Source: an uncultured delta proteobacterium | GTDB taxonomy: Bacteria > Desulfobacterota > Binatia > Binatales > Binataceae | DNA: 64,000 nt | Direction of reading: 5' to 3' | Assembly (NCBI GenBank): GCA_963848285.1 | Contig: CAWKCZ010000003.1 | Coordinates: 964,009-1,028,008, forward strand | Shown here: positions 1 through 64,000 of the stretch, piece by piece | Layout of the letters: each line of letters opens with the position of its first letter | Position numbering within the stretch: the first letter of the stretch is position 1 | Notes under the pieces: model-generated | What the model was told of the DNA's origin: nothing | What the model saw: the letters and a program-made list of their open reading frames with translations, nothing else | Databases searched by the model: none | Translations under genes and position numbers: made by a program

Positions 1-346
1 CATCCGATCGTGACGCTTGGTGAGCACCTGATAGGTGTGCCAGTTCGCACTCTCCATCACGCGACCGACCTTCGCGATGTAGTCGGTGGGGATGTCCTCG
101 TGAAAGAGGTCGCTCATCGAATTGACGAAGATGCGTTTCGGCGTCCGCCACTTCAGAGGCATTTCCAGTTTCTCGGGCACCAGCCGGAGGTCGAATCCCT
201 GCTCGAACGGATGCCGCGGAACTCCGCGAAATCTCTCGGCGAACGTTTCGGCGTAACAATGCTTACAGCCCGGCGATGATCTTGGTGCATCCGCGCACCG
301 GATTCCACGTCGCATCGGTCCATTCGATGGGACTGCGGTCACTCAT
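1..346 (-). pseudogene. DUF5131 / phage Gp37-Gp68 family protein. Only the N-terminal part is present (it runs off the window), and the frame is broken once.
   Basis: The minus-strand ATG at 346-344 gives MSDRSPIEWTDATWNPVRGCTKI followed by a stop. Shifting one base near 275-281 restores SPGCKHCYAETFAERFRGVPRHPFEQGFDLRLVPEKLEMPLKWRTPKRIFVNSMSDLFHEDIP, the conserved Cys-rich N-terminus of this family. Confidence 0.7.
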
Positions 347-429
347 TCAGGAACGCTCTCGCCAGGCGAATATAAAGCGAATTTAGGCGATACGTCAACA
401 AACTCGGTTGGAGATGTTTCTTTGTTTCC

Positions 430-654
430 TTATGCTCTTGCAAAATCGTCGCGATCGATTTGTGCGGCGCGCAGGAGCTTTGCGAGCAAACCCACGCTGA
501 TATCGCCCTGATGAGGATTTGGAATGGTAACCGGCGGCATTCCTTCTTTCACCATATAGGCGTGCTTTCCGCCAGCGAAAGGACCGTCGTATCCGAGTCG
601 CCGCAACTTGCGGACAAACTCGCTCCGAGAACAAGGCAGAAGTCTCTCGGCCAT
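430..654 (-). CDS. hicA: HicA-family mRNA-interferase toxin (YcfA-like)
   Basis: The 74-aa ORF reads SRSEFVRKLRRLGYDGPFAGGKHAYMVKEG...TIPNPHQGDISVGLLAKLLRAAQI, a typical HicA length and motif. It lies 11 nt downstream of a HicB-like gene. Confidence 0.8.
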   Translation of the reverse strand: MAERLLPCSRSEFVRKLRRLGYDGPFAGGKHAYMVKEGMPPVTIPNPHQGDISVGLLAKLLRAAQIDRDDFARA

Positions 655-665
655 CGAGTCGGTTG

Positions 666-923
666 TTATTCGATTTTTTGCGGAGGGTCTAAGTAGCTCA
701 GTCCGTCGATGCGAGGAGGTTCATTTTTTCCAACAAAGGTATTGACGTGCAGCCAGCCGTCGAGCGCCTCGAACAGGTCCTGCTTGGCGTCTTCCACGCT
801 GCGCCCCGTAGCCCACAATCCCGGTAACTGTGGGATATAGGCAAACCATTCGCCCTCGCCTTCCATCGGCTCGATCACCGCATGCCGCATCGCAGCGCGC
901 ATATATTCCAGCACGGTTGCCAT
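666..923 (-). CDS. hicB: HicB-family antitoxin (UPF0150-type N-terminal domain)
   Basis: The 85-aa ORF contains GEWFAYIPQLPGLWATGRSVEDAKQDLFEALDGWL, characteristic of HicB/UPF0150. It is paired with hicA. Confidence 0.7.
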   Translation of the reverse strand: MATVLEYMRAAMRHAVIEPMEGEGEWFAYIPQLPGLWATGRSVEDAKQDLFEALDGWLHVNTFVGKNEPPRIDGLSYLDPPQKIE

Positions 924-960
924 GTTTCGAGCGTAGCACGCGCCAAGGGGTGATGTAAGT

Positions 961-1470
961 TTACTCGCGGGTGGGGCGGGGGCGCAGGCCTACCATGCGC
1001 ATCGAGCCGGACATCAGCGAGAAGATGATCGGAGCGATTAGCGCCGAGATCAGTGCCTGCAACGCCAGCGTCGGGAGCGCATCGTTGATGGCGATGCCGG
1101 CGGCACGACCGGAAGTTAGCGCGATGGCGCCAAATCCCGCGAGCATCACCGCGAAGAACACTACCGTCGCTCCCACCAATGCGTTGGTAACCAGCAGTCG
1201 TCTGGAAATTTCGTAGGTCACCAGGAACACGGCGGTCATCAGAAACGCATTCATGCCAAGCGTGGTGCCGGACATCGCATCGGTGGCGTACCCAATCGCA
1301 AAGGCAAGCAACGCAGGGATCGCGCCATGATGCCGCAGGCCCAGGTCGACCGTCAGGATGATGATGAGGTTCGGGATCAGCGCGCGAAACGGGAGCCACA
1401 GGGGAATCGCGGTCTGAATCAGCAGCGCGATGTAAGTTGCGATCGCAAACAGGATAACCATTCGAATCAA
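961..1470 (-). CDS. mreD: rod shape-determining protein MreD
   Basis: A 169-aa polytopic membrane ORF immediately downstream of mreC in the canonical mreB-mreC-mreD order. Confidence 0.8.
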   Translation of the reverse strand: MIRMVILFAIATYIALLIQTAIPLWLPFRALIPNLIIILTVDLGLRHHGAIPALLAFAIGYATDAMSGTTLGMNAFLMTAVFLVTYEISRRLLVTNALVGATVVFFAVMLAGFGAIALTSGRAAGIAINDALPTLALQALISALIAPIIFSLMSGSMRMVGLRPRPTRE

Positions 1471-1474
1471 CTCG

Positions 1475-2335
1475 CTAGCTCTTGGGCGCCGGCACCGGAA
1501 GTGTGGCCGGCTGTTCGGGCAATTGAGTTATCACCAGCACCTGCTCGAGCTCGCGAAAATCCACCGCCGGTGCGATCGATACATTGAGGAACATGCCGGG
1601 CCCTTCGCCATTCACGCCCTTGATGCTTCCGATAAGCAGCCCGCGTGGAAAAATGCCATCCAGTCCCGAAGTCACGATGACGTCGCCGGGCTTAACCTCC
1701 TGCGAACGCTGCACGTACTTCATAGTCAGGCCGTCATCGACCACGCCCGCGACGATGCCGCGCGCACGGGTGCGCTGATCGAACGAGTCCAGCGCGGAGT
1801 TATGATCATCGATGACTAACACTCGCGCGGCGTGCGCGCTGACCGTGATCACTTTGCCGACCACGCCCTGGAATGACAGCACCGCCATGCCGGGACGCAG
1901 ACCGCTGGTGGAGCCCTGGCTGATGACGAGGGTGCGCGCGAGGCCCGAGGCGTCGCTGCCGATAACATTGGCGGCAACCGAGCTACCTCCCATCGCGTCG
2001 CGAAGATCCAGCAGCTCCGACAGATGGCGATTTTCGGTTTCCAGCTCGACCAGCCGGCTCTGACTGGTCTTGAGTTCGGCGAGCTCGGCCTTAAGCCGCT
2101 CGTTCTCGCTCCGCACATTAATGAGGTCGAAGTAGTTGCGCACGAAGCCGGTGCTGCCATGCGCGATGCGATCGATGGCGTCCTGAACCGGACTTAGCGC
2201 GGTCAGCATCAGGCTCGCCGGTCGCGACGCGATACTGCCCGGCTTCACTCCACTCGTCACCAGGTGAAGCGACAGGATCATCAGCACTCCGCTGGTAAGC
2301 CCAACGCGGTAGCGCCAAAGAAGTGTACCTTTCAC
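1475..2335 (-). CDS. mreC: rod shape-determining protein MreC
   Basis: The 286-aa ORF has an N-terminal TM segment, a coiled coil (ENERLKAELAELKTSQSRLVELETENRHL) and beta-barrel repeats (GMAVLSFQGVVGKVITV, GDVIVTSGLDGIFPRGLLIG). Confidence 0.9.
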   Translation of the reverse strand: MKGTLLWRYRVGLTSGVLMILSLHLVTSGVKPGSIASRPASLMLTALSPVQDAIDRIAHGSTGFVRNYFDLINVRSENERLKAELAELKTSQSRLVELETENRHLSELLDLRDAMGGSSVAANVIGSDASGLARTLVISQGSTSGLRPGMAVLSFQGVVGKVITVSAHAARVLVIDDHNSALDSFDQRTRARGIVAGVVDDGLTMKYVQRSQEVKPGDVIVTSGLDGIFPRGLLIGSIKGVNGEGPGMFLNVSIAPAVDFRELEQVLVITQLPEQPATLPVPAPKS

Positions 2336-2377
2336 GTATGCGCCCTGACCCCCGGGAGCAGCGCCACGCGCGCCCGT

Positions 2378-3454
<1,077 letters not shown>

Positions 3455-3634
3455 TTATGTGAACATCCTAGCGGCGCGCGAGAAAACCAGAACAGGAAGG
3501 CCAACCCCAAGGCGTCAAGCAAAAGACGCGCCCCGCCCCAATTACCCGAGGCTCAGGTTACAGAGTACGATGAGTACAGGCAAGTAAACGGCCTATTTGG
3601 CGTTGAAAATAACCTCAAGTATGATTGGTGTCCC

Positions 3635-5566
3635 ATGTTAGATCGAATGCGCAATCGCGCCCGTTCAACCACTGTCAAAGTGCTGTTCGGGGTCCTCATA
3701 TTGGTCTTTGCTTTTTGGGGTGTCGGGGGGCTCGCCAGCATGCGCGTGCATCCGATCGCCAGCGTCAACGGCAATCGCATCCTCGCTTCCGAAATCGATA
3801 ACGAAAGCCAGCGGATGCGCCGCACCTTGACTCAGATGTATGGACCGAGCGCGGATCAGATTCTCAAGAGCATCAATCTGCGCCAGGAAGCTTTGAACCA
3901 GATTATCGAGCAGCGCCTTATCGCCGAGGAAGCGCGGCATCTTGGGATCCGGGTCAGCGACCAATCGCTCGCCGAAAAAATTGCCGCCGACCCCAACTTC
4001 CAGGAGGGTGGCAGCTTCGATCCCAAACGCTACGAGGATCTTCTGCACGCGAACAATCTGCTGCCCAGTGACTACGAAAATTCCATGCGCACCTCGATGA
4101 TGCAGGAAGCCCTGCGCCATATGGTTGATGAGGGGGTGCAGATCAGCGATGCCGACGCGCGCCACGTCTACGATCTGCGCAATGAAAAGGTGACGCTCGC
4201 CTACGTCCGCATCCCGTCCCAGGACTTCGTCGCGAAGATTTCTCCCACTCCCAAACAGATCGAGGACTACTACAACTCGCACAAGGACGAGTTCCGCGAG
4301 CCCGAACGCATCAAGGTGTCCTACCTTCATTACGATCCCGCGCTGCTCGCCGCCAAGGTGACCCCCTCGGATAAGGAAATCGAGGACTACTACAAGGACA
4401 ATCAGAAGAAGCTCTTCTCCCATCCCGATGAGGTTCATGCGCGCCACATCCTGTTCGAGGTTCCCTCCGGCGCGACCGAGCAGCAGAAAGCCAAGGCCAA
4501 GGAAAAGGCCGAGGACACCATGAAGCAGCTTCGTAAGGGCGCTGACTTCGCGAAACTCGCCAAGCAGTACTCGCAGGATCCTTCGACCGCGCCGGAAGGC
4601 GGCGACCTTGGAACCTTCGGCCGCGGTCAGATGATCAAACCCTTCGAGGATGCGGTCTTCTCGATGAAGCCCGGCGAGTTGCGGCTGGTCGAAACCAAGT
4701 TCGGTTTTCATGATGTACGGCTCGAATCCACCACCCCTGCGCATGTCGACAAGCTCGAAGTGGTGCGCCCGAAGATCATCGAAAACCTGCGCGCCGAGAC
4801 CGGTGCGAAGATGGGTCGGCAGGCGCTCGACCAGGACGTGACGGCCGCGGTCGACGGCGCGAATTTGGCGGATCTCGCGAAGAAGCGCGGCCTCGAAGTC
4901 GTCGATACCCCATCGTTCTCGCGCGCCGATGCCGCCAACGTGCTGCATGATCAAAGGCTGACCGATGCTGCCTTCAAGCTCCAACTGGGTAAGGTGCGCG
5001 CGGTGCCCGGCGAAAAAGGTTCGGCACCCTATCTGATCAAATTGATCTCACTCGAGCCCGAGCACGTGCCGCCTTTGAAAGATGTCGAGGCCAAGGTACG
5101 CGAAGCATACCTCCAGACCACGGCCGAGGCGCAGGCGCGCGCGAAGGCGCAGGATCTCCTCAAGCAGATGAAGACTGCCGACGACTTCGACAAGATCGCC
5201 AAAGCCAACAATCTCGCGATCCATCAGACCGATTCCTTCCTGCGCTCCAGCGAGACCGTCCCTGACCTTGGATCATTTCCCGAAGTGACCGAGGCGGCCG
5301 GCACCGTGGCCAAGGTTCCCGGTGTAATCGACCGGGTCATGCAGAACAAGGGCGATGCCTACCTCTTCGAGTTAGTCGAGCGGACCGCGCCTTCGGAAGA
5401 CGATTGGAAAGCCGCGGAGAAGGACTTTACCGGAGAATTCGCACAGCAACGGCGCGCCGACGCATGGCAACGGTTCATCGAGGCCTTGAAGTCGCGCGCC
5501 AAAATTACCGTCGATGCCACCCAGCTCGCCCAAGCCGGACCTGCTTCGGCACCGTTTGACGACTAG
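3635..5566 (+). CDS. ppiD: periplasmic chaperone / peptidyl-prolyl isomerase, PpiD-like (SurA_N region plus parvulin domain)
   Basis: This is the in-frame ATG at 3635 inside the 1100-aa track ORF. It has an N-terminal TM anchor (VKVLFGVLILVFAFWGVGG) and a parvulin domain (VHARHILFEV...GGDLGTFGRGQMIKPFEDAVFSMKPGELRLVETKFGFH). The part of the track ORF upstream of 3635 is antisense to mreB. Confidence 0.8.
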   Translation: MLDRMRNRARSTTVKVLFGVLILVFAFWGVGGLASMRVHPIASVNGNRILASEIDNESQRMRRTLTQMYGPSADQILKSINLRQEALNQIIEQRLIAEEARHLGIRVSDQSLAEKIAADPNFQEGGSFDPKRYEDLLHANNLLPSDYENSMRTSMMQEALRHMVDEGVQISDADARHVYDLRNEKVTLAYVRIPSQDFVAKISPTPKQIEDYYNSHKDEFREPERIKVSYLHYDPALLAAKVTPSDKEIEDYYKDNQKKLFSHPDEVHARHILFEVPSGATEQQKAKAKEKAEDTMKQLRKGADFAKLAKQYSQDPSTAPEGGDLGTFGRGQMIKPFEDAVFSMKPGELRLVETKFGFHDVRLESTTPAHVDKLEVVRPKIIENLRAETGAKMGRQALDQDVTAAVDGANLADLAKKRGLEVVDTPSFSRADAANVLHDQRLTDAAFKLQLGKVRAVPGEKGSAPYLIKLISLEPEHVPPLKDVEAKVREAYLQTTAEAQARAKAQDLLKQMKTADDFDKIAKANNLAIHQTDSFLRSSETVPDLGSFPEVTEAAGTVAKVPGVIDRVMQNKGDAYLFELVERTAPSEDDWKAAEKDFTGEFAQQRRADAWQRFIEALKSRAKITVDATQLAQAGPASAPFDD

Positions 5567-5570
5567 CGGC

Positions 5571-6392
5571 GTGAGTTCCACCGACAGCCCTCCGTCGCGG
5601 GCAAAGGTCGACATCTCGGAGTTCTTCTTCGACGGCGCGGGGCTCAGCGCACTGCTCATCCACGGCCTCACCGGAACGCCTTACGAGATGCGCTATCTGG
5701 GCGAGCGCCTCGCCGCGCAAGGGATTCGTGTGCGCGGCGTGCGGCTGGCCGGCCACGCCACGGCGCCCGAGGAGATGGGGAAGGCGACCGCGGAGAATTG
5801 GTACGAGAGCGTGGTGCGCGGCTTCGAGGAGCTGCGCGCGTACGGCGATCCCAACATCGTGATCGGACTCTCATGCGGTGCGGTGCTGGCGGCGCGCCTT
5901 GCCGCGGATCAACCCACCGCAGTTTCGGGACTGGTGATGCTGGCGCCCGCGTTCTTTCTGCCGTGGCGGCAAACGTTAGTGCTTAAAATAGTTGCGCAAC
6001 TCGGCGCGCTCACCAGGCGCATCTATTTGCAATATGACGGACTCTCCGACATTCACGATCAGGCTGCCGTGATGGTCCATCCGACCTGCAGGCTGATGCC
6101 CCTGAGTGCGCCGATCGAACTGCTGAAGCTTTCAGCGATTGTGCGTCCCCGACTTGAGCACATCAGGCAGCCCGCGCTGATCATGCATGGCGTTCAGGAT
6201 CATACCTGCCCGCAGCCACGCAACCTCAATTTCGTAATGCAGCATCTGGGCAGCGCACAGAAGCATGCGATCACGCTCGACGAAAGCTTCCATGTCATCA
6301 CGGTCGATAGCGACCGGGAACGGGTGGTGAGCGAGGTGCTGGCCTTCGCGGAGCAATTCCGCGCATCTCGTCTGCACAGCGCCAACGCCTGA
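5571..6392 (+). CDS. alpha/beta-fold hydrolase (esterase/lipase family)
   Basis: The ORF has an oxyanion-hole region (LLIHGLTGTP), a nucleophile elbow (GLSCGA, i.e. GxSxG) and a C-terminal His region (ESFHVIT). I chose the GTG at 5571 as start because the ATG at 5514 overlaps the ppiD 3' end; the start is uncertain. Confidence 0.7.
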   Translation: MSSTDSPPSRAKVDISEFFFDGAGLSALLIHGLTGTPYEMRYLGERLAAQGIRVRGVRLAGHATAPEEMGKATAENWYESVVRGFEELRAYGDPNIVIGLSCGAVLAARLAADQPTAVSGLVMLAPAFFLPWRQTLVLKIVAQLGALTRRIYLQYDGLSDIHDQAAVMVHPTCRLMPLSAPIELLKLSAIVRPRLEHIRQPALIMHGVQDHTCPQPRNLNFVMQHLGSAQKHAITLDESFHVITVDSDRERVVSEVLAFAEQFRASRLHSANA

Positions 6393-6505
6393 CTCTTCAC
6401 AATCGTAACGGCCCGCAGCACTCCCGTCGTCTTTTGGTAACACTCCCGTAACGCTCGCTTGATAGCCTAGCGCCGCGCGAATTTGAGGGAGGGGCCGCAG
6501 GCATT

Positions 6506-7111
6506 ATGAAGAAAGGTTGGTCGTTGGTAGCGGCGATGTTGGCCGTGGTTACGATGTTGTGGTGGTCAGCAAGCACGCCCGCGTTCGCGGCGAAAGCTCC
6601 CAGGATCGCCGCGCCCAAAAGCTTCGAGGCGGATTTCAGCTACCAGGTCGGAGGTAATCCCCCCGAGCGCGGGCGAATGTACTTTTCGCATGGGCGGATT
6701 CGCGAAGAGATAACCCCCGCAGGTGGCGGACCCAAATCGGTTACCATCATCGATCCGTTACAGAAGATGATCTACGTGCTGGATGCGGACAAGAAGAACT
6801 TCAAGCTCCTGCCATGGGATGCGCGGTCGGCGCTCATCTCGGAAGCGCTAAGGAGGTTCGAGAAGCATAAGCTGCTGGATACCAAAACGATCGAGGGGCA
6901 GGAATGCGAGCACTTTGAAATCGTCCCGCGGGACAAGAACATCAAGCCGTTCTATTTGTTCGTAAATAAGACGACGCGGTTTCCAGTTCAGCTCACCACC
7001 GTCGATCCTGATCCGTCAAAACAAATCCACCTTACCTGGAGCAACCTCACCCCCGGTTACCAGGCCGCAATTCTTTTCAATCCCCCGTTGGGATATGCCG
7101 AAGTGAAGTAG
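6506..7111 (+). CDS. secreted hypothetical protein
   Basis: A 201-aa ORF with a signal peptide (MKKGWSLVAAMLAVVTMLWWSASTPAFAA) preceded by a GGGAGGGG Shine-Dalgarno sequence. I recognise no family motif. Confidence 0.55.
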   Translation: MKKGWSLVAAMLAVVTMLWWSASTPAFAAKAPRIAAPKSFEADFSYQVGGNPPERGRMYFSHGRIREEITPAGGGPKSVTIIDPLQKMIYVLDADKKNFKLLPWDARSALISEALRRFEKHKLLDTKTIEGQECEHFEIVPRDKNIKPFYLFVNKTTRFPVQLTTVDPDPSKQIHLTWSNLTPGYQAAILFNPPLGYAEVK

Positions 7112-7128
7112 GGCTTGTGAAGCGCCGC

Positions 7129-7458
7129 TCAGCTCTGCGTGCGGGCGGCATCGTAGTACTCTTCCATCAAGTACTTTACGTCGGGGCGATTGAGGACCTC
7201 GATGAAGCAGATTTCATTGGCGGCGTTGAGGTCGACGATGAGCATCCCTTCCATCGCCGGAAGCTCGACGTGATTGTGAACCTTGACCTCGGCGGCGGTC
7301 GCGAAGCTCGAACAGTTTTCATCGCCACAATCGCATACTGACTCGATGCGCAATTTCGGTAATTGCTCGACCAGCGGATCGGCGCCCGCTTCGCGCAGCA
7401 GTGCTGCCATTTCATCGAGCAAATCGGGAAGAACGTCGCTTACCATCGGTGCCGCCAT
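7129..7458 (-). CDS. small acidic hypothetical protein
   Basis: A 109-aa ORF with a CDCGDENC motif and no recognisable family. Coding status rests on ORF length and its position in an otherwise empty interval. Confidence 0.4.
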   Translation of the reverse strand: MAAPMVSDVLPDLLDEMAALLREAGADPLVEQLPKLRIESVCDCGDENCSSFATAAEVKVHNHVELPAMEGMLIVDLNAANEICFIEVLNRPDVKYLMEEYYDAARTQS

Positions 7459-7585
7459 AGTGCATCAAGCCTAGTTGCCGCTTGATGCCGCGTCAAAGCA
7501 GGGCGAATTGACGTAAATCGATTGGTGTGAAAACCTCGATGCAGTCAGTTCGCGGGAAAGCAGGATCCCGCAGGATGTCGAGAGG

Positions 7586-8464
7586 ATGATGATGCGGCAA
7601 ATTCTGCGCTCCCGGTTTCTTTTCATTCCAACCGTCAAATCCATCGCCCGCGTGACGACCCTAGCGGCCCTGTTGGTCGTGACGGCTCGATCGATCGCGC
7701 CGGCAGCCCTGGTATGCAGCAAGACCGTGCGTAACTGCGGATGCTCGATCAACTCCGCAGGTGTTTACACCGTTGCGCAGGATCTGAGCTTCGCCGCGGG
7801 CGGCGGCGATTGCCTTTCAATCAATGCCAAGAATGTGGTGTTGAACCTCAATGGCCACAACATTACCGGGCCTGGCAAATCCTCTAACGCGGCTGGAGTC
7901 CATGTGCGCAAGGTTGCGACCGTGACGGTCGAGGGGCAAGGTACCGCGTCCCAGCACGCGATCCTCAGCGGATGGTATTACGGCATCGAGAACGACGGCA
8001 ACGCGGTGCTCATCCAGAACGTCGACGTCACGGGGAATAACGCCGCGGGGGTATTCTTCTTCAAAGCGGGCAATAGCGAGCTGGTGAACTTCAATGCCTC
8101 GAACAATTCCGGCTACGGCGTGTGGCTGCGCGCGGGAAGCAACATCCAGATCGGCTCCGGCACTACCTCGGCGAATCAGTCCGATGGGGTTTTCCTCGGA
8201 TGCGTGGGGAACGGCAAAGGCGGTTGCCTGGGCGGCGGCGGGAAGGCGAATTCGAATTACGTTTATGGTGTGACCACCACCAATAACGGGGGCGGGGGCA
8301 TCACCGTCCAGTTCAATAGCGATTTCAATCAGATCGGAACCTGTACCGCATCCGGCAACACCGGCAGCGATTTGATCGACCGGAATCCGGGCGCCAACAA
8401 CTGCGCGCATGATCTCTGGTATGCGAACACCGCCGGCTCGGTAAACAAATCCTGCATTCAGTAG
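7586..8464 (+). CDS. secreted right-handed parallel beta-helix repeat protein (NosD/pectate-lyase-like fold)
   Basis: The ORF has a signal/anchor segment (VTTLAALLVVTARSIAPAAL). Repeated ~22-aa turns follow, with G-x-N / N-N-x-G-x-G-v patterns (NLNGHNITGPG, VDVTGNNAAGVFF, NASNNSGYGVWL, TSANQSDGVFL, TTTNNGGGGITV). Confidence 0.65.
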   Translation: MMMRQILRSRFLFIPTVKSIARVTTLAALLVVTARSIAPAALVCSKTVRNCGCSINSAGVYTVAQDLSFAAGGGDCLSINAKNVVLNLNGHNITGPGKSSNAAGVHVRKVATVTVEGQGTASQHAILSGWYYGIENDGNAVLIQNVDVTGNNAAGVFFFKAGNSELVNFNASNNSGYGVWLRAGSNIQIGSGTTSANQSDGVFLGCVGNGKGGCLGGGGKANSNYVYGVTTTNNGGGGITVQFNSDFNQIGTCTASGNTGSDLIDRNPGANNCAHDLWYANTAGSVNKSCIQ

Positions 8465-8471
8465 TGCGAAG

Positions 8472-9140
8472 CTAGACTCCGCGCGTTTCCGGCGGCCAGA
8501 TGTGCTTATGCATCTGGAGCTGAAAGCGCACCGGCAGGCGATCTTCGAGAATCCATTCTGCTAACTGCTTGCGATCGAGGCGATCGAACACGCAGCTCAT
8601 CAGTACGGCGTTGACCCGCGCCGCGAGGTTGTGTTCGCGAATCATCGCGCGCGCCCATTCGTAATCCGCGCGATCGCTGAGCACGAACTTCACTTCATCG
8701 CGCGCGGTGAGATGCTCCAGGTTGCTCCACAGATTGCGCGTCCCTTCGCCGCTCCCGGGGCATTTCAGATCCATCACTTTGATGACGCGTGGATTGAGCC
8801 GCGAGACGTCGGAGGCGCCCGAGGTTTCGATCATCACGGTGCGGCCCTGCGCCAGCAATTCCGCGATCAGTTGATGCACGCCATCCTGCAGGAGCGGTTC
8901 GCCGCCGGTGATCTCGACCAGGTTGCATTGATACGCTTCGAGCTGCGCGAGGATTTCTTCGACCGTCATCTTGCGGCCGTCGTAAAACGCGTACTCGGTA
9001 TCGCAATAGTTGCAGCGCAGGTTGCATCCGGTCAGCCGCACGAATGCGCACGGGCGTCCAGCATAGGTCGATTCGCCCTGGATGCTGAAAAAGATTTCGT
9101 TGATGACCAACCGCGGCTGGCCTCGCTCGACGGCTGACAT
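8472..9140 (-). CDS. queE: 7-carboxy-7-deazaguanine synthase QueE (radical SAM)
   Basis: The 222-aa ORF contains INEIFFSIQGESTYAGRPCAFVRLTGCNLRCNYCDT (CxxxCxxC cluster) and EITGGEPLLQ. Confidence 0.9.
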   Translation of the reverse strand: MSAVERGQPRLVINEIFFSIQGESTYAGRPCAFVRLTGCNLRCNYCDTEYAFYDGRKMTVEEILAQLEAYQCNLVEITGGEPLLQDGVHQLIAELLAQGRTVMIETSGASDVSRLNPRVIKVMDLKCPGSGEGTRNLWSNLEHLTARDEVKFVLSDRADYEWARAMIREHNLAARVNAVLMSCVFDRLDRKQLAEWILEDRLPVRFQLQMHKHIWPPETRGV

Positions 9141-9141
9141 A

Positions 9142-10348
9142 CTAATGATGATGTCCGTGCTGATGGTGATGGGCGGGCGCTTCGAGGCTGGCGAGCGCGG
9201 CGGCGCGGGTTTCCTCCATCACGGTTTTGAGCGGAACGTTATGAGTAGTCGGCGATTTTGCGGCAGTCCTCATATTCCGGGGTCGCGGTCATCGCACCGT
9301 CACCCTCGGAAAATTTCACCTTGATGCGGCCCCATCGCGTCTCGACCTCGCGGATTTCACGACGCAATTTGAGGCGCGCCACCGGATGAAAGCGCACTCC
9401 GATAGTCGAGGTTTCGGCGAACAGGATTTTCGCGAGCGCATCGCGGCGCGCAGCCTCGGCCAGCACCGTAATCGTGATCGCAGGCCTGCCCTTCTTCATG
9501 ATGATGGGAGTCAGGGTCACGTCACGCGCGCCCGCGCTGAACAGCCGCTCCATCACATGATCATAGATTTGTGGATTGAGGTCGTCGATGTTGGCGGAAA
9601 TTTCCAGCAACTCGTCGGTCTCGAGCGCGCCACGTTCGCGGCCGATCATGATGCGCAGCACGTTGGGACGATCCTCGTACTCGCGGGTCCCCGCGCCGTA
9701 GCCGATTTTCTCGATTTCGAAATTGAGCGGGAGCGGCGCCGAACGTCCGAGCGCGCGCAGCACCGCGGCTCCCGTCGGCGTGACCATCTCGGCGGGCCCA
9801 TCGCCCATCCGCACCGTGAATCCCGCGAGGAGTTCCGCCGTGGCGGGCGCCGGCACCGGAATGATCCCATGCTGCGAGCGCGCAAAGCCCGATCCCATCG
9901 GCAGGGGCGATACCAGCAATTCGCCGACGCCTAATTCCTCGAGCGCCCACGCGGTCCCAACGATATCCATGATCGAATCGACCGCACCGACCTCGTGGAA
10001 GTGAACGTGCTCGGGCGTGGTGTGATGCACTTTGGCTTCGGCCTCGGCGAGCACTTCGAAAATCGCACGCGCACGACGCTTCGCGGCCATGCCGATCGAC
10101 GATGCCTCGATCATCTCGACGATTTGCCCGAGATGACGCTGCGGTTGCGCCTCCATCACCTCGACGTCGAACTTGATCGCGGCGATTCCGCTCACCGTCT
10201 TGCGCCCACACGAAAGCCGCGATCCCTTCAACGGAAGTGTCGCGAGGGCACCTTCGAGTTGCTTGAAGTCGACGCCGGCGTCGAGTAGCGCGCCTACCAG
10301 CATGTCGCCGGAGAGGCCCGAGAAGGCGTCGAGATAAGCGGTCTTCAT
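9142..10348 (-). pseudogene. larC: nickel-pincer cofactor biosynthesis protein LarC (DUF111), with the frame broken near the 3' end
   Basis: The N-terminus MKTAYLDAFSGLSGDMLVGALLDAG and the motifs HFHEVGAVDSIMDIVG and MKKGRPA are typical of LarC. The track ORF stops at 9239 (CRKIADYS). Shifting frame near 9245 continues as HNVPLKTVMEETRAAALASLEAPAHHHQHGHHH and stops at 9144-9142. Confidence 0.8.
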
Positions 10349-10420
10349 GGGGTTTATCTTTACATACTAGCGGGCTCGAAGTACGATCCGATACTTGGTT
10401 TTCTGCCGCAGCGGCAGCCG

Positions 10421-10780
10421 ATGAGACAGCGAGAATTAAAGGTCTTTCGCAAGCTCCTCGAAGAGCGCAAACGCGACATCCTGACGGAGGCCGAGCGCGC
10501 CGTCGGTGCAATGAATCATCCGCCCGAAGATACACTGGCTGACCCGACCGACCGCGCATCAGTGGAGTCGGATCGCATCTTCCTTTTGCGGATGAAGGAT
10601 CGCGAGCGCAAGTTGCTTGGCAAAATCGACGAAGCCTTCGCGCGGCTGCACGATGGCAGCTACGGGCGCTGCGAGGAATGCGGTGGAGAAATCGGCGTCG
10701 AGCGGTTGCGCGCGCGGCCGGTTACCACGCTATGCATCCAGTGCAAGTCCGAGCAGGAAGAGCGCGAGAAGCACGCCTGA
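10421..10780 (+). CDS. DksA/TraR-family C4 zinc-finger protein
   Basis: The 119-aa ORF has a coiled-coil N-terminus and CEECGGEIGVERLRARPVTTLCIQC (CxxC-N17-CxxC). Confidence 0.85.
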   Translation: MRQRELKVFRKLLEERKRDILTEAERAVGAMNHPPEDTLADPTDRASVESDRIFLLRMKDRERKLLGKIDEAFARLHDGSYGRCEECGGEIGVERLRARPVTTLCIQCKSEQEEREKHA

Positions 10781-10828
10781 CCGGTCCCTCAATCATCAAG
10801 CTCAGGAACCCGCTATACCGGATATCAA

Positions 10829-11701
10829 ATGAAAGTTCGCAAGGCTGTAGTTGTGGCCGCCGGGCTCGGCACGCGGATGCTGCCGGCCTCCAAGGTGCTT
10901 TCCAAGGAGATTCTGCCGGTGGTCGATACGCCAGCGATCCAGCTTATCGTCGAGGAGGCGATCGCCTCGGGCATCGAGGAAGTCATCGTTGTCATCACGC
11001 CCGGCCGCACGATGGTGCTGGATCACTTCAAGCCCGCCCTCGAACTCGAGCGCAGCTCGAGGCGAAGGGCAAGACCGACGTTCTCGAGATGATCCGCAAG
11101 ACCAACGCGCCGGTGAAGCTGACCGCGGCATACCAGGAAAAGCCGCTGGGCCTCGGCCATGCCGTACTGCAGGGAGCCAAGGCGGTTGGCGATGAGCCAT
11201 TCGCCGTGTTCCTGCCCGACGACATCATCGATGCGGACAAGCCCTGTTTGCGCCAGTTGCTCGACGTCGCCGAAAAGAAAGATTCGCCGGTGGTAGCACT
11301 TCTGCGAGTTGCGCAAAGCGAGCTGTCGAAGTACGGCATCGTCGCGGTCAAGCCGGCGGGCGACGCGTGTGTATGAGCTTACCGGCATGGTCGAAAAGCC
11401 TCCGCCAGGCAAAGCGCCGAGTGAGTTCGCCATCATGGGACGTTACGTGCTGACGCCGGATATCTTCGACCTCATTCGGCAGGGCAAGCCGGGCGCCGGT
11501 GGGGAAATTCAGCTTACCGATGCGTTGCTTGGGCTGGTCAAGCAGCGCAAGATCTATGGCTACGAGTTCGAGGGCACGCGGTACGACCTCGGCGACCGGG
11601 TCGGCTACATCACGGCGCAAATCGGCTACGGCTTGAAACGCCCGGAACTCGCTGATAGGTTGCGGGCCTACCTCGACACGGTGACCTCGCGCAAGAATTA
11701 G
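10829..11701 (+). pseudogene. galU: UTP--glucose-1-phosphate uridylyltransferase GalU, with the frame broken twice
   Basis: Frame 1 reads MKVRKAVVVAAGLGTRMLPASKVLSKEILPVVDTPAIQLIVEEA...FKPALELE. Frame 2, from ~11045, reads LEAKGKTDVLEMIR...LGLGHAVLQGAKAVGDEPFAVFLPDD...KYGIVAVKPAGD. Frame 3, from ~11365, reads RVYELTGMVEKPPPGKAPSEFAIMGRYVLTPDIF...EIQLTDAL...YGYEFEGTRYDLGDRVGY. Together these form a colinear GalU. Confidence 0.85.
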
Positions 11702-11708
11702 CCTCGGT

Positions 11709-11784
11709 GGGGCAGTAGCTCAGCTGGGAGAGCACAACGTTCGCAACGTTGGGGTCGAGGGTTCAAATCCCTTCTGCTCCACCA
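11709..11784 (+). tRNA. tRNA-Ala (anticodon CGC) with encoded CCA
   Basis: A hand-folded cloverleaf: acceptor GGGGCAG/CTGCTCC with G3:U70, D arm GCTC-AGCTGGGA-GAGC, anticodon arm CAACG-TTCGCAA-CGTTG, T arm GAGGG-TTCAAAT-CCCTT, and 3' ACCA. Confidence 0.95.
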
Positions 11785-12185
11785 TCCAATCCCTCGCTTG
11801 CTAGCATGGCCATGGGTAATTCCAGGCAGACCAGGCCACTTGAGGTGCCGTCGAGGACGAAAGCTCCCCCGCCGCACCACTTGATTCGGCGGGTAAGTGC
11901 TATGACAGATTCACAATTCTGCGTTTGACTTAGCTAATCCATTTTTATACTAACCATATCGTCGCCGCGGAATCCTCGGGCACCAAAGCAATACATAGAG
12001 TTAGGTTGCTAGTGGTCTGCGGAAAAGGTCGCCGCGGGGGGTAGCCATGCCTTCATTTCGCTCGTTGCGAACATTGCTTCGATTTCCTTCGATGGAAACG
12101 AGCTTTCTCGGCATGACTCTGGGTTAGGGTTTTCCGCAGAAGGACTCGGCCATTACCGATGGTCGAGAGCCAGGGAGGGGTTCCT

Positions 12186-13941
12186 ATGAAACGAGGTCCG
12201 AAGACCGGCAAGAGCATAACGCGTGGCATTCTCAGCTTCGCCGTTGTAGCCGCTTTCCTTATGTTTACATTGGCGTCGCCCGCAACACCTGCAACGAGCC
12301 TGCGCAAGGCCGCCCAGTCGAGCATCGGAACCGCCGACGAAACCAGCGATCCGAGTACTCAACTCGTAGGTTTCTATGATGTGTCCGAGCCCGCGAGCGA
12401 GAACGGCACCGGTGCCGGCGATAATATCCTGCAGCTGATCAATACGACTTCGTCCAGCGGCGATCTGTGCGCGATGATCTACGTCTTCGACGATGATGAG
12501 GAAATGGGCGAATGCTGTGGATGCGCCCTAACCCCAAACGGAACCTTGTTGTTGTCCTTTCGCAATGATCTGACCAGCAACTGGCGCGAGGCTTCCAACG
12601 ATTTTGAAAGCGGAGTCGTCCAGATCTTATCCGCTTCTCAAAATGCGGCTCCGGCTTCTTGCCTTCCGTCCAGCGGATGCAACGGGGGATGCGATCCCAG
12701 TGTCGCCTACGTGCAAACACCGCAGCTCAACGGTAGCATCACCAGGGCAGAGCGTATCGGTGGCGCTTTTGGGTTAACCGAAACTGCGTTGAGCGACAGG
12801 GGCAGTGCCGGGGAGGAGGAACAAGGCTTCCTCACCGCGCAATGCTCCAACATCGTGCAACATGGTTCGCACAAGGGAATCTGCTCTTGCGAACCAAACC
12901 CGCCACCTCCCACCCCAACCGCGACCGCTACTCAGAGCCGCAACCGCGACCGCTTCGTCCTCGTCGACCGCCACTCAAAGTGCTACGGCAACCCAGACGG
13001 CGACCGCCACTGATACCCAGACGGCGACTGCCACTGCGACCCAGACGGCGACCGCCACCGCGACTCAGACGGCGACCGCTACCGCAACCCAGACGGCGAC
13101 CGCCACTGATACCCAGACGGCGACCGCCACCCTGACCCAAACGGCAACCACCACCGCGACCGAGACGGCGACCGCTACTGCAACCGAAACGGCTACTGCG
13201 ACCCCGACTGCAACAGCGACGGCGACTTCGCAGTTTGTAACCTCCGGCACGAGCTTCAATGTTCCGGCCGACTGGAACGACAGCAATAACACCATCGAGT
13301 GCATCGGTGCGGGAGGTGGTGGTGCTAGCACTAACGGAGCGGCCGGCGGCGGCGGTGGCGCGTATTGCAAGGCCGTCAATGTCAGCCTCACTCCCAGCGG
13401 CAGCGTTCAAATCCAGATCGGAGCTGGAGGCGCAGCACATACCGCGGGCACCGCATCCTGGTTCAACGGCACCAGCTCAACTGTAGCCTCGTGTGGGGCC
13501 GCGGGCGGGGCAGGCGGCAGCGGTGGTACGGCCGGCGCGGGTGGAACAACCGCTAACAGTATCGGAGGGACCACCTTCAAAGGCGGCAATGGTGGCAGGC
13601 ACTTGTGGAAACACTTGTGCGTCCGCGGGCGGCGGGGGAGCGGGTGGCCCCAACGGGGCAGGCGTCAATGGCGCGAGTGCTCCAAGCATTATCCTGGTGC
13701 CGGTGGCGCAGGTGATAATGGTTCCGGTGGCACCGGCGGGGTAGTAGGTGGGGGCGCTGGCGGAAATGGCACAGAATTCCAAGTCTCACCAGCCTTTGGA
13801 AGTGGAGGCGGCGGCGGCTCGGGAACGGGCAGCGCCAATGGCGGAGCCGGCGGCACTTACGGCGCGGGTGGCGGCGGCGCTGGCCATGGAGGCGGCGTAG
13901 GCAGCAACGGGCTCTGCATTGTCACGTACACGCCGCTTTAA
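12186..13941 (+). pseudogene. secreted mosaic protein: Cys-rich N-terminal domain, Thr/Ala/Gln 8-aa tandem-repeat linker, and C-terminal glycine-rich domain. The frame is broken about 3 times.
   Basis: An AGGGAGGGG Shine-Dalgarno sequence precedes the ATG at 12186, followed by a signal/anchor (ILSFAVVAAFLMFTLASPA). The N-domain has GECCGCAL, SCLPSSGCNGGCD and GICSC. A frame switch near 12938 leads into (TQTATATA)n. The C-domain reads FVTSGTSFNVPADW...IECIGAGGGGAS...GGGGGAYCK...GLCIVTYTPL. An internal stretch (~13591-13690) gives glycine-rich sequence (AGTCGNTCASAGGGGAGGPNGAGVNGASAPS) only in another frame. Confidence 0.6.
12967..13230 (+). repeat. 24-bp tandem repeat, about 11 units, consensus ACCCAGACGGCGACCGCCACYGCG, encoding TQTATATA
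   Basis: Units read directly from the sequence start at 12991, 13015, 13039, 13063, 13087, 13111, 13135, 13159, 13183 and 13207. A degenerate unit lies at 12967. Variation is mostly at third-codon positions and the last two codons. Confidence 0.9.
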
Positions 13942-14002
13942 CGGCTGATGCAAAAGCTGATGACGGTGGCATCAAGAAATTGAGCGCCGGAATTCGATGA
14001 TG

Positions 14003-14042
14003 GCGAGGCAGCACGGGTGATTGAATTACCGTGCTGCCTCGC
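14003..14042. terminator. perfect 14-bp inverted repeat between convergent genes (candidate bidirectional terminator)
   Basis: GCGAGGCAGCACGG (14003-14016), a 12-nt loop, then CCGTGCTGCCTCGC (14029-14042). It lies between the stop of the glycine-rich gene (13941) and the stop of mepA (14183). There is no strong U-tract on either side. Confidence 0.55.
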
Positions 14043-14182
14043 GCAATTTGGGCGCGCGAATCATGCGTTCCTGAAAGCCCGCACGACGCCGCGCGAAGCA
14101 GAATGACACGCACATCGGTTGGCAAGCTTGCGGCGAATCTTTGCCAGACTTATCTGGCGGCGCTTCCGGGGGTCCACATCGA

Positions 14183-15136
14183 TCAGCGGCCGGACTTTGA
14201 ACCGTGGGAGCGATCAGGTCCGGGGGGCGCAGCGACGAGCGCGGCACAGGCCGCCGGTAGATCGCCAAGCCGCAGCGGTTTTGAGACCGGCGACGGTCGC
14301 GGATGGCGCGCCGCTTCGGTGAACCACCACTCGAGTTCTTTGCCGCATCCGTCGCCGGGCGGCGGTATTTCTTGCCCACGACATTGAGGGTTCCCGCTCG
14401 GACAGAAAAGCCGGACATGGAAATGGTAATTGTGCCCCCACCACGGCCTGATCTTGGTCAACCAGGTTCGCTCCGATCCGCCCTCGCGGCACAGCGCGCG
14501 CTTGATCGCCGGGTTGACAAAAACGCGCTCCACCGACGGCTCTCGGGCGACCGCCTCCAGCAATCGACGATGCGACGGCGTCCAGACTCTCGGGTCGATG
14601 TCCAATCCATTCTTTGCGACAACGTCGGTTGCCGAAATATCGTCCCGCTCGGCCGGACTGAGCCGCCGCTTCGGCATTGGGGTCAGCCAGATGTCGGCAT
14701 CGAGGCCGATCTGGTGCGAGCCATGGCCGGTCAGCATCGGTCCGCCGCGGGGCTGTGCGATGTCACCGATGAGAAGCCCGGGCCAGCCGGCTTCGCTCGG
14801 CAGTTTTTCTGCCAACCGTTCAAGAAAGGCGATCAGGGCCGGATGGCCCCACGCGCGGTTGCGTGATGGACGCATGACCTGCCAGTCCGGCCCGTCGGCA
14901 GGCATTGCGATGGCGCCACTTAGACAGCCGCGAGCATAGGACCCGATAGCCTCCGGCGGGCCGAGCGCAGGGATGCTCTCTTGTCCGAACAAAACTTTCG
15001 CCGCATCGGGCGGCAACTGCGCTATCACCATGGCGCGGCGCCGCGCCTCTTGGGCGGCGGTGTCCTGGGCCGAAGCGTCTCTGCAGCCAAGACAGACCAG
15101 CAGCATCAACATGCCGCATAGGCAGAGGCTTCTCAT
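14183..15136 (-). CDS. mepA: penicillin-insensitive murein endopeptidase MepA
   Basis: The ORF contains MRPSRNRAWGHPALIAF, GHGSHQIGLDADIWL and WWGHNYHFHVRL (MepA zinc ligand motifs). The signal peptide starts at the internal Met (MRSLCLCGMLMLLVCLGC), so I placed the start at 15136 rather than 15187. Confidence 0.85.
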   Translation of the reverse strand: MRSLCLCGMLMLLVCLGCRDASAQDTAAQEARRRAMVIAQLPPDAAKVLFGQESIPALGPPEAIGSYARGCLSGAIAMPADGPDWQVMRPSRNRAWGHPALIAFLERLAEKLPSEAGWPGLLIGDIAQPRGGPMLTGHGSHQIGLDADIWLTPMPKRRLSPAERDDISATDVVAKNGLDIDPRVWTPSHRRLLEAVAREPSVERVFVNPAIKRALCREGGSERTWLTKIRPWWGHNYHFHVRLFCPSGNPQCRGQEIPPPGDGCGKELEWWFTEAARHPRPSPVSKPLRLGDLPAACAALVAAPPGPDRSHGSKSGR

Positions 15137-15191
15137 GACGGCGGCTCTCCACCGAATTCGTCTGAGGTTCTGCCCAGAGGGCAACATCGGG

Positions 15192-16658
15192 CTAATTGGG
15201 CTGCCACCCAGGCGGCATCTGTTTCTTCGTAGCGACGACGACCTTCCATTGAGGGGGATTTTGCTTTGCGTCCTCCACCAGCTTGTAAGTGCCGATGATC
15301 ACGCCTCCGCTATAACAGCAACTGGGGTCGCTGCGATTGTAGATCGGATCGAAGAACACCCAGGTTCCGCCCTCAAAATAGGCGTCTCCATATTCCCCGC
15401 TCGCCGGAACCGGGACCAATCGATCGTTTTCGATCTTGTAGAAATCGTTACCCTGATAATGAAACCCATCAGACGAGGGGATTTCGAGAAAGAATCCTCT
15501 TTGCTCAGTGACGCCGACATCGCTGATGCGCTGGTAGTTCGCCTTGAAGATGGATGGATGCCCATAGTGGATTCCCGTTCCGTCCTCCTCCGGGTCGGAG
15601 TACATCACCTGCTCTTGTCGATATTGATCCGGCGCGACCTTCTTCCAGATCACCAATCGATCTGAGCGGTCCTGTCCCGCATGGACCGTGATGATCAATG
15701 GTGTATTGAGCCCGGCGCCATTTGCGAGCGGCACCTTGTTGACCAACTGCGATGGATATTCGTGATCGGAATCGGCCGGAATCATCGCGTCCATCTGCTT
15801 CGCGCTGTAAAGACGATTATCCGGACCGGGAAGCTTGTCGCCTGACGGAGCTTCATTTTTATCCGCGGCTTCGGCAGCCTTTTGCGCTTCACCCCCAGCC
15901 TGGAGGAGGGCAGTTATCGCGCTGCTGCGGACGTCGGAGTTCGGGTCTTTGAGCGCGGCCGTAAGAGGCGCAATCGCGTCGGGCGGGATCGGTTTCATGC
16001 CGGCAAGCGCGTAGGCTGCGTTTTGCCGGACATACAGGTTGGAACTTTTGAGCGCGCGAGCCAGCGCCGGCACCGCGGCAGCCCCGATCTCGGAGAGCGG
16101 GCCAACCGAATCGGACGGAGGTCGTTCGCCCAGATTCGCGATCAGCATCTGCGTCAGATAAGGACAACGCGGCTTGATCCCCAATATCGTGCGAAGCAAA
16201 AAGCTTCGGTTGTCCGGGTCGTGTGCGAGGGCCTTCTCCAGCGCTGAGCACGCCCCGACACCTTCTAGCTGAGCCAAGGCTTGTCCAGCCGGCGCCCGAA
16301 TGTAGGATTGCCGATCTTTGGCGAGCGCATGTTCCAGAGCGGGAATCGCCGGCTTGGCCGCAGGTCCCATTTTTTGAAGAACCTCGATCGCGGAGCCGGC
16401 AAACGAGCCATCTCCCTCCATGACCAGCCGGATGAAAATCGGAAGCACCCGGAGATCAGTTGGATCGGCGTAGTAAAGCGCGAAAGCCGCATAGCATTGC
16501 GTCTCGGGATCGGAATCCTTGAGCGCTTGCGTCAACTCGGGCAACACGGGATCCAGATCCTTGGGTTCGATTCTGTTCTTGGTCCCACGTTGCTCTTTCG
16601 CAGAAATCTGAGACCAACCCGCCATGGTGTCGATTGTCCGCAGCGCGCCTTTTCTCAT
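15192..16658 (-). CDS. HEAT-repeat protein (C-terminal portion), with a ~200-aa C-terminal domain of unknown function
   Basis: Repeated HEAT/PBS-type units are present (LTQALKDSDPETQCYAAFAL, AIPALEHALAKDRQSYIRAPAGQAL, VPALARALKSSNLYVRQNAAYAL, LTAALKDPNSDVRSSAITAL). It overlaps the upstream ORF by ATGA (16655-16658). Confidence 0.65.
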   Translation of the reverse strand: MRKGALRTIDTMAGWSQISAKEQRGTKNRIEPKDLDPVLPELTQALKDSDPETQCYAAFALYYADPTDLRVLPIFIRLVMEGDGSFAGSAIEVLQKMGPAAKPAIPALEHALAKDRQSYIRAPAGQALAQLEGVGACSALEKALAHDPDNRSFLLRTILGIKPRCPYLTQMLIANLGERPPSDSVGPLSEIGAAAVPALARALKSSNLYVRQNAAYALAGMKPIPPDAIAPLTAALKDPNSDVRSSAITALLQAGGEAQKAAEAADKNEAPSGDKLPGPDNRLYSAKQMDAMIPADSDHEYPSQLVNKVPLANGAGLNTPLIITVHAGQDRSDRLVIWKKVAPDQYRQEQVMYSDPEEDGTGIHYGHPSIFKANYQRISDVGVTEQRGFFLEIPSSDGFHYQGNDFYKIENDRLVPVPASGEYGDAYFEGGTWVFFDPIYNRSDPSCCYSGGVIIGTYKLVEDAKQNPPQWKVVVATKKQMPPGWQPN

Positions 16659-17224
16659 CCCGGGTCACTGCCACGTAGTTGGTCGAAGAGAAGCGGAAGC
16701 ACGGGTTTACCCACGGACGCCAATCTGGTCATCGCGTCGGGGTATCCATGCTTCTTGTCAATATCGATCAAAATCGGCCATACCTTGGGGGTCTTGGGAG
16801 CGAGGCATCCCAGCAGATTGACTCCGATCTGCCGAAGGAAACCGCCGGTCTGGACCCAGCGCTGCACGGTTGGAATCGCGGCGGTCCCGGCATTACAGAT
16901 GGCTGCCTCGGCGTAGTCCCGGACCTGGTTGTCACCGCCCGTCGCCTCCACAATCGTGATCATTGTTTGCAGGGTCTCGGATGAAACCGGTTCGATTTTG
17001 CTGAGGGCCTTGGCTGCGTCGCGCTGTTTCTGGATATCCGGATCATGCAACTGCTGCAGGAGGTGCGCGGTGTCCTTGGTAGCTTCGGCGGCATCCTTGG
17101 TACCTTGGGCGGCGTGCGCGATGCCCAAGTAGACTGCCCCAGTAAGAACGACGACGCTGACGAGCAGCGCGATGCGAATGGCGGTTCGAAATACTCTGGC
17201 CATGGCAGTCACAGAGTTTACCAC
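16655..17224 (-). CDS. HEAT-repeat protein (N-terminal portion with a membrane anchor)
   Basis: The ORF has an N-terminal TM (IRIALLVSVVVLTGAVYLGIAHA), followed by LLQQLHDPDIQKQRDAAKAL and further HEAT-like helices. It ends ...LLFDQLRGSDPG directly abutting MRKGALRTI of the next ORF. Confidence 0.65.
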   Translation of the reverse strand: MVNSVTAMARVFRTAIRIALLVSVVVLTGAVYLGIAHAAQGTKDAAEATKDTAHLLQQLHDPDIQKQRDAAKALSKIEPVSSETLQTMITIVEATGGDNQVRDYAEAAICNAGTAAIPTVQRWVQTGGFLRQIGVNLLGCLAPKTPKVWPILIDIDKKHGYPDAMTRLASVGKPVLPLLFDQLRGSDPG

Positions 17225-17352
17225 ATCTATCAGGATGACTGGTCGGAATTTGAAAAAGAAATCCCCTCCGGTCGCCGGCTCACGCCGATCCCGTGGTCCA
17301 CATCCAGTCTCATTTACGACATTGCGGAGAATCGGCTAAGAGGCTGCGCGTA

Positions 17353-17742
17353 CTATCGGCGGCGGCGTTCGCCACCCACAGTCTGCAGAGCATCATTCAG
17401 CATATCGCGCACTTTGCCATGAGCGCCGGCACCGGATGCGAGTCGAACCTCGCCCTCCTCGCGCACAATCAACAGCAGCTGATCATTTTCCAGGTCTTCC
17501 GAGGCGACGCGGACCAAGGCCCGTGTGGTCATGTCGAGGGTTTGCGCTTCCAATTCGCTAAGACGGCCCAGGCATTGCGCCAAGATAACTGGCGCATCGA
17601 GTCCGCCGCCCTCGGATGCGCCCAGCCTGATCCGACCGCCATCGCGCACCAGCAGCAGGATGTCTCCGTCAAACTCCTCGGCAGCGGTCGCAACCACCGC
17701 CTGCAGAGTCGTGCGATCAAAGGGTTTTGATTCCTCGTCCAT
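17353..17742 (-). CDS. hypothetical protein (129 aa) with an internal duplication
   Basis: I started it at the internal ATG (17742) of the 239-aa track ORF. Two similar halves are visible (DGDILLLVRDGGRIRLGASEGG and NDQLLLIVREEGEVRLASGAGA). No family is recognised. Confidence 0.35.
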   Translation of the reverse strand: MDEESKPFDRTTLQAVVATAAEEFDGDILLLVRDGGRIRLGASEGGGLDAPVILAQCLGRLSELEAQTLDMTTRALVRVASEDLENDQLLLIVREEGEVRLASGAGAHGKVRDMLNDALQTVGGERRRR

Positions 17743-17880
17743 CAGTGCCTTGACCCAGAGTATAACAGCCACGCGGATTCGACTATGGAGACTGACATTC
17801 TTGACACAGAAACCGGTTCGCAACAGACTGCCTATCCGCCTATCGATTGATCGGCTTCCAAAACAGTTCGGAGAATAGAT

Positions 17881-19506
17881 GTGACAGAATTCGGGAATTC
17901 GCAAGCAAAAATTCCCGAAGGTGACAAATCCGAGCGTCGATGCGTGTTGATAGTCGGCGCGGGGCCGACCGGCCTGCTGCTCGCCGCCGAACTGCAACGG
18001 CGCGACGTTCCGTGTCATCTGATCGACGCCCGCTCCGGTCCGCTTCATTGGGATCGCGCGACGGTCGTGCATCCCCGCTCACTGGAAGTGTTCGAATCGC
18101 TGGGGCTCATCGAAAAGTTCCTCGCCGCCGGCACGAAGCAGTGCGCGGTGAAGTTTCACTCCGGCGGCCAGGTGCTGGGAACCATGGAGCTCTCGACCTG
18201 CGGCAGCACTTACGGCTTCAATCTCGGCGTCTCCGAAGATGTCACCGAGTCGATCCTCACCGACTATCTCCATGAACAAGGTGGCGAGGTCACGCGGTCG
18301 TCTCGCCTGGTCGGGCTAACCCCTCATTCTGACGGGGTGCTCGCCGATATCGAGCGCGACGGCGAACGTTACCAGGTGAATGCCCGCTGGGTGGTCGGAT
18401 GCGACGGCATCCACAGCGCGACGCGCGAGTTGAGCGGGATCGGATTCGAGGGCCACGACATTGCCAGGCCGTGGGCGGTCTTCGATGCGACGGCGGCAAA
18501 CTGGGCGCAGCCGTACGACGTGAGTTTCGTCTACCTCGAAATGGTCCCGGTCATTCAAATCGCGCTGCCGGGGCAGCGCTGGCGCGTCTATATGCGACCC
18601 AGTTCGGACGAGTCCGATCTGGTCGCCGAGGCCACCGCGACTATTCACCTCTATGAACCCACCGTCTCGTATGTCGACATCGAAAACCCCACCCGATTCC
18701 ATTGCCACACCAAGGTAGCGACCCAATTTCGATCCGGCGCGGTCTTGCTGGCCGGCGATGCCGCGCATCTCTGCTCGCCGACCGAGGGTCACGGGATGAA
18801 TGCCGGCTTGCAGGACGCGGTTAATCTGGCATGGAAACTTGCGCTGGTTTACCAAGGCGCCGCCGACCCGTCATTGCTGGATAGTTATGAGGCCGAGCGG
18901 CGGCCGATCGCGGAAATGATCACGCGCTCCGGCGACGTCACGGAACATAGTCAGACGCTTACCGACCCAGCCGAACGCGCGGTGCGCGACAATGCCATCC
19001 GGTCCGCGCTCGCCGAGTCGAAGGCGCGGCATCATGAGGTGGTGGCCGAGGCAGAGCTGAATGTGACCTACGCGGGCTCGCCGATCGTCGCGGGCGATGC
19101 CGATACCCGACTGGCCGCCGGGCAACGATTTCCCAACACTGTATACGCCCGGCCATTCAATGCGTCCGCGGGTCGATTGCATGAGCTGACTCATCGCGGG
19201 GGGCACACGATATTGCTGCTCGGCGGGCGCAACGCCGAAGTTCCCGCACTCGCAAGCCTTCTCATCGAGCTGCAAACCTTTGTCACCAATTCGCTATTGT
19301 TCGAGGCAGCCTTTGCCTTCAGCGCACACCCCGATCGGGAAGAACATGTCGGGCAGCTTGAGCCTGCCGACGCCGATCTCCTCGGGGTTTCTGGCATTGC
19401 ACTTCTGGTAGTGCGCCCCGACGGTTACATTGGCCTGCGCTCCGACCGGGATCATCTAAAAGCGCTCGCACGGTACCGGGCGTTCTTTGGCGTCGTCCCC
19501 CGGTAA
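17881..19506 (+). CDS. FAD-dependent aromatic-ring monooxygenase (PheA/TfdB-type hydroxylase family)
   Basis: The ORF contains VLIVGAGPTGLLLAAELQRRDV (GxGxxG), VVGCDGIHSATR (DG motif) and LAGDAAHLCSPTEGHGMNAGLQDAVNLAWKL (GD motif), plus a C-terminal thioredoxin-like tail. Confidence 0.85.
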   Translation: MTEFGNSQAKIPEGDKSERRCVLIVGAGPTGLLLAAELQRRDVPCHLIDARSGPLHWDRATVVHPRSLEVFESLGLIEKFLAAGTKQCAVKFHSGGQVLGTMELSTCGSTYGFNLGVSEDVTESILTDYLHEQGGEVTRSSRLVGLTPHSDGVLADIERDGERYQVNARWVVGCDGIHSATRELSGIGFEGHDIARPWAVFDATAANWAQPYDVSFVYLEMVPVIQIALPGQRWRVYMRPSSDESDLVAEATATIHLYEPTVSYVDIENPTRFHCHTKVATQFRSGAVLLAGDAAHLCSPTEGHGMNAGLQDAVNLAWKLALVYQGAADPSLLDSYEAERRPIAEMITRSGDVTEHSQTLTDPAERAVRDNAIRSALAESKARHHEVVAEAELNVTYAGSPIVAGDADTRLAAGQRFPNTVYARPFNASAGRLHELTHRGGHTILLLGGRNAEVPALASLLIELQTFVTNSLLFEAAFAFSAHPDREEHVGQLEPADADLLGVSGIALLVVRPDGYIGLRSDRDHLKALARYRAFFGVVPR

Positions 19507-19586
19507 TTGCACGATTGCTCGCCTTGCTTCGCGCGGCTGGCCTCTCGGATTCGCGCTCACTCCAGGTTGATGGGGATTTTTTCTGC

Positions 19587-21128
19587 TCACAAGGAATCGA
19601 GAAAATTTATCAGATCGGTTTCCTCCTGGGAGGTCAGAGAAAGCGTGAAGAAGCGGCGTTCGTAAAAGTTGATGACGCTGGCAAGGGTCGGCGCCGAGCC
19701 GTTGTGAAAGTACGGCGCGCGCGCCGCCAAGCCGCGCAGACCGGGGACCTTGACCTTGCCGAGGTCGGCGCACTGCCCGGTTATCAGCGCACGCCCCGGA
19801 TCGAAGGTCACGGAGCTTTCGCCCGCCAGCGGGCCGGAATCGCACTGGATGGTGAATACCGGCAACCCCTGTGCCGGAATGACCCGGGACGGATCCGAGG
19901 TGCCGATGTTCATGGCGCCGTCCACCGAACGGCTGCCGACGTTGGGGGTATCGTGGCAGGTGCCACAGCTCCCCATGATCGATGCTTGTCCGAGTACGTC
20001 GTTGAGACCGGCCACACCCGAAATGGTGAACATCCGGGTGTTGAAGATTCGCTCGCCGCGCGCGATCGATTCGCGGATCGCCCTGGAACCACCCCGGCCC
20101 GGATTTTCCCATTGTTCAAAAAGATTGAAGATGTTCGGGTCGAAGGGCAGACCCTTCGGATTGCCGCCGAAGGGATCATTGATGCCTGCAAAAAACGCTT
20201 GGGTTGAAAGCGCGGCCGCTCCTCCCGATCCCCCATCAGCGGCCAAGTCGTTGGCTCCGTCAGCTTTCGCTTGTGCGGTGAAAATCCCGCTCTCGAAGTC
20301 AACGATCTGCTTGAGGTCGTCGGTCGTGGGCGGCGCGCCGCTTTGTGCATGGGTCAGGGTGGCATCGGTCGCCTGGCTCTCGAGGCTTGGCTCCCGCCCA
20401 TCCCACATCAGACTGCTATCGAACTTCAAATTGGTAGCTGGGAGTGGACGGCGATAAATCGAGACGGTGCCGGTGGTCGCAGTCGTCAGCCCGAACGCTG
20501 GGTTGGTGTTGCATCCGTATGGATCGCTTACCGAGGTGATGCTGAACTGCAGCACATCCGCAGGCGGCATCGGCCGCGCGATACGAATCAATCCCAGCCC
20601 GAGCAACAGTTGATACGCCTGTTTCATCGCCGCGATCGATGAGACGTCGGCGTCGGGACACGTCGCGCCATCGATGAGGCTGAAGAGCGGATCCTTGCCC
20701 TTGGTCTTGTTGAAGCGGGCAGTCGCGTCGGCGGCGCTGAGGCTCCATCCATCCTGCGGGCGATGACAACTGAAGCAACTACGTCCATTGGTGCCGAGGC
20801 TCTGGAAGAAGGCATTCGTGGCGGTGAGGGTTGCGCCCGCCGGTTGGTAACTGGCCAGCTTGCCGCGCGGGTCGGCAGTGGTGAGCGTACGCGCAATGGT
20901 TTTCGGAATCGCGCTGGTCTTGGTGACATTCTCTGCGGCCGGGGTGCGCCAGCTAAGCGCGATCGTCAGGCAGGTCACGAGGAGAGCGAAGCCGCCACGA
21001 GCAGCGCGGGACCTCGGCGATGACGTTTTGATTGATGCAACTCCTCGGCTCACGATGCTCACCACCGTTTGAGATTTGGGAAGCGCGCGGCCGCGAAAGG
21101 GGGAGCATCGGCGGCGCGCACTTCCCAT
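19587..21128 (-). CDS. di-heme cytochrome c peroxidase family protein (CcpA/MauG superfamily)
   Basis: It has two CxxCH heme motifs (CFSCHRPQDGW and CGTCHDTPNVG) and the conserved YFHNGSAPTLASVINFY region. The true start is probably internal, just before the GFALLVTCLTIALSW signal/anchor. Confidence 0.8.
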   Translation of the reverse strand: MGSARRRCSPFRGRALPKSQTVVSIVSRGVASIKTSSPRSRAARGGFALLVTCLTIALSWRTPAAENVTKTSAIPKTIARTLTTADPRGKLASYQPAGATLTATNAFFQSLGTNGRSCFSCHRPQDGWSLSAADATARFNKTKGKDPLFSLIDGATCPDADVSSIAAMKQAYQLLLGLGLIRIARPMPPADVLQFSITSVSDPYGCNTNPAFGLTTATTGTVSIYRRPLPATNLKFDSSLMWDGREPSLESQATDATLTHAQSGAPPTTDDLKQIVDFESGIFTAQAKADGANDLAADGGSGGAAALSTQAFFAGINDPFGGNPKGLPFDPNIFNLFEQWENPGRGGSRAIRESIARGERIFNTRMFTISGVAGLNDVLGQASIMGSCGTCHDTPNVGSRSVDGAMNIGTSDPSRVIPAQGLPVFTIQCDSGPLAGESSVTFDPGRALITGQCADLGKVKVPGLRGLAARAPYFHNGSAPTLASVINFYERRFFTLSLTSQEETDLINFLDSL

Positions 21129-21137
21129 CGCGAGCTA

Positions 21138-21674
21138 CTACTTCACGTCAACTTCGGTGCGCATCCAGGGATGGATACAGCATTGGAAGAGATGCTTGCC
21201 CTTGGCGAGGCCGGTCAGAGTGATGGTGCTGCCCTGCAGGATGCGAGTCTTAGCGACCGTTACATTGCCAAAACCTCCATTACACTCAGGAACGGTGGCT
21301 TGTCCACCGTTGAGTGGAATAAGGAAGCCTCCGCCGAACTGTTTGACCTCGGTAAAGGTGTGCGGCTCGCCGCCCTGGTCAACTACAGTGAGGCTGCCGC
21401 CCTTCTTGAGCGCCACCTGGGTCGGAGCGAAAGCCCAGTTAGGATCGGGGGTGCCGGCGGCCGCTTCGGCAAACAAATTGGGGAAGGTGGTGCTGGCTCC
21501 GACTGCGATGTTTTTGCAGAAGTCCGGCCCGCCGGCGTTCGGATCGTTGAAGGTCGCCGGATCGCATTCGTCCAGCGCAATGATTTGGGCTTCGGGCGGC
21601 TGCGCCATCGCGTGCGGCACGTCGGCAAAGACCAGGCATCCGGCGAACATACTCAGTGTCATCAACTTAAACAT
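21138..21674 (-). CDS. secreted cupredoxin-fold (type-1 blue copper-like) protein
   Basis: It has a signal peptide (MFKLMTLSMFAGCLVFADVPHAMA), an upstream His (GGEPHTFTE) and a C-terminal C-x-H-x-x-M ligand loop (HLFQCCIHPWM). It lies 9 nt upstream of the peroxidase gene on the same strand. Confidence 0.7.
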   Translation of the reverse strand: MFKLMTLSMFAGCLVFADVPHAMAQPPEAQIIALDECDPATFNDPNAGGPDFCKNIAVGASTTFPNLFAEAAAGTPDPNWAFAPTQVALKKGGSLTVVDQGGEPHTFTEVKQFGGGFLIPLNGGQATVPECNGGFGNVTVAKTRILQGSTITLTGLAKGKHLFQCCIHPWMRTEVDVK

Positions 21675-21828
21675 TTATGTTTCCTCCTACTGACCTCACT
21701 GTTGAATTTGGCAAAAACCCCTCTGCACCGGAGTTTTCACGATGTCGCCAATCTTCGGACGGGAAGCCCTAATAACCAATGGACCGGGCCTGAACCTGTC
21801 CTGAACCGCGGCTGAATTCTTCGAAGTA

Positions 21829-24738
21829 ATGATGCCTCCCGCTCGCTATGCGGCTGCCCGCGCCGGAAGTAGAATCGGCGATCGAAACAAGGTGTCCACC
21901 GAACTCTTCCAGTTTGCGGATTTCGAGCTGAACCCTGCTGCCTTTGAACTGCGCCGAGGGGGCGCGGTCGTCGTTCTTCAGCGGATTCCGTTTGAGTTGC
22001 TATGCCTGTTGGTGGAGCGTCGTGGGCAGCTGGTCACCCGCGAAGAGATCCTCGAGTGCGTCTGGGGCAAGGGCGTGTTCGTCGATATCGAGTCGAGCAT
22101 CAACACCGCCATTCGCAAACTCCGCAGGGCATTAGGCGACGATCCCGATCAGCCGCGCTTCATCGCTACTATCCCGGCGCGAGGCTATCGATTCATTGCC
22201 GACATTCGGGCGTCGAGGCCGTTGGCCCCGCGGGTGCGGTCCCTGGGCCTGATGGTGGGCCGTGAACGAGAGCTGGAAACATTATTAGGCGGGCTGGACG
22301 ATGCGATGGCCGGGCATTGGCGCCTCTTCCTGGTTTCCGGCGAACCCGGCGTCGGGAAGACCCGGCTTGCGAGCGAAGTCGCGATGGCGGCTGCGGCAAA
22401 GCCAATGACTATCCTTGTCGGCCACTGCTCCGAGCATGCGGAAGCGGTCGCCTATCTGCCTTTCGTGGAAATTCTGGAGAACTTTGTCGCGCCGATACCC
22501 ATCGGATCGCTGAGGGCCGCATTGGGCGCACAAGGCCCGGAGTTGGCGCGGATGCTGCCCAAGCTGAAGAATCTCCTGCCCGATCTCCCGCCTCCGCTGG
22601 AACTGCCGCCGGCACAGGCACGTCGGCACTTGTTCAATTGCTTCTTCGAGTTCATTGCGCAGGTCGCGATGGAACGGCCCACCTTAATGATCCTCGAGGA
22701 CCTGCACTGGGCTGACGATTCCACCTTGTCGCTCATCGATCATCTTACCCCGCGGCTTACCGACCTGCCGTTAACGATCCTCGGAACTTTTCGCGACGCC
22801 GACACCAACGTTTCTCGCGAGTTGGCCAAAACGCTGGAGGACCTTTTGCGCGGACGCCGCGCAACCGCCCTCCGTCTAAAGGCGCTGCCTCGCGCCGAAG
22901 TGGCCACCATGCTGAAGGGCCTGAGCGGTAAGTCGGCGCCCGCGAAAGTGGTGGGGGAGATTTTTGACGAGACGGGCGGCAATCCGTTTTTTGTCGAGGA
23001 GCTGTACCGCTACCTGGAAGAGGAAAACCGGCTCTTCGATGAGGCCGGGCAGTTTCGCACCGAACTCAAGATTGCCGAGCTCGATGCGCCCCCGAGTGTC
23101 CGGCTGGTGGTGGCGCGCCGACTCGCGCGCCTTAACGGTCCGACCCGCCAGATGCTCGGCACCGCGGCGGTGGTAGGGCGCAGTTTTGGCTTCGAAATCC
23201 TTCAGGCCGCCAGTGGCATCGGCGGCGAGGCGCTACTGGGATGCGTCGAGGAAGCCGAACGTGCTGGCTTGCTGATCCCGGTGGCCGAAAGTCCTGCGCC
23301 GCGGTTCGCTTTCTTCCATGAGCTGGTGCGCCAGGGAGTTCTCGGCGATCTGTCGGCCGCGCGGCGTCAGAAGCTTCATCTCGAGGTGGCGATGGCCCTG
23401 GAGCAAACATTTTCCACCACGCGATCGGATTACTACGGCGAACTCGCTCATCACTTTCGCCTCGGCGGCGATCCGCTCAAGGCAATCGACTACCTCGTTC
23501 GCGCTGCGCGTGAAGCAGCGCGACGCTCCGCCCCGCAACAAGCCGTCACCCTCGCCACCACCGGGTTGGAATTGCTTGGCGAGGTTTCGGACCCTCGGCT
23601 TCGCGATCAGTATGAACTCGCGTTGCAGATGACGCTTGGCACCAGCGGCGGGCTAGCCGTGGGTTTCGCGGTGCCGGAAGTCGAGCGGGCATACACCAAG
23701 GCGATGGAGTTGCTGGGGCGCGCGGACCGAACGCCGACCGCCATTCGAGCGATGGTCGGGCTCTATGTGTACTACTCGAGGGGCGCCGACTATCAGCGCG
23801 CCTCGACTTTGCAAGCGCAGCTCCTCGGGTTAGTCCCGACCCTGGCCGAAACCCAACTGCGTGGTGCAATTCACTACAGTATCGGCTTCCGCCTGCTTTA
23901 CCATGGCGCATTTGAGCAGGCCCGCCATCAACTCGAACAAGCGATCGAATGGAGCCCGGGGCATCCACGCCAGGTTCAGGCGCGCGCCGCATTGGCGCTC
24001 ACGATGTGGGATCTCGGCTATCCCACGCAAGCCGCGAGTCTGTTGGAGCAGGCCGAGGCGGAGGCGCGCCAGGTAGGGGAGCCCTACACGCAGGTGATGG
24101 TGTTTGATAACGCGTGCATGATTCATTCGGTCGCCAAAGATATTCCGAATGCGCGCCGCTACGCTCAAGCCATAATCGAGCAGTCGGTAACTTACGGTTT
24201 TGCTGCCGAGATCGGTATCGCGAACATCATTCTGGCCTGGGCCGATGGGCTCGACGGCGACCCCGCCGCCCTGGATCGGCTGCGCCGCAGCGTCGCCGAG
24301 TTCGAGGCTACCGAGGGAGACCTGGGGCGCATCGCGTTTCGCGCCCGCATCGCCGAGGTGTGCTTGAAATTCGGCCGTACCGATGAAGCAGTGACGGCGC
24401 TCGCAGAAGCGATCGAGTTTACTGTGCAAAGCGGCCAAGCTTATGCGGCTTCCGAGGTCTATCGGCTTCGTGCCCTCGCGGAACAGCAGCTGCGCCACTC
24501 CGATTTTGATGCTGCAGTAAAATGGTTTGAGCGTTCGATAGAGGCCGCGCGTGAATGTCATGCGCGCATCGCCGAGTTGCGGGCGACAACCGACCTCGTG
24601 CGATTGCTAACACCACGTCGCAAACGCGCGAGGGCCGCGCGCTCGATGCTGGAAGAAATCTACGGCTGGTTCACCGAGGGCTTCGACACCGGCGACCTGA
24701 AGGCCGCTAAGGCACTGCTCGCCGAGCTGAACGCCTAA
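21829..24738 (+). CDS. large transcriptional regulator: OmpR/PhoB-type winged-helix DNA-binding domain, P-loop NTPase (AAA_16-like) and TPR-like C-terminus
   Basis: The N-terminal wHTH reads FADFELNPAAFELRRGG...LLCLLVERRGQLVTREEILECVWG...INTAIRKLRRAL...IATIPARGYRF. The Walker A motif is SGEPGVGKTRL and the Walker B-like motif is LMILEDLHWADDST. A long helical repeat region follows. Confidence 0.8.
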   Translation: MMPPARYAAARAGSRIGDRNKVSTELFQFADFELNPAAFELRRGGAVVVLQRIPFELLCLLVERRGQLVTREEILECVWGKGVFVDIESSINTAIRKLRRALGDDPDQPRFIATIPARGYRFIADIRASRPLAPRVRSLGLMVGRERELETLLGGLDDAMAGHWRLFLVSGEPGVGKTRLASEVAMAAAAKPMTILVGHCSEHAEAVAYLPFVEILENFVAPIPIGSLRAALGAQGPELARMLPKLKNLLPDLPPPLELPPAQARRHLFNCFFEFIAQVAMERPTLMILEDLHWADDSTLSLIDHLTPRLTDLPLTILGTFRDADTNVSRELAKTLEDLLRGRRATALRLKALPRAEVATMLKGLSGKSAPAKVVGEIFDETGGNPFFVEELYRYLEEENRLFDEAGQFRTELKIAELDAPPSVRLVVARRLARLNGPTRQMLGTAAVVGRSFGFEILQAASGIGGEALLGCVEEAERAGLLIPVAESPAPRFAFFHELVRQGVLGDLSAARRQKLHLEVAMALEQTFSTTRSDYYGELAHHFRLGGDPLKAIDYLVRAAREAARRSAPQQAVTLATTGLELLGEVSDPRLRDQYELALQMTLGTSGGLAVGFAVPEVERAYTKAMELLGRADRTPTAIRAMVGLYVYYSRGADYQRASTLQAQLLGLVPTLAETQLRGAIHYSIGFRLLYHGAFEQARHQLEQAIEWSPGHPRQVQARAALALTMWDLGYPTQAASLLEQAEAEARQVGEPYTQVMVFDNACMIHSVAKDIPNARRYAQAIIEQSVTYGFAAEIGIANIILAWADGLDGDPAALDRLRRSVAEFEATEGDLGRIAFRARIAEVCLKFGRTDEAVTALAEAIEFTVQSGQAYAASEVYRLRALAEQQLRHSDFDAAVKWFERSIEAARECHARIAELRATTDLVRLLTPRRKRARAARSMLEEIYGWFTEGFDTGDLKAAKALLAELNA

Positions 24739-24748
24739 AGCATGTCGT

Positions 24749-27151
24749 CTACGGGATTTGCGGCAGCGGAACCCGGATGCCTCCATAGAGCGCGCGGCGC
24801 GGACCGTAGGAGGGGGACTCCACTCCGATGCCGGTGCCATTGCGGATCTGGTAGCTGTGATCGAACAGGTTGATGACACTCAGTCGCAGTTCCGCCTCAC
24901 CGATTTGCGGCAGCTTCAGCCCGCGCACGATGCCCGCGTTGAATTGCAGGATCGGCGGCAGTTCACCGGTATTGGCAAACCCGCGCCGATAGCCGCTGCC
25001 CCAGATCGCGTCGCCAGTGAGAAGAAATCCAAACAAATTGTAAGACAAACCGGCCGAGCCGGTGAACATCTGGTTGTCGTCGGTAGTACTCCAATGATTC
25101 TGGATGTAGCCGATTTCGTCGGCATCGTCGGCGAGGAACGCGCCCGCGTTGATGTATTTCGCCTGCAGCACCGCGTAGGAAAAATTGAGGTACGCATGGA
25201 TCGGGTCGTCGCCATACACGAAGCTCAGGTCGGAACCCCATGCGCGGCTCTTGCGATAGGTCAGCGGCGCTGTGACGAGGGTGCCATTGAGCTGGGCGAG
25301 GTCGAGCTGGTTTTGCCCGAGCTTGAAAAATCCATCGAGACCAACATTCAGATGCTCGAGGATTCGTTGCCGGATGCCAATATCGAAGTAGTCGTCGGTT
25401 TCGGCGCCGACCTTGTCATTGCCGCTGTTGACCGGCGCGGCCGCCGTGGTATGCGCGAATTTCTCGACCGTCTCGAGCGCCACCTGGTCGAACGGCGGCA
25501 CCTTGAAGTAGCGGGCATAGCCGCCATGCAGCGTGGTGCCGCGGCGAATCTCGTACTCGACGCCCACTCGCGGACTTAGCTGTTGGCCGGTCGTGAAGGC
25601 GCTCATGAAATCCCACCGCGCGCCGAAGTTGACTTTGAGTTTGTCGATGGGACGCCATTCGTCCTGCAGATAGAGTCCCAGCAGCCATGCGATCTGATTG
25701 TTGTCATCGACAATCGAAATCGGGATGTTGCTTCCTTGCGACCCGTCCGGCTTGGCCGGGAAGGTTTGCGCGTGCTCATCGACCTCGACCGCTTCGCCGC
25801 TGAAATAAAATCCCGCGCCCAGCGTATGATGCTCGTCGAGCGTGTAGCTGGTGTCCTCCTGCAAGCCGTTGATGAAACCGGTATGCAGCACCTTCGCTGC
25901 GATGCCGTTATAGATGAGGTCGCCCTTCGGGTCGGGGTCGAAGTCGAGCACGTAGTAGCGGCTGAATGCTGCTAGCTGATAGGTGGTGCGATCGCCGATC
26001 GCGCCCTGTAGCGCGAGGATCCCGTAGTAGCTCTGCTCCAGTTCCGATTCGCTGACATTGGCGGAGGGATAAATCGGCACTCCCTGCAGCGAAAATTCCT
26101 GATCCAGGCCCGGCTCCGGGGGAATCTGAAAATAACTGACTGCGGTTCCGGTGATCAGCGAGAGACGCGTTTTCGAATCGATTAGATAATTGAGATTCGC
26201 GAAGCCCTGCCCCTGGTCGGTATGATCATGGTGCGGCGTAGGGCTCGTGGTCGGCGACTGCAAGCCCAGGTCAGTACGCAAATAGTAGCCGCTCGCGAAG
26301 TAGCTTAAACGTCCTTTGCATCCGCTCAGCTGAAAACTCGGCTGCAGGGTGTTACGCTGCCCGCCGTACACTTCGAGGCTGTTCTGATCCGGGCCGCCAT
26401 CGATACATCCGTCCTTGGTGTGGATGTCGACCACGCCCTCGTTACGATAGCCGATCTCGGCCGGCATCACGCCGGTCAGCAGCGTAATGCTGCGGACAAA
26501 ATGCGGGCTGAAAATCTGCCCGAAGCTGGATACCGCTTCGGGCAGGAAGACATTGTTGACGCGATATTGCACCCCGCCGCCATTCTCGCCGTGGATGTGA
26601 ATCTCTCCCTGCCCCTGGCCATAAGAATCCTGGCTGACGCCGGGCGCTTGGATGAGAACCTGCGCGAGGTTGGTATTTTGCCCCTCGGGCAACCGATGAA
26701 TCGCGGCGCTGTCGAAACGATATGCGGTACTGCCGGTTTCGGGCGACAAATCATTCAAAGCTCGATCGAAGCGAGGCGCGAGGACCTCGAGGGTAAGCGG
26801 CTTCTTCGAGACCATCGTGAGCGTGAGCGGCGCAGGCGAAGTTCCGGCGGCTACGACCGTGGAAGTCCCCGCGCTCTTGAATGCCGCTTTGCTTACCGTA
26901 ACCTCGAAGGTTCCGACCGGCGCGTCGAGATGAAATTTCCCGTCCTTGTCGCTGCGCGTTCGTCCCACGATGTGGCCGTCTGCCGTTTTGAGGACGACCT
27001 CGGCATTGGCAATCGGATGTCCCAGCGAATCGTCGACGGTACCGCGTAGTTGCGCGCTGGGGGCGGCATAGCTCGTAGCGCACGGGAGCAGGCCGGCCGC
27101 GGTGCCCACTATTAAGATGATCAAAACGATCGTGGTAAGAAATCTGCGCAC
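24749..27151 (-). CDS. TonB-dependent receptor with an N-terminal carboxypeptidase-regulatory-like domain
   Basis: It has a signal peptide, then a CarboxypepD_reg-like segment (GTVDDSLGHPIANAEVVLKTADGHIVGRTRSDKDGKFHL). A plug region follows (LPEGQNTNLAQVLIQAPGV...IHIHGE), then a ~550-aa beta-barrel with alternating aromatic/Gly strands. Confidence 0.85.
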   Translation of the reverse strand: MRRFLTTIVLIILIVGTAAGLLPCATSYAAPSAQLRGTVDDSLGHPIANAEVVLKTADGHIVGRTRSDKDGKFHLDAPVGTFEVTVSKAAFKSAGTSTVVAAGTSPAPLTLTMVSKKPLTLEVLAPRFDRALNDLSPETGSTAYRFDSAAIHRLPEGQNTNLAQVLIQAPGVSQDSYGQGQGEIHIHGENGGGVQYRVNNVFLPEAVSSFGQIFSPHFVRSITLLTGVMPAEIGYRNEGVVDIHTKDGCIDGGPDQNSLEVYGGQRNTLQPSFQLSGCKGRLSYFASGYYLRTDLGLQSPTTSPTPHHDHTDQGQGFANLNYLIDSKTRLSLITGTAVSYFQIPPEPGLDQEFSLQGVPIYPSANVSESELEQSYYGILALQGAIGDRTTYQLAAFSRYYVLDFDPDPKGDLIYNGIAAKVLHTGFINGLQEDTSYTLDEHHTLGAGFYFSGEAVEVDEHAQTFPAKPDGSQGSNIPISIVDDNNQIAWLLGLYLQDEWRPIDKLKVNFGARWDFMSAFTTGQQLSPRVGVEYEIRRGTTLHGGYARYFKVPPFDQVALETVEKFAHTTAAAPVNSGNDKVGAETDDYFDIGIRQRILEHLNVGLDGFFKLGQNQLDLAQLNGTLVTAPLTYRKSRAWGSDLSFVYGDDPIHAYLNFSYAVLQAKYINAGAFLADDADEIGYIQNHWSTTDDNQMFTGSAGLSYNLFGFLLTGDAIWGSGYRRGFANTGELPPILQFNAGIVRGLKLPQIGEAELRLSVINLFDHSYQIRNGTGIGVESPSYGPRRALYGGIRVPLPQIP

Positions 27152-27329
27152 CGATAAACGCTCGCTGAACGCGAGCTAGAGTTACCAGAAACGTCCGGCC
27201 GATTTCTCAAATCACGCGGGGATGGATTCCCGAAGTTTACGGGAAGAAACTCCCGACCATCGCCATTCGGCTAGGAATCTTTATCTGTCGGATTCTTGAG
27301 CGAGGTGTCGGCGCCCGTCAGGCCGCGTT

Positions 27330-27932
27330 CTATCGCGAGGCGGACCAGTTCCCCGAATGGCGCACCGAGAGCTTGGTTTTGATCTGGGTGATGTTGTTGG
27401 CGACCGTCTTATAGCTGATCCCCAAAGCCTCTGCGACGCCGCTCAAGTCGTGACCACGCCCGAGCAGACTCAGGATCTCCAGTTCACGGCTCGAGAGGCC
27501 AGCGAATCGATCGGCGCCATCGTAAAGCGACAACAGCGCGACCTCCTTGGCCAGCTCATGCGAGATGTAAATACCTCCCGCCAGGATTTCGCGCACTGCG
27601 GTTAGCAACTCCTCGGGAGGCGCGCTCTTGACGACATAGCCACGCGCCCCGGACTGGATGGCGCGGGCGGCGAATGCAGGATTGGGGTGCATGCTGAAAA
27701 CGAGCACGCGCTGGTTGGGGTTCTGCGCGCGAATCAGATCCAGCGCCTGGAGCCCGCCGGCTCCCGGCAGCGAGAGATCGAGGACAACTAAATCGAACTG
27801 AAGATTGTGGGTAAGGCCGCACGCCTCGCGACATGATCCCGCTTCGACAATCTCTGCGCGGAACGCCTGCTCGAGCATCCGACGACATCCGGCGCGTACG
27901 ATTGGATGATCATCTACCAGCAGGATTTTCAT
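27330..27932 (-). CDS. response regulator, NarL/FixJ family (REC plus LuxR-type HTH)
   Basis: MKILLVDDHPIVR...DLVVLDLSLPG...VLVFSMH is the receiver domain. SSRELEILSLLGRGHDLSGVAEALGISYKTVANNITQIKTKL is the LuxR HTH. Confidence 0.9.
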   Translation of the reverse strand: MKILLVDDHPIVRAGCRRMLEQAFRAEIVEAGSCREACGLTHNLQFDLVVLDLSLPGAGGLQALDLIRAQNPNQRVLVFSMHPNPAFAARAIQSGARGYVVKSAPPEELLTAVREILAGGIYISHELAKEVALLSLYDGADRFAGLSSRELEILSLLGRGHDLSGVAEALGISYKTVANNITQIKTKLSVRHSGNWSASR

Positions 27933-27938
27933 GATGCA

Positions 27939-29381
27939 TCAGGCGGCGGTAGCACTTTTATCGACCGCGATTGGCAGGCGCGCCGTCACCAGCCATCCAT
28001 GATTCGCACGGTACACAGTTTCGAGCTTGCCGCCTAATGTTTCGACCCGCTCGCGCATCCCGACCAGGCCCATCCCGCTCGCCGCTGCCAGCGAACTCAC
28101 GCCCAGGCCATTGTCCTCCACGGTGACGTCGAGGATTTGCTCACCGCCGGTTTCCCGACGCGTTTCGCCCGGCGCGATGGCACGAACGATCACCGTCGCG
28201 AGGCTGGCGCCCGAATGCTTCGCGACATTGGTGAGACATTCCTGCACCACGTGATATGCGGCGAGCTCGGTTTCTTCCGCGGTCCGGAACGGGGGAAGAT
28301 CGATGTGCAGGTTACACGCGATGCGTGGATTACGAATGCGCCAGGTTGCCACCATATCGCGCAGGGCATCTTTCAGGCCGAGTTCGTCGAGCACCACCGG
28401 ACGCAGCTGCTGAATCATCTCGCGCACCACTGCTTCCATTCGGCCGGCGCTTTCTGAAATCGATCGCGCAGGATCGCCGATGGTTCCGGTGCCCGCGCCG
28501 GTGGCGATCTGTTCGATCGCAAACGCATCGGTGCGGATCGCGAACAGGTACTGCGCCAGGTTGTCATGCAGCTCACGCGCGATCGCGCGCCGTTCCTCGT
28601 CGCGGAGGTTCATCAGACGTTGATTCAGGTTCCGATTCTCTCGGCTCGCGGTTTCCAGCGCGTCGGCCATCTCGTTGAATTGGGAGCTGATGCGCGCCAG
28701 TTCGGTGGTCCCGAACACCCGCGCCCGCACGCTCTGGTCGCGTCCGAATGCCTGCAGTGCGCGGCGAAGTTCATCCATCGGGCGCAGCGCGAAACCCACA
28801 TAGCAAAGTACCAGGACCCACAGGGCGAGCAGAAAGCTCCCCACCACCGCGATCATATCGCGAGTGTTGGTCCACTGTTCGTCAACTTCGTCGCGGGGAT
28901 CGGTCGAAACCACAATCTCGCCGCTGGTGCCGAAGCCCTCGCGCAGCGGAATTCGGTAGCTTTGCGGCTTCGGCGACACCAGGCCAGAGAACCATCGCGG
29001 CGCTCGATTCGCGAGGTCGGATTTTTGTAGTGGCGATTGAATCAACGGATTTCCGCGCTTGTCGAGGACCTCGATTCGGACGTGACGCAACTGGGTGAGG
29101 GCCGGGATCTCATGAATCAGCCGATCGCGAAACTGGTCGGCCTCGGCTGGAGAAGAGATGAATCCCTGCGCGGCGCCCAGCAATCCCATCACCAGTTGCG
29201 CGGAAGCCTCGGTTTCGGCACTCACGGCGCGGCGATAGTTCCTGACCGCGAACATTGCACCCGCCATCAACCCGGCTGCGAACGCCGCCGTGATCAGCAA
29301 ATTGAGGCGGACTTTGAAACCTGCACGTCTCATTGATGCATCGATTGTATGCGAACCGCCGCGCAACTGGTCAATCGGCAA
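27939..29381 (-). CDS. sensor histidine kinase (two TM segments, HAMP, HisKA_3, HATPase_c; NarX/LiaS class)
   Basis: The H-box is ERRAIARELHDNLAQYLFAI. The ATPase motifs are ECLTNVAKHSGA, VEDNGLGV and GMGLVGMRERVETLGG. It lies 6 nt upstream of the response regulator. Confidence 0.85.
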   Translation of the reverse strand: MPIDQLRGGSHTIDASMRRAGFKVRLNLLITAAFAAGLMAGAMFAVRNYRRAVSAETEASAQLVMGLLGAAQGFISSPAEADQFRDRLIHEIPALTQLRHVRIEVLDKRGNPLIQSPLQKSDLANRAPRWFSGLVSPKPQSYRIPLREGFGTSGEIVVSTDPRDEVDEQWTNTRDMIAVVGSFLLALWVLVLCYVGFALRPMDELRRALQAFGRDQSVRARVFGTTELARISSQFNEMADALETASRENRNLNQRLMNLRDEERRAIARELHDNLAQYLFAIRTDAFAIEQIATGAGTGTIGDPARSISESAGRMEAVVREMIQQLRPVVLDELGLKDALRDMVATWRIRNPRIACNLHIDLPPFRTAEETELAAYHVVQECLTNVAKHSGASLATVIVRAIAPGETRRETGGEQILDVTVEDNGLGVSSLAAASGMGLVGMRERVETLGGKLETVYRANHGWLVTARLPIAVDKSATAA

Positions 29382-29471
29382 CTGTCCCTGCTAGCGTTCG
29401 ATGCCAACAAGAGCGAAACGGCTCCCGGGGCGCGAGCATCGCGCAAATTTCATCCGGTTGGGAGCGGCAAC

Positions 29472-30313
29472 ATGCGCAGACTCGAAAACAAAGTGGCGGT
29501 AATCACAGGGGCCTCGAGCGGGATGGGACGCGCGACGGCGATCCGATTCTCGCAAGAAGGCGCGTCAGTCGTGGTGGCCGATCTCAACGTCGATGGCGGT
29601 CGAGACCGTAGTCCGCGAATGCAAGGAAAACGGCGGCAACGCGGTCTTTCAAAAGGCCGACGTCAGCGCGGAGGAACAGATCAAAGCGATGATCGACCGC
29701 GCAGTTAAGGAATTCGGCCGTCTCGACATCACCTACAACAATGCCGGGCTTAGGCGGTGCAGTTGGCCCGATCGAGAACATCACAGTCGAGGATTGGGAC
29801 AAAACCTTCGCGGTCCTGGTGCGCGGAGTTTTCCTCGGCATTAAGCATTCGGTGCCGATGATGCGCAAACAGGGGGGCGGATCGATCATCTCCACTGCGT
29901 CACTTGCCGGTTTGCAGGGTTATGACGGCATCCACGCGTATTCCGGCGCCAAGGCCGCCGTCGTCAATGTCACGCGCTCGGCAGCGATTCAGCTCGGCCC
30001 GGACAAGATTCGCGTCAACTGCATTTGCCCGGGCGGCATCAACACGCCGATTCTGTACGGCACCACGCCCGGCGGCGAGAAGAGCATGGAGCAAATGCTT
30101 GACCACGCTCAGCCGATAAAACGTGCCGGTAGTCCTTTCGATATCGCCAATATGGCGCTGTTCCTCGCGTCCGATGAGTCCGAATGGATCACCGGCGCGG
30201 CGATGGTGGTCGACGGCGGAGCGATTGCGGGCGAGTCGATTCGGCTTGTGCAGGACGCCGAGACCAACGGCCTGCCACCGGGCGGCTTCGCAGGGCCATC
30301 GTTCCAGCGCTGA
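29472..30313 (+). pseudogene. short-chain dehydrogenase/reductase (classical SDR), with the frame broken twice
   Basis: Frame 1 reads MRRLENKVAVITGASSGMGRATAIRFSQEGASVVVADLN. Frame 2, from ~29590, reads AVETVVRECKENGGNAVFQKADVSAEEQIKAMIDRAVKEFGRLDITYNNAG. Frame 3, from ~29750, reads GAVGPIENITVEDWDKTF...IISTASLAGLQG...YSGAKAAV...PGGINTP. The TGxxxGxG, NNAG and YxxxK motifs are all present. Confidence 0.85.
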
Positions 30314-30320
30314 AGATTTG

Positions 30321-31358
30321 GTGACTCGCTCGCTTCGTCGCAATCCGCTGATGCTCGCGCTGGCGACCGGCCTGGTCGCGGCGTTTTTCAGCGTCTTTTA
30401 CCAGGCCGTCGAGGAGTTCTTCTCATTAGCTCCGCACGAGCAATTTAAGGAGCTGATGGTCATCGGCATTACCTCGATCGGAATGCTGCTGGCGATCGAG
30501 CCGATCCTCGAGCGCATCAGTCCGGTGCGATTTCGTGAGCATTCCGCGCGCGAAGACGACCTACTCATCCGCGCTGGAGCCCTGTTGACGATAGTCGCGA
30601 CCGCTCTGCTGCATGGCCTGCTGCATGCGCACATCAGCCAGAGTCTCAGCGTCCATGGGATGCTCGTGATCGAGCAGCTACTCACTGCCCTGGTGGCGCC
30701 GACGCTGATTACCCTCGCATGGATCTATGGCGTGGCCCGGGAACAGTACCATGCGAGATGGTACGGTCTCGTCGCAGGGATGCTCGCCGGAGTCAGCCTG
30801 GTTCTGATCGCAACTGTGCAGCTCTACTTCTTTCGGCCATCGACAGGTTTGCGCGAGGCTGCCGGAGGCAACGCCGCGATCGCGATGCTTGGAGTCGCGA
30901 CCTCCTTTGTGTGGTTCGTCATCCCGACCTGCGCCGTCAATGGGTACCTCGGCGGCCTCGCGCTGGATCGGCAATGGACCGGCAAGGCGTGGCGCGCGGT
31001 CGCTATCGGGCTGATGCTTGCCGCCGCGGTCGAGGCAGGATCATTCATGCTGACTTCTTCCTTCGAGTTCCAGGCACTCAAGACAGTCGGGCTCACGCAA
31101 CCGGATTCCATCGGATCTCTCATCGCAGAGGCGGTAGTCGGAAACCTGGGCTGGGCGATGGGGCTGCTGGTACGTCCCGACGCCGATGCACTTCTCGGCA
31201 GTGCGGTTCGGTTCGCAACCCGGAGCGGCAGGTCAACCAAAGTCGTCTGGGCTTTGACCTCTGCGACCGCGATGTTGGCGCTGGCAACCTTGATGTCGAT
31301 TAGCGCCATCGCGCTGCGCGGCCACATTGCCGGATTGCTGCTCGGTCAAGCGCGCTGA
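30321..31358 (+). CDS. polytopic integral membrane protein, function unknown
   Basis: It has ~9 hydrophobic segments after a GTG 30321 / ATG 30351 start. The upstream part of the 411-aa track ORF overlaps the SDR 3' end and is not credible. No family motif is recognised. Confidence 0.45.
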   Translation: MTRSLRRNPLMLALATGLVAAFFSVFYQAVEEFFSLAPHEQFKELMVIGITSIGMLLAIEPILERISPVRFREHSAREDDLLIRAGALLTIVATALLHGLLHAHISQSLSVHGMLVIEQLLTALVAPTLITLAWIYGVAREQYHARWYGLVAGMLAGVSLVLIATVQLYFFRPSTGLREAAGGNAAIAMLGVATSFVWFVIPTCAVNGYLGGLALDRQWTGKAWRAVAIGLMLAAAVEAGSFMLTSSFEFQALKTVGLTQPDSIGSLIAEAVVGNLGWAMGLLVRPDADALLGSAVRFATRSGRSTKVVWALTSATAMLALATLMSISAIALRGHIAGLLLGQAR

Positions 31359-31528
31359 CCCATCGCGGTCATTCCACGTTTCCGGAAACGCGCGGGACTG
31401 GACTTTCCGCGACGGCGTGGTATGTCGATACCGCGAATGGTCGCGCCTGTCCGCCGTGGGGCACGTGTTTAGGCGGCTGACGCGAAGATCAGATCGCATG
31501 CTTTGATAACAAGGAGACAGGGGACCCG

Positions 31529-33717
31529 ATGATTGCAAAGCCCAGTCATCTCGTAGTTATTGCGCTCGTTTTGACCGTTGCCGGCGTCGGTTGCTGGCAT
31601 CACATGGCCAACACCTCCGATGCGTCGTCGACGGCAGCAGCCGCGCCCGCGGCGCAGCCTTCGACCGCAGCCGCACCCGCCGGGCAAGTTGACATGGCGC
31701 GCCTGGTCGCTGCCGACAAGGAAGGCGCCAACTGGCTCATCTACGGGCGCAACTACAGTGAGCAGCGCTTTAGTCCTCTGACGAAGATCAACGCCGACAA
31801 CGTCAAGAACCTCGGCCTGGCCTGGTCCTACGATCTGGAAACCAATCGCGGGCAGGAAGCGACCCCGATCGTCGTCGACGGCGTGATGTACGTCACCACC
31901 GCCTGGTCGCTGGTCAAGGCCTTCGATGCGAAAACCGGTAAGCTGCTGTGGGCCTACGACCCGCAAGTTAAAAAAGAAATTCTCATCCACGTATGTTGCG
32001 ATGCGGTAAATCGCGGCGTCGCGGTCTGGAAGGGCAAGGTTTACTTCGGCGCGATCGACGGACGCCTCATCGCGCTCGATGCCGGCACCGGCAAGGAATT
32101 GTGGAGCGTCCAGACCGTCGACCCAACCCAGCCTTACACCATCACTTCGGCTCCGCGCGTGTTCAATGACAAGATCGTGATCGGCAACAGCGGCTCCGAA
32201 TACGGCGTGCGCGGATACATGTCGGCCTACGACGCTGCGACCGGAAAAATGCTGTGGCGGACCTACACTGTGCCGGGCGATCCTTCGAAGCCATTTGAAA
32301 CCCCAGCGATGGCGAAGGCTGCCAAGACCTGGAAAGGTGGCGATTGGTGGGTGCGCGGCGGAGGCGGCAATCCGTGGGGCGGCATCTCGTATGACCCCGA
32401 CCTCGACATGCTCTACTTCGGCACCGCCAACGGCGTCGAATGGGACCAGAAGCATCGCAGTCCCAAGGGCGGCGACAATCTCTACCTCGCCTCGATCATC
32501 GCGCTGAAAGGTTCGACCGGCGAGATGGCCTGGTATTACCAAGTGGTTCCCGGCGACGTATGGGATTACGACGCCACGCAGGACATCGTGCTGGCCGACC
32601 TCACCATCGATGGCAAACTGCGCAAGGTGGCGATGCAGGCCGGCAAGGACGGTTATTTTTACGTCCTCGATCGCAAAACCGGCGAGCTGATCTCGGCGAA
32701 GAATTTCGTACCGGTGAACTGGTCCACCGGCATCGACATGAAGACCGGCCGCCCGATCGAGATCCCTGCGGCGCGCTACGACAAGACCGGTAAGCAGTTC
32801 GTCGCGCGTCCGGCGCCCACTGGTGGTCACAACTGGCAGCCGATGGCGTTCAATCCCGGGACGGGATTGGTCTACATTCCCGCTCAGGAAGAAGGATTCG
32901 CGTTCGAGTCCGACAAGAATTTCAAGGCGACCACCGTCGGCAACAACATGGCGATCGATCTCGGAAAGGTAACCGCCGGCACGGGTCAGGCATTCAAGGA
33001 TGCGCTCAAGGGCGAGAAGGGTTTCCTGCTCGCATGGGATCCGATTCAGCAGAAGGAAGTCTGGCGTCATCAATACATGGGTCCCTGGAACGGCGGCATT
33101 ATGACCACTGCGGGCAACCTCGTCTTCCAGGGCAACGCCGGACGCGAGTTCGGTGCGTATCGCGCGGACAATGGCCAACAGCTATGGACGGTGCCGGTCC
33201 AGACCGGAGTTATCGCGGGCTCGATGACCTATGAAGTCGACGGCGAGCAGTATGTCGCGACCCTCGCGGGATGGGGCGGGAGCTATGCGATCCTCGGCGG
33301 CGGCCTCGCGAAGATCTCGGGCCATCAGCGCAACATCAGCCGGCTGCTGGTGTTCAAGCTCGGCGGCACCGCCAACTTCCGCCTCCTCCGGCCGAGGAAA
33401 TCATGGTACTCAATCCGCCCAAGCAGACCGCGAACGCTGCCACCATCGCGTTGGGCAAGAAGCTCTACGGGCGCAACTGCGTGATGTGTCATGGCGTCGA
33501 TGTAGTCAGCGGCGGCATCAACCCCGATCTTCGCTACAGCAAACTCCTCGATGACGACGGCTTCTACGACGTCGTGCTGGGCGGCAAACTGTCAGATCAG
33601 GGCATGGTGTCGTTCGCCAAGAACATCGACAAGAAGCAGGCGGCGGCGATTCGCGCCTTCGTGATCCAGCGCGCGATCGAGTCGAAAGCCGAGGAATCCA
33701 AGGAAGCGAAGAACTAG
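31529..33717 (+). pseudogene. PQQ-dependent alcohol dehydrogenase, quinohemoprotein type (C-terminal cytochrome c domain), with the frame broken once
   Basis: An AAGGAG Shine-Dalgarno sequence precedes the start. The ORF contains [18 protein letters not shown] and the vicinal disulfide [12 protein letters not shown], plus W-motif propeller repeats. At ~33375 the frame switches ([11 protein letters not shown] to [15 protein letters not shown]) into a c-type cytochrome domain with CVMCHG. Confidence 0.9.
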
Positions 33718-33748
33718 AAGATGGTGTCGTTTCGCGCCCTCCCCTCGG

Positions 33749-33778
33749 GCATGACGGCATGATAGCATGATGGCATGA
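33749..33778 (+). promoter_or_regulatory. four direct GCATGA hexamers at 8-bp spacing, 19 nt upstream of the AbrB-like antitoxin start (candidate operator)
   Basis: Read directly from the sequence: GCATGAcgGCATGAtaGCATGAtgGCATGA at 33749-33778. Confidence 0.35.
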
Positions 33779-33796
33779 AAGCCAGTGCGGCCGTCG

Positions 33797-34089
33797 ATGA
33801 GCGACGTCGAGATCAAAGTCGTCGGCAAGAGCGGGCAGATTTCGCTCGGCAAAAGCTACGCGGGCAAGATTCTCCGTCTTGAACGGCGGCAGGACGGCGA
33901 CTATGCGTTCTGACAGCGGTGGCTATCGTGCCTGAGAGTCAATTGTGGACTCTGCAGGAACCGCACCGCTCGCGCATCGAGCGAGGACTCGCATGGGCTG
34001 AACAGACGCCTGCCCGCAGGAGACCGACCTGGACCGGTTGATCAAAGCTCGCTCGTCAGCGCGCGGAACGCAAACGTGCCCGCGCCTAG
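33797..34089 (+). pseudogene. AbrB/MazE/SpoVT-type antitoxin remnant (frame broken at least 2-3 times)
   Basis: The ATG at 33797 gives MSDVEIKVVGKSGQISLGKSYAGKILRLERRQDGDYA, a swapped-hairpin AbrB-like N-terminus. Other frames continue LTAVAIVPESQLWTLQEPHRSRIERGLAWAEQTPAR, then ETDLDRLIKARSSAR and ERKRARA-stop (TAG 34087-34089). Confidence 0.55.
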
Positions 34090-34434
34090 AAAATCGCATC
34101 CGCCTCGATCTCAACAGCCCGGAATTTCAGAGCGTTTTCTTTCAACCTGGAAGCGGACGATCTGCGACAGGTGGTAGCTGCACTTGCGGCGTCTGCAGCG
34201 ATATGGAATTGGCCCGCACTCTATCGCCACACCGGGCTTCAGATGGGAAGCGATTGAGCATTTGAAACGCGAGACGGTAGAAGGTTTATTCGCTGCGACT
34301 CAGTCAGCGCATTCGCGCGGTTGCGATTCGCGACGGAAACTTTCTTGCGGCTCATCTCACTTCATCCCGAACACGATCGCACATATCGGCGAAAGATAGC
34401 GTCACGCAACGCATCGATTCGTTTCCCAACTTAA
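34084..34434 (+). pseudogene. RelE/ParE-superfamily-like toxin remnant (frame broken at least 4 times); boundaries approximate
   Basis: Pieces in three frames join into a colinear toxin-like sequence: RIRLDLNSPEFQSVFF / NLEADDLRQVVAAL / GFRWEAIEHLKRETVEGL / YSLRLSQRIRAVAIRDGNFL / RLISLHPEHDRTYRRK. The ending pattern (R-x-x-A-x-x-x-G-x-x-L-x-L-x-x-x-x-x-HD-x-x-Y) is typical of this superfamily. Confidence 0.4.
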
Positions 34435-34474
34435 ATCGCGCGTGCGCTATATGAACTCGGAAGTGGAGTAGCCC

Positions 34475-35647
34475 ATGGAAGAGTTCACCGTAAAAGATAA
34501 AGTCGCGATCGCCGGGGTCGGCGAATCGAAATATTACAAACGCGGGCAGGCGCCGGTGCCCGAATTCAAACTCGCCGTCGAGGCCATCACCAAGGCCGCC
34601 GCGGATGCGGGAATCGCAGTCACCGACATCGACGGATTCGCATCGCTACAGCGACGATCGCAATTCCGCGGTGCGACTGGCCGCGGCGCTGGGACTGCCG
34701 CAGTTGCGCTTCGCCAACATGATGTGGGGCGGCGGCGGCGGCGGAGGTTCCGGCGCGGTCGGCAATGCCGCCGCCGCGATCGTCGCGGGATATGCGAAGT
34801 ATGTGTGCGTGTTTCGCGCGCTCGCGCAGGGTCAGTTCGGCCGCTTCGGCCAGGCGCCGCCGGTGAAAACCGTCTCGGGTCCGGCGGCATACACGCTGCC
34901 CGTATGGGATGGCGGTCCCGGCGCATTGGGTCGCGCTGCGCACGCGCCGCTTCATGCACGAGCACGGCATCAATCAGGATCCGCTGCGCGCGGTTGCGAT
35001 GGCCGACTACTATCATGCGCAATTCAACCCGCGCGCCGTGATGTATGGGCATCCGCTGACGCGCGAGGAGTACGACAACTCGCGCTGGATCGCCGAGCCG
35101 TTTCATCTTTACGACTGCTGCATGGAAAACGACGGCGCCGCGGCGGTCATCCTGACCACCGCCGAACGCGCGCGCGATTTGAAGCAGAAGCCGGTTTACG
35201 TGATGGCTGCCGCGCAGGGCGCGCCTCATCGCGGATGGGCCAACGTCGAGAACGCGCCCGACTATGCGTCATCGAACTTCAAGACCCTGGCGCCGCGCCT
35301 CTACGAAATGGCGGGAATTACGCCCAAAGACGTCGACGTCGCGCAGGTCTACGAGCACTTCAGCGGCGCCGTGATGATCAGCATGGTCGAGCACGGCTTC
35401 TGCCAGCCCGACGAGGTGATGGAGTTCGTCACCTTCGAAAATATCACCGCGCCCAACGGCAAGCTGCCGATCAACACCAGCGGCGGCAACATCGCCGAAT
35501 GCTACATGCATGGGCTGGAGCTGGTGACCGAAGCGGTGCGCCAATGCCGCGGAACTTCGACCTGCCAGGTGCCCGACGCGAAAATTTCTCTCGTCGTTTC
35601 AGGTCCGATGGTCGCGCCGGTCAGCGATCTGATCGCTTCATGGGTGA
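34475..35647 (+). pseudogene. thiolase-fold protein of the SCP-x / lipid-transfer (non-condensing) type, with the frame broken twice; the 3' end is approximate
   Basis: Frame 1 reads MEEFTVKDKVAIAGVGESKYYKRGQAPVPEFKLAVEAITKAAADAGIAVTDIDGFAS. Frame 2, from ~34640, reads YSDDRNSAVRLAAALGLPQLRF...GNAAAAIVAGYAKYVCVFRA. Frame 3, from ~34895, reads PYGMAVPAHWVALRTRRFMHEHG...LYDCCMENDGAAAVILT...INTSGGNIAECYMHGLELVTEAVRQCRG. Confidence 0.8.
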
Positions 35648-35654
35648 TGCCAAA

Positions 35655-36108
35655 ATGCCAACGCAAGAACAAATCGAAATATTATCTGCCCGCCGGACTG
35701 CCCGGGCCCGCCGCCGAGCGCAACGGCATGGACAAGGGCTTCTGGGACGCGGTCAAGGCAGCACAAGCTGACCGTCCAGCGCTGCAACGCATGCGGCGGA
35801 TTTCCAGTTCGGCCCCGAATGGATTTGCCATCGATGCCACAGCGACGACCTCGGATGGCATCGCGTGTCGGGTCGCGGCCGCATCTACAGTTGGGTGCGC
35901 ATCTGGAATCCGGTGCATCCCGCGCTGCAAGAGGCGCGTGCCCTTACATCGCGCTGGTCGTGGAGCTTGCCCGACGCCGGCAACGTGCGCGATGGTCGGC
36001 AATCTGCTCGGCGATCCGCAGCAGGAGCCCGCCTTCGATGCCGAAGTCGAAGCGGTCTTCGAGGATCACGACGAAGGATACACGCTGGTGCAATGGAAGT
36101 TCGCGTAG
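35655..36108 (+). pseudogene. DUF35 / OB-fold plus rubredoxin-like zinc-ribbon protein (thiolase partner), with the frame broken about 6 times
   Basis: Joined pieces read MPTQEQIEI / YLPAGLPGPAAERNGMDKGFWDAVKA / HKLTVQRCNACGGF / QFGPEWICHRCHSDDLGWHRVSGRGRIYSWVRIWNPVHPALQEA / PYIALVVEL / PDAGNVR / MVGNLLGDPQQEPAFDAEVEAVFEDHDEGYTLVQWKFA. The CxxC...CxxC ribbon and OB-fold pattern of DUF35 are present. Confidence 0.7.
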
Positions 36109-36112
36109 CGAC

Positions 36113-36881
36113 ATGAGCCTCGTCAATTTCGATGTCGAAGAGAACCTCGCGATCGTCACCATCAATCGGCCCGAGGCGCGCAATGCGGTGGATCATCCGA
36201 CCGTCGCAGGAACTCGCGAGCGCGTTTCGCCGCTTCGATGCCGATGAATCTTTAAGCGTCGCGATCCTCACCGGCGTCGGCGGATATTTTTGCGCGGGCG
36301 CGGATTTGAAAGCCGTCGCGACCGGAAAAGGCAATCGCGTCACCGCCGATGGCGACGGCCCGCTCGGATGCACCCGGATGCTGCTCTCCAAGCCGGTCAT
36401 CGCGGCGGTCGAAGGATACGCAGTCGCGGGCGGGCTCGAGCTCGCGCTGTGGTGCGATATGCGAGTGGCGGCGCGCGATGCGGTCTTCGGCGTGTTTTGC
36501 CGGCGCTTCGGCGTGCCGCTCATCGATGGCGGCACGGTGCGATTGCCGCAGCCTCATCGGCATGAGCAACGCGATGGACATGATCCTCACCGGGCGCGGC
36601 GTTTCCGGCGAAGAGGCGCTGCGGATGGGCCTCGCGAATCGCATCGTCGAGCGTGGCAATGCGCTCGCATCGGCGAAAGAACTCGCGCGCCAGATCGCCG
36701 CGTTTCCGCAGCGCTGCATGCGCGGCGATCGGATGTCGGCTTACGAGGCGTGGACGATGCCGCTCGACGACGCGATCCAGCAACGAATATCGCCACGGCA
36801 TCGCGACGATGCAGTCGGGCGAGACTCGCGAGGGCGCGGCGCGGTTCAGCCTCGGGCGTCGGACGCCACGGCAAATTCTAG
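36113..36881 (+). pseudogene. enoyl-CoA hydratase/isomerase (crotonase) family protein, with the frame broken about 4 times
   Basis: The pieces are MSLVNFDVEENLAIVTINRPEARNAVD; ELASAFRRFDADESLSVAILTGVGGYFCAGADLKA...KPVIAAVEGYAVAGGLELALWCDMRVAA; LIGMSNAMDMILTGRGVSGEEALRMGLANRIV; NEYRHGIATMQSGETREGAARFSLG; GVGRHGKF-stop. Confidence 0.8.
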
Positions 36882-37029
36882 ATCGCGCGCCATACGATAA
36901 GCGAAATCGTTGCGCGCCGGATGAATTCACGCGTCGCGCTGCGCCGTCCAATGTAGGGTCTGTCCGAAGGAGGGCCGCAGTTTCGTCCGCTTCGCCCGCC
37001 TTCGAATCGCTCTCGAACGGGAGAACAAC

Positions 37030-38787
37030 TTGAGACAGATCCTGAACTCCCCACGCGCGGCGCCGTGGCGCCGCATCGTACCAACTTCGTATCCTATTCG
37101 CTTTTGCCCTTTGCTCGATGATCGCCGCGTGCGGCCCGCTGGGTAAGCTGATCGTCCATCGCGGCACCGAGCAACTAAAACCGGTGGTCGCGCCTCCACC
37201 GCCGCAGTCGCCCCATGTGCTGATCTTCGCGCTCGATGGCGTCGGCTACGATCAGTTCACCGATGCGACCAAACCCGGCGCCTCGCCCGCGGTCGATGCG
37301 ATCCTCGGGAAGCTCGCTCGGCAGCGGGATCTATGCGCATGGATACTCGATTCCGAATGCGGTGAGCGTGCTGCCCTCGACCACTATCGATGCGTGGACG
37401 GCGACCTTCACCGGCGCGCCGCCCGCGTACAACGGCATCACCGGCAACGAATGGTTTCAGCGCGAGACCGCGACCTTCTATGCGCCGGCGCCGGTGTCGC
37501 TCCCGAAGACTCCGCGGGCAGACCATGGAGGTCTACTCGGAAGATTTGATCGGCAAGCAGATCAAGGTGCCGACGCTGTTTGAGAAGGTCAAAGGGCCGT
37601 CGTTCGTATCCCTCAACGGCGTGTACCGCGGGGCGAACATCTTCACCAGCGTCGACGTCTCGGCTTTCAGCGCACTGGCGAGCAGCTACATCGAGAGCGA
37701 CATCGGCGACGATCTCACCGATGAGCGAACGCCTACGCCAAGATGGACCTCGAATCGATTTCGCTGATTACCGGGGCAATCGAAAAGAACGGCGTGCCGA
37801 AATTGCAGGTGGTCTATTTCCCGGGCATCGATCTGTTCACCCATATCGCCGAACACGCGCTGCACGACCAGGTCGAATATTTTAAGACCGTCATTAATCC
37901 TGCGATCGAGAAAGTCATCGAGGAGTATCGCAAGCAAGGCGCGCTCGACAGCACCTATGTCATTTTCGTCTCCGATCACGGACATACCCCGGTTCTCAAG
38001 GACGAAAAGCATGCGCTGGGCGCGCATGAGACCGGGCGCGCCGCGCACGTGCTGACCCGGAGTGGATTTCGCCTGCGTCCACTGGAAGTGGAACCTACCG
38101 AACAATGACTATACCGCGACGCTCGCGTATCAGGGCGCCATCGCTTACGTGTACCTCGCGAATCGCGCGATTTGCCCGGCCGGGAAAAAATGCGACTGGA
38201 GCAAACCTCCGCGTTTCAAGCAGGATGTGATGCCGGTGGTGCGCGCCTTCTATCAGGCCAACAAGAACGGCATGCGCGCCCACGGCCTCGAAGGAGCACT
38301 CGATCTGATTTTCGCCCGCAAACCGATGCCGACCGGCAAGAACACCCTGCCGTACGAAGTCTTCGACGGCCACAAACTGATTCCAATCGGCGACTATCTC
38401 AAGGCGCATCCGCGCCCCGATTTCATCCAGCTCGAGCGACGGATGCAGTGGCTTTCCGCCGGTCCATGGGGCAATCACGCGGGCGATGTGCTGTTGCTTT
38501 CGAAATCAGGACTCAACCGGCCGATCGAAGATCGCTACTACTTTTCGCGGCCCTACAATTCGTGGCATGGCAGTCCCTCGATGCAGGACAGCCACATCAC
38601 CTTTGCGATCGCCAACGCGAAATCGACGGGCGCCGAGCTCAAGGACATCATCGCGCAGATCGGTGACGATGAACCGTCGCAGCTCGATCTCACGCCGCTG
38701 GTGCTGAAGCTGCTGCATCAGGAATCGCAGCCGAATGCACTCGTGCCTCAGTCTTTGGGCAAGGGACCCGTCAGCGAGGCGCGCTGA
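37030..38787 (+). pseudogene. alkaline-phosphatase-superfamily enzyme (type I phosphodiesterase / nucleotide pyrophosphatase family), probable lipoprotein, with the frame broken at least 5 times
   Basis: The pieces are LRILFAFALCSMIAACG (lipobox); HVLIFALDGVGYDQF; GIYAHGYSIPNAVSVLPSTTIDAWTATFTGAPPAYNGITGNEWF; LQVVYFPGIDLFTHI; YVIFVSDHGHTPV; and a long intact C-terminal frame (38062-38787). The exact 5' end is uncertain. Confidence 0.7.
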
Positions 38788-39468
38788 GAAATTTCGATCC
38801 AGTTGCCATCGGGATCGCGGATGAAACAGATGCGCGCGATGTCGCCGAAGGTCATCGGCGCGGAACCCTGCCATGCGCCGTGCGCCATGCAATGCTTGAA
38901 GGTCGCGCTGCAGTCGCGCACCTGGATCGTCATGTAGCGAATTCCTACTCCGCGCATCGACTCCATCACCGCCGCGACGCTGCGCGGGTCCGAGCGATCG
39001 GCGCGCTTCGCGTTCGGGTCGGCCTCGAAGCTCAGCACCGTTTTGCCGATGCGATAACGCTTCGGGCGCCAGTTTCTCGGCCTCGAGGACTTCGCCATAG
39101 AAATGATCGAAGTCAGCTTCGTTGGTGACTCCAAGATGCAGTCCGATTTGTTCCACGCCATGCTGGCCGTTCGGCACCAGATGAATCTCGTTGCCGTCCG
39201 GGTCGTTGAGCCCGAACGGAATCGGAGTGCGCCGATCCGCGATGGTGAGCCGTGAGTAGCCGCCGGGCACGCGCGCCGGCAGCGCATCCCGCGAATGATT
39301 GATTTTCAACACCGAGCCGAGCAGCCCGTAGCGATACTGCTGGACGCCGCCGCCGACCGGCAGCAATTCCTCGTACGGCAACTTGATGCGTTCGGTGTAG
39401 AACGCACGCATCTCTTCGAGCTGGTTGGTGAACATGCCGACGTCGAGACAGTCTTTCGCGAGTTCCAT
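38748..39468 (-). pseudogene. VOC/glyoxalase-family protein (two-module), with the frame broken once
   Basis: The ATG at 39468 gives MELAKDCLDVGMFTNQLEEMRAFYTERIKLPYEE...GLNDPDGNEIHLV...IGLHLGVTNEADFDHFYGEVL. A switch near 39065 leads to YRIGKTVLSFEADP...IRYMTIQVRDCSATFKHCMAHG...ICFIRDPDGNWIEI. It lies 8 nt downstream of the RND pump gene. Confidence 0.7.
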
Positions 39469-39476
39469 GTTCGAGC

Positions 39477-42400
39477 TTATACACCCGCCGGCGCCATCTG
39501 AGTATCGCTCGCCGAATGCAGCGTGCCGCTGCGCAGGCGGCGCTCGGCCAGCATCGCGAAGAACACCGGCACCAGCACCAGCACATGAATCGTCGAGGTG
39601 ATCATGCCGCCGACGATCGGCGCCGCGATCGGCTTCATGACATCTGAGCCGACGCCCGTTTCCCACAAAATCGGCGCGAGGCTGATCATCACCACCGCGA
39701 CTGTCATCAGCTTGGGCCGCAGGCGATGCACCGCGCCCTCGATGATGGCGGCTTCGATCGCTTCCACATCGAGTGGACCGCGCGCGCGGCGCGCTTCGAG
39801 CGCTTCCTGCAGGTAGATGACCATCACGACGCCGGTCTCGACCGCGATGCCGAACAAATCGATGTAGCCGACGGCGACCGCGACACTGAAATTGAAGCCC
39901 ATCAGGTACTGCAGGATGAGACCGCCCGTCAGCGCATAGATGCACGGAAACAGCAGCATCAGTGCTTCGGTGGTCGAATCGAACAGCACATATAGAAGTA
40001 TGAAGATCGCCGCGAACACGATCGGCACGATGATGGTCAGGCGGCGGCGAGCGCGCAGCTCGAATTCATATTCGCCCGCCCACTGCACCGAATAGCCCGC
40101 CGGCAGCTCCAATTTGGCGTCGAGGATTTTCGCGGCTCGATGCACGTAGCCGCCGTAATCCGAGGTTGCGAGGTCGACATACACATAGCCGGTCAGTTCG
40201 CCGCCTTCGTCGCGAATCATCGAAGGCCCCGGTGAGAGCGAAATTGTCGCGACCTCGCCGAGCGGAATCTGCGCGCCACTCGGAGTCATGATGAGCACGC
40301 GGCGCATCGCGTCGAGACTGTCGCGATAGTCCTTCAGGTAGCGCACGCTGATCGGAAAGCGTTCGCGGCCGTTGATGACGGTCGAAATATTCTCGCCACC
40401 AATGGCCGACGAGACCGCCGTCTGCACATCGCCCACAGTCATTCCGTACCGTGCAACCTCCGCACGATTCGGCGTGACGTTGATGTAGAAACCCTGGTTG
40501 ACGCGCTCGGCAAAAACTCCACGCGTGCCGGGCGTTCCGCTCAGCAGCTCCTCGATCTGCGCGCCGATGCGCTGGATCTCGCCGAGTTCCGGCCCCTGCA
40601 CCTTGAGCCCGACCGGAGTCTTGATGCCGGTCAACTCCATGTCGAGGCGATTTTCCACCGGCATGGTCCAGGTGTTCGAAATTCCCGGAAAGTTGAGCTT
40701 CTCGTTCATCGCGCCGATGAGCCCGTCGTAGGTCATGCCTTTCGGCCACGCGCTGCGCGGCTTCAGCATGATGGTGGTGTCATACATATCCATCGGCGCG
40801 TTGTCGGTCGCGCTGTCCGAGCGGCCGACCGTGCCGAACACGCTTTCGACCTCGGGAAAACTGCGGATGATCCGATCCTGCTTCTGCATGATGTCGGTCG
40901 CCGAGGTGATCGAAATGCCGGGCAGCGCGGTTGGCATGTACACGGTGGAGCCCTCGAACAACGGCGGCATGAACTGGCTGCCGATGCCGAACGCGAGCGG
41001 CAGCGTGAGCGCGAGAAACATCAAGTTGGCCGCGATCGTCAGCCATCGATGGCGCAGGCACCATCTGATGACCGGAAGATATAGCCACTGGAAAAAGCGC
41101 GCGAGCGGGTTTTCCGATTCGTCGCGAATCCTGCGCCCCCGAATCAGCATCACCATCAAGACCGGCACGATTGTAATCGCCAGAATCGAGGAAAACGTGA
41201 TGGCGAAAGTTTTGGTCCACGCGAGCGGCCGGAACATCCTGCCTTCTTGCGCTTCGAGCAAAAAGATCGGCATGAACGAGATCAGGATGATCAACAGCGA
41301 AAAGAAGATCGGGCGTCCCACCTGCTTGGCCGCGTTGAGCAGAACCTCGATGCGGCGCGGCTCGCCGAGCATTGGATCGATTTTCCGCGCTTCGCTCAAA
41401 TGACGATGGCCATTCTCTACCATCACGATAGAGGCATCGACTAAAACGCCGATCGCGAGCGCGAATCCTCCCAGCGACATGATGTTCGAGCTGACCCGCA
41501 GGAAGTACATCGGGATGAACGATGCGAGTAGCGCCAGCGGGATGGTGAGAATCGGGACCAGCGCGGAGCGGAAGTGCAGTAGGAAAATCATGATGACGAT
41601 GCTGACGACGATTGCCTCTTCAATCAGATCGCGGCGCAGCGTGTCGATGGATTCCGCGATCAGCGGTCCGCGATCGTAGGCGGTGACGATCTGCACGCCC
41701 TGAGGCAGCGTCCTCTCAACCTCGGCGATTTTGGTCTTCAGCGCAGTGATGACCCGCAGTGCGTTTTCGTTGTCGCGCATCACCACGATGCCGCCGACCG
41801 CCTCGCCCTCACCGTTCCAGTCCGCGACGCCCTCGCGGATGTCGGGGCCGAAGCTCACCACGCCCAAATCGCGAATGAGAATCGGAGTGCCGTTGTTGGC
41901 GCCGACCGCGATTTGCTCGAGGTCCGACAGCGAGTGGATATAGCCGAGGCCTCGCACCTGGTATTCGGCGCCGGAGATTTCCAGGACGCGTCCACCGACT
42001 TCACTGTTGCTGTCGCGAATCTTCTGGATGACGGTCGGCAGCGCCACCTTCAGCGCGAGCATCCGGTTGGGATCGAGCTTGACCTGGTATTGCCGGATGA
42101 AGCCGCCGATCGATGCGATTTCGGCCACGCCCGGAACGGTTTCCAGCACATAGCGAATTTTCCAGTCCTGCAGTGCGCGCAAGTCGGCCAGGCTGTGGCG
42201 ATGGCTCTTGTCGATGAGCGCATAGTGAAAAATCCATCCTGCGCCGGTCGCATCGGGACCGATCATCGGACTGACTCCCGGTGGCAAGCTGCCGCCTTGA
42301 AGCTGCTGCAGATATTCGAGCACGCGGGTGCGCGCCCAATAGAGGTCGGTGCCGTCCTCGAAGACGACATAGACATAGGAATCGTTCGGCATCGTCTGCG

Positions 42401-42650
42401 CGCGAACGGTTTTCACATGCGGCGCTGCCAGCATGGTGGTGACAATCGGATAGGTCACCTGGTCCTCGATGATATCGGGCGGCTGCCCCATCCACGCGGT
42501 GTGGACAATGACCTGGACATCGGAAATATCCGGCAGCGCGTTGAGCGGGATGTTGTTCATCGCTCCGAAGCCTGCAATGACAAGTCCCGCAACGAGGATA
42601 AACATCGGGAAGCGATTGTGGATGCACCAATCGATAGTTCGGTCGATCAT
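39477..42650 (-). CDS. heavy-metal-efflux RND permease, CusA/CzcA family
   Basis: An intact 1057-aa ORF with the 12-TM RND architecture. The TM4 region SLGGFALAIGVLVDASIVMVENGHRHL resembles the CusA-type A-x-G-x-x-V-D-A-x-I-V-M-x-E-N motif as I remember it (not DFG-DGA). It sits in an operon with an adaptor and an outer-membrane factor. Confidence 0.95.
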   Translation of the reverse strand: MIDRTIDWCIHNRFPMFILVAGLVIAGFGAMNNIPLNALPDISDVQVIVHTAWMGQPPDIIEDQVTYPIVTTMLAAPHVKTVRAQTMPNDSYVYVVFEDGTDLYWARTRVLEYLQQLQGGSLPPGVSPMIGPDATGAGWIFHYALIDKSHRHSLADLRALQDWKIRYVLETVPGVAEIASIGGFIRQYQVKLDPNRMLALKVALPTVIQKIRDSNSEVGGRVLEISGAEYQVRGLGYIHSLSDLEQIAVGANNGTPILIRDLGVVSFGPDIREGVADWNGEGEAVGGIVVMRDNENALRVITALKTKIAEVERTLPQGVQIVTAYDRGPLIAESIDTLRRDLIEEAIVVSIVIMIFLLHFRSALVPILTIPLALLASFIPMYFLRVSSNIMSLGGFALAIGVLVDASIVMVENGHRHLSEARKIDPMLGEPRRIEVLLNAAKQVGRPIFFSLLIILISFMPIFLLEAQEGRMFRPLAWTKTFAITFSSILAITIVPVLMVMLIRGRRIRDESENPLARFFQWLYLPVIRWCLRHRWLTIAANLMFLALTLPLAFGIGSQFMPPLFEGSTVYMPTALPGISITSATDIMQKQDRIIRSFPEVESVFGTVGRSDSATDNAPMDMYDTTIMLKPRSAWPKGMTYDGLIGAMNEKLNFPGISNTWTMPVENRLDMELTGIKTPVGLKVQGPELGEIQRIGAQIEELLSGTPGTRGVFAERVNQGFYINVTPNRAEVARYGMTVGDVQTAVSSAIGGENISTVINGRERFPISVRYLKDYRDSLDAMRRVLIMTPSGAQIPLGEVATISLSPGPSMIRDEGGELTGYVYVDLATSDYGGYVHRAAKILDAKLELPAGYSVQWAGEYEFELRARRRLTIIVPIVFAAIFILLYVLFDSTTEALMLLFPCIYALTGGLILQYLMGFNFSVAVAVGYIDLFGIAVETGVVMVIYLQEALEARRARGPLDVEAIEAAIIEGAVHRLRPKLMTVAVVMISLAPILWETGVGSDVMKPIAAPIVGGMITSTIHVLVLVPVFFAMLAERRLRSGTLHSASDTQMAPAGV

Positions 42651-42666
42651 TTGGTCGCGCCTCCGC

Positions 42667-44125
42667 CTACATTCCGCCCGAGGCGGTGACGTTGGTTTGC
42701 AGCGTCGCGACCTGCTGGCCGGCCTTGCTCGCGCTCACCGAGACTTGCCATCCGCCGCCGCTGTCGAGGTTGATGTTCGCGAGGTAGGTGCCATTGCCCT
42801 GTCCACTCGCAGTCGCGACCCGGCGCATCGCGGCCATCGCCATCGCGGGCATCGGCGGCATGTAGAAAGCCACCGATACGTTCGCATCGTCGATCGGGGC
42901 GCCGAAGGAATCCCGCAGCACCACCGTGATGCGGTTCTTTCCTTTCTGTGGGGGACTCGGTTCGGTCTTCATTTCGATGGTGGCGGTTTGCGCCGCGGCC
43001 TGGCCCGCCGCGCTGGCTCCCGAAGGCGGTGGCACGTAGGCGCCAACGGCGGCTTGCAGTTGGCTTTCCGAATCGACGAGGAAATTCGCCGAGCTCACAA
43101 TCCGATCGCCTGCGGCGAGGCCCTTGCGCACGACGATTCCGTTGCTGAGGTGCGCGCCGAGTTCGAGCTCGCGCGGTTCGAGGTAGCCGTCGCCGCGATC
43201 GACGAATGCGATGTTATGCAGTCCGGTCTGGAGCACGCTCGCGTCGGAAATCAGGATGCCGCGGCCGAGGCGCTGCTTGAGCTTGACGTTGACGAACATT
43301 CCGACCTTGAACTCACCCGCGGGATTGCGCAGGTTAATGCGAACCTTGGCGGTCCGCGTCATCGGATCGAGCGCCGCCCAGATGAAATCGACCGCGCCTT
43401 TGAACTCGCGCCCCGGATAGGTATCCAGACTGATTGTTACCGGGTCACCGCGTTTGATCTGTGCGATCTGGTTCTGAAAGACCGCCGCATAGACCCACAC
43501 CGTCGAGAGGTTAGCGATGGTGAACAGCCGCATCGAGGGTTCCGCGTAAGCGTTCGGGAACGCCTGCCGATCGAAGATGTAGCCGCTGGTGGGCGCGACA
43601 ATCGCGATCTCATCGCGCGCTTTTCCCTCGCGCACAAGGCGCTCGATCTCACTCGCCGGCACGCCGAACAGCTGGAGCCGTTCGAGCGATGCGGACTCGA
43701 TGGATGTAGCACCGGATGCGACACCGTCGACGGAACTCTTCGCCAACGCTTTCGAATCGCGCGCCGCCAGCAGGTACTCATTCTCGGCGCTCACCAGGTC
43801 CGGGCTGTAGATAGTGAACATCGGCTGCCCCTGCTTCACGTACTGCCAGGTCTGGTCGGCGAAGATGCGGTGGATCCATCCCGAAAATCGCGTCTGCACA
43901 TAGGTCGCGGATTGCTCATCGGTCTCGACGGTGCCCGTCGCGCTGATGTTATCGACCAGGTCTTGCTCACTCACGGTCGCGAATTGCAGTCCGATGAGCT
44001 GCTGGCGCGCCGGCGGGATCAGGATCGGCGCCAGCTTGGCTTCGTCCTGAGCTGCTTCCAGCGCAACCGCGTGTGCCATCGTGAGCGGCGACTACGATTA
44101 GCCAACCGGCGTGTCGAAGGTTCAT
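42667..44125 (-). pseudogene. RND periplasmic adaptor (CusB-like membrane fusion protein) with an extra C-terminal FixH/YtkA-like domain; the frame is broken once in the signal peptide
   Basis: The ATG at 44125 (ATGA overlap with the OMF stop) gives MNLRHAGWLIVVAA. Shifting near 44085 joins it to LTMAHAVALEAAQDE... The core reads QQLIGLQFATV...TGTVETDE...VQTRFSGWI...VKQGQPMFTIYSPDLV. The last ~105 aa read RITVVLRDSFGAPIDDANVSVAFYMPPMPAMAMAAM...GTYLANINLDSGGGWQVSVS. Confidence 0.85.
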
Positions 44126-45392
44126 AGATTTTCCCCGATTATCTGTTCGATGCGCGCGATCGCGATTTCCCGATCCGTGACCGCGCGGAAGTATTCCTCG
44201 TTCATGTTCAACTGCTCGATCGCCGCCGAGAGCAGCGTCTGAAAGTCGACGCGGCCGGTCCGATACGACGCCATCGCGGATTCGAAAGCCGCGCGCGCCT
44301 GTGGCAGCAGACCATCGCGATAGAGATTCATCACGCGGTCCTGCGTCTTGATCGAAATCCAATCGCGATCGATTTCGCTGATCGCATCGAGTTTGCTTCC
44401 GCGCAGGCGCGCCTTGGCGGACTCGTGCTCGAGCGCGGCCTGTTCGACCGCAGGTTTCTGCTTGCGCCAGAAGTAGAGGGGAATCTTCGCGCCGAGGGAG
44501 AGCAGGTAGTAATCGCGAAAGCCCGGGCCGGTCTTTTGATACGTGTATCCAGCGCTGAAATCAGGAATGTAGTCTTCCTGCGCGAGCTTGAGCGAGATTT
44601 CGCTCTTGGCGGCGTCCGCTTCCGCCATCCGGACCTCGGTGGGAGTTTCCGCCGCCATTTCGATGAGCCGGTTGCGATCGACGTTCGAGGGAATCAGCGT
44701 CGGCGTCAGTTCCGAAACCTCTACATTGCGCGCGTCGACCTCGCGTCCGAGGATCGATTTCAACGTGATCTGACGCTGCGCCATTTCCTGCCGCGTCATC
44801 TCCAGTTCCTTGAGCATGGCGGTCGCGGCCAGTTGCGCCTTGATCAGGTCGGGCTGCTGCCCCTTGCCTACGCGATATTGTTCCTCGGTAAATCGCGCGA
44901 TGTCGGTGAGTTGTTCGCGGCTGGCCGAGAGCAATCCGAGGCGCTGCGCGAGGAAATACAGCTCGAAGCAATTCTCGCGGACCTTCTCCGCGACCTCCCG
45001 CTGAGCCTCCTCGAATTGCTGGTGCGCGATTTCCGCATCGCGCGAGGCCGCGTCCCCGCGCAGTCGCAGCTTGTCCGGCCAGGGAATTTCCTGAGTCGCG
45101 CCGAAGCCGGTATAGAAAAAGTCGCTGGTCTCGTACCCCTCGAACGGCTTCGGTCCACCCACGGTGAGCTGCTGAAAGCGAAATCTCCGGATCAGGCAAC
45201 GTGGCCGCCTGGATCGGCATCTTGTCCTGTGCTCGATAGTGTTGGAACGCCGCGACCACCGAAGGATTATGTTCGACCGCCTCGGCCACGATCGCATCGA
45301 TCTGCGAATTGGCCGCCCAACCAGTGCTCGGTATGCGCGAGCGCGCCGAGGGCGACTGCGAGCGCAAGCGCCCGACGAAAAACTTCTCTCAT
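44122..45392 (-). pseudogene. outer-membrane efflux factor (TolC/CusC family), with the frame broken twice near the 5' end
   Basis: The ATG at 45392 gives MREVFRRALALAVALGALAH (signal). Frame 2, from ~45325, reads PSTGWAANSQIDAIVAEAVEHNPSVVAAFQHYRAQDKMPIQAATLPDPEI. Frame 3, from ~45175, reads FQQLTVGGPKPFEGYETSDFFYTGFGATQEIPWPDKLRLRG... and runs to the stop. Both OEP repeats are present. Confidence 0.8.
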
Positions 45393-45528
45393 ATGACACC
45401 CGAAAACGATCGCTCACGGCGCGAGTGACAAGGTGCACGTCATGCGCGGAATTGTTCGATTGACATCGGCACGACCGCTTAGCGGCGCCGTGCGAGCGTG
45501 TCAGGTTACGAACGAATGTTTCGGGCGC

Positions 45529-45888
45529 TCAGAGTTGAAGCGAACAGAGAGTGTTCCGCAGATAACGCAGAGGCGGAGACCATTGTACGGCTCTGCTCGT
45601 GAAATGGCGCTGAGGTGAAGGTACGAAAATGGTGGCGAGTGGAATTGTCGCGACCCTGGAGATCGTCGAGTCCGAGCTCGCCAGGTGGAGCGCCGGCGCC
45701 ACTTCGCCATCCTGAATGGCGGTGCCGACGGCGCAGCATTCGTTGGCGCCATGCGCAGGGGGCCGCGGGCAATCTTTCGAGCAGCATTCGAATGCGCGCG
45801 CGCTGGCGATCGCGGCGAGACACGAGGTCAAGCCACCACCGAACATCAGTGCCACAAGGACAAGTATTGTCGAAAACCGCCGCATCAC
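45529..45888 (-). CDS. small Cys-rich exported/membrane protein at the head of the RND operon, function unknown
   Basis: The 119-aa ORF has an N-terminal hydrophobic segment (ILVLVALMFGGGLTSCLAA), then FECCSKDCPRPPAHGANECCAV. It is on the same strand as the OMF gene and ends 136 nt upstream of it. Confidence 0.45.
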   Translation of the reverse strand: MMRRFSTILVLVALMFGGGLTSCLAAIASARAFECCSKDCPRPPAHGANECCAVGTAIQDGEVAPALHLASSDSTISRVATIPLATIFVPSPQRHFTSRAVQWSPPLRYLRNTLCSLQL

Positions 45889-46047
45889 GAGGTCGCCCTA
45901 GATGCTATGCGCGTTCAACATATGACTCAACTGGAGTCACTCAACGTTCGGCCTTTGAATGATGCGAAGCGCTACACTCGAGGGACTTCTATTATCGGCC
46001 GGTCTGGGTTATTGCTTCGGCATCATTCACATCATGAGAGGAATGCG

Positions 46048-47243
46048 ATGGACTTCGAAATGAGCCCGAGACCAAGGAGTACTATCCGAAGGTCGACGCC
46101 TTCATGCAGGAACACGTCCTGCCCAACGAAAACAAAATCGATCACGAAGTCGAGACTCTGGGTGAAAAGTTCAACGAATCGCCGACTATGAACGACATCC
46201 GTAAGAAGGCCAAGGCGCACGGCCTCTGGAACCTTTTCCTGCCCGATCCCAAGCATGGCCCGGGGCTGAACAACTTCGAGTATGCCCCATTATGCGAGCT
46301 GATGGGCCGCAGTTTTTACGGCGCGCGCGCCTTCAACTGCATGGCGCCCGATACCGGCAACATGGAAATCCTCGCCGAGTTCGGCACCGACGAGCAGAAG
46401 AAGAAGTGGCTGCAGAAATGCCTCGATGGCGAAATCCGCACCTGCTTCTCGATGACCGAGCCCGATACTCCAGGCTCCGATCCGACCCAGCTCAAGACCC
46501 GCGCGGTTCGCGACGGCGACAATTACGTCATCAACGGGCGCAAATGGTTCACCTCAAATGCGATCGGCGCGGCCTTCGCCATCGCGATGGTGGTTACCGA
46601 TCCCGAGGCCGAACCGCATCGGCGCGCGAGCCAGATCATCGTGCCGCTCGATACTCCCGGAATGAAAGTCGTACGGCCGGTTCCCGTAATGGGTCATACC
46701 GGTGGCGGTGGGCATTGCGAGGTGCTCTACACCGATTGCAAAGTTCCGATCACGGCGCTGCTGGGTGAGGAAGGCGGCGGCTTCGCGATTTCGCAGGCGC
46801 GCCTCGGTCCCGGCCGCATCCATCATTGTATGCGCACCATCGGCATCGCCGAGCGCGCCATCGAGCTGATGTGCAAACGCGCTAACACGCGGTGGACGCA
46901 TGGCAGCTACCTCGCGGACAAGGCCAACATCCAGGAATGGATCGCCGACTCGCGCATCGAGGTCGACTCGACCCGCCTGATGGTGATGAACGCGGCGTGG
47001 AAGATGGACCATGAGGGCAAGCGTAACGCGCGCAACGAAATCGCCGAGATCAAGGTGATGGCGGCCAACATGGTGATGCGCGTCCTCGATCGCGCGATCC
47101 AGCTTTATGGCGCGGCGGGCGTGAGCGACGACTATCCGTTGGCGCGTTTCTGGCGCGACAGCCGCGCGCTACGCATCGCGGACGGCCCCGACGAAGTGCA
47201 TCGGATGACGATCGCGCGTCGCGAACTGAGGAAGTGGAAGTGA
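46048..47243 (+). pseudogene. acyl-CoA dehydrogenase (ACAD10/11- or FadE2-like subgroup), with the frame broken once near the 5' end
   Basis: The ATG at 46048 gives MDFEMSP. Shifting near 46068 gives TKEYYPKVDAFMQEHVLPNENKIDHEV... The body contains CFSMTEPDTPGSDPTQL, INGRKWFTSNA and RIADGPDEVHRMTIARREL. Confidence 0.85.
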
Positions 47244-47304
47244 CCGCGTTGGCATAGCCAAGCGGTCATCCTGAGCGCAGCGAAGGATCTGCGCGAAGCG
47301 ATTC

Positions 47305-47346
47305 GAACACGGCGGCCTCCCTAAGGTCGCCGTGTTCATTTTTCTC
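47305..47346 (+). terminator. Rho-independent terminator after the acyl-CoA dehydrogenase gene
   Basis: GAACACGGCG (47305-47314), a 13-nt loop, CGCCGTGTTC (47328-47337), then ATTTTTCTC. Confidence 0.7.
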
Positions 47347-47354
47347 GTTCCGCA

Positions 47355-48137
47355 CTACCTCAGCGGGACCGCACCGTGGACCCAGCCGACCAGCGAATAT
47401 CGTGCCCCGCGAAGCACCGGTTTGACCCGATGGAGCATGAAGGAAGGGAAGACCGTGATTGAGCCGAGCTCGTTGCTAGCTGTGCGTTTCGAGTAGCCAT
47501 TGAGGAATTGAAGTTTCCCGCCCCAATATGCTTCGGGAGCGCTGAGTTGTACCGAAAACGAAAGTTTGCGCGTGATGTTCATGCCCGGCCCCACGTCAAC
47601 GTGCCAGATGTAATGCCCCCCGAGCCCATATTCGATGAATTGCAACTTTACCAATGGCAAGAACTCATAGTGCCAGCGTGCCGAATTGGCGGCTGCGATC
47701 CCCGCCATGATCTTCGCGAAGACCCAGTCGTTACCTTGATCGCGCGCCATCTCGGCGACGCTCGCATTTCGCACCCAGCGTCTAAGTCTTGTGGCGGTGC
47801 CGACTTTGACGCTGGCGGGCGACTGCGATAAGGCCAAACCAACTCGCACGATCTCGGAACATTCGCGGGCCGTGAACACCGGTTGTGTGGAGGTCTCATG
47901 ATGATAGGGATCGGGCCAGGTCTGCGCGGGCGTCGCGTCGGGGCATGGCACATCCACCGAGCCATGCGTTTGCGGGTCCTGTGGGTTTCCGCGTCCGAGA
48001 GTCACACGCAACCGCCTCTGCAATTTAAGCGATGAAAGGCTTCCCGCAGCATCAATTCCCATTGTACATCGACACGACATCGAATATGTGGCGCAGACAG
48101 AGTGATGTGCAAGCGTGAGTGCACTTGCAAGAATCAT
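47355..48137 (-). CDS. 2-oxoglutarate/Fe(II)-dependent oxygenase (prolyl-4-hydroxylase-like)
   Basis: The ORF contains GGHYIWHVDVGPG (HxD), SVQLSAPEAYWGGKLQF and ITVFPSFMLHRVKPVLRGARYSLVGWV (distal His and the Arg/Ser 2OG-binding residues). The true start is probably internal (Met at 48080 or 48062), because the longest ORF overlaps the divergent ligase start. Confidence 0.7.
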   Translation of the reverse strand: MILASALTLAHHSVCATYSMSCRCTMGIDAAGSLSSLKLQRRLRVTLGRGNPQDPQTHGSVDVPCPDATPAQTWPDPYHHETSTQPVFTARECSEIVRVGLALSQSPASVKVGTATRLRRWVRNASVAEMARDQGNDWVFAKIMAGIAAANSARWHYEFLPLVKLQFIEYGLGGHYIWHVDVGPGMNITRKLSFSVQLSAPEAYWGGKLQFLNGYSKRTASNELGSITVFPSFMLHRVKPVLRGARYSLVGWVHGAVPLR

Positions 48138-49419
48138 CGAAGCTGCGCCGCGTTACGCGGGTTTGCTCAGGTCGCAATACTGGTGCCCGGGGCAACTCGA
48201 GGCGTACCGCGCGCGCCAGCTCGAAAGCACCTTCCGCGCGGCATTGAGGATTCCTTTCGATGCCGAGCGATTCGGCGCCGCGCCGCGTGCCGATAACTTG
48301 TCGGCGCCAGTGTTGCGACGCTCCGAGGTCGAGTCGCTCTACCGTTCGGTGCTGTCGCTCTATCCGACCGGCAGTCGCTTCGTCTCGGAGCGCTCCTCGG
48401 GCACCAGCGGCGTCGCGGTCACCTTGCTGTTCGACGCGAGCCATCAGGCGGGCCGCAATGCTGCAAGGATTCGCTTCCTGCGAATGCACGGATGGAATCC
48501 GCTCCGTCGCAGCGTTTGGCTGATGGCCTCGTCGCTGGTTGCCGCGCGCAATCCCGACTACCAGGGCCTCGGGGAATTGATTCGATGGTTTGCCTCCTGG
48601 TTTGGAGTGAAATTCATCGCGACCACGACACCATTTCCCGAGCAGGTGCAATTGCTCGCGCGTCTGCAGGCGTTTTCGGTCTACGCCTTTCCGCACAGCA
48701 TCGACGGCATTCTGCACACGCTGGCCGAGACCGGACAAACCCTGCCCGCGCTACGACTGCTGATGAGCGGTGGCGAAGCGGTAGATGATTCATTGCGCGA
48801 GCGCGCCCGCGCCCAGTTGGGTCTCGAGGTATGCGACAATTATGGTTCGACCGAAGCGTTCCTCGCGTTTCAGTGCCCGACCGGCAGTTACCACATCAAC
48901 GCGGAACACGTGGTACTGGAAGTCGTTGACGAAGCCGGCCATGCCGTCGCTCCAGGCCAGATCGGCCGGGTCCTCGTGACCACGCTCCAGAATCGCCTGA
49001 TGCCCCTGGTGCGCTACGAAATCGGCGACTACGCCGTTGCTGGGTGTGGGGAATGCGCATGCGGCCGCACGCTGCCATTGCTCGGCCGAATCCTCGGACG
49101 GCAGGTTAATCTGTTTCGAAGAATCGACGGCAGCCTAATGTCGGGATGGGCGGCGATCGGAACATTGAGAAACCTGCCGGACCTGAAGACGTTTCAGTTG
49201 GTACAGAAATCGATCTTTCAGTTTTGTCTGCGCTATGTGTCCGATCGGCCAATGAAGCCGGAAGAGCAGGCGCAGGTTCGGTTGAAGTTCCTCAGCGACC
49301 TCGGAGAACGAGTCGAGGTGGCATTCGAACAGGTCAACGAAATCCCGCGCGCCGCGAGCGGAAAATTCATGGTAACCGTGTGCGAGGTGCCACCTAGAGT
49401 CACGGCTGCCAGCATCTGA
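48115..49419 (+). CDS. adenylate-forming enzyme of the phenylacetate-CoA ligase / F390 synthetase (PaaK/CapK-like) family
   Basis: The 434-aa ORF contains SERSSGTSGVAVTLLFD (P-loop-like SSGTSG), LMSGGEAV, NYGSTE, GRVLVTTLQNRLMPLVRYEIGDYA and a C-terminal SGKF motif. Confidence 0.75.
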   Translation: MSALARIIEAAPRYAGLLRSQYWCPGQLEAYRARQLESTFRAALRIPFDAERFGAAPRADNLSAPVLRRSEVESLYRSVLSLYPTGSRFVSERSSGTSGVAVTLLFDASHQAGRNAARIRFLRMHGWNPLRRSVWLMASSLVAARNPDYQGLGELIRWFASWFGVKFIATTTPFPEQVQLLARLQAFSVYAFPHSIDGILHTLAETGQTLPALRLLMSGGEAVDDSLRERARAQLGLEVCDNYGSTEAFLAFQCPTGSYHINAEHVVLEVVDEAGHAVAPGQIGRVLVTTLQNRLMPLVRYEIGDYAVAGCGECACGRTLPLLGRILGRQVNLFRRIDGSLMSGWAAIGTLRNLPDLKTFQLVQKSIFQFCLRYVSDRPMKPEEQAQVRLKFLSDLGERVEVAFEQVNEIPRAASGKFMVTVCEVPPRVTAASI

Positions 49420-49451
49420 CCAGGGCCATGTTCCAGTGAGAATCGTCGGCT

Positions 49452-50561
49452 TTACGCGCCGAAGTTTCTTCGATACGTCACATAACTTGCCCAGACCGCG
49501 AGGCCGGCGTGCTCGGCACTGTGACGCGACGGCCAGTTGTCATCGAGGACCAGCGTCCCATCGAGGTATTTTGCTCCCCGTGCCGCCAAGTCGAGATAGA
49601 CGCTCGCGCCCAATCCATAGTGGAGCCCGGTATGCCGCTCACTGAGAGCTACTCCGAAGAGGAGCGTGTTGAGCTTCTCGCTGTCATCGAGGACGCGCGG
49701 GGGGCGCACGATCGCGGTCGCGGCGACCTCGGGCATCGCCAGCGCCATGCCCACCACCTTCGAGTCTTTGTAGGCGAGCAGCGAGGTCTCCAATGCTCCG
49801 AGCGGTTGGTAGACCCTTAGCAGGAAACGGACTTCGTCTTCGCTTTCGAGCGGGGTCGCCCAATGCAATTTGAAGGTGTCGTTGCGGATGTGGGTCAAAT
49901 CCGTGACCAGCCTGTTCTCCTCGAGATCAGCGAAACGAATGAGCTGGTAGCCCGCGCCGAGCGTCTGTGCGCGCGAGGCTTTCCATTCCTCGATGCGCGC
50001 ATCGGTGACGCGCATCTTGTAGTCAACCCATCCCTTTTCGGTTTGGAAGCCGGCGTTCTTCAACAACCGGTGATAGTAGGCGGGACTTTGCCGGACGTTG
50101 ATCGGCGGTAGCAGCTCGTATTCGTCGATCGGGAAAGGTGTGTCGAGGAGACCATAGCCGGCACGCATCGCTTCGAGGCCGTGGGTCGCGAGAAATTTGC
50201 CCGCTTCATCGGCGAGGAGCTTAACCGCCGCGTCGGAGCCGTCGAACGCTTCGAACATGATGAAATGTCCGACCTTGTCATTCCAATGGCGAAGATAGTT
50301 GGTGTCGACCAGCGCGATGCCTCGCGCCACGACCTTACCGTCTTCGATCGCGAGAAATGCGCGCAATGGCCTGCCCACTATGAGTGGACTTTCACCGCCG
50401 AGGATCGAATGTTCGAGGAGCTTCTTACCCGGCCATCGCGCGGCCCGGTACTCGTACGCGGTATCGTAAAAATCGACGAAACTCGCCCGAAGGACGGGAT
50501 TATCTACAATTTGTATTGCAACGCTCACGGCTTTGGAATTCTTAATTGTGTTCCCCTTCAC
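49452..50561 (-). CDS. GNAT-like acyltransferase-fold protein (tentative)
   Basis: A 369-aa intact ORF. The segment PPINVRQSPAYYHRLLKNAGFQTEKGWVDYKMRV matches a pattern I associate with a widespread family annotated as GNAT N-acetyltransferases. No catalytic motif was verified by eye. Confidence 0.5.
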   Translation of the reverse strand: MKGNTIKNSKAVSVAIQIVDNPVLRASFVDFYDTAYEYRAARWPGKKLLEHSILGGESPLIVGRPLRAFLAIEDGKVVARGIALVDTNYLRHWNDKVGHFIMFEAFDGSDAAVKLLADEAGKFLATHGLEAMRAGYGLLDTPFPIDEYELLPPINVRQSPAYYHRLLKNAGFQTEKGWVDYKMRVTDARIEEWKASRAQTLGAGYQLIRFADLEENRLVTDLTHIRNDTFKLHWATPLESEDEVRFLLRVYQPLGALETSLLAYKDSKVVGMALAMPEVAATAIVRPPRVLDDSEKLNTLLFGVALSERHTGLHYGLGASVYLDLAARGAKYLDGTLVLDDNWPSRHSAEHAGLAVWASYVTYRRNFGA

Positions 50562-50604
50562 TCAAGGGAAGGGGTTAGGGGTTAGGTCTGGTCAGCACCC
50601 AGCT

Positions 50605-51747
50605 CTAGTACCGATGCATCCGCGCGAGGCGGTCGGCGTGGAAATTCGCGTCGCCGAACAGCTCGTTGCAGACCCGCACGCGCTTCATGAAGAAGCCCAT
50701 GTCGAACTCGTCGGTCATCCCGATGCCGCCGTGCATCTGCACGCCTTCCTGCACCGCGCGCGTCGCGCTGGTGCCGGCGCGCGCCTTCGCGACCGAGACG
50801 ATGTGCGCCGGCCTGGTCGAAGATCTCATCGAGGGTTTGCAGCGCCTTCAGCACCGGCGAGCGGGTTAGCTCCAGCTCGCAATAGAGATCCGCGGCGCGA
50901 TGCTGCAGGGCCTGGAACTCGCCGATGAGTTTGCCGAACTGCTTGCGCTCGCGCAGATACGTCACCGTGCGATCGAAGGCCTCCTGGCTCGCGCCGACCA
51001 GCTCCGCTGCGAGCGCGGCGCGGCCGACATTCAACGTGCCCTCCAGCGCATTCCACCCTGCGTCAAGCTGGCCGAGGACCGCGTCGGCGCCGACGCTGAC
51101 GTTGTCGAAGCTCAGGCGCGCGGCATTGTGCGTATCGACCATCGAGCGTGCGCTCGGCCTTGATGCCCTTGGATTTCGCATCGACGAGGAACAGCGTGAT
51201 GCCCTTGGTATCGCCCGCCGCGCCCGAGGTTCGCGCGGCCACGATGATGAGATCCGCCACGTGCCCATCGAGGACGAAGGTCTTCGTGCCCTTGAGGGTG
51301 AAGCCGTTGCCGGAGCGCGTCGCGGTCAGCGCGATTTTTTCGGGGCGATGCTTCGAGGATTCATCAACCGCCAGGGTCGCGATCAAATCTCCGCTCGCGA
51401 TCTTCGGCAGATAGCGCGCCTTCTGTTTGTCGTTGCCGGCGCGCGCGATGGCGCTCGCGGCGAGCACGGCGGTCGAGAGAAATGGCGACGGCGTCAGGGT
51501 GCGGCCGAGTTCCTCCATCACCACGCCGACCTCGACGTGGCCGAGGCCGAGTCCGCCGTGGTCCGTGCGGAATCAGGATGCCGGCCCATCCGAGGTCGAC
51601 GAATTCCTTCCACAGCGGGCGCGAAAAACCTGTCGCATCCTTGCTATCGCGGAGTTGGCGCAGATGCGCGATGGGCGCGTTCTTGCTCAAAAAGCCGCGC
51701 GCATGATCGCGCAGCATGTTCTGTTCGTCGTTGAGTGTTAATGGCAT
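50605..51747 (-). pseudogene. acyl-CoA dehydrogenase, with the frame broken about 3 times
   Basis: The pieces are MPLTLNDEQNMLRDHARGFLSKNAPIAHLRQLRD...GWAGILIP; VVMEELGRTLTPSPFLSTAVLAA...GFTLKGTKTFVLDGHVADLIIVAART; LNVGRAALAAELVGASQEAFDRTVTYLRERKQFGKLIGEFQALQHRAADLY; AKARAGTSATRAVQEGVQMHGGIGMTDEFDMGFFMKR. Confidence 0.8.
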
Positions 51748-51756
51748 GGGTTTTTA

Positions 51757-52944
51757 CTACGCGCCCGGGAAGCCGAGAATTCGTTTCGCGATGATGTTGA
51801 GCTGGACCTCGCTGGTCCCGCCTTCGATGGAGTTGGCTTTCGAACGCAGCCACGCGCGCGCGTGAAGCCGTCGCGCGAGCGCTCGCCTTCCCATTCCAGC
51901 GCATCGGAGCCGCCGGCCGACATCGCGAGCTCCATCCGACGCTTGTTGAGCTCGGTGCCGTAGTATTTCAGCAGCGAGGAAATCGCCGGATGCGCCTGGC
52001 CGGTCTTCGCCATGTCGCCCACGCGCTCCATCGTAAGCTTGAACGCGAGCGCGTCGATTTCGTAGGTACGCGATCTGCCCGCGCAGCACGGTATCCGCGA
52101 GGACGCCGTTTTCGATGCCGACCGATTCGGCGGCGATCTGCCCGAGCGAGCGGCTCTCGGAGGTGCGGCCCATCCCGCCGATCATGTCGCGCTCATGGGT
52201 GAGCAGGTACTTGGCGATGTCCCAGCCCTTGTTCATGGTGCCGACGAGGTTTTCGCGCGGTACCGTGACGTCATCGAAAAAGGTCTGGCAGAACGGCGAC
52301 GCGCCCGAGATCAGCGTGATCGGCTTGGTCGAGACGCCCGCGCTTTCCATGTCGAACAGGACGAAGCTGATGCCCTCGTGCTTGGGCGCGTTGGGTTCGG
52401 TGCGCACCAGGCAGAAAATCCAGTCGGCCTTGTCCGCGTATGAGGTCCAGATCTTCGAGCCATTGACGATGAAGTGATCGCCCTTGCAGCTCGGCGCGGG
52501 TCTGCAGCGAGGCGAGGTCGGAGCCGGCGCCGGGTTCGGAATAGCCCTGGCACCAGCGGATTTCGCCGCGCGCGATTTTCGGCAGATGCTCCTTCTTCTG
52601 CGCCTCGTTGCCGTATTTCGAGCAGCGCGGGGCCGAGCATCCAGATGCCGAAGCTGTCGAGCGGCGAGCGGCATCCGAGCGCGGCCATTTCCTGGCGCAG
52701 GATTTTCGCCTCGTCGCGCGAGAGCCCGCCGCCGCCGTATTCGCGCGGCCATTCGGGCACCGTCCAGCCCTTGGCCGCCATGCGCTCCATCCATTGGCGT
52801 TGCGCTTCGGACTTGAATTTCGACGCGCCTGCCGCCCCAGCAGGTGTCGTCTTCGCCGAGGCGCGGGGCGTGCGCATTTCCGGGCGGGCAATTGGCCTCC
52901 AGCCACGCGCGGGTTTCTTTGCGAAAGGTTTCGAGATCGCTCAT
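51757..52944 (-). pseudogene. acyl-CoA dehydrogenase, with the frame broken at least 5 times
   Basis: The pieces are [20 protein letters not shown]; [35 protein letters not shown]; [43 protein letters not shown]; [29 protein letters not shown]...; LTMERVGDMAKTGQAHPAISSLLKYYGTELNKRRMELAMS; ANSIEGGTSEVQLNIIAKRILGFPGA. It ends 9 nt before the next ACAD start. Confidence 0.75.
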
Positions 52945-53024
52945 CGACGCGCTCCTCGTAACAATGTAGGCAACCATTATGGCGGTGGCGCGCCAACTTG
53001 GGTAGCGGAAGTTGCGGAGTGAAG

Positions 53025-53774
53025 CTAGCCGGCCTTGACCTTATGCCATGAAGCGTCGGGAGTGACTTCTTTAATGGCACTTGCGACCGACGCAGTATCC
53101 TTACCGAGGTCCTTCTCGTAAACTTGGCCGTCGGGGCCGGTCATAAAGGTCATCACGCCGGATTGGCGATAGATGGTCGGATATGCAATCACCGCGGCAC
53201 TTTTTGAGTCGGCTCCGCTGTCAATCGAAGTATACGTGTAGCCTCCGAAAGATTTAGGCTTGCCGGCCTGCGGACCGGAGGACTTTTCGCCACTCGCGGT
53301 CAACATGCAAACCTTGATAGCGTTCAGCTCGTTGCGTCCGATTTCCCGATAGCGCGTTTCCTTCTTTCCATAGACCCCGTCGAAGTACCACCCCTTATCA
53401 CTCTTAGCGAGCGGCACCGGCAGCGACCAGTTGTCAGCGCCCACGATGAGGTAGTACTTGCCGTCGGGCCCGTTGGCGAAGCGATGCATCTGCGCGTAGC
53501 GCTTGAGGAAAACCTCGACGTCGTTACGATCGGTCGCCGCGTCACCGGAACCGGCCTCGCGTACGTTGAAACCTACGATGTCGTCGAGATGGTCCCACTG
53601 CTTGGTCTTGAGCGCGTCGACCAGCGCTTGTGCGGCAGCATCGGCAGATTGGTAGACCTTCTGACTAGCTTGCTGTGCCGATGCTGGATGAGACCAAAGA
53701 AACAACGACAGGACGATCGCAGCGTTGACTAAAGCCGTAGCGCGTATCGATGAGCTATACAGTCTGAGAGTCAT
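53025..53774 (-). CDS. DUF2950-family secreted protein
   Basis: It has a signal peptide ([16 protein letters not shown]) and the family landmarks as I recall them: [34 protein letters not shown] and GQVYEKDLG. Confidence 0.8.
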
Positions 53775-53795
53775 CGGTCTTCCCCCTTCCTCGAA

Positions 53796-55058
53796 CTAGA
53801 AACGACCTCCGAAGTCACCGGAACTCCAGCGTCCGCGTGCGCTATCCGCAAAGGAACCGCCGCCGAAGCTGCCGCCGCCAAACATGCCTCCCCCGCCGGA
53901 GTTGCGAAACATGCCACCGCCGCCACCACCGAAGAGTCCACCGTCGCCACCGCCCCATCTTCCCTGGTTGGAACCGAGGTTGCTTCCCGCATCGGGATGA
54001 TCCTGATGGAAGCTATCGGCGTTTTGCTGCCAGTCGGGATGCTTTTGCGCAAAGCTTTCGTCGGTCGAACCCGGAGCACTCTCGGGATTTTGTTTGTCGG
54101 CGTCGGGATTGTTCTGCCGGTACTGGTCGACGTCCTGCTGCCCTTTCGAGTACGCGGTCGGATGGTTCTGTTCGAAATCAGGATGGTTTTTGCTGAAGTT
54201 ATCCCAGTCCTGGTTCCAGTTCTGGTTCTTCGCGGTGTTGGCCCAGTTGTTGTAGTTGGGCGTCGGATTGTCGTGATTCCAGTTCTCGTTGTTCCAGTTG
54301 TGGTAGTAGTAATTGTTAGTGTTCGAGACGTAGGTCTGATGGTTGTAGGTGACGCTGCTGCTTCCCCAGTCGCATCCCCACGCACTACTCATCATCGAGC
54401 CCATCATCATGCCGGTGGTGAAGCTCATCATGCTGGTCATCATCATCTGGCTGCTGCTGTAGCCCGGATATACCGGCATCGGAGTGCCATAGACGACGGT
54501 CGGGTTGTACTGCGGAACGTAGATCACCTGCGGGCTAGCCGGCACGATGACGATAGTCTGTCCACTCTGCGTCACCGTCTGCTGGGGCGTGGTCTTGAGG
54601 TTGCCGGCGGCCTGCGCCTTCTTGCGTAGTACCTGGATTTCCTTCAGCACCGCCTGCGGTTCGTTGTAGTAGGCGTCGCCGAGCGCCGAGGCCCACGAGA
54701 GGTTGTCGTTCATGTTGGCGAGCACGGGAGGAAACTGAGTCAGCGACTTCACGCTCGATCCCACGGCTGCTTGTCGACGGCCTCGGCGAGCGGCTTTCCG
54801 GTCAGGTCCTTGTGTTCCTGCATGAAGCGCTGGGCCTCGACGATATCGACCGGATGAGTCGAGGCAGCGAGAATTTGCGCGACCAGGGTGTCGGGGTACA
54901 GCGCAATCGGTGAGACCAGTTGTTCGAGCTCTTTGGGTGGGAGCGTTGCCGGTTGAGGCGTTCGCGACCCGCGAGCCCAGCGAGGTCGCGATTATCAGCA
55001 GCAAGGCCGACAGCCATCTCAGTGCCGACGCATTTTTGATCGAGGTCTTATGCTCCAT
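53796..55058 (-). pseudogene. DUF3300-family protein with a pair of compensating frame breaks. The ORF stays open, but the conserved N-terminal motif is out of frame.
   Basis: In the open frame, residues after the signal read as Arg-rich nonsense (PTQRARTTGLTDCAVPRHPGRANSR...). Between ~54940 and ~54755 an alternative frame reads PPKELEQLVSPIALYPDTLVAQILAASTHPVDIVEAQRFMQEHKDLTGKPLAEAVDKQPWD, the DUF3300 signature. After that the open frame resumes with SVKSLTQFPPVLANMNDNLSWASALGDAYY. The C-terminus is an N/W/H/G-rich low-complexity tail. Confidence 0.8.
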
Positions 55059-55293
55059 CTTTTGTTTGCCTGAAGGCCCCCTCACATCGGAAAATGCCAA
55101 ATTGGACTTCAGACAGCTAAATAATCTTCCGTCAGGTGAAACTCAATCAATTGGGAACCTGACGGACGCCAGATGGACGCCAGCTTAAGTCCACAAGCTG
55201 GCTCGGCATGCAGCAGCAATATGACCTCGCGATCGCGCGAAAGCGGGTTCGGCTCGCGAAGGTGCGTCGTCTCAAGGCCGCCTGAGAAGCCAG

Positions 55294-56054
55294 CTACTTT
55301 CCCTTCCAATTCGGGGGGCGCTTTTCCGCGAACGCGAGCGCGCCTTCGCGCGCGTCATCGGTGCCCACCAGCCACTTGATAGCCTTCGCGCTCGAGCTTC
55401 AGTCCTTCGACGAGCGGACGATCCAGCCCTTCGAGCGCAACCCGCTTGATGCGCTGGACTGCCAGCGGCGCGCTCTTGCAAATCTCCGTCGCGATGCTTT
55501 CGCATTTGTTCATGAGCTGGCTCATCGGCACCACGTGATCGACGAGTCCCAGGCGCAAAGCCTCCGCGGCATCGATGCGGTTGCCGGTGTAAAGCATCTC
55601 CAATGCGCGTCCCAACGGAATCAGGCGCGGCAGCCGCTGCGTGCCGCCTCCGCCGGGAAGCCATCCGAGGCGCACCTCGCCGAGGCCGAATTGCGCATGC
55701 TCGGCCGCGACCCGGATATCGCACGCGAGCGCCTGTTCGAGGCCGCCGCCATTCGCATGCCCATTGATCGCCGCGATGATCGGCTTGTGCAGTTCCAGCA
55801 TGATGGGGAACGGGGATTTCGCCGGGTCGGCGCCGCGCGCTTCGACGTAGTTGGATTTCACATCGCTGCCGGCGCTGAAGGCGCGCTCGCCCGACACCGG
55901 TCAGAATCGCGACGCGGAGGTCGGCGTCGTCGCGAAATTCTTTCCAGATGTCGGCGAGGCGGCCGTAAGCCTCGAAGTCGCAGGCATTCAGGCGCTCCGG
56001 GCGATTGATGGTGACATAGGCGACGTGGTTGCGTTTTTCGAAGAGTACTTTCAT
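55294..56054 (-). pseudogene. enoyl-CoA hydratase/isomerase (crotonase) family protein, with the frame broken twice
   Basis: The pieces are MKVLFEKRNHVAYVTINRPERLNACD...LRVAILTGV; GERAFSAGSDVK...KPIIAAINGHANGGGLEQALACDIRVAAEHAQFGLGEVRLGWLPGGGGTQRLPRL; WLVGTDDAREGALAFAEKRPPNWKGK-stop (TAG 55296-55294). Confidence 0.8.
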
Positions 56055-56114
56055 CGAGATAGCCTCATCTAATGATGCTTCCTAGCTGGTCCTCGGATGC
56101 GCGACAACAGCCAG

Positions 56115-56189
56115 CCTGCTAAGATGATGGTGCGGCGTCCTTCGGGGCGCCGTCGGCGTTTCTGACCGAAGGCGAGTTTCGAACCGATG
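56115..56189 (+). repeat. copy A of a ~60-75-nt direct repeat, containing a GC hairpin capped by a UUCG tetraloop
   Basis: CCTGCTAagATGatGGTGCGGCGTCCTTCGGGGCGCCGTCggCGTTTC...GTTTCGAACCGATG. A 22-nt core (CGGCGTCCTTCGGGGCGCCGTC, 56133-56154) is identical to 58350-58371. Confidence 0.7.
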
Positions 56190-56383
56190 TCCGGGGCATC
56201 GTGTTACACGGTGTCGGTAGAGACTGGATGGCGAATTGTTGACTGGAATGGTAGGAATTGGCCACCAGTGGATTTTCTTGATTGTCCAGGAATTGATGTT
56301 GTAACTACAGCAGCCGAATTCCGGATCAGTAATTTGGCGGCGCGCTGCTCGACCTATGGTTGAGAGGAACCTGCGACTTTCGA

Positions 56384-58267
56384 ATGGACACCACGAGCCG
56401 AGATAAAACGGCAGCATACATCGGGTTACTGTCTCTCGTCTTCACGGTTACAATTCGGACGGCATGGATATCCGATGACGCGGAAATTACGCTCCGATGC
56501 GTAATGAATTTCATTAATGGTTACGGCCCGACTTTCAATATCGACGAAAGAGTTCAAGCATATACTCATCCACTGTGGTTTCTCCTGATATCCTTCTTTA
56601 CTTTGATTTCAGGGAATGTATTCGCCGCCACGCTGGTACCTTCGATTATTTTGACACTCCTTATGGTGTGGCTTTTGTTGTCGCGGGTGGCGACAAGTTT
56701 TTGGCCCGGTATAATAGCAGGTGTCGGATTAGTGCTTTCCAAAGCGTTCATCGACTACTCCACCTCAGGTCTGGAAAACCCTCTCTCCTCGTTTCTTATA
56801 GTGGTGGGCTTTTTGCTCGGGTTCAGATGCCTTGAGTCGTTCGATCAATCTCGTTCGCCAACGATGTGCCTGACGGTGTTGATGCTGAGCTATCTCAGTA
56901 GACCGGATTTGATACTCCTCGTACTGCCGTTTTCCTTCCTGGTCCTGTGGGCCTGTTATCGCTGTCCGCGAGATACTGCGCGACTGTTGGTCATCGCCCT
57001 CGCACCCGAGGCAGTGTGGACAATCTTCAGCCTCTTCTACTATGGAGCACCGCTTCCGAATACCGCCTATGCGAAGCTAGCGCTCGGAATTCCGATCGGC
57101 GAGAGCATTCGTCAGGGTCTGACTTACCTGTTCGATTCGTTCTCGCGAGATCCAATTACCTTGACGTTCACCACTCTTGGGCTACTTCTCGCGCAGCGTC
57201 AATCGTCGTCCATTCGGGCGATCGCGGCCGGCATAGGTCTCTACCTCGCGTATATTGTTTACATTGGTGGTGACTTCATGACTGGCCGGTTCCTTACAGC
57301 TCCGCTGGTTGCGTCGGCCGTAATCCTGTCGCGCTCAATGCTTTCGAACACCGAAGCTGTGATCATCACCGTGGTTTTTGCCGCCATGGGAGTGGTGTCT
57401 TTGCCGGCTACCATCCTTAGCGGTCCTACCTACTCCGCGGCGCGTCTCACGCAAGCTGGGATTTCCGACGAGCGCGGCTATAGCTTTCCAAACCGCGGGC
57501 TCATAACGACTGCAAGGGATGCTTTCCGGCAGCCGAACTGGCCGCGAACCGACGATGTTCATTTGCTCGCCGTACAATGCGGCATGTTAGGCAATGGTGG
57601 TTTGAATACCGGCCCGGTTGAACACTGGATTGATTCTTGCGCTCTCGCCGATCCTCTGCTCGCACGGCTTCCGCCCATATATGATGGGAAGTGGAGAATT
57701 GGCCACTTTGTGCGGCAACTACCATCCGGCTATCAACAGAGTTTTCGCAAGAAGGAAAATCTTCTCGCCGATTCGGTGACACGAAACTATTGGGAGGTCA
57801 TACGGACAGCGACCCGGGGACCACTTTTCAGCCTCCGAAGACTGAGGGCCATCGCGCGCCTGAATCTGGGCATGGTAGCCAAGCCCGACTACCTGGCCTA
57901 TCGAAGCGGGCGTGTCGGGCCGCTCGTCGTCGTTCTCGCATCCTTGAGCCAGGCCCCCGTCGTCGGCGGCGACTGGAATGCTCCTTCGACCGTGCTGTTT
58001 GAAAGTTCGATCGAGGTGCGCCTGCCGACCCCCACTGTAGTCTCTTCAATCGACCTATCGCTCGATCATAACGACCAATACCTGATCGAGGATCAGAATC
58101 ACGGCGTTTATGAGCGCTTGGCCGAACTGGGGCCGGCAGACGGCCCCGGTATGAAGCGGTACCAGCTTAAACTTGATCCGCCCACGGCGCCGACCGATCG
58201 GATCAGAATCACTGCCTTAGCAGGGGACTCGCGTTATTCGCTCGGCCATTTATTCGTGAACCGTTAG
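56384..58267 (+). CDS. large polytopic membrane protein, probable GT-C-fold glycosyl/arabinosyl-transferase-like enzyme, with lower GC than its surroundings
   Basis: An intact ORF with ~12 TM segments in the first ~400 aa and a soluble C-terminal ~200 aa. It has an early loop motif, AWISDDAEITLRCVMNFINGYGPTFNIDERVQAYTHPLW (a DD-type motif after TM1, as in GT-C enzymes). Codon usage is visibly AT-richer than the neighbours. Confidence 0.6.
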   Translation: MDTTSRDKTAAYIGLLSLVFTVTIRTAWISDDAEITLRCVMNFINGYGPTFNIDERVQAYTHPLWFLLISFFTLISGNVFAATLVPSIILTLLMVWLLLSRVATSFWPGIIAGVGLVLSKAFIDYSTSGLENPLSSFLIVVGFLLGFRCLESFDQSRSPTMCLTVLMLSYLSRPDLILLVLPFSFLVLWACYRCPRDTARLLVIALAPEAVWTIFSLFYYGAPLPNTAYAKLALGIPIGESIRQGLTYLFDSFSRDPITLTFTTLGLLLAQRQSSSIRAIAAGIGLYLAYIVYIGGDFMTGRFLTAPLVASAVILSRSMLSNTEAVIITVVFAAMGVVSLPATILSGPTYSAARLTQAGISDERGYSFPNRGLITTARDAFRQPNWPRTDDVHLLAVQCGMLGNGGLNTGPVEHWIDSCALADPLLARLPPIYDGKWRIGHFVRQLPSGYQQSFRKKENLLADSVTRNYWEVIRTATRGPLFSLRRLRAIARLNLGMVAKPDYLAYRSGRVGPLVVVLASLSQAPVVGGDWNAPSTVLFESSIEVRLPTPTVVSSIDLSLDHNDQYLIEDQNHGVYERLAELGPADGPGMKRYQLKLDPPTAPTDRIRITALAGDSRYSLGHLFVNR

Positions 58268-58331
58268 TGGCGCTAGCCCGAAACACATTCTGAGGGATGT
58301 TTCACGAGTGCTAGAGCAAAAGCATCGAAAG

Positions 58332-58392
58332 CTTGCTATGGTGGTGAGGCGGCGTCCTTCGGGGCGCCGTCCTCGTTTCGGGAACGCGATGG
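58332..58392 (+). repeat. copy B of the direct repeat with the UUCG-capped hairpin
   Basis: CTTGCTATGGTGGTGAGGCGGCGTCCTTCGGGGCGCCGTCCTCGTTTCGGGAACGCGATGG. The hairpin is GGCGGCGTCC-TTCG-GGGCGCCGTC (58348-58371). It starts 65 nt after the stop of the membrane glycosyltransferase-like gene. Confidence 0.7.
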
Positions 58393-58834
58393 AAAAATGC
58401 AGCATTACCAAACGAAGCCAAATAATGCAGCAAAATGAAGGACTTTGACTTTTTGGAAAGCCAAAATAAGCCACCGAAAGCCACCGCGAACGTCCCGAGC
58501 GATGGCCGTGAGTACTCGAAGGGTCTCGAAGGCCGCGGTTATGGAAAAACAAACCCATTGTTGGCGGCGTTCAGGACGCACGAAATAATGGCGAAAGTCG
58601 CGGTCGGCTGTACATCAAAAATGAGAAAACAAACCCATTCATATGAGGCCGATTCGCTCTCGAAGCGCAAAAACAAAGCCACTTCTTCGATGCCATTAGA
58701 CATGACATTCGGCCATAATCATTGTCATTGCGACACAGAGGACAACATGCGCGCGGGCTTTTCGGCAATTCCTGAGTAGGCTATCTAAATATCAATCGAA
58801 CGGTCGCATAGCTTGATTTGGAGGGTTTTACCCG

Positions 58835-59750
58835 TTGCACGAAATTAATTACGAAGTCCCAACCTCCGTCGCCCAGGCGGTGACGATGCTAAAACGCCAT
58901 GGCGAAAAGGCGCGCCCGTTTGTGGGAGGCACCGATCTTCTCATCCAACTGCGCGCCGGCGTGCCTTCCGGGCACAGTGAAGAATTTCGCCCCACTGCCG
59001 CGGTGCGACGCCCCGAGTTCGTCGTCGACCTCAAGCACATCAAGGAGCTGCGCCAGATTAAGTTCGATGCCAAGAAAGGGCTGCGGCTGGGCGCGGCCGT
59101 TCCCTGCATCGAGGTCTACGAGAGCGAGGTGATGCGCAAGAATTACCCCGGCCTGACCGAGGCCGCGCATCTCATCGGCTCGCTGCAGATCCAGAACCGC
59201 GCGTCGGTGGGTGGCAATCTATGCAATGGTTCGCCCGCGGCCGATACGACGCCCGCGCTGATCGCGCTTGGCGCCAAAGCACGCATCGCGGGCGGGAAAG
59301 CAATCCGCGAAGTCCCGGTTGAGGACTTCATCCTGTCGCCCGGCCGCACCGTCCTGAAGCCCGGCGAAATCGTGGTGGAACTTGCGATTCCCGCGCCGAA
59401 GCCGCATTCGTCCGATGCGTATCTGCGCTTCATCCCGCGCAACGAAATGGATATCGCGGTGGTCGGAGTCGGCACCTCTCTTACCTTGGAGGGCGATACG
59501 GTCAAGGCGGCGCGCATCGCGCTCGGCGCAGTCGGCCCGACGCCGATTTTCGCCAAGGCGGCGAGCGATTCGCTGATCGGCAAGACGCTCGGACAGCGCC
59601 ACGATCGAGGCCGCGGCACAACTCGCGATGGAAGCCGCGACCCCGATCGACGACATGCGCGGGACCGCCGAATTTCGCAAGCACGTAACCGGCGTTCTGA
59701 CCCGGCGCACCATTCAAATCGCCGCCGAGCGCGCGCGCAACAAACAGTAG
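58835..59750 (+). pseudogene. molybdenum hydroxylase medium (FAD-binding, CoxM/XdhB-like) subunit, with the frame broken once
   Basis: A TTG start follows a GGAGGG Shine-Dalgarno sequence. The ORF contains VGGTDLLIQLRAG, IQNRASVGGNLCNGSPAADTTPALIALGA and LRFIPRNEMDIAVVGV. Shifting near 59595 gives SATIEAAAQLAMEAATPIDDMRGTAEFRKHVTGVLTRR, with the stop at 59748-59750. Confidence 0.8.
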
Positions 59751-59764
59751 GGAATCGATACACA

Positions 59765-60284
<520 letters not shown>

Positions 60285-60368
60285 ACCACGCACGCTGCGC
60301 GCGATGGCGTCACCGAATACGAACCTCGCAAGACAAGTTAAAGGCTTCCCAAACAGGGAGATTTGAGC

Positions 60369-62664
60369 ATGGCAGAATCAAAGAACAATACAAGGTCATC
60401 GGAACCCGCCCGATTCGTCACGATGGCATCGACAAGGTTACCGGCCGCGCCAAGTACGGCGCCGACTATGCCTTCCCGGGCATGCTGTTCGGCAAGGTGC
60501 TGCGCAGCCCGCATGCTCACGCGATCATCAAGTCGATCAACGTCGAGAAGGCGCTCGCGATGCCGGGCGTCAAGGCGATCGTGACCTCGGCGGATCTTCC
60601 CGAGGCCGAGGACAAGGTCGAGCAGGTCGGCGAAGCGGCGATGAACCCGCGCTACCTCTCGATGAACATCCTCGCGCATCAGAAGGCGCTCTACGATGGG
60701 CATGCGATCGCGGCGGTCGCCGCGACCAGCCCGCATATCGCGGAAGAGGCGCTGCGCCTCATCGAGGTGGACTACGAAGTTCTGCCGCCGGTGATGACGG
60801 TGGACGACGCGATGAAGAAGAACGCGCCGGTCCTGCTGCCGAACCTGCGCAACAAGGAAGAGGGCGACAACCCGACCAACGTCGCGAGCCATCTGCAGTT
60901 CAAGCGCGGCGATGTCGCAGCCGGCTTCGCAGCGGCCGATTTCGTCGTCGAGCGCGAGTTCCACACCGCGATGGTCCATCAGGGATACATCGAGCCGCAC
61001 AACGCGGTCGGCATGTACAACTCCGACGGCCAGGCAACGATCTATTGCTCGACCCAGGGCGCCTTCGATGTGCGCTCGATGTGCGCGCAGGTGCTGGGAG
61101 TGTCGGTCGGCAAGATCAAGGTCGTGCCGGCGGAAATCGGCGGCGGCTTCGGCGGCAAGACCACCATCTACCTCGAACCGCTCTCGCTGATGCTGTCGAA
61201 GAAGACCGGCCATCCGGTGAAGCTGGTGATGACTCGCGGCGAAGTGCTGCGCGCCAGCGGCCCGACCTCGGGCTCCAGGATCAAAATCAAGATGGGATGC
61301 ACCCGCGACGGCAAGATCACCGGCGCGGAAGTCTGGCTGGCATACGAGGCGGGCGCGTTTCCGGGCTCGCCGGTCGGCGCCGGCGCGATGACGCTGCTGG
61401 CTCCCTACAACATCGACAATTTCCAGATCGACGGTTACGACGTGGTCGTCAATCGGCCCAAGACCGCGGCCTATCGGGCGCCGGGCGCGACCAACGCGGC
61501 CTTGGCGTCGGAAACCGTGATCGACGAGCTGGCCGAGAAATGCGGAATGGATCCGATCGACTTCCGCATCGCCAACGCGGCCAAGGAAGGAACTCCTCAG
61601 ATTGTCGGACCTCCCTACAAACGGATCGGCTTCATCGAAACCATCGAGGCAATCAAGAACAGCCCTCATTATAAGAGCGAGCTGAAGGGCCCCAATCGCG
61701 GGCGCGGAATGGCGGCCGGGTTCTGGTTCAACGCCGGGCATGCAGTCGTCGGCGACCGTGAACATCCAGACCGACGGCACCGCCAGCGTCGTCACCGGCT
61801 CGACCGATATCGGCGGCTCGCGCGCCGCGATGGCGATGATCACCGCCGAAGTCCTCGGCCTCGGATGTCACCGACGTGCGCCCGGTCGGTGGCGGATACC
61901 GATTCGATCGGCCATACCGACGTGACCGGCGGCAGCCGCGTGACCTTCGCCACCGGGATGGCGGTTTACAACGCCGCCCAGGATGCGCTGCGCAGTTGAA
62001 GGAGCGCGCCGCGAAGACCTGGGAGAAGAAGCCCGAAGACGTGAAGTTCGAGGACGGCAAGTTCTCAGCGCCGAGGGCGAAGGCATCAAGCCGATGAACG
62101 TGAAGCAGCTCGCCAGCCGGCTCGCGCGCACCGGCGGCCCCATCACCGGACGCGCGCAGGTCAGCACCGGCGGCATCGGCGTCGGTCCCGCATTCGCGGC
62201 CACGCTGGTCGACGTCGAAGTCGATCCCGATACCGGCAAGGTGCAGGTCCTGCGCTGCACGATCGCGCAGGACGCCGGCAAGGCGATTCATCCCAGCTAC
62301 GTCGAAGGCCAGATGCAGGGCGGCACCTCGCAGGGCCTCGGATGGGCGCTCAACGAGGAATATTTCTACGATGCGAAAGGCACGCTGCGTAACACCGGAT
62401 TGCTCGACTATCGGATGCCGACCTGCCTCGACCTGCCGATGATCGAGACGGCGATCGTCGAGATTCCCGAACCCGATTCATCCGCTGGGAGTGCGCGGCG
62501 TCGGCGAGGTTTCGATCGTGCCGCCTCCCGCGGCGGTCGCCAACGCGATCTATCGCGCGACCGGAGTGCGGATGACGGAACTGCCGATGTCACCTCCGAG
62601 GGTGCTCAAGGCGATTCTCGAAAACCGCCGCACGCATGACCTGCAGGCTGCGGCGGCTGACTGA
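60369..62664 (+). pseudogene. molybdenum hydroxylase large (molybdopterin-binding, xanthine dehydrogenase family) subunit, with the frame broken about 7 times
   Basis: A GGGAGA Shine-Dalgarno sequence precedes the ATG at 60369 (MAES). The pieces are KEQYKVIGTRPIRHDGIDKVTGRAKYGADY...; QGYIEPHNAV; IGGGFGGK; TAAYRAPGATNAALASE; QSSATVNIQTDGTASVVTGSTDIGGS; VADTDSIGHTDVTGGSRVTF; QLKERAAKTWEKKPEDV; FAATLVDVEVDPDTGKVQVLR...AIHPSYVEGQMQGG; PIHPLGVRGVGEVSIVPPPAAVANAIY. Breaks lie near 60378, 61738, 61862, 61890, 61995, 62070 and 62475. Confidence 0.85.
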
Positions 62665-62681
62665 TTGAGGTCTAGTGGGGA

Positions 62682-62735
62682 GGGGCCGATCACGACGCGA
62701 CGCATGTCGTCGCAGAGATCGGCCCCTTCATTTTT
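62682..62735 (+). terminator. Rho-independent terminator-like hairpin between the large subunit and the MoaD-like gene
   Basis: GGGGCCGATC (62682-62691) pairs with GATCGGCCCC (62717-62726), enclosing a second small GC hairpin. TTCATTTTT follows and runs straight into the ATG at 62736. Confidence 0.7.
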
Positions 62736-63003
62736 ATGGCGACTGCGATAATTCCCTCTCTCATGCGTAAACTCACCGGCGGGCTCGATCGCGTTACGGT
62801 ATCGGGCAAAAACCTGCGCGAAGCGATCGCGGACCTAGACCGTCAGTTCCCCGGGATTGCCGGTCAGTTACTTGACAACGGCGATATCAAGGCCTCGATC
62901 GCGGTGTCAATCGATGGCGAGGTGGGGACCAACGGCGTGCTGGAGACGATTGAGCGAGAACAGCGAGATTCATTTCATGCCGCAGATCGCGGGCGGGCTT
63001 TGA
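62736..63003 (+). pseudogene. MoaD/ThiS-family ubiquitin-like sulfur-carrier protein, with the frame broken once near the 3' end
   Basis: The first piece is MATAIIPSLMRKLTGGLDRVTVSGKNLREAIADLDRQFPGIAGQLL...IAVSIDGEV. Shifting near 62950 gives SENSEIHFMPQIAGGL-stop, restoring the C-terminal Gly-Gly of this family. Confidence 0.6.
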
Positions 63004-63318
63004 AGGATCGGTCGGCGAGTGACTTAAGGCGAGCTTAAACGGCTGCACATGACAGGAGCTAGCGTGGCATCATGGAGCAAGCAATTAGCGTATTAGAGCG
63101 TCAATCCGTTGCGGATTGCCAATTCTCTCCGCCATTGCAAGCAGTCTAAAGTTAAGTACAATACGGAACGCTGGCCGGGGTTTGCCCCCCTTTTCCCGGT
63201 TGGCTTTGGGCCGGGCGGAGCAATCTGTCCGGCCCGAGTTTTCTTGCCGGCGATCGGCCAATCCCGCGGCCGTGATTGCGGGTCGAGGATTTTGTCAGGA
63301 GGACGTTACGGCGCGCGG

Positions 63319-63718
63319 TTACGACATGAAGACTTCGCGCACGTGATTGACGTCGTTGTACTCGCGAACCTGTCCGAGCTTGTCGCCATCGAAAGCGAAA
63401 TAGAAGTGGTATCGATTGGCGTACTTCTTTCCGTTCCCCGCGACGGTGTCTGACTCGGCCTGGATCGCCACGTGCGGCCCTTCCGCGATCACGGTGTGAA
63501 TTTTCAGATTCAGGCCCTTGGGGAACATTGCCGCCATCGTCGCGGTGATGCCTTTGATAAACACATCCTTGCCGCGCATCGGCGTGATGCCCGGCAGCCG
63601 CCCCATCATCTCGAACTCAAAGTCGTCCGCGAGCGATGTCGCCGAGAAACTTCGCGTCCGGCTTGTCGAGCGTCATCAGAAAGGTTCGCGACTTTTCTTT
63701 CTGCTGTTCAAGATTCAT
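63319..63718 (-). pseudogene. SnoaL/NTF2-like fold protein, with the frame broken once
   Basis: The ATG at 63718 gives MNLEQQKEKSRTFLMTLDKPDAKFLGDI. Shifting near 63640 gives ADDFEFEMMGRLPGITPMRGKDVFIKGI...HVAIQAESDTVAGNGKKYANRYHFYFAFDGDKLGQVREY. Confidence 0.6.
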
Positions 63719-63746
63719 CGGAGACTCCTTCGCGGGAATCGCAGTC

Positions 63747-64000
63747 TCAGCGCCGGATGACGAGCACCGCGCAGGACGCGTGGCGCAGGACTTTTTCGGT
63801 GGTACCGCCGATCAGCACGCCGTCGCCGCCGGTGCGGCCGTGGGTCGACATCACGATCAGATCGATGCCGTGTTCGCGCGCGTACTCGCCGACCTTGATC
63901 GCGGGCGAGCCGACCGCGGTTGCGGTGACCACTTTTCCGAGTTCTCGAGGTGGTCCTTCTTGATGCGCGCGAGCTCTTCCTCGGCCTGCTCGATCATCGA
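63747..64000 (-). pseudogene. universal stress protein (UspA family). Only the C-terminal part is present (the gene continues beyond the window), and the frame is broken once.
   Basis: The C-terminus reads GSPAIKVGEYAREHGIDLIVMSTHGRTGGDGVLIGGTTEKVLRHASCAVLVIRR. Upstream of ~63935 the helix IEQAEEELARIKKDHLENSEK is in another frame. Confidence 0.7.

Follow-up and report, generated by a model that had tools for sequence, protein, structure and literature searches.

Clustered frame breaks in a 64-kb Binataceae metagenomic locus are very probably long-read consensus errors

The window, by which we mean the whole 64,000-nucleotide (nt) stretch of DNA analysed here, encodes a LarC protein, GalU, a response regulator, several dehydrogenases, a thiolase, enoyl-CoA hydratases, an efflux operon with an RND transporter and molybdo-flavoprotein (CoxM/S/L-like) subunits, many of which cannot be read in a single frame (Table 1). 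Its exact proteins all fall on one NCBI/ENA contig of 1,047,064 bp, from a soil bacterium of the Binataceae. In total, 56 indels with lengths that are not a multiple of three break the frames of 22 genes, and at least 10 further small indels lie in spacers. A sequence-only reading of this DNA had counted about 60 breaks in about 27 genes; the number of breaks stands, and the number of genes is lower.

Three lines of evidence placed the breaks: homologues aligned in a frameshift-aware manner, relatives aligned at the DNA level and the continuity of Pfam domains. The frameshift-aware protein-to-DNA aligner was purpose-written, and its queries were open reading frames (ORFs) of relatives, including the Illumina metagenome-assembled genomes (MAGs) and contigs L003, L004, L021, L090 and L093. 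Identical positions were recovered with several independent references, and DNA multiple alignments located window-specific 1-nt indels inside otherwise conserved flanks. The fragments proved colinear with single homologues, the point on which the sequence-only reading had made the reality of its breaks depend, and the breaks are confirmed as features of the deposited sequence. After correction, the short-chain dehydrogenase matches positions 1–234 of the 236 of adh_short_C2 in a single stretch; larC is intact in the Illumina contig L093 (96% amino acid identity). Insertions and deletions both occur, as had been claimed, with two examples now read differently: the extra C proposed near 34895 is an inserted G at 34902, after CCC, and the base lost from galU, at 11052, is an A and not a C.

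Per 10 kb, a homology-free codon Viterbi model switched frame 7.7 times in the window and 1.15 times in Illumina-derived Binataceae loci totalling 358 kb. One of its calls, at 14404 in the MepA gene, is false, as the original frame reads a complete M74 C terminus; homology-free calls are therefore unreliable one by one. The gene-end Viterbi calls at 9171, 12513, 38954, 53631, 57395, 60375 and 63930 and the event at 277 were treated as candidates only and left out of the count. Between 12.5 and 13.8 kb there is no confident gene model, and Pfam gives only a weak Gly_rich_2 match.

Table 1. Genes, spacers and break-free blocks of the window, with the events placed in each (sizes as given)
Feature	Coordinates	Strand	Events	Remarks
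LarC (Ni_insertion)	9142..10348	-	+1 (G to GG) at 9251	ORF 369 aa versus 399–401 aa in relatives
larC–dksA spacer	10349..10420		+1 at 10349 (GGG to GGGG) and 10418 (C to CC)	Window-specific
galU (UTP-glucose-1-P uridylyltransferase)	10829..11701	+	-1 at 11052 (A lost), +1 at 11365	Six relatives concur
HEAT-repeat protein	15195..17402	-	-1 at 16660, +1 at 17231	Relatives 724–739 aa
Largest clean block, 10.1 kb	17240..27350			Intact 1.6-kb, 1.5-kb, 2.9-kb and 2.4-kb ORFs
LuxR/GerE-type response regulator	27271..27932	-	-1 near 27355	In G run; GerE helix continues in other frame
Short-chain dehydrogenase	29349..30313	+	+1 near 29592 and 29740	
Quinohemoprotein PQQ alcohol dehydrogenase	31529..33717	+	-1 near 33389	C-terminal cytochrome c domain in another frame
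Spacer upstream of thiolase	34439, 34471		Two +1 insertions	
Thiolase	34475..35645	+	+1 at 34646 (C) and 34902 (G)	
DUF35 (zf-ChsH2/OB_ChsH2_C)	35634..36108	+	35634, 35648, 35669 (-2), 35759, 35801, 35929 (+2), 35969, 35991	Alignment with L087 and L005
Enoyl-CoA hydratase	36113..36881	+	+1 at 36201, 36552, 36778 and 36848	
Spacer before phosphodiesterase	36890–37004		Small insertions	Basis L087 only
Type I phosphodiesterase (PF01663)	37060..38787	+	37057 (+4), 37314, 37511, 37728 (-1), 38101	Basis L087 only
Glyoxalase-family gene	38751..39471	-	+1 at 39060	At least 10 relatives concur
Clean block: RND transporter (1057 aa) and next efflux-operon gene	39477..44079	-	0 frame breaks	
Third efflux-operon gene	44122..45400	-	+1 at 45179 and 45328	
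At or upstream of start of third efflux-operon gene	45403, 45423			
Acyl-CoA dehydrogenase	46048..47243	+	-1 at 46068	Called as 379 aa from downstream ATG versus 398 aa in relatives
Acyl-CoA dehydrogenase	50605..51750	-	+1 at 50806, 51145 and 51563	
Acyl-CoA dehydrogenase	51757..52977	-	51861 (-1), 52067, 52484, 52620, 52822, 52861 (+2), 52885	
DUF3300 protein	53796..55058	-	Two compensating shifts near 54935 and 54760	Conserved N-terminal motif in another frame
Enoyl-CoA hydratase	55294..56054	-	+1 at 55378 and 55890	
Molybdo-flavoprotein dehydrogenase genes (CoxM/S/L-like)	58835..62664	+	CoxM 59590; CoxS 59905; CoxL 61739, 61863, 61888, 61990 (-1), 62063 (+2), 62469	
ThiS-like and SnoaL-like genes	62763..63718	ThiS-like +; SnoaL-like -	ThiS-like +1 at 62952; SnoaL-like +1 near 63634	More small indels in the intervening spacer

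The breaks show strong clustering: in a list of 59 events, with 277 and 14404 (both since dropped) counted in, the variance-to-mean ratio was 3.3, a value reached in 0 of 20,000 simulations, and the largest gap had P = 0.002. The blocks are 1–6 kb long, around the length of a read, and disregard gene boundaries and function. The insertions in the larC–dksA spacer show that indels strike non-coding DNA too. Most of the division into dirty and clean blocks made by the sequence-only reading is borne out. The block at 33.4–39.1 kb, for which it gave about 25 breaks, has 26 (21 coding and 5 in spacers), that at 50.8–52.9 kb has 10 and that at 59.6–63.9 kb has 10 coding events within 59.6–63.7 kb. 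The DUF35 gene is the densest spot in the window, with figures that need revision from about 6 breaks in 450 bp to 8 events in 360 bp of a gene of around 470 bp.

The longest break-free stretches are 17.2–27.4 kb and 39.1–45.2 kb. The first had been drawn as 16.7–29.6 kb; its core of 17.24–27.35 kb is clean, and the breaks at 17231 (+1) and around 27355 (−1) lie inside the wider limits. Many relatives align without breaks over 39.5–42.65 kb and 42.67–44.06 kb in the RND region. The remaining clean block, proposed at 46.1–50.8 kb, is free of breaks over 46.1–50.6 kb, as judged from relatives spanning 46.07–47.24 kb, from P0079 at 49.46–50.53 kb and from ORF integrity only for the remainder.

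The well-aligned set of events comprises 39 of +1, 5 of −1, 7 of +2 and 1 of −2; all events are 1–2 nt in length except for a single +4 at the start of the phosphodiesterase gene (37057). The excess of insertions (+1:−1 = 39:5, p = 1e-7) does not differ from that in the control contigs described below (Fisher p = 0.23). Natural bacterial pseudogenes show a deletional bias, and the 39:5 excess, together with the presence of indels in spacers and genes alike, makes a poor fit to natural decay. The concentration in homopolymers typical of classic Nanopore consensus errors, which are deletions there, was not found in the window, where 26 of the 39 insertions are not homopolymer extensions. Proven errors in control contig L089 are likewise mostly outside homopolymers (18 of 22), so in these assemblies the error class is not characterized by a concentration in homopolymers. 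No motif common to the 39 insertion sites was found, and no break site is conserved in any aligned relative. Homopolymers of 7 nt or more are missing from the window (the longest is 6 nt), although Illumina relatives average around 5 per 64 kb, which is a weak hint of artefact. Phase-variable contingency loci, which resemble the window in that ±1 changes switch genes off, change by slippage in homopolymer or simple-sequence tracts. The affected genes are instead metabolic and not surface-related, no simple-sequence tracts are involved, and an existing run of at least two identical bases was lengthened in only 4 of the 39 insertions.

Apart from the indels, the genes look well maintained. The corrected coding sequences contain 0 in-frame stop codons in around 9,100 aligned codons, and the catalytic motifs YxxxK (short-chain dehydrogenase) and CC (PQQ alcohol dehydrogenase) are present in the corrected proteins, in agreement with what had been noticed from the sequence. 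Substitutions on the window branch fall mostly at third codon positions, as they do on the branches of relatives. Dirty and clean genes have ratios of 0.43 and 0.33, respectively, for window-branch substitutions at positions 1 and 2 relative to position 3, and window-specific amino acid changes of 3.9% and 3.4%. We found no excess of substitution errors in dirty blocks; given these similar values, the dirty blocks are indel-noisy and not substitution-noisy. Relaxed constraint of the kind that marks pseudogenes, with nonsense codons, elevated nonsynonymous change and indels of varied size that are mostly deletions, was not found in the window.

The closest relatives of the window are Nanopore-only MAGs of Microflora Danica (MFD-LR) with Flye-style contig names. 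The 90%-identity clusters of 20 window proteins, which include JGI/IMG, contain no conspecific genome and only more-distant relatives, and the best relative in a scan of genome contigs reached at most 93% amino acid identity. We therefore turned to natural controls among those relatives: long-read contigs with Flye-style names from ENA assemblies ERZ25039484/491/507, in conspecific triplets. In the first, the long-read contigs L087 and L088 and the JGI Illumina contig L090 show 99.7% agreement and a single gap over 21 kb. L089, a long-read contig of the same species, differs from all three by 22 +1 and 7 −1 indels, and the resulting gene splits are seen in L089 only. Counted per kb along the contig, these indels number 7, 0, 0 and 5, then 0 in eight successive bins, then 1, 0, 1, 3, 12, 3, 1, 1, 9 and 5. 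In the second triplet, L094 and the Illumina contig L097 align with 0 gaps over 22 kb, and L095 differs from both by 6 +1 and 1 −1 indels, five of them within 370 bp. The indels of L089 and L095 occur neither in conspecific long-read contigs nor in Illumina contigs of 99.5% identity or more. Within the dirty blocks of these two contigs there is genuine strain divergence as well, chiefly at third codon positions. The insertion-biased, non-homopolymer, block-wise signature is assembly-specific in these control contigs. The Viterbi model agrees: some MFD-LR loci have 5.6–7.3 frame switches per 10 kb and others 0.4–2, and the density follows the assembly, not the lineage.

Taken with the source of the contig, the spectrum and the selection pattern, these controls support the earlier preference for long-read consensus error over old pseudogenes. 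We conclude that the frame breaks are very probably errors in a long-read metagenome consensus, most likely built from Nanopore reads only, and not mutations in the organism. The most probable origin of the contig is an assembly of the Microflora Danica kind, made with Flye --meta and a single round of Medaka, the platform being our inference. The MFD-LR pipeline used Flye 2.9.2 (--meta --nano-hq) and one Medaka round on Nanopore data without short-read polishing, and its authors report errors in lower-coverage MAGs (PMC12313526). As such a pipeline does no short-read polishing, the patchy polishing that had been offered as a cause is unneeded. Short-read polishing is required for Nanopore bins below 40x (PMC9262707), and only 56.8% of proteins were full length in metaFlye assemblies of soil Nanopore data (PMC13087279).

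The blocks are more likely to stem from local read depth or strain-specific assembly paths. Where many reads agree, the consensus would be essentially perfect; where few reads underlie the assembled path, errors of the raw-read type would persist, mainly as false insertions of one base at ordinary sites outside homopolymers. Reads could be few owing to fluctuation of depth at the scale of read length, or because a block belongs to a single low-abundance strain whereas its neighbours are common to co-occurring strains. Gene callers would then split or shorten the affected genes. The error class is already well known: low-coverage metaFlye and Medaka errors, as seen in IDEEL-type tests, likewise consist of single-base indels that split or truncate ORFs (PMC9262707, PMC12313526, PMC13087279). 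They share with the events described here a dependence on the assembly or sample, absence from Illumina assemblies of the same population (in our controls) and full-length corrected proteins. However, the Nanopore literature stresses deletions in long homopolymers, whereas the window and controls show mostly non-homopolymer insertions in kilobase-sized blocks, which in the controls coincide with strain-divergent segments. We found no published description of a mostly non-homopolymer insertion spectrum such as that of the window, L089 and L095.

A tentative refinement of the artefact, possible but not favoured, is that both alleles of a strain polymorphism were written into a mixed-strain consensus, each producing a +1. 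It would account for the insertion bias, the non-homopolymer sites and the coincidence of indel blocks with strain-divergent blocks in L089 and L095, and the window does read AG at 36848, where two relatives have A or G. Against this, insertions adjacent to third codon positions (23 of 29 in the window and 7 of 12 in L089, versus 67% by chance) are not significantly enriched, a result that low depth alone on a strain-specific path would explain just as well. The blocks of the window may reflect either simple low depth or mixed-strain pileups.

Far less plausible is a real and very recent mass inactivation, caused by a +1-biased mutator or a frameshift mutagen and caught before further decay; the sequence-only reading had kept recent inactivation open, but we give it little credence. 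The breaks do stand in the deposited sequence, colinear with intact homologues, as this would require. But up to 8 indels occur in one 470-bp gene that still shows third-position-dominated substitutions and no stops, bacterial pseudogenes are biased towards deletions and not, as here, towards insertions, events track physical blocks across genes and spacers instead of pathways, and the identical signature is assembly-specific in conspecific contigs. Its specific form, an insertion-biased +1 burst in kilobase blocks of a living Binataceae population that inactivated around 22 genes ahead of any other decay, is slightly less probable again; if true, its closest parallels would be kataegis-like localized hypermutation or damage to DNA that is transiently single-stranded.

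Old pseudogenes, left by relaxed selection or genome reduction, are very improbable. Many of the broken genes encode accessory catabolic enzymes (acyl-CoA dehydrogenases, hydratases and the Cox-like dehydrogenase) that are possibly dispensable, but housekeeping-type genes such as galU are broken too. Mycobacterium leprae and Sodalis glossinidius, examples of reductive evolution, resemble the window in having many frameshifted genes and misleading ORF annotation. Their genomes also carry nonsense codons and larger deletions, with a bias towards deletion and a relaxation of constraint. In the window, nonsense codons are absent, deletions are neither large nor 3n-biased, nonsynonymous change is not elevated, and the events (other than that at 37057) are of 1–2 nt. 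The substitution pattern effectively refutes this reading.

That the shifts are decoded, with programmed ribosomal frameshifting, transcriptional slippage or quadruplet decoding restoring the proteins, would suit the majority of +1 events and the functional appearance of the corrected proteins, but is the least credible proposal of all, given −1, +2, −2 and spacer events, several differently placed shifts per gene, no common slippery or stimulatory motif at the 39 insertion sites, no site conserved in any orthologue and a pattern present in only one of three conspecific assemblies. Known programmed sites (prfB +1, dnaX −1 and IS3-family −1) also need a change of frame, but each is single, conserved among orthologues and linked to a slippery motif, whereas those of the window are multiple per gene, unique and without a motif.

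For biology the breaks are of no consequence: in the organism itself, the genes are almost certainly unbroken. Around 40% of the genes in the window would nevertheless be mis-annotated as truncated, split or pseudogenes, and metabolic reconstructions, protein databases and statistics on pseudogenes or ‘genome decay’ derived from such MAGs would inherit the error. As the mode of error is insertion-biased, non-homopolymeric and block-wise, unlike the textbook homopolymer deletion, homopolymer-aware filters would miss it; the contig needs frameshift-aware gene calling or re-polishing before use. The HEAT-repeat protein gene is called as two ORFs, of 488 and 189 amino acids.

The roughly 60 single-base frame breaks proposed in a sequence-only reading of the window were confirmed almost exactly as described by frameshift-aware alignment, a codon model, DNA alignments and the continuity of Pfam domains. 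Our final count is 56 frame-breaking indels in 22 genes, to which the spacers add at least 10 indels of one or two bases. Using a purpose-written protein-to-DNA aligner that allows shifts of ±1 and ±2 nt, with every long ORF from the relatives' loci as a query, we recovered identical break positions from several independent references, Illumina assemblies included. A homology-free check, a codon-usage Viterbi model with frameshift transitions, reproduced these positions with 49 switches in 64 kb (7.7 per 10 kb); in 358 kb of Illumina Binataceae loci the same model called 1.15 switches per 10 kb, its background from false positives and gene overlaps. A break in MepA called by the codon model only (14404) proved false. 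DNA multiple alignments fix events to a single base within well-conserved flanks: at site 51145, the window reads CGACCATCG[A]GCGTGCGCT and its relatives CGACCATCG-GCGTGCGCT. In genes without close relatives (SDR, GerE, ThiS and SnoaL), Pfam domains are unbroken over the corrected junctions, and the corrected SDR protein covers 1–234 of the 236 positions of adh_short_C2. For the PQQ dehydrogenase and DUF3300, the missing part (the cytochrome c domain and the N terminus, respectively) was found in another frame.

The breaks are clustered far beyond chance. On a list of 59 events that still included 277 and 14404, the variance-to-mean ratio in 2-kb bins was 3.3, a value reached in 0 of 20,000 simulations, and the largest break-free gap was 10.1 kb (P = 0.002). 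Dirty blocks (kilobase-scale stretches dense in frame-breaking indels) lie where they were first placed, with DUF35 as the densest site (8 events in 360 bp), and two clean blocks also stand. A third, proposed at 16.7–29.6 kb, holds for its core, but has breaks inside it at 17231 and around 27355.

Blocks and other features of the window and of contigs from related Binataceae
Locus	Coordinates	Feature	Observation
Window	11709–11784	tRNA-Ala (CGC)	Intact; directly downstream of broken galU; sole RNA gene found in the window
Window	12159–13941	Two long overlapping plus-strand ORFs	284 and 378 aa; weak Gly_rich_2 match only; no confident family and no gene call by the codon model
Window	17.24–27.35 kb	Clean core	No breaks
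Window	33.4–39.1 kb	Dirty block	26 events, including spacers
Window	39.1–44.1 kb (approximate)	Clean block with RND gene	No breaks
Window	39477–42650	RND transporter gene, minus strand	Query of the relatives scan
Window	39477–45400	RND efflux operon	Three genes
Window	46.1–50.6 kb	Clean block	No breaks
Window	50.8–52.9 kb	Dirty block	10 events
Window	56000–58800	Compositionally distinct stretch	GC 54%, strong negative AT skew
Window	56360–58267	635-aa ORF	No Pfam match; codon model calls fragments only
Window	59.6–63.7 kb	Dirty block	10 coding events
L087	6984–9806	Fur and catalase-peroxidase (KatG-like) gene	In place of the RND operon
L094	12421–13101	Isochorismatase gene	TTG to TAG nonsense

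Within well-aligned flanks, single-base insertions outnumber single-base deletions by 39 to 5 (p = 1e-7); the other indels are seven of +2, one of −2 and a few 3n events. The inserted base is G or C in 30 of the 39 single-base insertions, 26 extend no existing run and 4 adjoin a run of at least 2; no positional motif was found around these 39 insertions. No homopolymer in the window exceeds 6 nt. Runs of at least 7 nt average about 5 per 64 kb in Illumina relatives (around 4.4 of length 7 and 0.6 of length 8), and in 350 kb of long-read relatives there is none of at least 8. The absence of runs of at least 7 nt from the window hints weakly at long-read compression.

The broken genes show no decay. 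The corrected coding sequences contain no in-frame stop in approximately 9,100 aligned codons. In three-way codon comparisons, in which the window was set against two relatives and substitutions were assigned to its own branch, changes are still mostly in third positions: the ratio of position 1+2 to position 3 is 0.43 in genes with at least two breaks and 0.33 in unbroken genes (0.30–0.61 on the relatives' branches). Amino-acid changes specific to the window amount to 3.9% and 3.4%, respectively. Thus, genes with up to eight frameshifts give no sign of unconstrained evolution. A real, very recent burst of insertion-biased mutation would require many unlikely coincidences, and we consider it very improbable. 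Natural pseudogenes in bacteria are biased towards deletions, with indels of mixed size and with nonsense codons, whereas the indel spectrum of the window is the opposite, and old pseudogenes are effectively excluded. Programmed frameshifting as the source of the breaks is effectively excluded as well.

We are highly confident that the breaks are consensus errors that arose in long-read metagenome assembly and gather in blocks where effective read support is poor. As controls we used contigs encoding close homologues: two conspecific sets from ENA assemblies ERZ25039484, ERZ25039491 and ERZ25039507, with Flye-style contig names, and JGI Illumina contigs. The first set is syntenic to 34.4–39.5, 46–47.2, 50.6–53, 55.2–56.2 and 58.8–63.6 kb of the window. 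Its contigs L087, L088 and L090 (Illumina) are 99.7% identical, with a single gap over 21 kb. The long-read contig L089 has 22 +1 and 7 −1 indels, 18 of the 22 insertions being outside homopolymers, and within this set it alone has split gene calls for acetate kinase, hydratase, acyl-CoA dehydrogenase and Cox-like genes. By kilobase, its indels number 7, 0, 0, 5, eight kilobases of zero, then 1, 0, 1, 3, 12, 3, 1, 1, 9 and 5. In the second set, the long-read contig L094 and the Illumina contig L097 differ by 0 gaps and 20 mismatches over 22 kb, and the long-read L095 has six +1 and one −1 indels, five of them within 370 bp. An identical signature to that of the window is found, specific to the assembly, in conspecific long-read contigs of the three ENA assemblies, and its insertion-to-deletion ratio does not differ from that of these proven errors (Fisher p = 0.23). 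The nonsense codon in L094, which lies in a cluster of three mismatches within 9 nt with a fourth about 90 nt upstream, is either a real strain variant or a consensus error of the substitution type confined to this spot.

In both L089 (1–21197, against L087, L088 and L090) and L095 (1–9000, against L094 and L097), which come from samples other than that of the window, indels are confined to blocks with mostly third-codon-position substitutions, and hence with real strain divergence; blocks that match the conspecifics identically have zero indels. This overlap suggests that, in these metagenome assemblies, the quality of the consensus follows whether a segment is strain-specific or shared. Dirty blocks may be thinly covered, strain-specific paths, and clean blocks segments common to co-occurring strains that would hence be deeply covered. 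The narrower mechanism, in which the consensus would contain both alleles of a SNP, found no support in a codon-junction test.

We infer a long-read platform for the window's contig, and depth or strain as the cause of its blocks. Assembly of the Microflora Danica long-read catalogue used Flye 2.9.2 (--meta, --nano-hq) followed by a single Medaka round, with no short-read polishing, and the catalogue's authors note Nanopore-associated errors in lower-coverage MAGs (PMC12313526). The same group had stated earlier that short-read polishing is necessary for Nanopore bins under about 40× (PMC9262707), and an independent benchmark of a metaFlye ONT soil assembly reported just 56.8% full-length proteins (PMC13087279). 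Among MAGs of this catalogue related to the window, frame-switch densities reach 5.6 (L005), 7.3 (L010) and 6.1 (L034) per 10 kb, with others at background, a pattern consistent with an effect of coverage and not of lineage. The phenomenon is already known as a class; its only mildly new aspect is an error mode that favours insertions, lies outside homopolymers, comes in blocks and is tied to strain-divergent segments, of relevance to developers of assemblers and polishers rather than to biologists.

A scan with the intact RND transporter, covering one genome per species, places the closest relatives of the window (G+C around 61%) in Candidatus Binataceae. The best matches, at 85–93% amino-acid and 82–89% nucleotide identity, are long-read 'MFD...bin' MAGs with megabase contigs (L001, L002 and L005) and Illumina MAGs (L003 and L004). 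The RND operon lies between glyoxalase and acyl-CoA dehydrogenase genes, as in L001, L003 and L005; the Fur and KatG-like genes at this place in the L087 species indicate a cassette replaced between related Binataceae. The 635-aa ORF resembles a polytopic membrane protein, and the low-GC stretch around it may have a foreign origin or be another heavily broken gene.

Follow-up and report, generated by a model that had tools for sequence, protein, structure and literature searches.

The window, that is, the whole stretch of 64,000 nt analysed here from the metagenome-assembled genome (MAG) of an uncultured member of the Binataceae (contig CAWKCZ010000003.1), carries a tRNA-Ala gene that is followed by a non-coding leader and by one gene of composite structure. 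When its changes of frame are read through, this gene encodes a signal peptide, a cysteine-rich domain (N-domain), a repetitive spacer and a glycine-rich C-terminal domain (C-domain, or head). The neighbours of the gene are the tRNA-Ala, galU, and mepA. The features are the following:

11709..11784, + strand: tRNA-Ala, anticodon CGC (ARAGORN; Rfam, 66 bits)
11785..12185, + strand: non-coding leader of 401 nt, GC 0.539, with the Shine-Dalgarno-like sequence GGGAGGGG at its 3' end (12173-12180)
12186-13941, + strand: whole gene, 584 aa by read-through, three changes of frame
12186..12293, + strand: Sec-type signal peptide, residues 1-36, with a basic n-region, the hydrophobic core ILSFAVVAAFLMFTLA, and TPA then TSLRK (read by inspection)
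12294..12893, + strand: N-domain, with its structured part at about residues 58-236, predicted ten-cysteine β-sandwich plus one helix, core motif CAMIYVFDDDEEMGECCGC
12894..13227, + strand: Pro-rich hinge, then Thr/Ala/Gln spacer, residues 237-347 (111 aa; T 45 %, A 31 %)
12991-13208, + strand: 24-bp minisatellite, 9.1 copies
13228..13941, + strand: C-domain, residues 348-584, 35 % Gly, 6 Cys, predicted TNF-like plus polyglycine head; stop codon at 13939-13941
14003-14016 / 14029-14042, no strand assigned: perfect 14-bp inverted repeat with a 12-nt loop, between convergent gene ends

A relatively AT-rich leader of about 400 nt behind the tRNA and a perfect 14-bp hairpin had been described in the first-pass annotation, and both are indeed present. 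The GC content of the leader lies at the 4th percentile of genome windows of equal size. An Rfam search with the leader gave no family, scans of it for a sigma-70-like promoter or a canonical terminator gave no match, and it is missing from the same-genus relatives with which it was compared. The hairpin has no U-tract and was not called by the terminator scan; it may act as a bidirectional terminator. It falls in a segment that is missing from the same-genus genome G002, in which homology is picked up again at 14124. The earlier placement of the gene between core genes did not hold, as galU carries two one-base indels here and mepA is present in just two of the nine other genomes of the genus.

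The reading frame of the gene is broken at three positions. ORF1 (12159-13013, frame 0, 284 aa), with its likely start at the ATG at 12186 behind the Shine-Dalgarno-like sequence, and ORF2 (12805-13941, frame +1) are offset by an extra base around 12936, in the hinge/spacer; the hinge and the Thr/Ala repeat run on across this break. Alignment to the intact homologue P0051 revealed an extra base around 13597 and a missing base around 13691, both in the C-domain. The alternative frame from 13598 to 13690 reads GTCGNTCASAGGGGAGGPNGAGVNGASAPSI; its counterpart in P0051 is STCGTSCASAGGGGAGGPNGAGVDGTSAPSI. This alignment overturned an earlier view, based on the lower Gly_rich_2 score of the frame-patched head, that there were no frameshifts inside the head. 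Beyond 12862, start codons are absent from the +1 frame, which also lacks a separate signal peptide; apart from the breaks, not a single in-frame stop was encountered. The original description as a single, mosaic, exported gene in three parts was supported, but a single open frame was not found.

The three changes of frame are most likely due to a MAG assembly that is prone to one-base indel errors, and not to biology, because other genes of this assembly are frame-broken as well. In galU, one base is missing after 11052 and one is inserted at 11365, while the gene is intact in five relatives (303-304 aa). Spot checks revealed that rpoC is divided over two frames in this assembly, while rpoB is intact. 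A gene encoding a HEAT protein (15192-17224) is split here, with the junction at about 16655, and forms a single ORF of 665 aa in G002. The completeness of the assembly was estimated at 69 %, despite the fact that it consists of just 7 contigs. As rpoC and galU show the same kind of break, indels in the present assembly are no evidence of decay. With two breaks in galU, one in the HEAT gene and three in the present gene over some 7 kb, the local density is about one per kb, from which about 1.75 breaks are expected in the gene; by our own arithmetic, the Poisson probability of three or more is about 0.26. Three breaks in 1.75 kb are at the high end even for the local region.

By inspection, the N-terminus has the n-, h- and c-regions of a Sec-type signal peptide, with five K/R in residues 1-13, a hydrophobic core of 16 residues and an AxA-type site. 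The paralogues have AxA followed by (A/T)(S/T)LR(K/R) at the equivalent position, and the AF2 model of P0051 contains a helix (residues 4-28) in the signal-peptide region of this homologue. The mature part contains an even number of cysteines, 10 in the N-domain and 6 in the C-domain. In other genomes, a DsbA/SurA_N gene was found near family genes, mostly just downstream, at about 20 of 80 loci. Judged from its sequence, the protein is probably exported via Sec. A Sec signal in a diderm guarantees no more than arrival in the periplasm.

The first-pass annotation could not assign the N-domain to a family, and this was confirmed for curated families: searches of Pfam, NCBIfam, PHROG and the PDB (by sequence and by profile) gave zero matches. 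The AF2 model of the domain has a pLDDT of 83, with a core above 90. Comparison of the predicted fold with BFVD gave nothing below 1e-3. Weak matches were obtained with TM1070 and ASRT (E 1.6e-4 to 1e-2, identity 8-16 %), the sole PDB fold group below 1e-3; the match to 1nc7 had an E value of 1.6e-4 and a TM score of about 0.7 across the 116-residue target. A sugar-binding function has been predicted for the ASRT/TM1070 β-sandwich superfamily (PMC2739507). The N-domain differs from these proteins in being larger and presumably extracytoplasmic and in having ten cysteines, and no sequence-profile link to them was found.

Proteins with this domain were grouped in an alignment by the motif CAMIYVFD..E.GECCGC, a conserved set of cysteines (C95, C110, C111, C113, C165, C169, C220, C233, C235, plus a further one) and a signal peptide in front of the domain. 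All invariant columns of the family are present in the protein studied here, which matches family members with E values of 1e-53 to 1e-61. Ten cysteines follow the signal peptide in 57 of 97 members, and two of the cysteines are lost together; the domain is probably stapled by five disulfides. The family comprises 1150 cluster representatives at 50 % identity. It is represented by 2-31 matches per genome in eight of the nine other genomes of the genus, while 10 further matches, corresponding to about eight gene copies, are located in the genome of the present gene. The stand-alone N-domain is the commonest form, and ORF1 is of similar size; an intact paralogue of this form lies at C2:1138801-1139607. 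Fusion partners elsewhere in the family are Ice_binding, NHL, Big_2, Kelch, Laminin_G_3, and DUF4394; none of the partner domains scanned is catalytic. As a module, the N-domain is common and promiscuous.

In the spacer, the 24-bp array is flanked on both sides by degenerate units, which brings the total to some 10-11 units of eight residues, in agreement with the about 11 TQTATATA units counted before. The peptide motifs quoted at that time were all found in the translations. The C-domain contains many GGGG runs. As encoded, it matched the Pfam family Gly_rich_2 (PF21722) with 26.9 bits (cut-off 24.3) and, in a genome scan, with 24.9 bits; the match spans profile positions 4-225 of 226, with a marginal score. 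The frame-patched C-domain scored 19.3 bits, and the read-through full-length protein gave no match. Scores in the homologues were 33.8 for P0051 and 23.1, below the cut-off, for P0264, with none for P0261 and P0263. The Pfam definition of Gly_rich_2 does not include a fusion to a cysteine-rich N-domain, and a literature search on PF21722 or Gly_rich_2 found no paper. In the AF2 model of P0051, the head has a pLDDT above 90 and its glycine segments are mostly neither helix nor strand. Foldseek matched this model best to the fibre of cyanophage Pam3 (7ypx_A; E 2.4e-7, probability 1.0, identity 22 %) and also to the Bxb1 tail tip and to ALK. This evidence for a TNF-like plus polyglycine fold was obtained with P0051, the head of which is 82 % identical, instead of with the broken sequence itself. 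According to this model, the head would adopt such a fold, like that of the tip of Pam3 gp24. The earlier classification of the C-terminal part as glycine-rich and of the phage-fibre kind is in line with both the profile match and the model.

The three parts had been considered not to occur together normally. At least five homologues have the identical architecture: P0051, P0261, P0262, P0263, and P0264 are intact proteins of 536-608 aa in which the parts follow one another as they do here. Two of the five come from a same-genus MAG. The combination of parts is therefore found elsewhere. With these five homologues, the present protein shares 71-82 % identity in the head and 30-36 % in the N-domain. 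The closest N-domain (61 %) is that of a paralogue in the same genome (C5:485469-487224), yet this protein has an Ice_binding head. In an AU test, run without the identical row P0001, a single clade for the N-domains of the Gly-headed proteins was rejected (delta log-likelihood 70.4, p = 2e-8). Module swapping is therefore indicated, with an exchange of heads between N-domain lineages that probably takes place at the linker. In the present copy, a Gly-rich head that elsewhere is attached to another N-domain lineage is combined with an N-domain whose own lineage otherwise has no partner or has ice-binding-like heads.

Parts of the protein have counterparts in known systems. In gp24 of cyanophage Pam3 (7ypx, 7yfw), as in gp38 of Salmonella phage S16, a TNF-like β-sandwich leads into an extended lattice of Gly-rich strands. 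Receptor recognition by the phage has been assigned to this TNF-like and glycine-rich module at the tip of the Pam3 fibre, and its kinship with ALK was pointed out in the same study (PMC9608196). The protein described here lacks the α-helical N-terminal shaft, the chaperone gene and the phage context of Pam3 gp24; in place of the shaft, a Sec signal is followed by a cysteine-rich domain and then by a Thr/Ala spacer. The ligand-binding part of ALK/LTK (7nx4, 7lrz) belongs to the same fold class, a TNF-like sandwich with polyglycine helices, although these eukaryotic receptor kinases are very distant and match the head model weakly (E 0.014-0.17). A carbohydrate-binding module (CBM), a Pro/Thr linker and a functional domain are combined in secreted bacterial glycoside hydrolases. 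With these enzymes the protein shares a signal peptide, a small, probably disulfide-bonded β-sandwich, a long spacer rich in hydroxy amino acids and an interchangeable second domain, but its N-domain fits no CBM family and no catalytic domain was present among the scanned partners. A β-solenoid head of the Ice_binding type (DUF3494, PF11999) is carried on an equivalent N-domain and linker by the paralogue on C5 in the same genome and by P0002 and P0085, whereas the present copy has no Ice_binding domain.

The position of the gene had given rise to the proposal of an acquired single-gene islet. Homology to six same-genus genomes stops at the 3' end of the tRNA (11782-11799), and each of them continues with different DNA. 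A tyrosine integrase (G002) and a serine recombinase (G006) are located at the same tRNA-Ala, the 3' end of which serves as a hot spot of integration within this genus. The GC3 of the gene (0.57-0.66) is somewhat lower than that of neighbouring genes (0.72-0.79) and the head resembles phage fibre tips, which would also suit a fibre remnant from a prophage or tailocin. As had been expected, the gene occupies this site in none of the six genomes, but the GC content of 11785-14123 (0.609) equals the genome mean. Moreover, the three recombinases tested (from G002, G006, and contig C2) have no homologue in the window, in which the tRNA 3' end is not repeated either when up to 3 mismatches are allowed. 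The occupancy of the site varies in the genus, but these marks of an island are lacking here. The right flank, with mepA, is itself non-syntenic; in the relative that has both flanks, these are on separate contigs. A fibre remnant is also at odds with the absence of adjoining tail, chaperone or other phage genes, with PHROG matches that are weak and confined to the head, and with homologues that have housekeeping genes as neighbours, in G009 between katG and housekeeping genes. Its N-terminus, furthermore, is a Sec signal with a cysteine-rich domain of a genus-native, expanded family instead of a fibre shaft or baseplate adaptor. An acquired islet or fibre remnant at the tRNA-Ala is therefore improbable.

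A more serious competitor, although still rather unlikely, is that the gene is a true pseudogene with three real frameshifts, one member of an expanded family, degenerating in a variable region, that could yield at most a stand-alone N-domain of 284 aa ending in a junk tail. The number of breaks in 1.75 kb would agree with this, as would the fact that two further family copies in the genome are broken (C5:486488-487224 and C2:1137775-1138639); dead copies are often found in large paralogous families, and truncation past the N-domain might be tolerable, as most members are stand-alone N-domains. Yet rpoC and galU, essential or conserved single-copy genes, are broken likewise, three or more breaks are not unusual at the local density, no in-frame stops occur away from the breaks, and the head has remained 82 % identical to that of an intact homologue. 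Two separate genes, or a programmed change of frame by recoding or by phase variation at the repeat, can hardly be the explanation; an N-domain protein would then be produced, and the head either apart from it or under certain conditions. ORF1 is comparable in size to the widespread stand-alone members and the first break lies at the onset of the repeat-encoded linker, but a usable start, a ribosome-binding site and a signal peptide are all missing from the frame of the head. The breaks are not at homopolymers or slippery heptamers, two of them lie within the head, where regulation makes no sense, and the intact homologues do without.

The locus thus probably contains a single gene, which encodes a three-part exported protein of an expanded genus family and is broken in this assembly by indels. 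From 12186-13941 on the + strand, a single protein of 584 aa would be made and exported via Sec with a cleavable signal peptide. Its N-domain, a β-sandwich of about 180 residues with five probable disulfides, would form a base for anchoring or glycan binding, a role that is a guess at present, and the Thr/Ala spacer of 111 residues would be the stalk between the two domains. The glycine-rich head would bind a ligand through a variable tip. We infer that the protein is an extracytoplasmic binding protein; its route of export, its final location, its ligand and the roles of its domains are part of this inference, whereas the architecture, the membership and expansion of the family, the module swap and the indels in essential or conserved genes of the assembly follow from the data. 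A role in toxin delivery, which had also been suggested, found no support.

In conclusion, frame breaks in this genome that have not been checked against reads should not be taken for pseudogenes, recoding or gene boundaries, as even rpoC and galU are affected. The N-domain family is absent from Pfam, NCBIfam, and PHROGs and has a confidently predicted fold without a solved relative; its description would annotate many "hypothetical" exported proteins in Binataceae-type bacteria and in Acidobacteriota. The locus provides a clean, statistically supported case of a phage-fibre-type binding head that is shuffled in a cellular secretome. Very tentatively, the N-domain may be the previously undescribed extracytoplasmic base of a combinatorial display in Binataceae-type soil bacteria, with dozens of copies in each genome, on which TNF-like/polyglycine heads, ice-binding-like solenoids, propellers and as yet unknown domains are swapped between base lineages by recombination in the minisatellite Thr/Ala/Pro linkers. 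If so, this display would be the cellular counterpart of the shuffling of receptor-binding tips in phages.

The coding region at 12186-13941 on the forward strand is split over reading frames and does not form one ORF. The elements of the locus and the parts of the protein obtained by reading through three break sites, 584 residues in all, are as follows:

11709-11784, +, tRNA-Ala(CGC) (ARAGORN, Rfam)
11785-12185, leader of 401 nt without an ORF of note; GC 0.539, the 4th percentile for the genome
12159-13013, ORF1, frame 0
12805-13941, ORF2, frame +1
12991-13208, 24-bp tandem repeat, 9.1 copies (Tandem Repeats Finder)
14003-14042, perfect 14-bp hairpin
residues 1-36, predicted signal peptide
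up to about residue 236, ten-cysteine N-domain
residues 237-347, spacer (T 45%, A 31%)
residues 348-584, glycine-rich head (G 35%, six Cys)

Neither an Rfam nor a promoter-scan match was obtained in the leader. The likely start codon is the ATG at 12186, with GGGAGGGG five bases upstream. Frame 0 encodes the predicted signal peptide, the cysteine-rich domain and EPNPPPPTPTATATQ, and is nonsense beyond that; the linker reading resumes in frame +1 from 12937 as AATATASSSSTATQSATATQTATATDTQ..., so one extra base at about 12936 divides a continuous linker. Within the glycine-rich part, RHLWKHLCVRGRRGSGWPQRGRRQWRECSKHY looked foreign. The intact homologue P0051 has KGGDGGSTCGTSCASAGGGGAGGPNGAGVDGTSAPSITPGAGGAGDNG at this place, and window positions 13598-13690 translate in frame 2 as GTCGNTCASAGGGGAGGPNGAGVNGASAPSI; this P0051-like reading points to an extra base at about 13597 and a missing base at about 13691. 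Every peptide string quoted in the first-pass annotation was found and its description was largely right, except that the three frame breaks had been missed or glossed over.

Two separate genes are very unlikely. The +1 frame lacks a start codon between 12862 and the head, and a head-only product from it would have no signal peptide. Moreover, the identical order of parts is found in five intact proteins: P0051 (536 aa), P0264 (588 aa), P0261 (608 aa), P0262 (594 aa) and P0263 (599 aa). In G009, a genome of the same genus, tandem genes encode P0051 and P0264; katG and housekeeping genes flank them, and the vicinity holds no phage genes.

The oddities of this locus are mainly a matter of assembly quality. 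The upstream galU gene (10829-11701) runs over three frames because one base is missing after 11052 and one is inserted at 11365; it is intact, with 303-304 codons, in five same-genus genomes, while the copy in G006 is also broken. In the window's own genome, rpoC (C6:214905-219066) lies in two frames, split at about 217080, next to an intact rpoB, which shows that the assembly has indels in essential genes. The HEAT-repeat gene at 15192-17224 consists of ORFs of 488 and 189 codons, where the orthologue in G002 (L010 9992-11989) is a single ORF of 665 codons, which makes a one-base assembly indel at about 16655 probable. The genome is in 7 contigs, yet its estimated completeness is only 69%. 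Together, these observations point to assembly error as the cause of the breaks in the window gene, and at a local density of about one break per kb, three in 1.75 kb are unremarkable. Homopolymer runs and slippery sites are absent at the break sites. We consider assembly error the probable explanation; true decay of the gene is given roughly a third of that weight.

The head is a phage-fibre-type glycine-rich module, as had been surmised. The C-domain as encoded matches Pfam Gly_rich_2 with 26.9 bits (cut-off 24.3) and P0051 does so with 33.8 bits, a fragile score, since the full-length read-through protein, P0261 and P0263 give no match. The P0051 head was modelled with AlphaFold2 at pLDDT > 90, and the best PDB match of the P0051 model is the fibre protein gp24 of cyanophage Pam3 (7ypx_A; E 2.4e-7, probability 1.0), followed by the tail tip of mycobacteriophage Bxb1 and the TNF-like/glycine-rich domain of ALK. 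The Pam3 module, TNF-like and glycine-rich, makes up the distal end of the fibre, where the receptor is recognised; its Gly stems are conserved and its tip is variable (PMC9608196). Weak PHROG matches of the head (phrog_863 and phrog_2295) agree with the phage-fibre kind.

Searches of Pfam, NCBIfam, PHROGs and PDB sequences gave no match to the N-domain, and a profile of 97 sequences did not change this. Despite this lack of a curated match, the domain is far from an orphan: HMMER, run against all 1.84 billion representatives, retrieved 1150 clusters at E <= 1e-3, of which 306 reach E <= 1e-10. Most members are stand-alone exported proteins of 200-270 aa labelled "hypothetical". In fusions, Ice_binding, Gly_rich_2, NHL-propeller and several unknown domains follow the N-domain, which is also placed C-terminal to Big_2, Kelch, Laminin_G_3 and DUF4394 arrays. 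The domain is present in eight of nine same-genus genomes (2-31 matches each), in 6 of 15 other genera of the family and in 1 of 16 genomes from the other families of the class. When species genomes were scanned with a pattern, it was located in MAGs titled "Candidatus Binataceae" or "uncultured delta proteobacterium" (the latter of the MFD series) and in Acidobacteriota, e.g., Paracidobacterium acidisoli. The family has expanded locally: the window's own genome holds 10 further matches (about eight gene copies), including a five-copy tandem array at C2:1134289-1139607 with one frame-broken member. The closest paralogue there (C5:485469-487224, minus strand; N-domain 61% identical) carries a Thr/Ala repeat linker and an Ice_binding head (PF11999, 157 bits), and has at least two frame changes.

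Cysteine counts in the window protein are even, ten in the N-domain and six in the head. Most family members likewise have ten in the N-domain, and two of the ten disappear together. C95, C110, C111, C113 and C233 of the alignment are invariant and C165, C169, C220 and C235 nearly so. An AlphaFold2 model based on the family alignment (pLDDT 83, pTM 0.74) predicts an eight-stranded sandwich with one helix. Foldseek gave only weak PDB neighbours for this model, TM1070 (E 1.6e-4) and the Anabaena sensory rhodopsin transducer, and nothing among viral models. The superfamily of these two proteins has been predicted to be sugar-binding (De Souza et al., PMC2739507). In about 20 of the 80 loci taken from other genomes (L020-L099), the family gene has a neighbour, mostly just downstream, that encodes a DsbA/Thioredoxin_4 plus SurA_N protein; many N-domain genes in Acidobacteriota and some Binataceae-type MAGs have it about 0.5-2 kb downstream. 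This proximity fits a disulfide-dependent exported protein.

Several further features were seen around family genes. ABC exporter genes occur in seven of the loci L020-L099. Upstream of the N-domain genes in L026, L027, L028, L029, L035 and L040, all from related MAGs, small proteins of about 163 aa are encoded at about 1500-2240. They have a PqqD-like domain (26 bits) and a hydrophobic segment, and end in a tail with six cysteines, C-x6-C-x5-CC-x3-C-x5-C, which weakly matches spider knottin toxin families; this odd fusion repeatedly adjoins the N-domain family. In the window's own genome, C2:1129841-1139607 comprises tRNA-Leu(TAG), an element of about 4 kb with a 384-aa tyrosine integrase and the N-domain array, with a DsbA/SurA-like gene (C2:1128210-1129181) just before the tRNA. 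An apparent partial copy of the tRNA-Leu 3' half, recognised by a recurring translated motif only, lies near C2:1133900, directly before the array.

Heads have been exchanged within the family. The window head is 71-82% identical to those of the five intact homologues, but the window N-domain is only 30-36% identical to theirs; against stand-alone proteins and the Ice_binding fusion P0002, its identity is about 50%. On an N-domain tree of 107 rows, the six Gly-headed proteins need two origins; a single clade for them lowers the log-likelihood by 70.4 units and is rejected (AU p = 2e-8). Thus, the glycine-rich head was joined to two different N-domain lineages, presumably via recombination in or near the repetitive linker. 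Judging by sequence likeness, several more genes of this genome probably have Thr/Ala-type linkers. Linker-like DNA (66-72% identity) occurs in it at C6:353200-353426, C2:1153628-1157641, C7:351682-352049, C5:165996-166216 and C1:318002-318177.

The window gene sits in a variable, rearranged region. The dksA-galU-tRNA-Ala block is kept in eight of nine other genus genomes at about 82% identity. Homology ends at 11782-11799 in the six genomes with downstream DNA compared, and their next 4-7.5 kb have nothing in common with the window or with one another. Directly after the orthologous tRNA-Ala, G002 (L014, C4) has a P4-type tyrosine integrase (Arm-DNA-bind_3, Phage_int_M, Phage_integrase) and G006 (L012, C5) a large serine recombinase; these different mobile elements mark the site as an integration hot spot. 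The right side is again homologous to G002 from 14124 onward; the G002 sequence concerned is on another contig, next to a tRNA-Val. mepA (14183-15187; Peptidase_M74, 339 bits) is present in only two of nine other genus genomes and its G002 copy (L010 8759-9935) adjoins tRNA-Val, which makes it an accessory gene of a tRNA-linked variable region and not a core gene. The 64-kb window holds no homologue of the three recombinases compared with it (those of G002, G006 and contig C2), no repeat of the tRNA-Ala end was found for this locus, and the GC content of 11785-14123 equals the genome mean. With mepA patchy as well, the acquired single-gene islet between core genes proposed in the first-pass annotation is not demonstrable.

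There is no evidence for the toxin-delivery role that had been listed among the possibilities. The protein would cross the inner membrane by Sec and then be oxidised. Its N-domain may be a stable base that binds the cell envelope or a glycan, with the Thr/Ala stretch as an extended spacer of possibly variable length and possible glycosylation; like a phage fibre, the head may bind a ligand with its glycine-rich strands, at their variable ends. The earlier idea of a mosaic protein was right in part: the family to which the window gene belongs is widespread and locally expanded although uncatalogued, and the gene represents a new combination in it, with a head of a known phage-fibre type.

Follow-up and report, generated by a model that had tools for sequence, protein, structure and literature searches.

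Insertion of a glycosyltransferase gene between two copies of a dispersed intergenic hairpin element in a Binataceae genome

In the Binataceae genome analysed here, a 2.2-kb segment with a single gene constitutes an insertion into the divergent crotonase-coxMSL intergenic region, and the boundaries of this insertion coincide exactly with the repeats of an intergenic element, one copy of which lies on each side. The whole 64-kb stretch of DNA that was analysed is referred to as the window. Its host is an uncultured soil bacterium of the family Binataceae (phylum Binatota). From the original prediction, the insertion and its direct repeats were retained, whereas the readings of the repeats as a private attachment-site or cassette signature and of the low GC content as foreign had to be given up. 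The locus comprises the following features (loci fetched for comparison carry the prefix L):

55272 to 56054, minus strand: gene of a crotonase (enoyl-CoA hydratase) to the left of the insertion site, divided in this assembly by a frameshift
56096 to 56108, plus strand: resident left flank GATGCGCGACAAC, an identical 13-mer in L106, L109, and L115
56109 to 56167, plus strand: element copy A, aligning to L109 6265-6323, with TGCTAAGAT at 56117-56125 (extended -10-like), a hairpin at 56132-56153, and then CGGCGTTTC
56168 to 56383, plus strand: insert-specific 5' non-coding region, GC 0.52, similar to no fetched locus
56384 to 58267, plus strand: cargo of the insertion, an intact gene for an AftB-like GT-C membrane glycosyltransferase of 627 aa
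58268 to 58325, plus strand: insert-specific 3' non-coding region, similar to no fetched locus
58326 to 58384, plus strand: element copy B, contiguous with the resident right flank, with TGCTATGGT at 58334-58342, a hairpin at 58349-58370, and then CCTCGTTTC
58385 to 58834, plus strand: resident intergenic region upstream of coxM, of low GC (0.48), homologous in L106, L109, L115, and L121
58835 to 59941, plus strand: gene of a CoxM-like FAD-binding subunit (Pfam FAD_binding_5 and CO_deh_flav_C), the right neighbour and first gene of a molybdenum hydroxylase operon

An empty site, i.e., the crotonase gene on the minus strand, a single element copy, and coxM on the plus strand without the glycosyltransferase gene, was observed in the fetched Binataceae loci L106, L109, L115, and L121. 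In L110, the crotonase gene and one element copy occur without the glycosyltransferase gene as far as the contig end. The search for empty sites in relatives, proposed in the original prediction, thus confirmed the gene as an insertion. The flanking genes share approximately 89% DNA identity between the window and the empty-site relatives, and CoxM identities to the window range from 86 to 92% across all five. In case of the crotonase, the Pfam ECH_1 match is divided, with residues 1-57 in one frame and the remainder in the ORF 55355-55897; the protein is 94-96% identical to the intact orthologues of L106, L109, L110, and L115. The CoxM-like gene is likewise frameshifted, after approximately residue 252, with residues 1-252 being 91-92% identical to those of L106 and L115. 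There is a residual possibility that the joined segment is an artefact of metagenome assembly.

L109 6232-6323 aligns to window positions 56076-56167, i.e., to the left side through copy A, and L109 6265-6392 aligns to 58326-58453, i.e., to copy B and the right flank. Thus, 59 nt of the empty site occur twice in the window. Positions 58326-58453 also align to L106 9577-9704 and to L115. This comparison shortens the repeats from the 61-75 nt given originally to approximately 59 nt (56109-56167 and 58326-58384), and the internal insertion of about 18 nt formerly assigned to copy A becomes unnecessary, copy A having no counterpart in any relative past approximately 56167. On grounds of parsimony only, the difference would represent a gain in the window genome rather than a loss in the relatives. 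It is the empty sites in relatives that show horizontal acquisition, and not the repeat core or the low GC alone; at a variable spot in a genome of the uncultured phylum Binatota, these five sites document the probable gain of a GT-C glycosyltransferase that would modify the envelope.

A second insertion was observed in L119, where a 1.05-kb insert of low GC is located between 255-nt repeats that are 90% identical and include the element. These repeats end at other positions relative to the hairpin than those of the window, and both their length and the different junctions argue against a fixed crossover site. In the neighbourhood of the crotonase-coxM site, a DUF2950/DUF3300 gene pair is inserted with no repeat on its flanks, and L107 and L122 have other neighbours there.

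Within the window, the repeat search returned one two-copy family on the same strand (56113-56162 and 58330-58379, 50 nt, 84% identity) with a spacing of 2217 nt. Two direct copies of 50-59 nt do bracket the gene, as had been predicted, and share an identical core of 24 nt, which was found in the window, with a tolerance of up to 3 mismatches, at 56131-56154 and 58348-58371 only; two core matches occurred in none of 100 shuffled controls. A covariance model of the element family, run over the 64 kb with filters off, returned copies A and B only. The core folds into a 9-bp perfect stem with a 4-nt UUCG loop, GCGGCGUCC-UUCG-GGGCGCCGU, and 13 out of 19 nt match in the upstream flanks of the two copies. 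GATGCG of the resident left flank, which is part of the family consensus, precedes the TAnnnT box of copy A by 17 nt, at the position of a -35 element, and this spacing has been kept. Similarly, the 33 nt between the hairpin of copy B and ATTACC recur in L106 and L115. In the resident region downstream of copy B (58385-58834), the motif A[AG]AC[AG]AA[CG]CCA occurs four times, starting at 58410, 58547, 58627, and 58671.

The glycosyltransferase ORF is the only coding content of the insert. The predicted absence of an integrase or transposase from the interval between the repeats was borne out, and no integrase or transposase Pfam family was matched among the approximately 45 window ORFs submitted. 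No terminal inverted repeats were found at the insert ends and no tRNA gene is located nearby as a target. No Rfam family matched the element or the arrays, whether the whole window was searched at gathering thresholds or 56000-58900 at E <= 5, and the viral collection yielded neither relatives of the glycosyltransferase gene nor copies of the element.

The element belongs to a low-copy intergenic family that occurs throughout the Binataceae lineage. Its 18 instances at approximately 10 unrelated loci share the layout GATGCG, 17 nt, an invariant TGnTAnnnT, 6-8 nt, a GCGGCGYCC-UUCG-GGRCGCCGU hairpin, and a short T run, usually followed downstream by the motif 'AAACAAACCCAC'. Members are situated after genes for PPDK, an ABC1 kinase, and a response regulator, before an amidohydrolase gene, and between crotonase and coxM genes. 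With two copies in the 64-kb window and zero to one per 20-kb related locus, the density is so low that a chance pairing 2.2 kb apart is unlikely. The original prediction took the repeats for attachment-site scars or a cassette signature, and had itself named dispersal of the element at many unrelated loci as evidence against this view; such dispersal is what the search for further copies revealed in the Binataceae, with the hairpin alone extending to approximately 100 unrelated genomes. The family and its associated 'AAACAAACCCAC' motif arrays are previously undescribed.

The bare 23-nt hairpin was found in 101 stretches of approximately 100 unrelated genomes in the scan of the genome collection, and a T-rich tail typical of terminators follows in 38 out of 100. 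The bare hairpin is a generic terminator-type stem-loop, and its core alone is uninformative: a perfect repeat core of 22-24 nt can be such a hairpin recurring across phyla. TGnTAnnnT, in contrast, is present in all 18 family members and in just two of the 100 identical hairpins from the genome scan, both of them members of the family (L072 and L074), and is absent from the other 98.

Judged from their motifs, the element copies may be promoter-like or terminator-like. The family carries TGnTAnnnT, the motif of an extended -10 promoter (sigma-70), and at eight loci the hairpin lies 18-55 nt past a co-oriented stop codon. As a terminator, the element has a strong stem and a U run of just 3-5 nt, 4-5 nt off the stem; a simple terminator scan called neither copy A nor copy B. 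All stem positions are paired (100%) with zero double-sided changes, and since the search pattern itself fixed the stem, covariation is uninformative on a function as RNA or DNA. For the 65-nt stretch between motif copies, a consensus fold is weakly supported (4 sequences). Readings as a sigma-54, IHF, integron attC, or dif-like motif, compared by eye with the general consensus sequences, did not fit, and a small ORF in the 'AAACAAACCCAC' region was rejected because the frames disagree between loci.

The cargo gene encodes an AftB-like GT-C glycosyltransferase homologue of the polyprenyl-phosphate-sugar type. Its reading as a membrane glycosyltransferase homologue and the intact frame of 627 aa at 56384-58267 agree with the original prediction: AftB (PDB 9dlf) matches the protein with E = 8e-18, and D31-D32 align to D61-D62 of the chain, so that the DD motif is kept. 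The latter of these, D62, is catalytic in McAftB (PMC12041299). NCBIfam NF041481 matches as well (E = 1.8e-20), with 72.5 bits far under the equivalog cut-off of 1050 bits, which speaks against an equivalog of the terminal beta-(1->2)-arabinofuranosyltransferase. More than 6000 homologues were found, dN/dS in comparison with homologues is 0.12-0.21, and apart from the window's own protein no database protein exceeds 72% identity. The closest homologues (L001-L003) occur in unrelated neighbourhoods, and their surroundings gave no covariance-model match to the element, short chance repeats only, and no donor configuration.

With a GC content of 0.55 and a GC3 of 0.61, the gene lies below the means of the window ORFs (0.613 +/- 0.028 and 0.708 +/- 0.057, respectively). 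It is, however, not the only AT-richer coding region of the window, as had been assumed, since the ORF 6506-7111 likewise has 0.55 GC. Homologues of the gene show 0.52-0.55 in every relative examined, compared to 0.61-0.62 in their flanks. The low GC is thus a trait of the gene family and not evidence of foreign origin or recent transfer, contrary to the first reading. Low GC can generally be of this kind, and neither it nor a repeat core alone shows horizontal transfer.

How the segment was joined can be approached through the two copies. Copy A is identical to the L113 and L114 elements at 45 of 49 positions, to copy B at 40 of 49, and to the orthologous resident copies at 30-38 of 49, and over 45 nt it shares 97.8% with the L113 element, which is situated at an unrelated locus. 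This likeness is consistent with copy A being an imported family member. The two window copies resemble each other no more than they resemble elements at other loci. We suggest, with roughly even confidence, that the incoming DNA contributed a family member of its own and was joined by recombination at or within the element that it shared with the resident site. In the simplest geometry, a circular intermediate would have entered by a single Campbell-type crossover inside the 24-nt identical hairpin core. Such a crossover would leave both spacings unchanged, 17 nt on the left side of copy A and 33 nt on the right side of copy B. For RecA-type recombination, 24 nt of identity lies at the lower limit. 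Copy A, ahead of the new gene, and copy B, still ahead of coxMSL, may each act as a promoter-like or terminator-like unit. Where arms are to be assigned to resident or imported origin, the divergence among orthologous resident copies equals the differences compared, and the arms have diverged too far for the crossover position to be located. A wholly imported copy A, a wholly imported copy B, or hybrid copies would fit the alignments about equally well.

It is possible, although on balance doubtful, that the element had no mechanistic part: the gene would have brought along an upstream promoter/terminator element, copy A, and would have been inserted just upstream of the resident copy B by an illegitimate or microhomology-mediated event. 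In such an element-independent insertion, the junctions would lie at 56108/56109 and 58325/58326, and the bracketing would simply reflect the occurrence of elements at gene boundaries in this lineage. This would agree with the L113/L114 elements being nearest to the whole of copy A, both arms included, with the 8-nt block that precedes TGCTA, where the CGAAAGCT of copy B resembles the resident CGGAAGTT and copy A has AGCCAGCC, and with a neighbourhood that gains and loses genes without repeats, as seen for the DUF2950/DUF3300 pair and the differing neighbours of L107 and L122. The 8-nt block, however, varies among orthologous resident copies too (GGCGGGCG in L110), and the exact 17-nt spacing from GATGCG to TAnnnT at copy A would be a coincidence. 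Furthermore, the insertion falls exactly on an element that is rare (2 per 64 kb), and a second element-bracketed insertion exists in L119.

A speculative reading, to which we give little credence, would make the hairpin element the recombination site of an undescribed Binataceae gene-shuffling system with no recombinase in cis. Bracketed single genes or small segments would excise as circles and reinsert at any other element copy, each move carrying a promoter/terminator unit, and the insertions of the window and of L119 would each be an independent product.

Site-specific recombination through the action of a recombinase whose gene lies elsewhere in the genome (cis-mobilisable, integron-like cassette, or Xer-type), with the hairpin core as crossover and copies A and B as attL and attR, appears improbable. 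In its favour, both insert ends carry direct repeats whose palindromic core of 24 nt is identical, the empty site has one copy, and the conserved elements at many other loci could act as secondary att sites. Against this stands the lack of a recombinase in the insert and among the window ORFs scanned, and the copies contain GTTTCTG and GTTTCGG but neither attC core motif (GTTRRRY, RYYYAAC). The central spacer of tyrosine recombinase sites is usually 6-8 nt, compared to 4 nt in this hairpin. The arms beyond the core are similar as well, unlike in typical attP/attB pairs, and the 255-nt repeats of L119 with their other end points are unlike the products of a fixed crossover point.

Very unlikely is an ancestral arrangement of the gene and two elements, from which five relatives would have lost the gene by direct-repeat recombination that left one hybrid copy each. 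The event is unrooted, and deletion could act on direct repeats of 50-59 nt that share an identical core of 24 nt. Nevertheless, the gene is absent in five out of five relatives with CoxM identities of 86-92%, the non-coding parts of the insert match no fetched locus, and homologues are at most 72% identical and closest in unrelated neighbourhoods. A chance or convergent likeness of two GC-rich terminator hairpins of no evolutionary meaning, to which the wide occurrence of the 23-nt hairpin and its T-rich tails might point, is hardly credible, as it is contradicted by the alignment of both copies to the single empty-site copy, by the shared flanks (13/19 nt upstream), and by the invariant TGnTAnnnT that just 2 of 100 genome-scan hairpins, both of the Binataceae family, possess.

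In comparison with known systems, the cargo protein resembles mycobacterial AftB (GT-C, subclass GT-CA) in its N-terminal transmembrane module, its DD motif, and the alignable GGDFMxGR and RIGH stretches, but the host is of the Gram-negative-type Binataceae, and the AftB-like assignment by homology does not imply substrates. The insert differs from an IS- or MITE-type transposable element in the absence of terminal inverted repeats at its ends and of a transposase, and in the duplicated stretch of 59 nt. Integron cassettes (ORF plus attC) likewise consist of a single ORF between co-oriented hairpin elements with no recombinase inside the unit. In contrast to these, R'/R'' core motifs, extrahelical bases, and the imperfect palindrome of 57-141 nt are all missing here, the window ORFs scanned gave no Phage_integrase match that could represent intI, attI was likewise not found, and the element, promoter-like in appearance, precedes the ORF. 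Campbell-type integration of circular DNA shares the direct repeats on both sides, their potential hybrid nature, and their length equal to the shared homology (59 nt; 255 nt in L119), although here the homology is very short and just 84% identical outside the 24-nt core, and neither a circle nor a donor was observed.

Genomic islets with attL and attR, including integrase-less cis-mobilisable elements, are similar with respect to the discrete insert, the direct repeats with an identical core, the single-copy empty site, and an accessory cell-envelope cargo gene. They differ in that the present locus has no integrase in cis or among the scanned ORFs of the 64-kb window and no tRNA gene as target, that its repeat is dispersed throughout the lineage with arms similar besides the core, and that the junctions of L119 differ. 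The locus can be described as a variant of an islet flanked by repeats. Dispersed extragenic palindromes of the REP/BIME type are hot spots of recombination and insertion in enterobacteria. The element has in common with them the extragenic GC-rich hairpin, the mosaic with other conserved motifs ('AAACAAACCCAC' arrays), and the association with duplication or insertion events, but differs in its far lower copy number (2 in 64 kb), the invariant TGnTAnnnT box upstream, and the unrelated lineage (Binatota). If the element really mediates insertions, genes could be moved in a simple way that needs no dedicated recombinase in cis, much as REP/BIME repeats mediate rearrangements.

The glycosyltransferase gene and its surroundings are arranged as follows:

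51757-52977 (-), acyl-CoA dehydrogenase gene
53025-53774 (-), DUF2950 gene
53796-55100 (-), DUF3300 gene
55272-56054 (-), crotonase gene
56109-56167 (+), element copy A
56384-58267, intact ORF of 627 aa, AftB-like glycosyltransferase gene
58326-58384 (+), element copy B
58835-59941 (+), coxM
60104-62639 (+), coxL

In the region 55900-58600, which was read directly, a repeat search returned one two-copy direct family (56113-56162 and 58330-58379, both on the + strand), with copies of 50 nt that are 84% identical and 2217 nt apart. The 24-nt core GGCGGCGTCCTTCGGGGCGCCGTC, which folds into a 9-bp stem with a UUCG loop, occurs at only two sites in the window with up to 3 mismatches tolerated, and two core matches were obtained in 0 of 100 shuffles. 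Homologues of the CoxM-like protein of the window, 86-92% identical, are labelled Candidatus Binataceae. In the related loci L106 and L109, the crotonase gene (-) adjoins coxM (+) with a spacer of 480-540 nt and the glycosyltransferase gene is absent; the same was observed for L115 and L121 and, up to the contig end, for L110. Each of these empty sites, whose flanking genes are ~89% identical to the window at the DNA level, contains exactly one element. On alignment, the left junction of the window matches the empty sites over GATGCGCGACAAC and copy A and diverges thereafter, while the right junction is unrelated to them until shortly before copy B, from which point the window follows them through ATTACCAAACGAAGCCAAATAA and past it. 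Blastn matches of L109 6232-6323 to window 56076-56167 and of L109 6265-6392 to window 58326-58453 overlap, and therefore 59 nt of the empty site are doubled in the window. An insertion thus took place at a resident element, which is now present once on either side of the insert. The original prediction of a repeat-bracketed, inserted gene was correct, with the repeat limits now set to 59 nt from the empty-site alignment.

The protein matched no Pfam family. Residues 25-251 are matched by NCBIfam NF041481 (terminal beta-(1->2)-arabinofuranosyltransferase; E = 1.8e-20) with 72 bits, which is below the 1050-bit equivalog cut-off. Among solved structures, the sole meaningful match was Mycobacterium chubuense AftB (9dlf, E = 8e-18) in three collinear stretches, which place D31-D32 of the query opposite D61-D62 of the chain; D62 of the AftB DD motif is the conserved catalytic aspartate of GT-CA enzymes (PMC12041299). 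Judged from these matches, which bear out the earlier label of a membrane glycosyltransferase-like gene, the predicted product is an AftB-like GT-C enzyme and not an AftB equivalog. More than 6000 proteins of the collection belong to the family; many of them, from Binatus, Burkholderiales and other groups, are labelled arabinofuranosyltransferase by JGI. The closest homologues (P0002 with 72%, P0003 and P0005 with 63% identity) are located in three unrelated neighbourhoods. Since dN/dS is 0.21 against the 72% homologue and 0.12 against a 63% homologue, the gene is under purifying selection. In one relative (L003 8790-9974 and L004 102-1286), a 394-aa paralogue of the N-terminal transmembrane module, 47% identical to residues 1-388, directly precedes the glycosyltransferase homologue.

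With a GC content of 0.55 and a GC3 of 0.61, the gene is indeed low in GC compared to the long ORFs of the window (mean GC 0.613 +/- 0.028, GC3 0.708 +/- 0.057), but it is not the only AT-richer coding region, as ORF 6506-7111 also has a GC of 0.55. In all three neighbourhoods the homologous genes have a GC of 0.52-0.55 versus 0.61-0.62 in their flanks. As low GC characterizes this gene family, composition is no evidence of foreignness, and the description of the gene as compositionally foreign is not supported.

When 185,579 species genomes were scanned for the hairpin core, 101 stretches were obtained in ~100 unrelated genomes, from Pseudomonas to Streptomyces, with one copy per genome; in 38 of 100 stretches the hairpin is followed by a T-rich tail, as in an ordinary intrinsic terminator. 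Due to this occurrence in unrelated genomes, the identical core is an attractor sequence and says little on common descent. In the case of L072 and L074, two metagenome-assembled genomes labelled uncultured delta proteobacterium, the flanks are shared as well as the hairpin, and one 4.34-Mb contig carries both the L072 element and an 85% CoxM homologue. A metagenome scan in which TGMTA was required 10-12 nt upstream of the hairpin added 11 loci. In 18 aligned instances, T-G-n-T-A-n-n-n-T is invariant 6-8 nt before the stem (the last T was no part of the search pattern), the majority consensus has GATGCG 17 nt upstream of TAnnnT, and a short T run lies 4-5 nt 3' of the stem. Of the 100 identical hairpins of the genome scan, only those of L072 and L074, both family members, carry this box; it is absent from the other 98. 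Except for copy A, L116 and the left copy of L119, most instances show GAAA(A)TGCAAAAACAAACCCAYTAA or the variant ATTACCAAACGAAGCCAAATAA 25-35 nt further downstream. The loci are mutually unrelated:

Positions of the element
After PPDK: L072, L120
After ABC1 kinase: L074
After response regulator: L119
Before amidohydrolase: L113
Crotonase/coxM spacer: window and relatives

The element follows the end of a co-oriented ORF by 18-55 nt in eight loci. The family covariance model, run with filters off, detected no copies beyond these two in the 64-kb window and none in L001-L003, the loci of the closest homologues, or in L107 and L122, relatives with different neighbours. The element family is low in copy number. 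The repeat does mark the boundaries of the insertion, but it is a dispersed intergenic element of the lineage at unrelated loci and not a private att site; such dispersal had been named at the outset as refuting the cassette idea, and the att/cassette reading receives only partial support. The invariant TGnTAnnnT is the extended -10 consensus, so that the element may be a promoter whose transcript would begin with the hairpin; its T run and its usual position just past stop codons point instead to a terminator, and it may be both. Downstream of the 72% homologue, L001 7775-7860 (-) has a comparable layout with another stem, reading TGCTATGAA, followed after ~25 nt by the hairpin GGTCCC-GGAA-GGGACC, which hints at a 'TGCTAnnnT plus hairpin' design more general in this lineage than the strict family model can capture.

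Arrays of the ~22-nt motif (G)AAA(A)TGCAAAAACAAACCCAYTAA or its variant ATTACCAAACGAAGCCAAATAA are confined to intergenic regions holding the hairpin element. A conserved ~65-nt stretch between motif copies forms two small hairpins with a few compensatory changes; neither an Rfam match nor a consistent ORF was found for the arrays.

Motif arrays and copies
Window 58385-58834: starts at 58410, 58547, 58627, 58671
L121 3980-4660: ~7 copies, internal tandem duplication of ~250 nt
L107 2757-3029 (-): array
L109: copies at 6349 and 6470

The neighbourhood varies in other respects as well. The DUF2950/DUF3300 pair, situated in 52956-55295 between the acyl-CoA dehydrogenase and crotonase genes, is absent from L106, L109 and L121 and has no flanking direct repeat; an antitoxin-like gene (L106), HTH_3 (L109), an APH kinase (L122) and a luciferase-like gene (L107) occur in the acyl-CoA dehydrogenase/crotonase/coxM neighbourhood of relatives. 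Compared to intact orthologues, the crotonase, coxM, coxL and acyl-CoA dehydrogenase genes of the window are split by frameshifts, and the loci L108 and L109, from the same ENA project, show the same fragmentation; these are probably long-read assembly errors and not pseudogenes. An ORF with a weak match to a glycine-rich domain (PF21722, E = 1.6e-4) contains, at 12934-13245, a tandem repeat of 12/24-nt period in which a 120-nt unit recurs in 10 overlapping copies.

The insert contains neither a second gene nor terminal inverted repeats, and its non-coding parts (56168-56383 and 58268-58325) had no blastn match among the fetched loci. As originally stated, no integrase or transposase lies in the interval, whose only ORF is the glycosyltransferase; the insert encodes no mobility functions. 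The sole tRNA of the window lies at 11709. The viral collection gave no hit to the gene or to the element, and the element had no match in Rfam. An integron attC was rejected, as the copies read GTTTCTG and GTTTCGG compared to the core GTTRRRY.

On the favoured reading, the incoming DNA would have brought its own member of the element family and been joined to the site by recombination in or at the element common to both. A circular intermediate with a single crossover inside the identical core would explain the resident 17-nt spacing of copy A to GATGCG as well as the resident 33-nt spacing of copy B to ATTACC. The copies may be hybrids, or either copy A or copy B may be wholly imported; these variants are indistinguishable because the orthologous resident copies are as divergent among themselves as from A or B. 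Copy A agrees with the L113 and L114 elements at 45 of 49 positions, with copy B at 40 and with the orthologous resident copies at 30-38; over 45 nt it is 97.8% identical to L113. That the bracketing is incidental, an illegitimate insertion having brought in the gene together with its own upstream element, is possible but unlikely. Rather improbable is a join made by a recombinase acting in trans; among the ~45 window ORFs submitted to Pfam, no integrase or transposase families were observed, and all belong to housekeeping or metabolic families (MreC, a SurA-like chaperone, AcrB, PQQ dehydrogenase, acyl-CoA dehydrogenases and others) or are unmatched. An ancestral gene lost in the five relatives with single-element sites deserves still less credence. 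Pure chance similarity of the two copies is contradicted by the empty-site alignments.

A second bracketed insertion was observed in L119, a 1877-nt JGI contig (Ga0182018_10084695) with two element copies 1295 nt apart. Its repeats of ~255 nt, ~90% identical with indels, span from the 3' end of a response-regulator gene, intact in the left copy and a frameshifted fragment in the right, to ~45 nt past the hairpin, and enclose 1.05 kb of 46-48% GC with two ORFs of no assigned function on the opposite strand. The repeats of L119 and those of the window do not end at the same points. The chief interest lies in an undescribed family of Binataceae intergenic elements and its possible role in gene shuffling. 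The case is that of an islet flanked by repeats at a variable spot, and for repeats of such variable length (59 nt in the window, 255 nt in L119), homology-dependent, Campbell-type integration is a better fit than a fixed-site recombinase.
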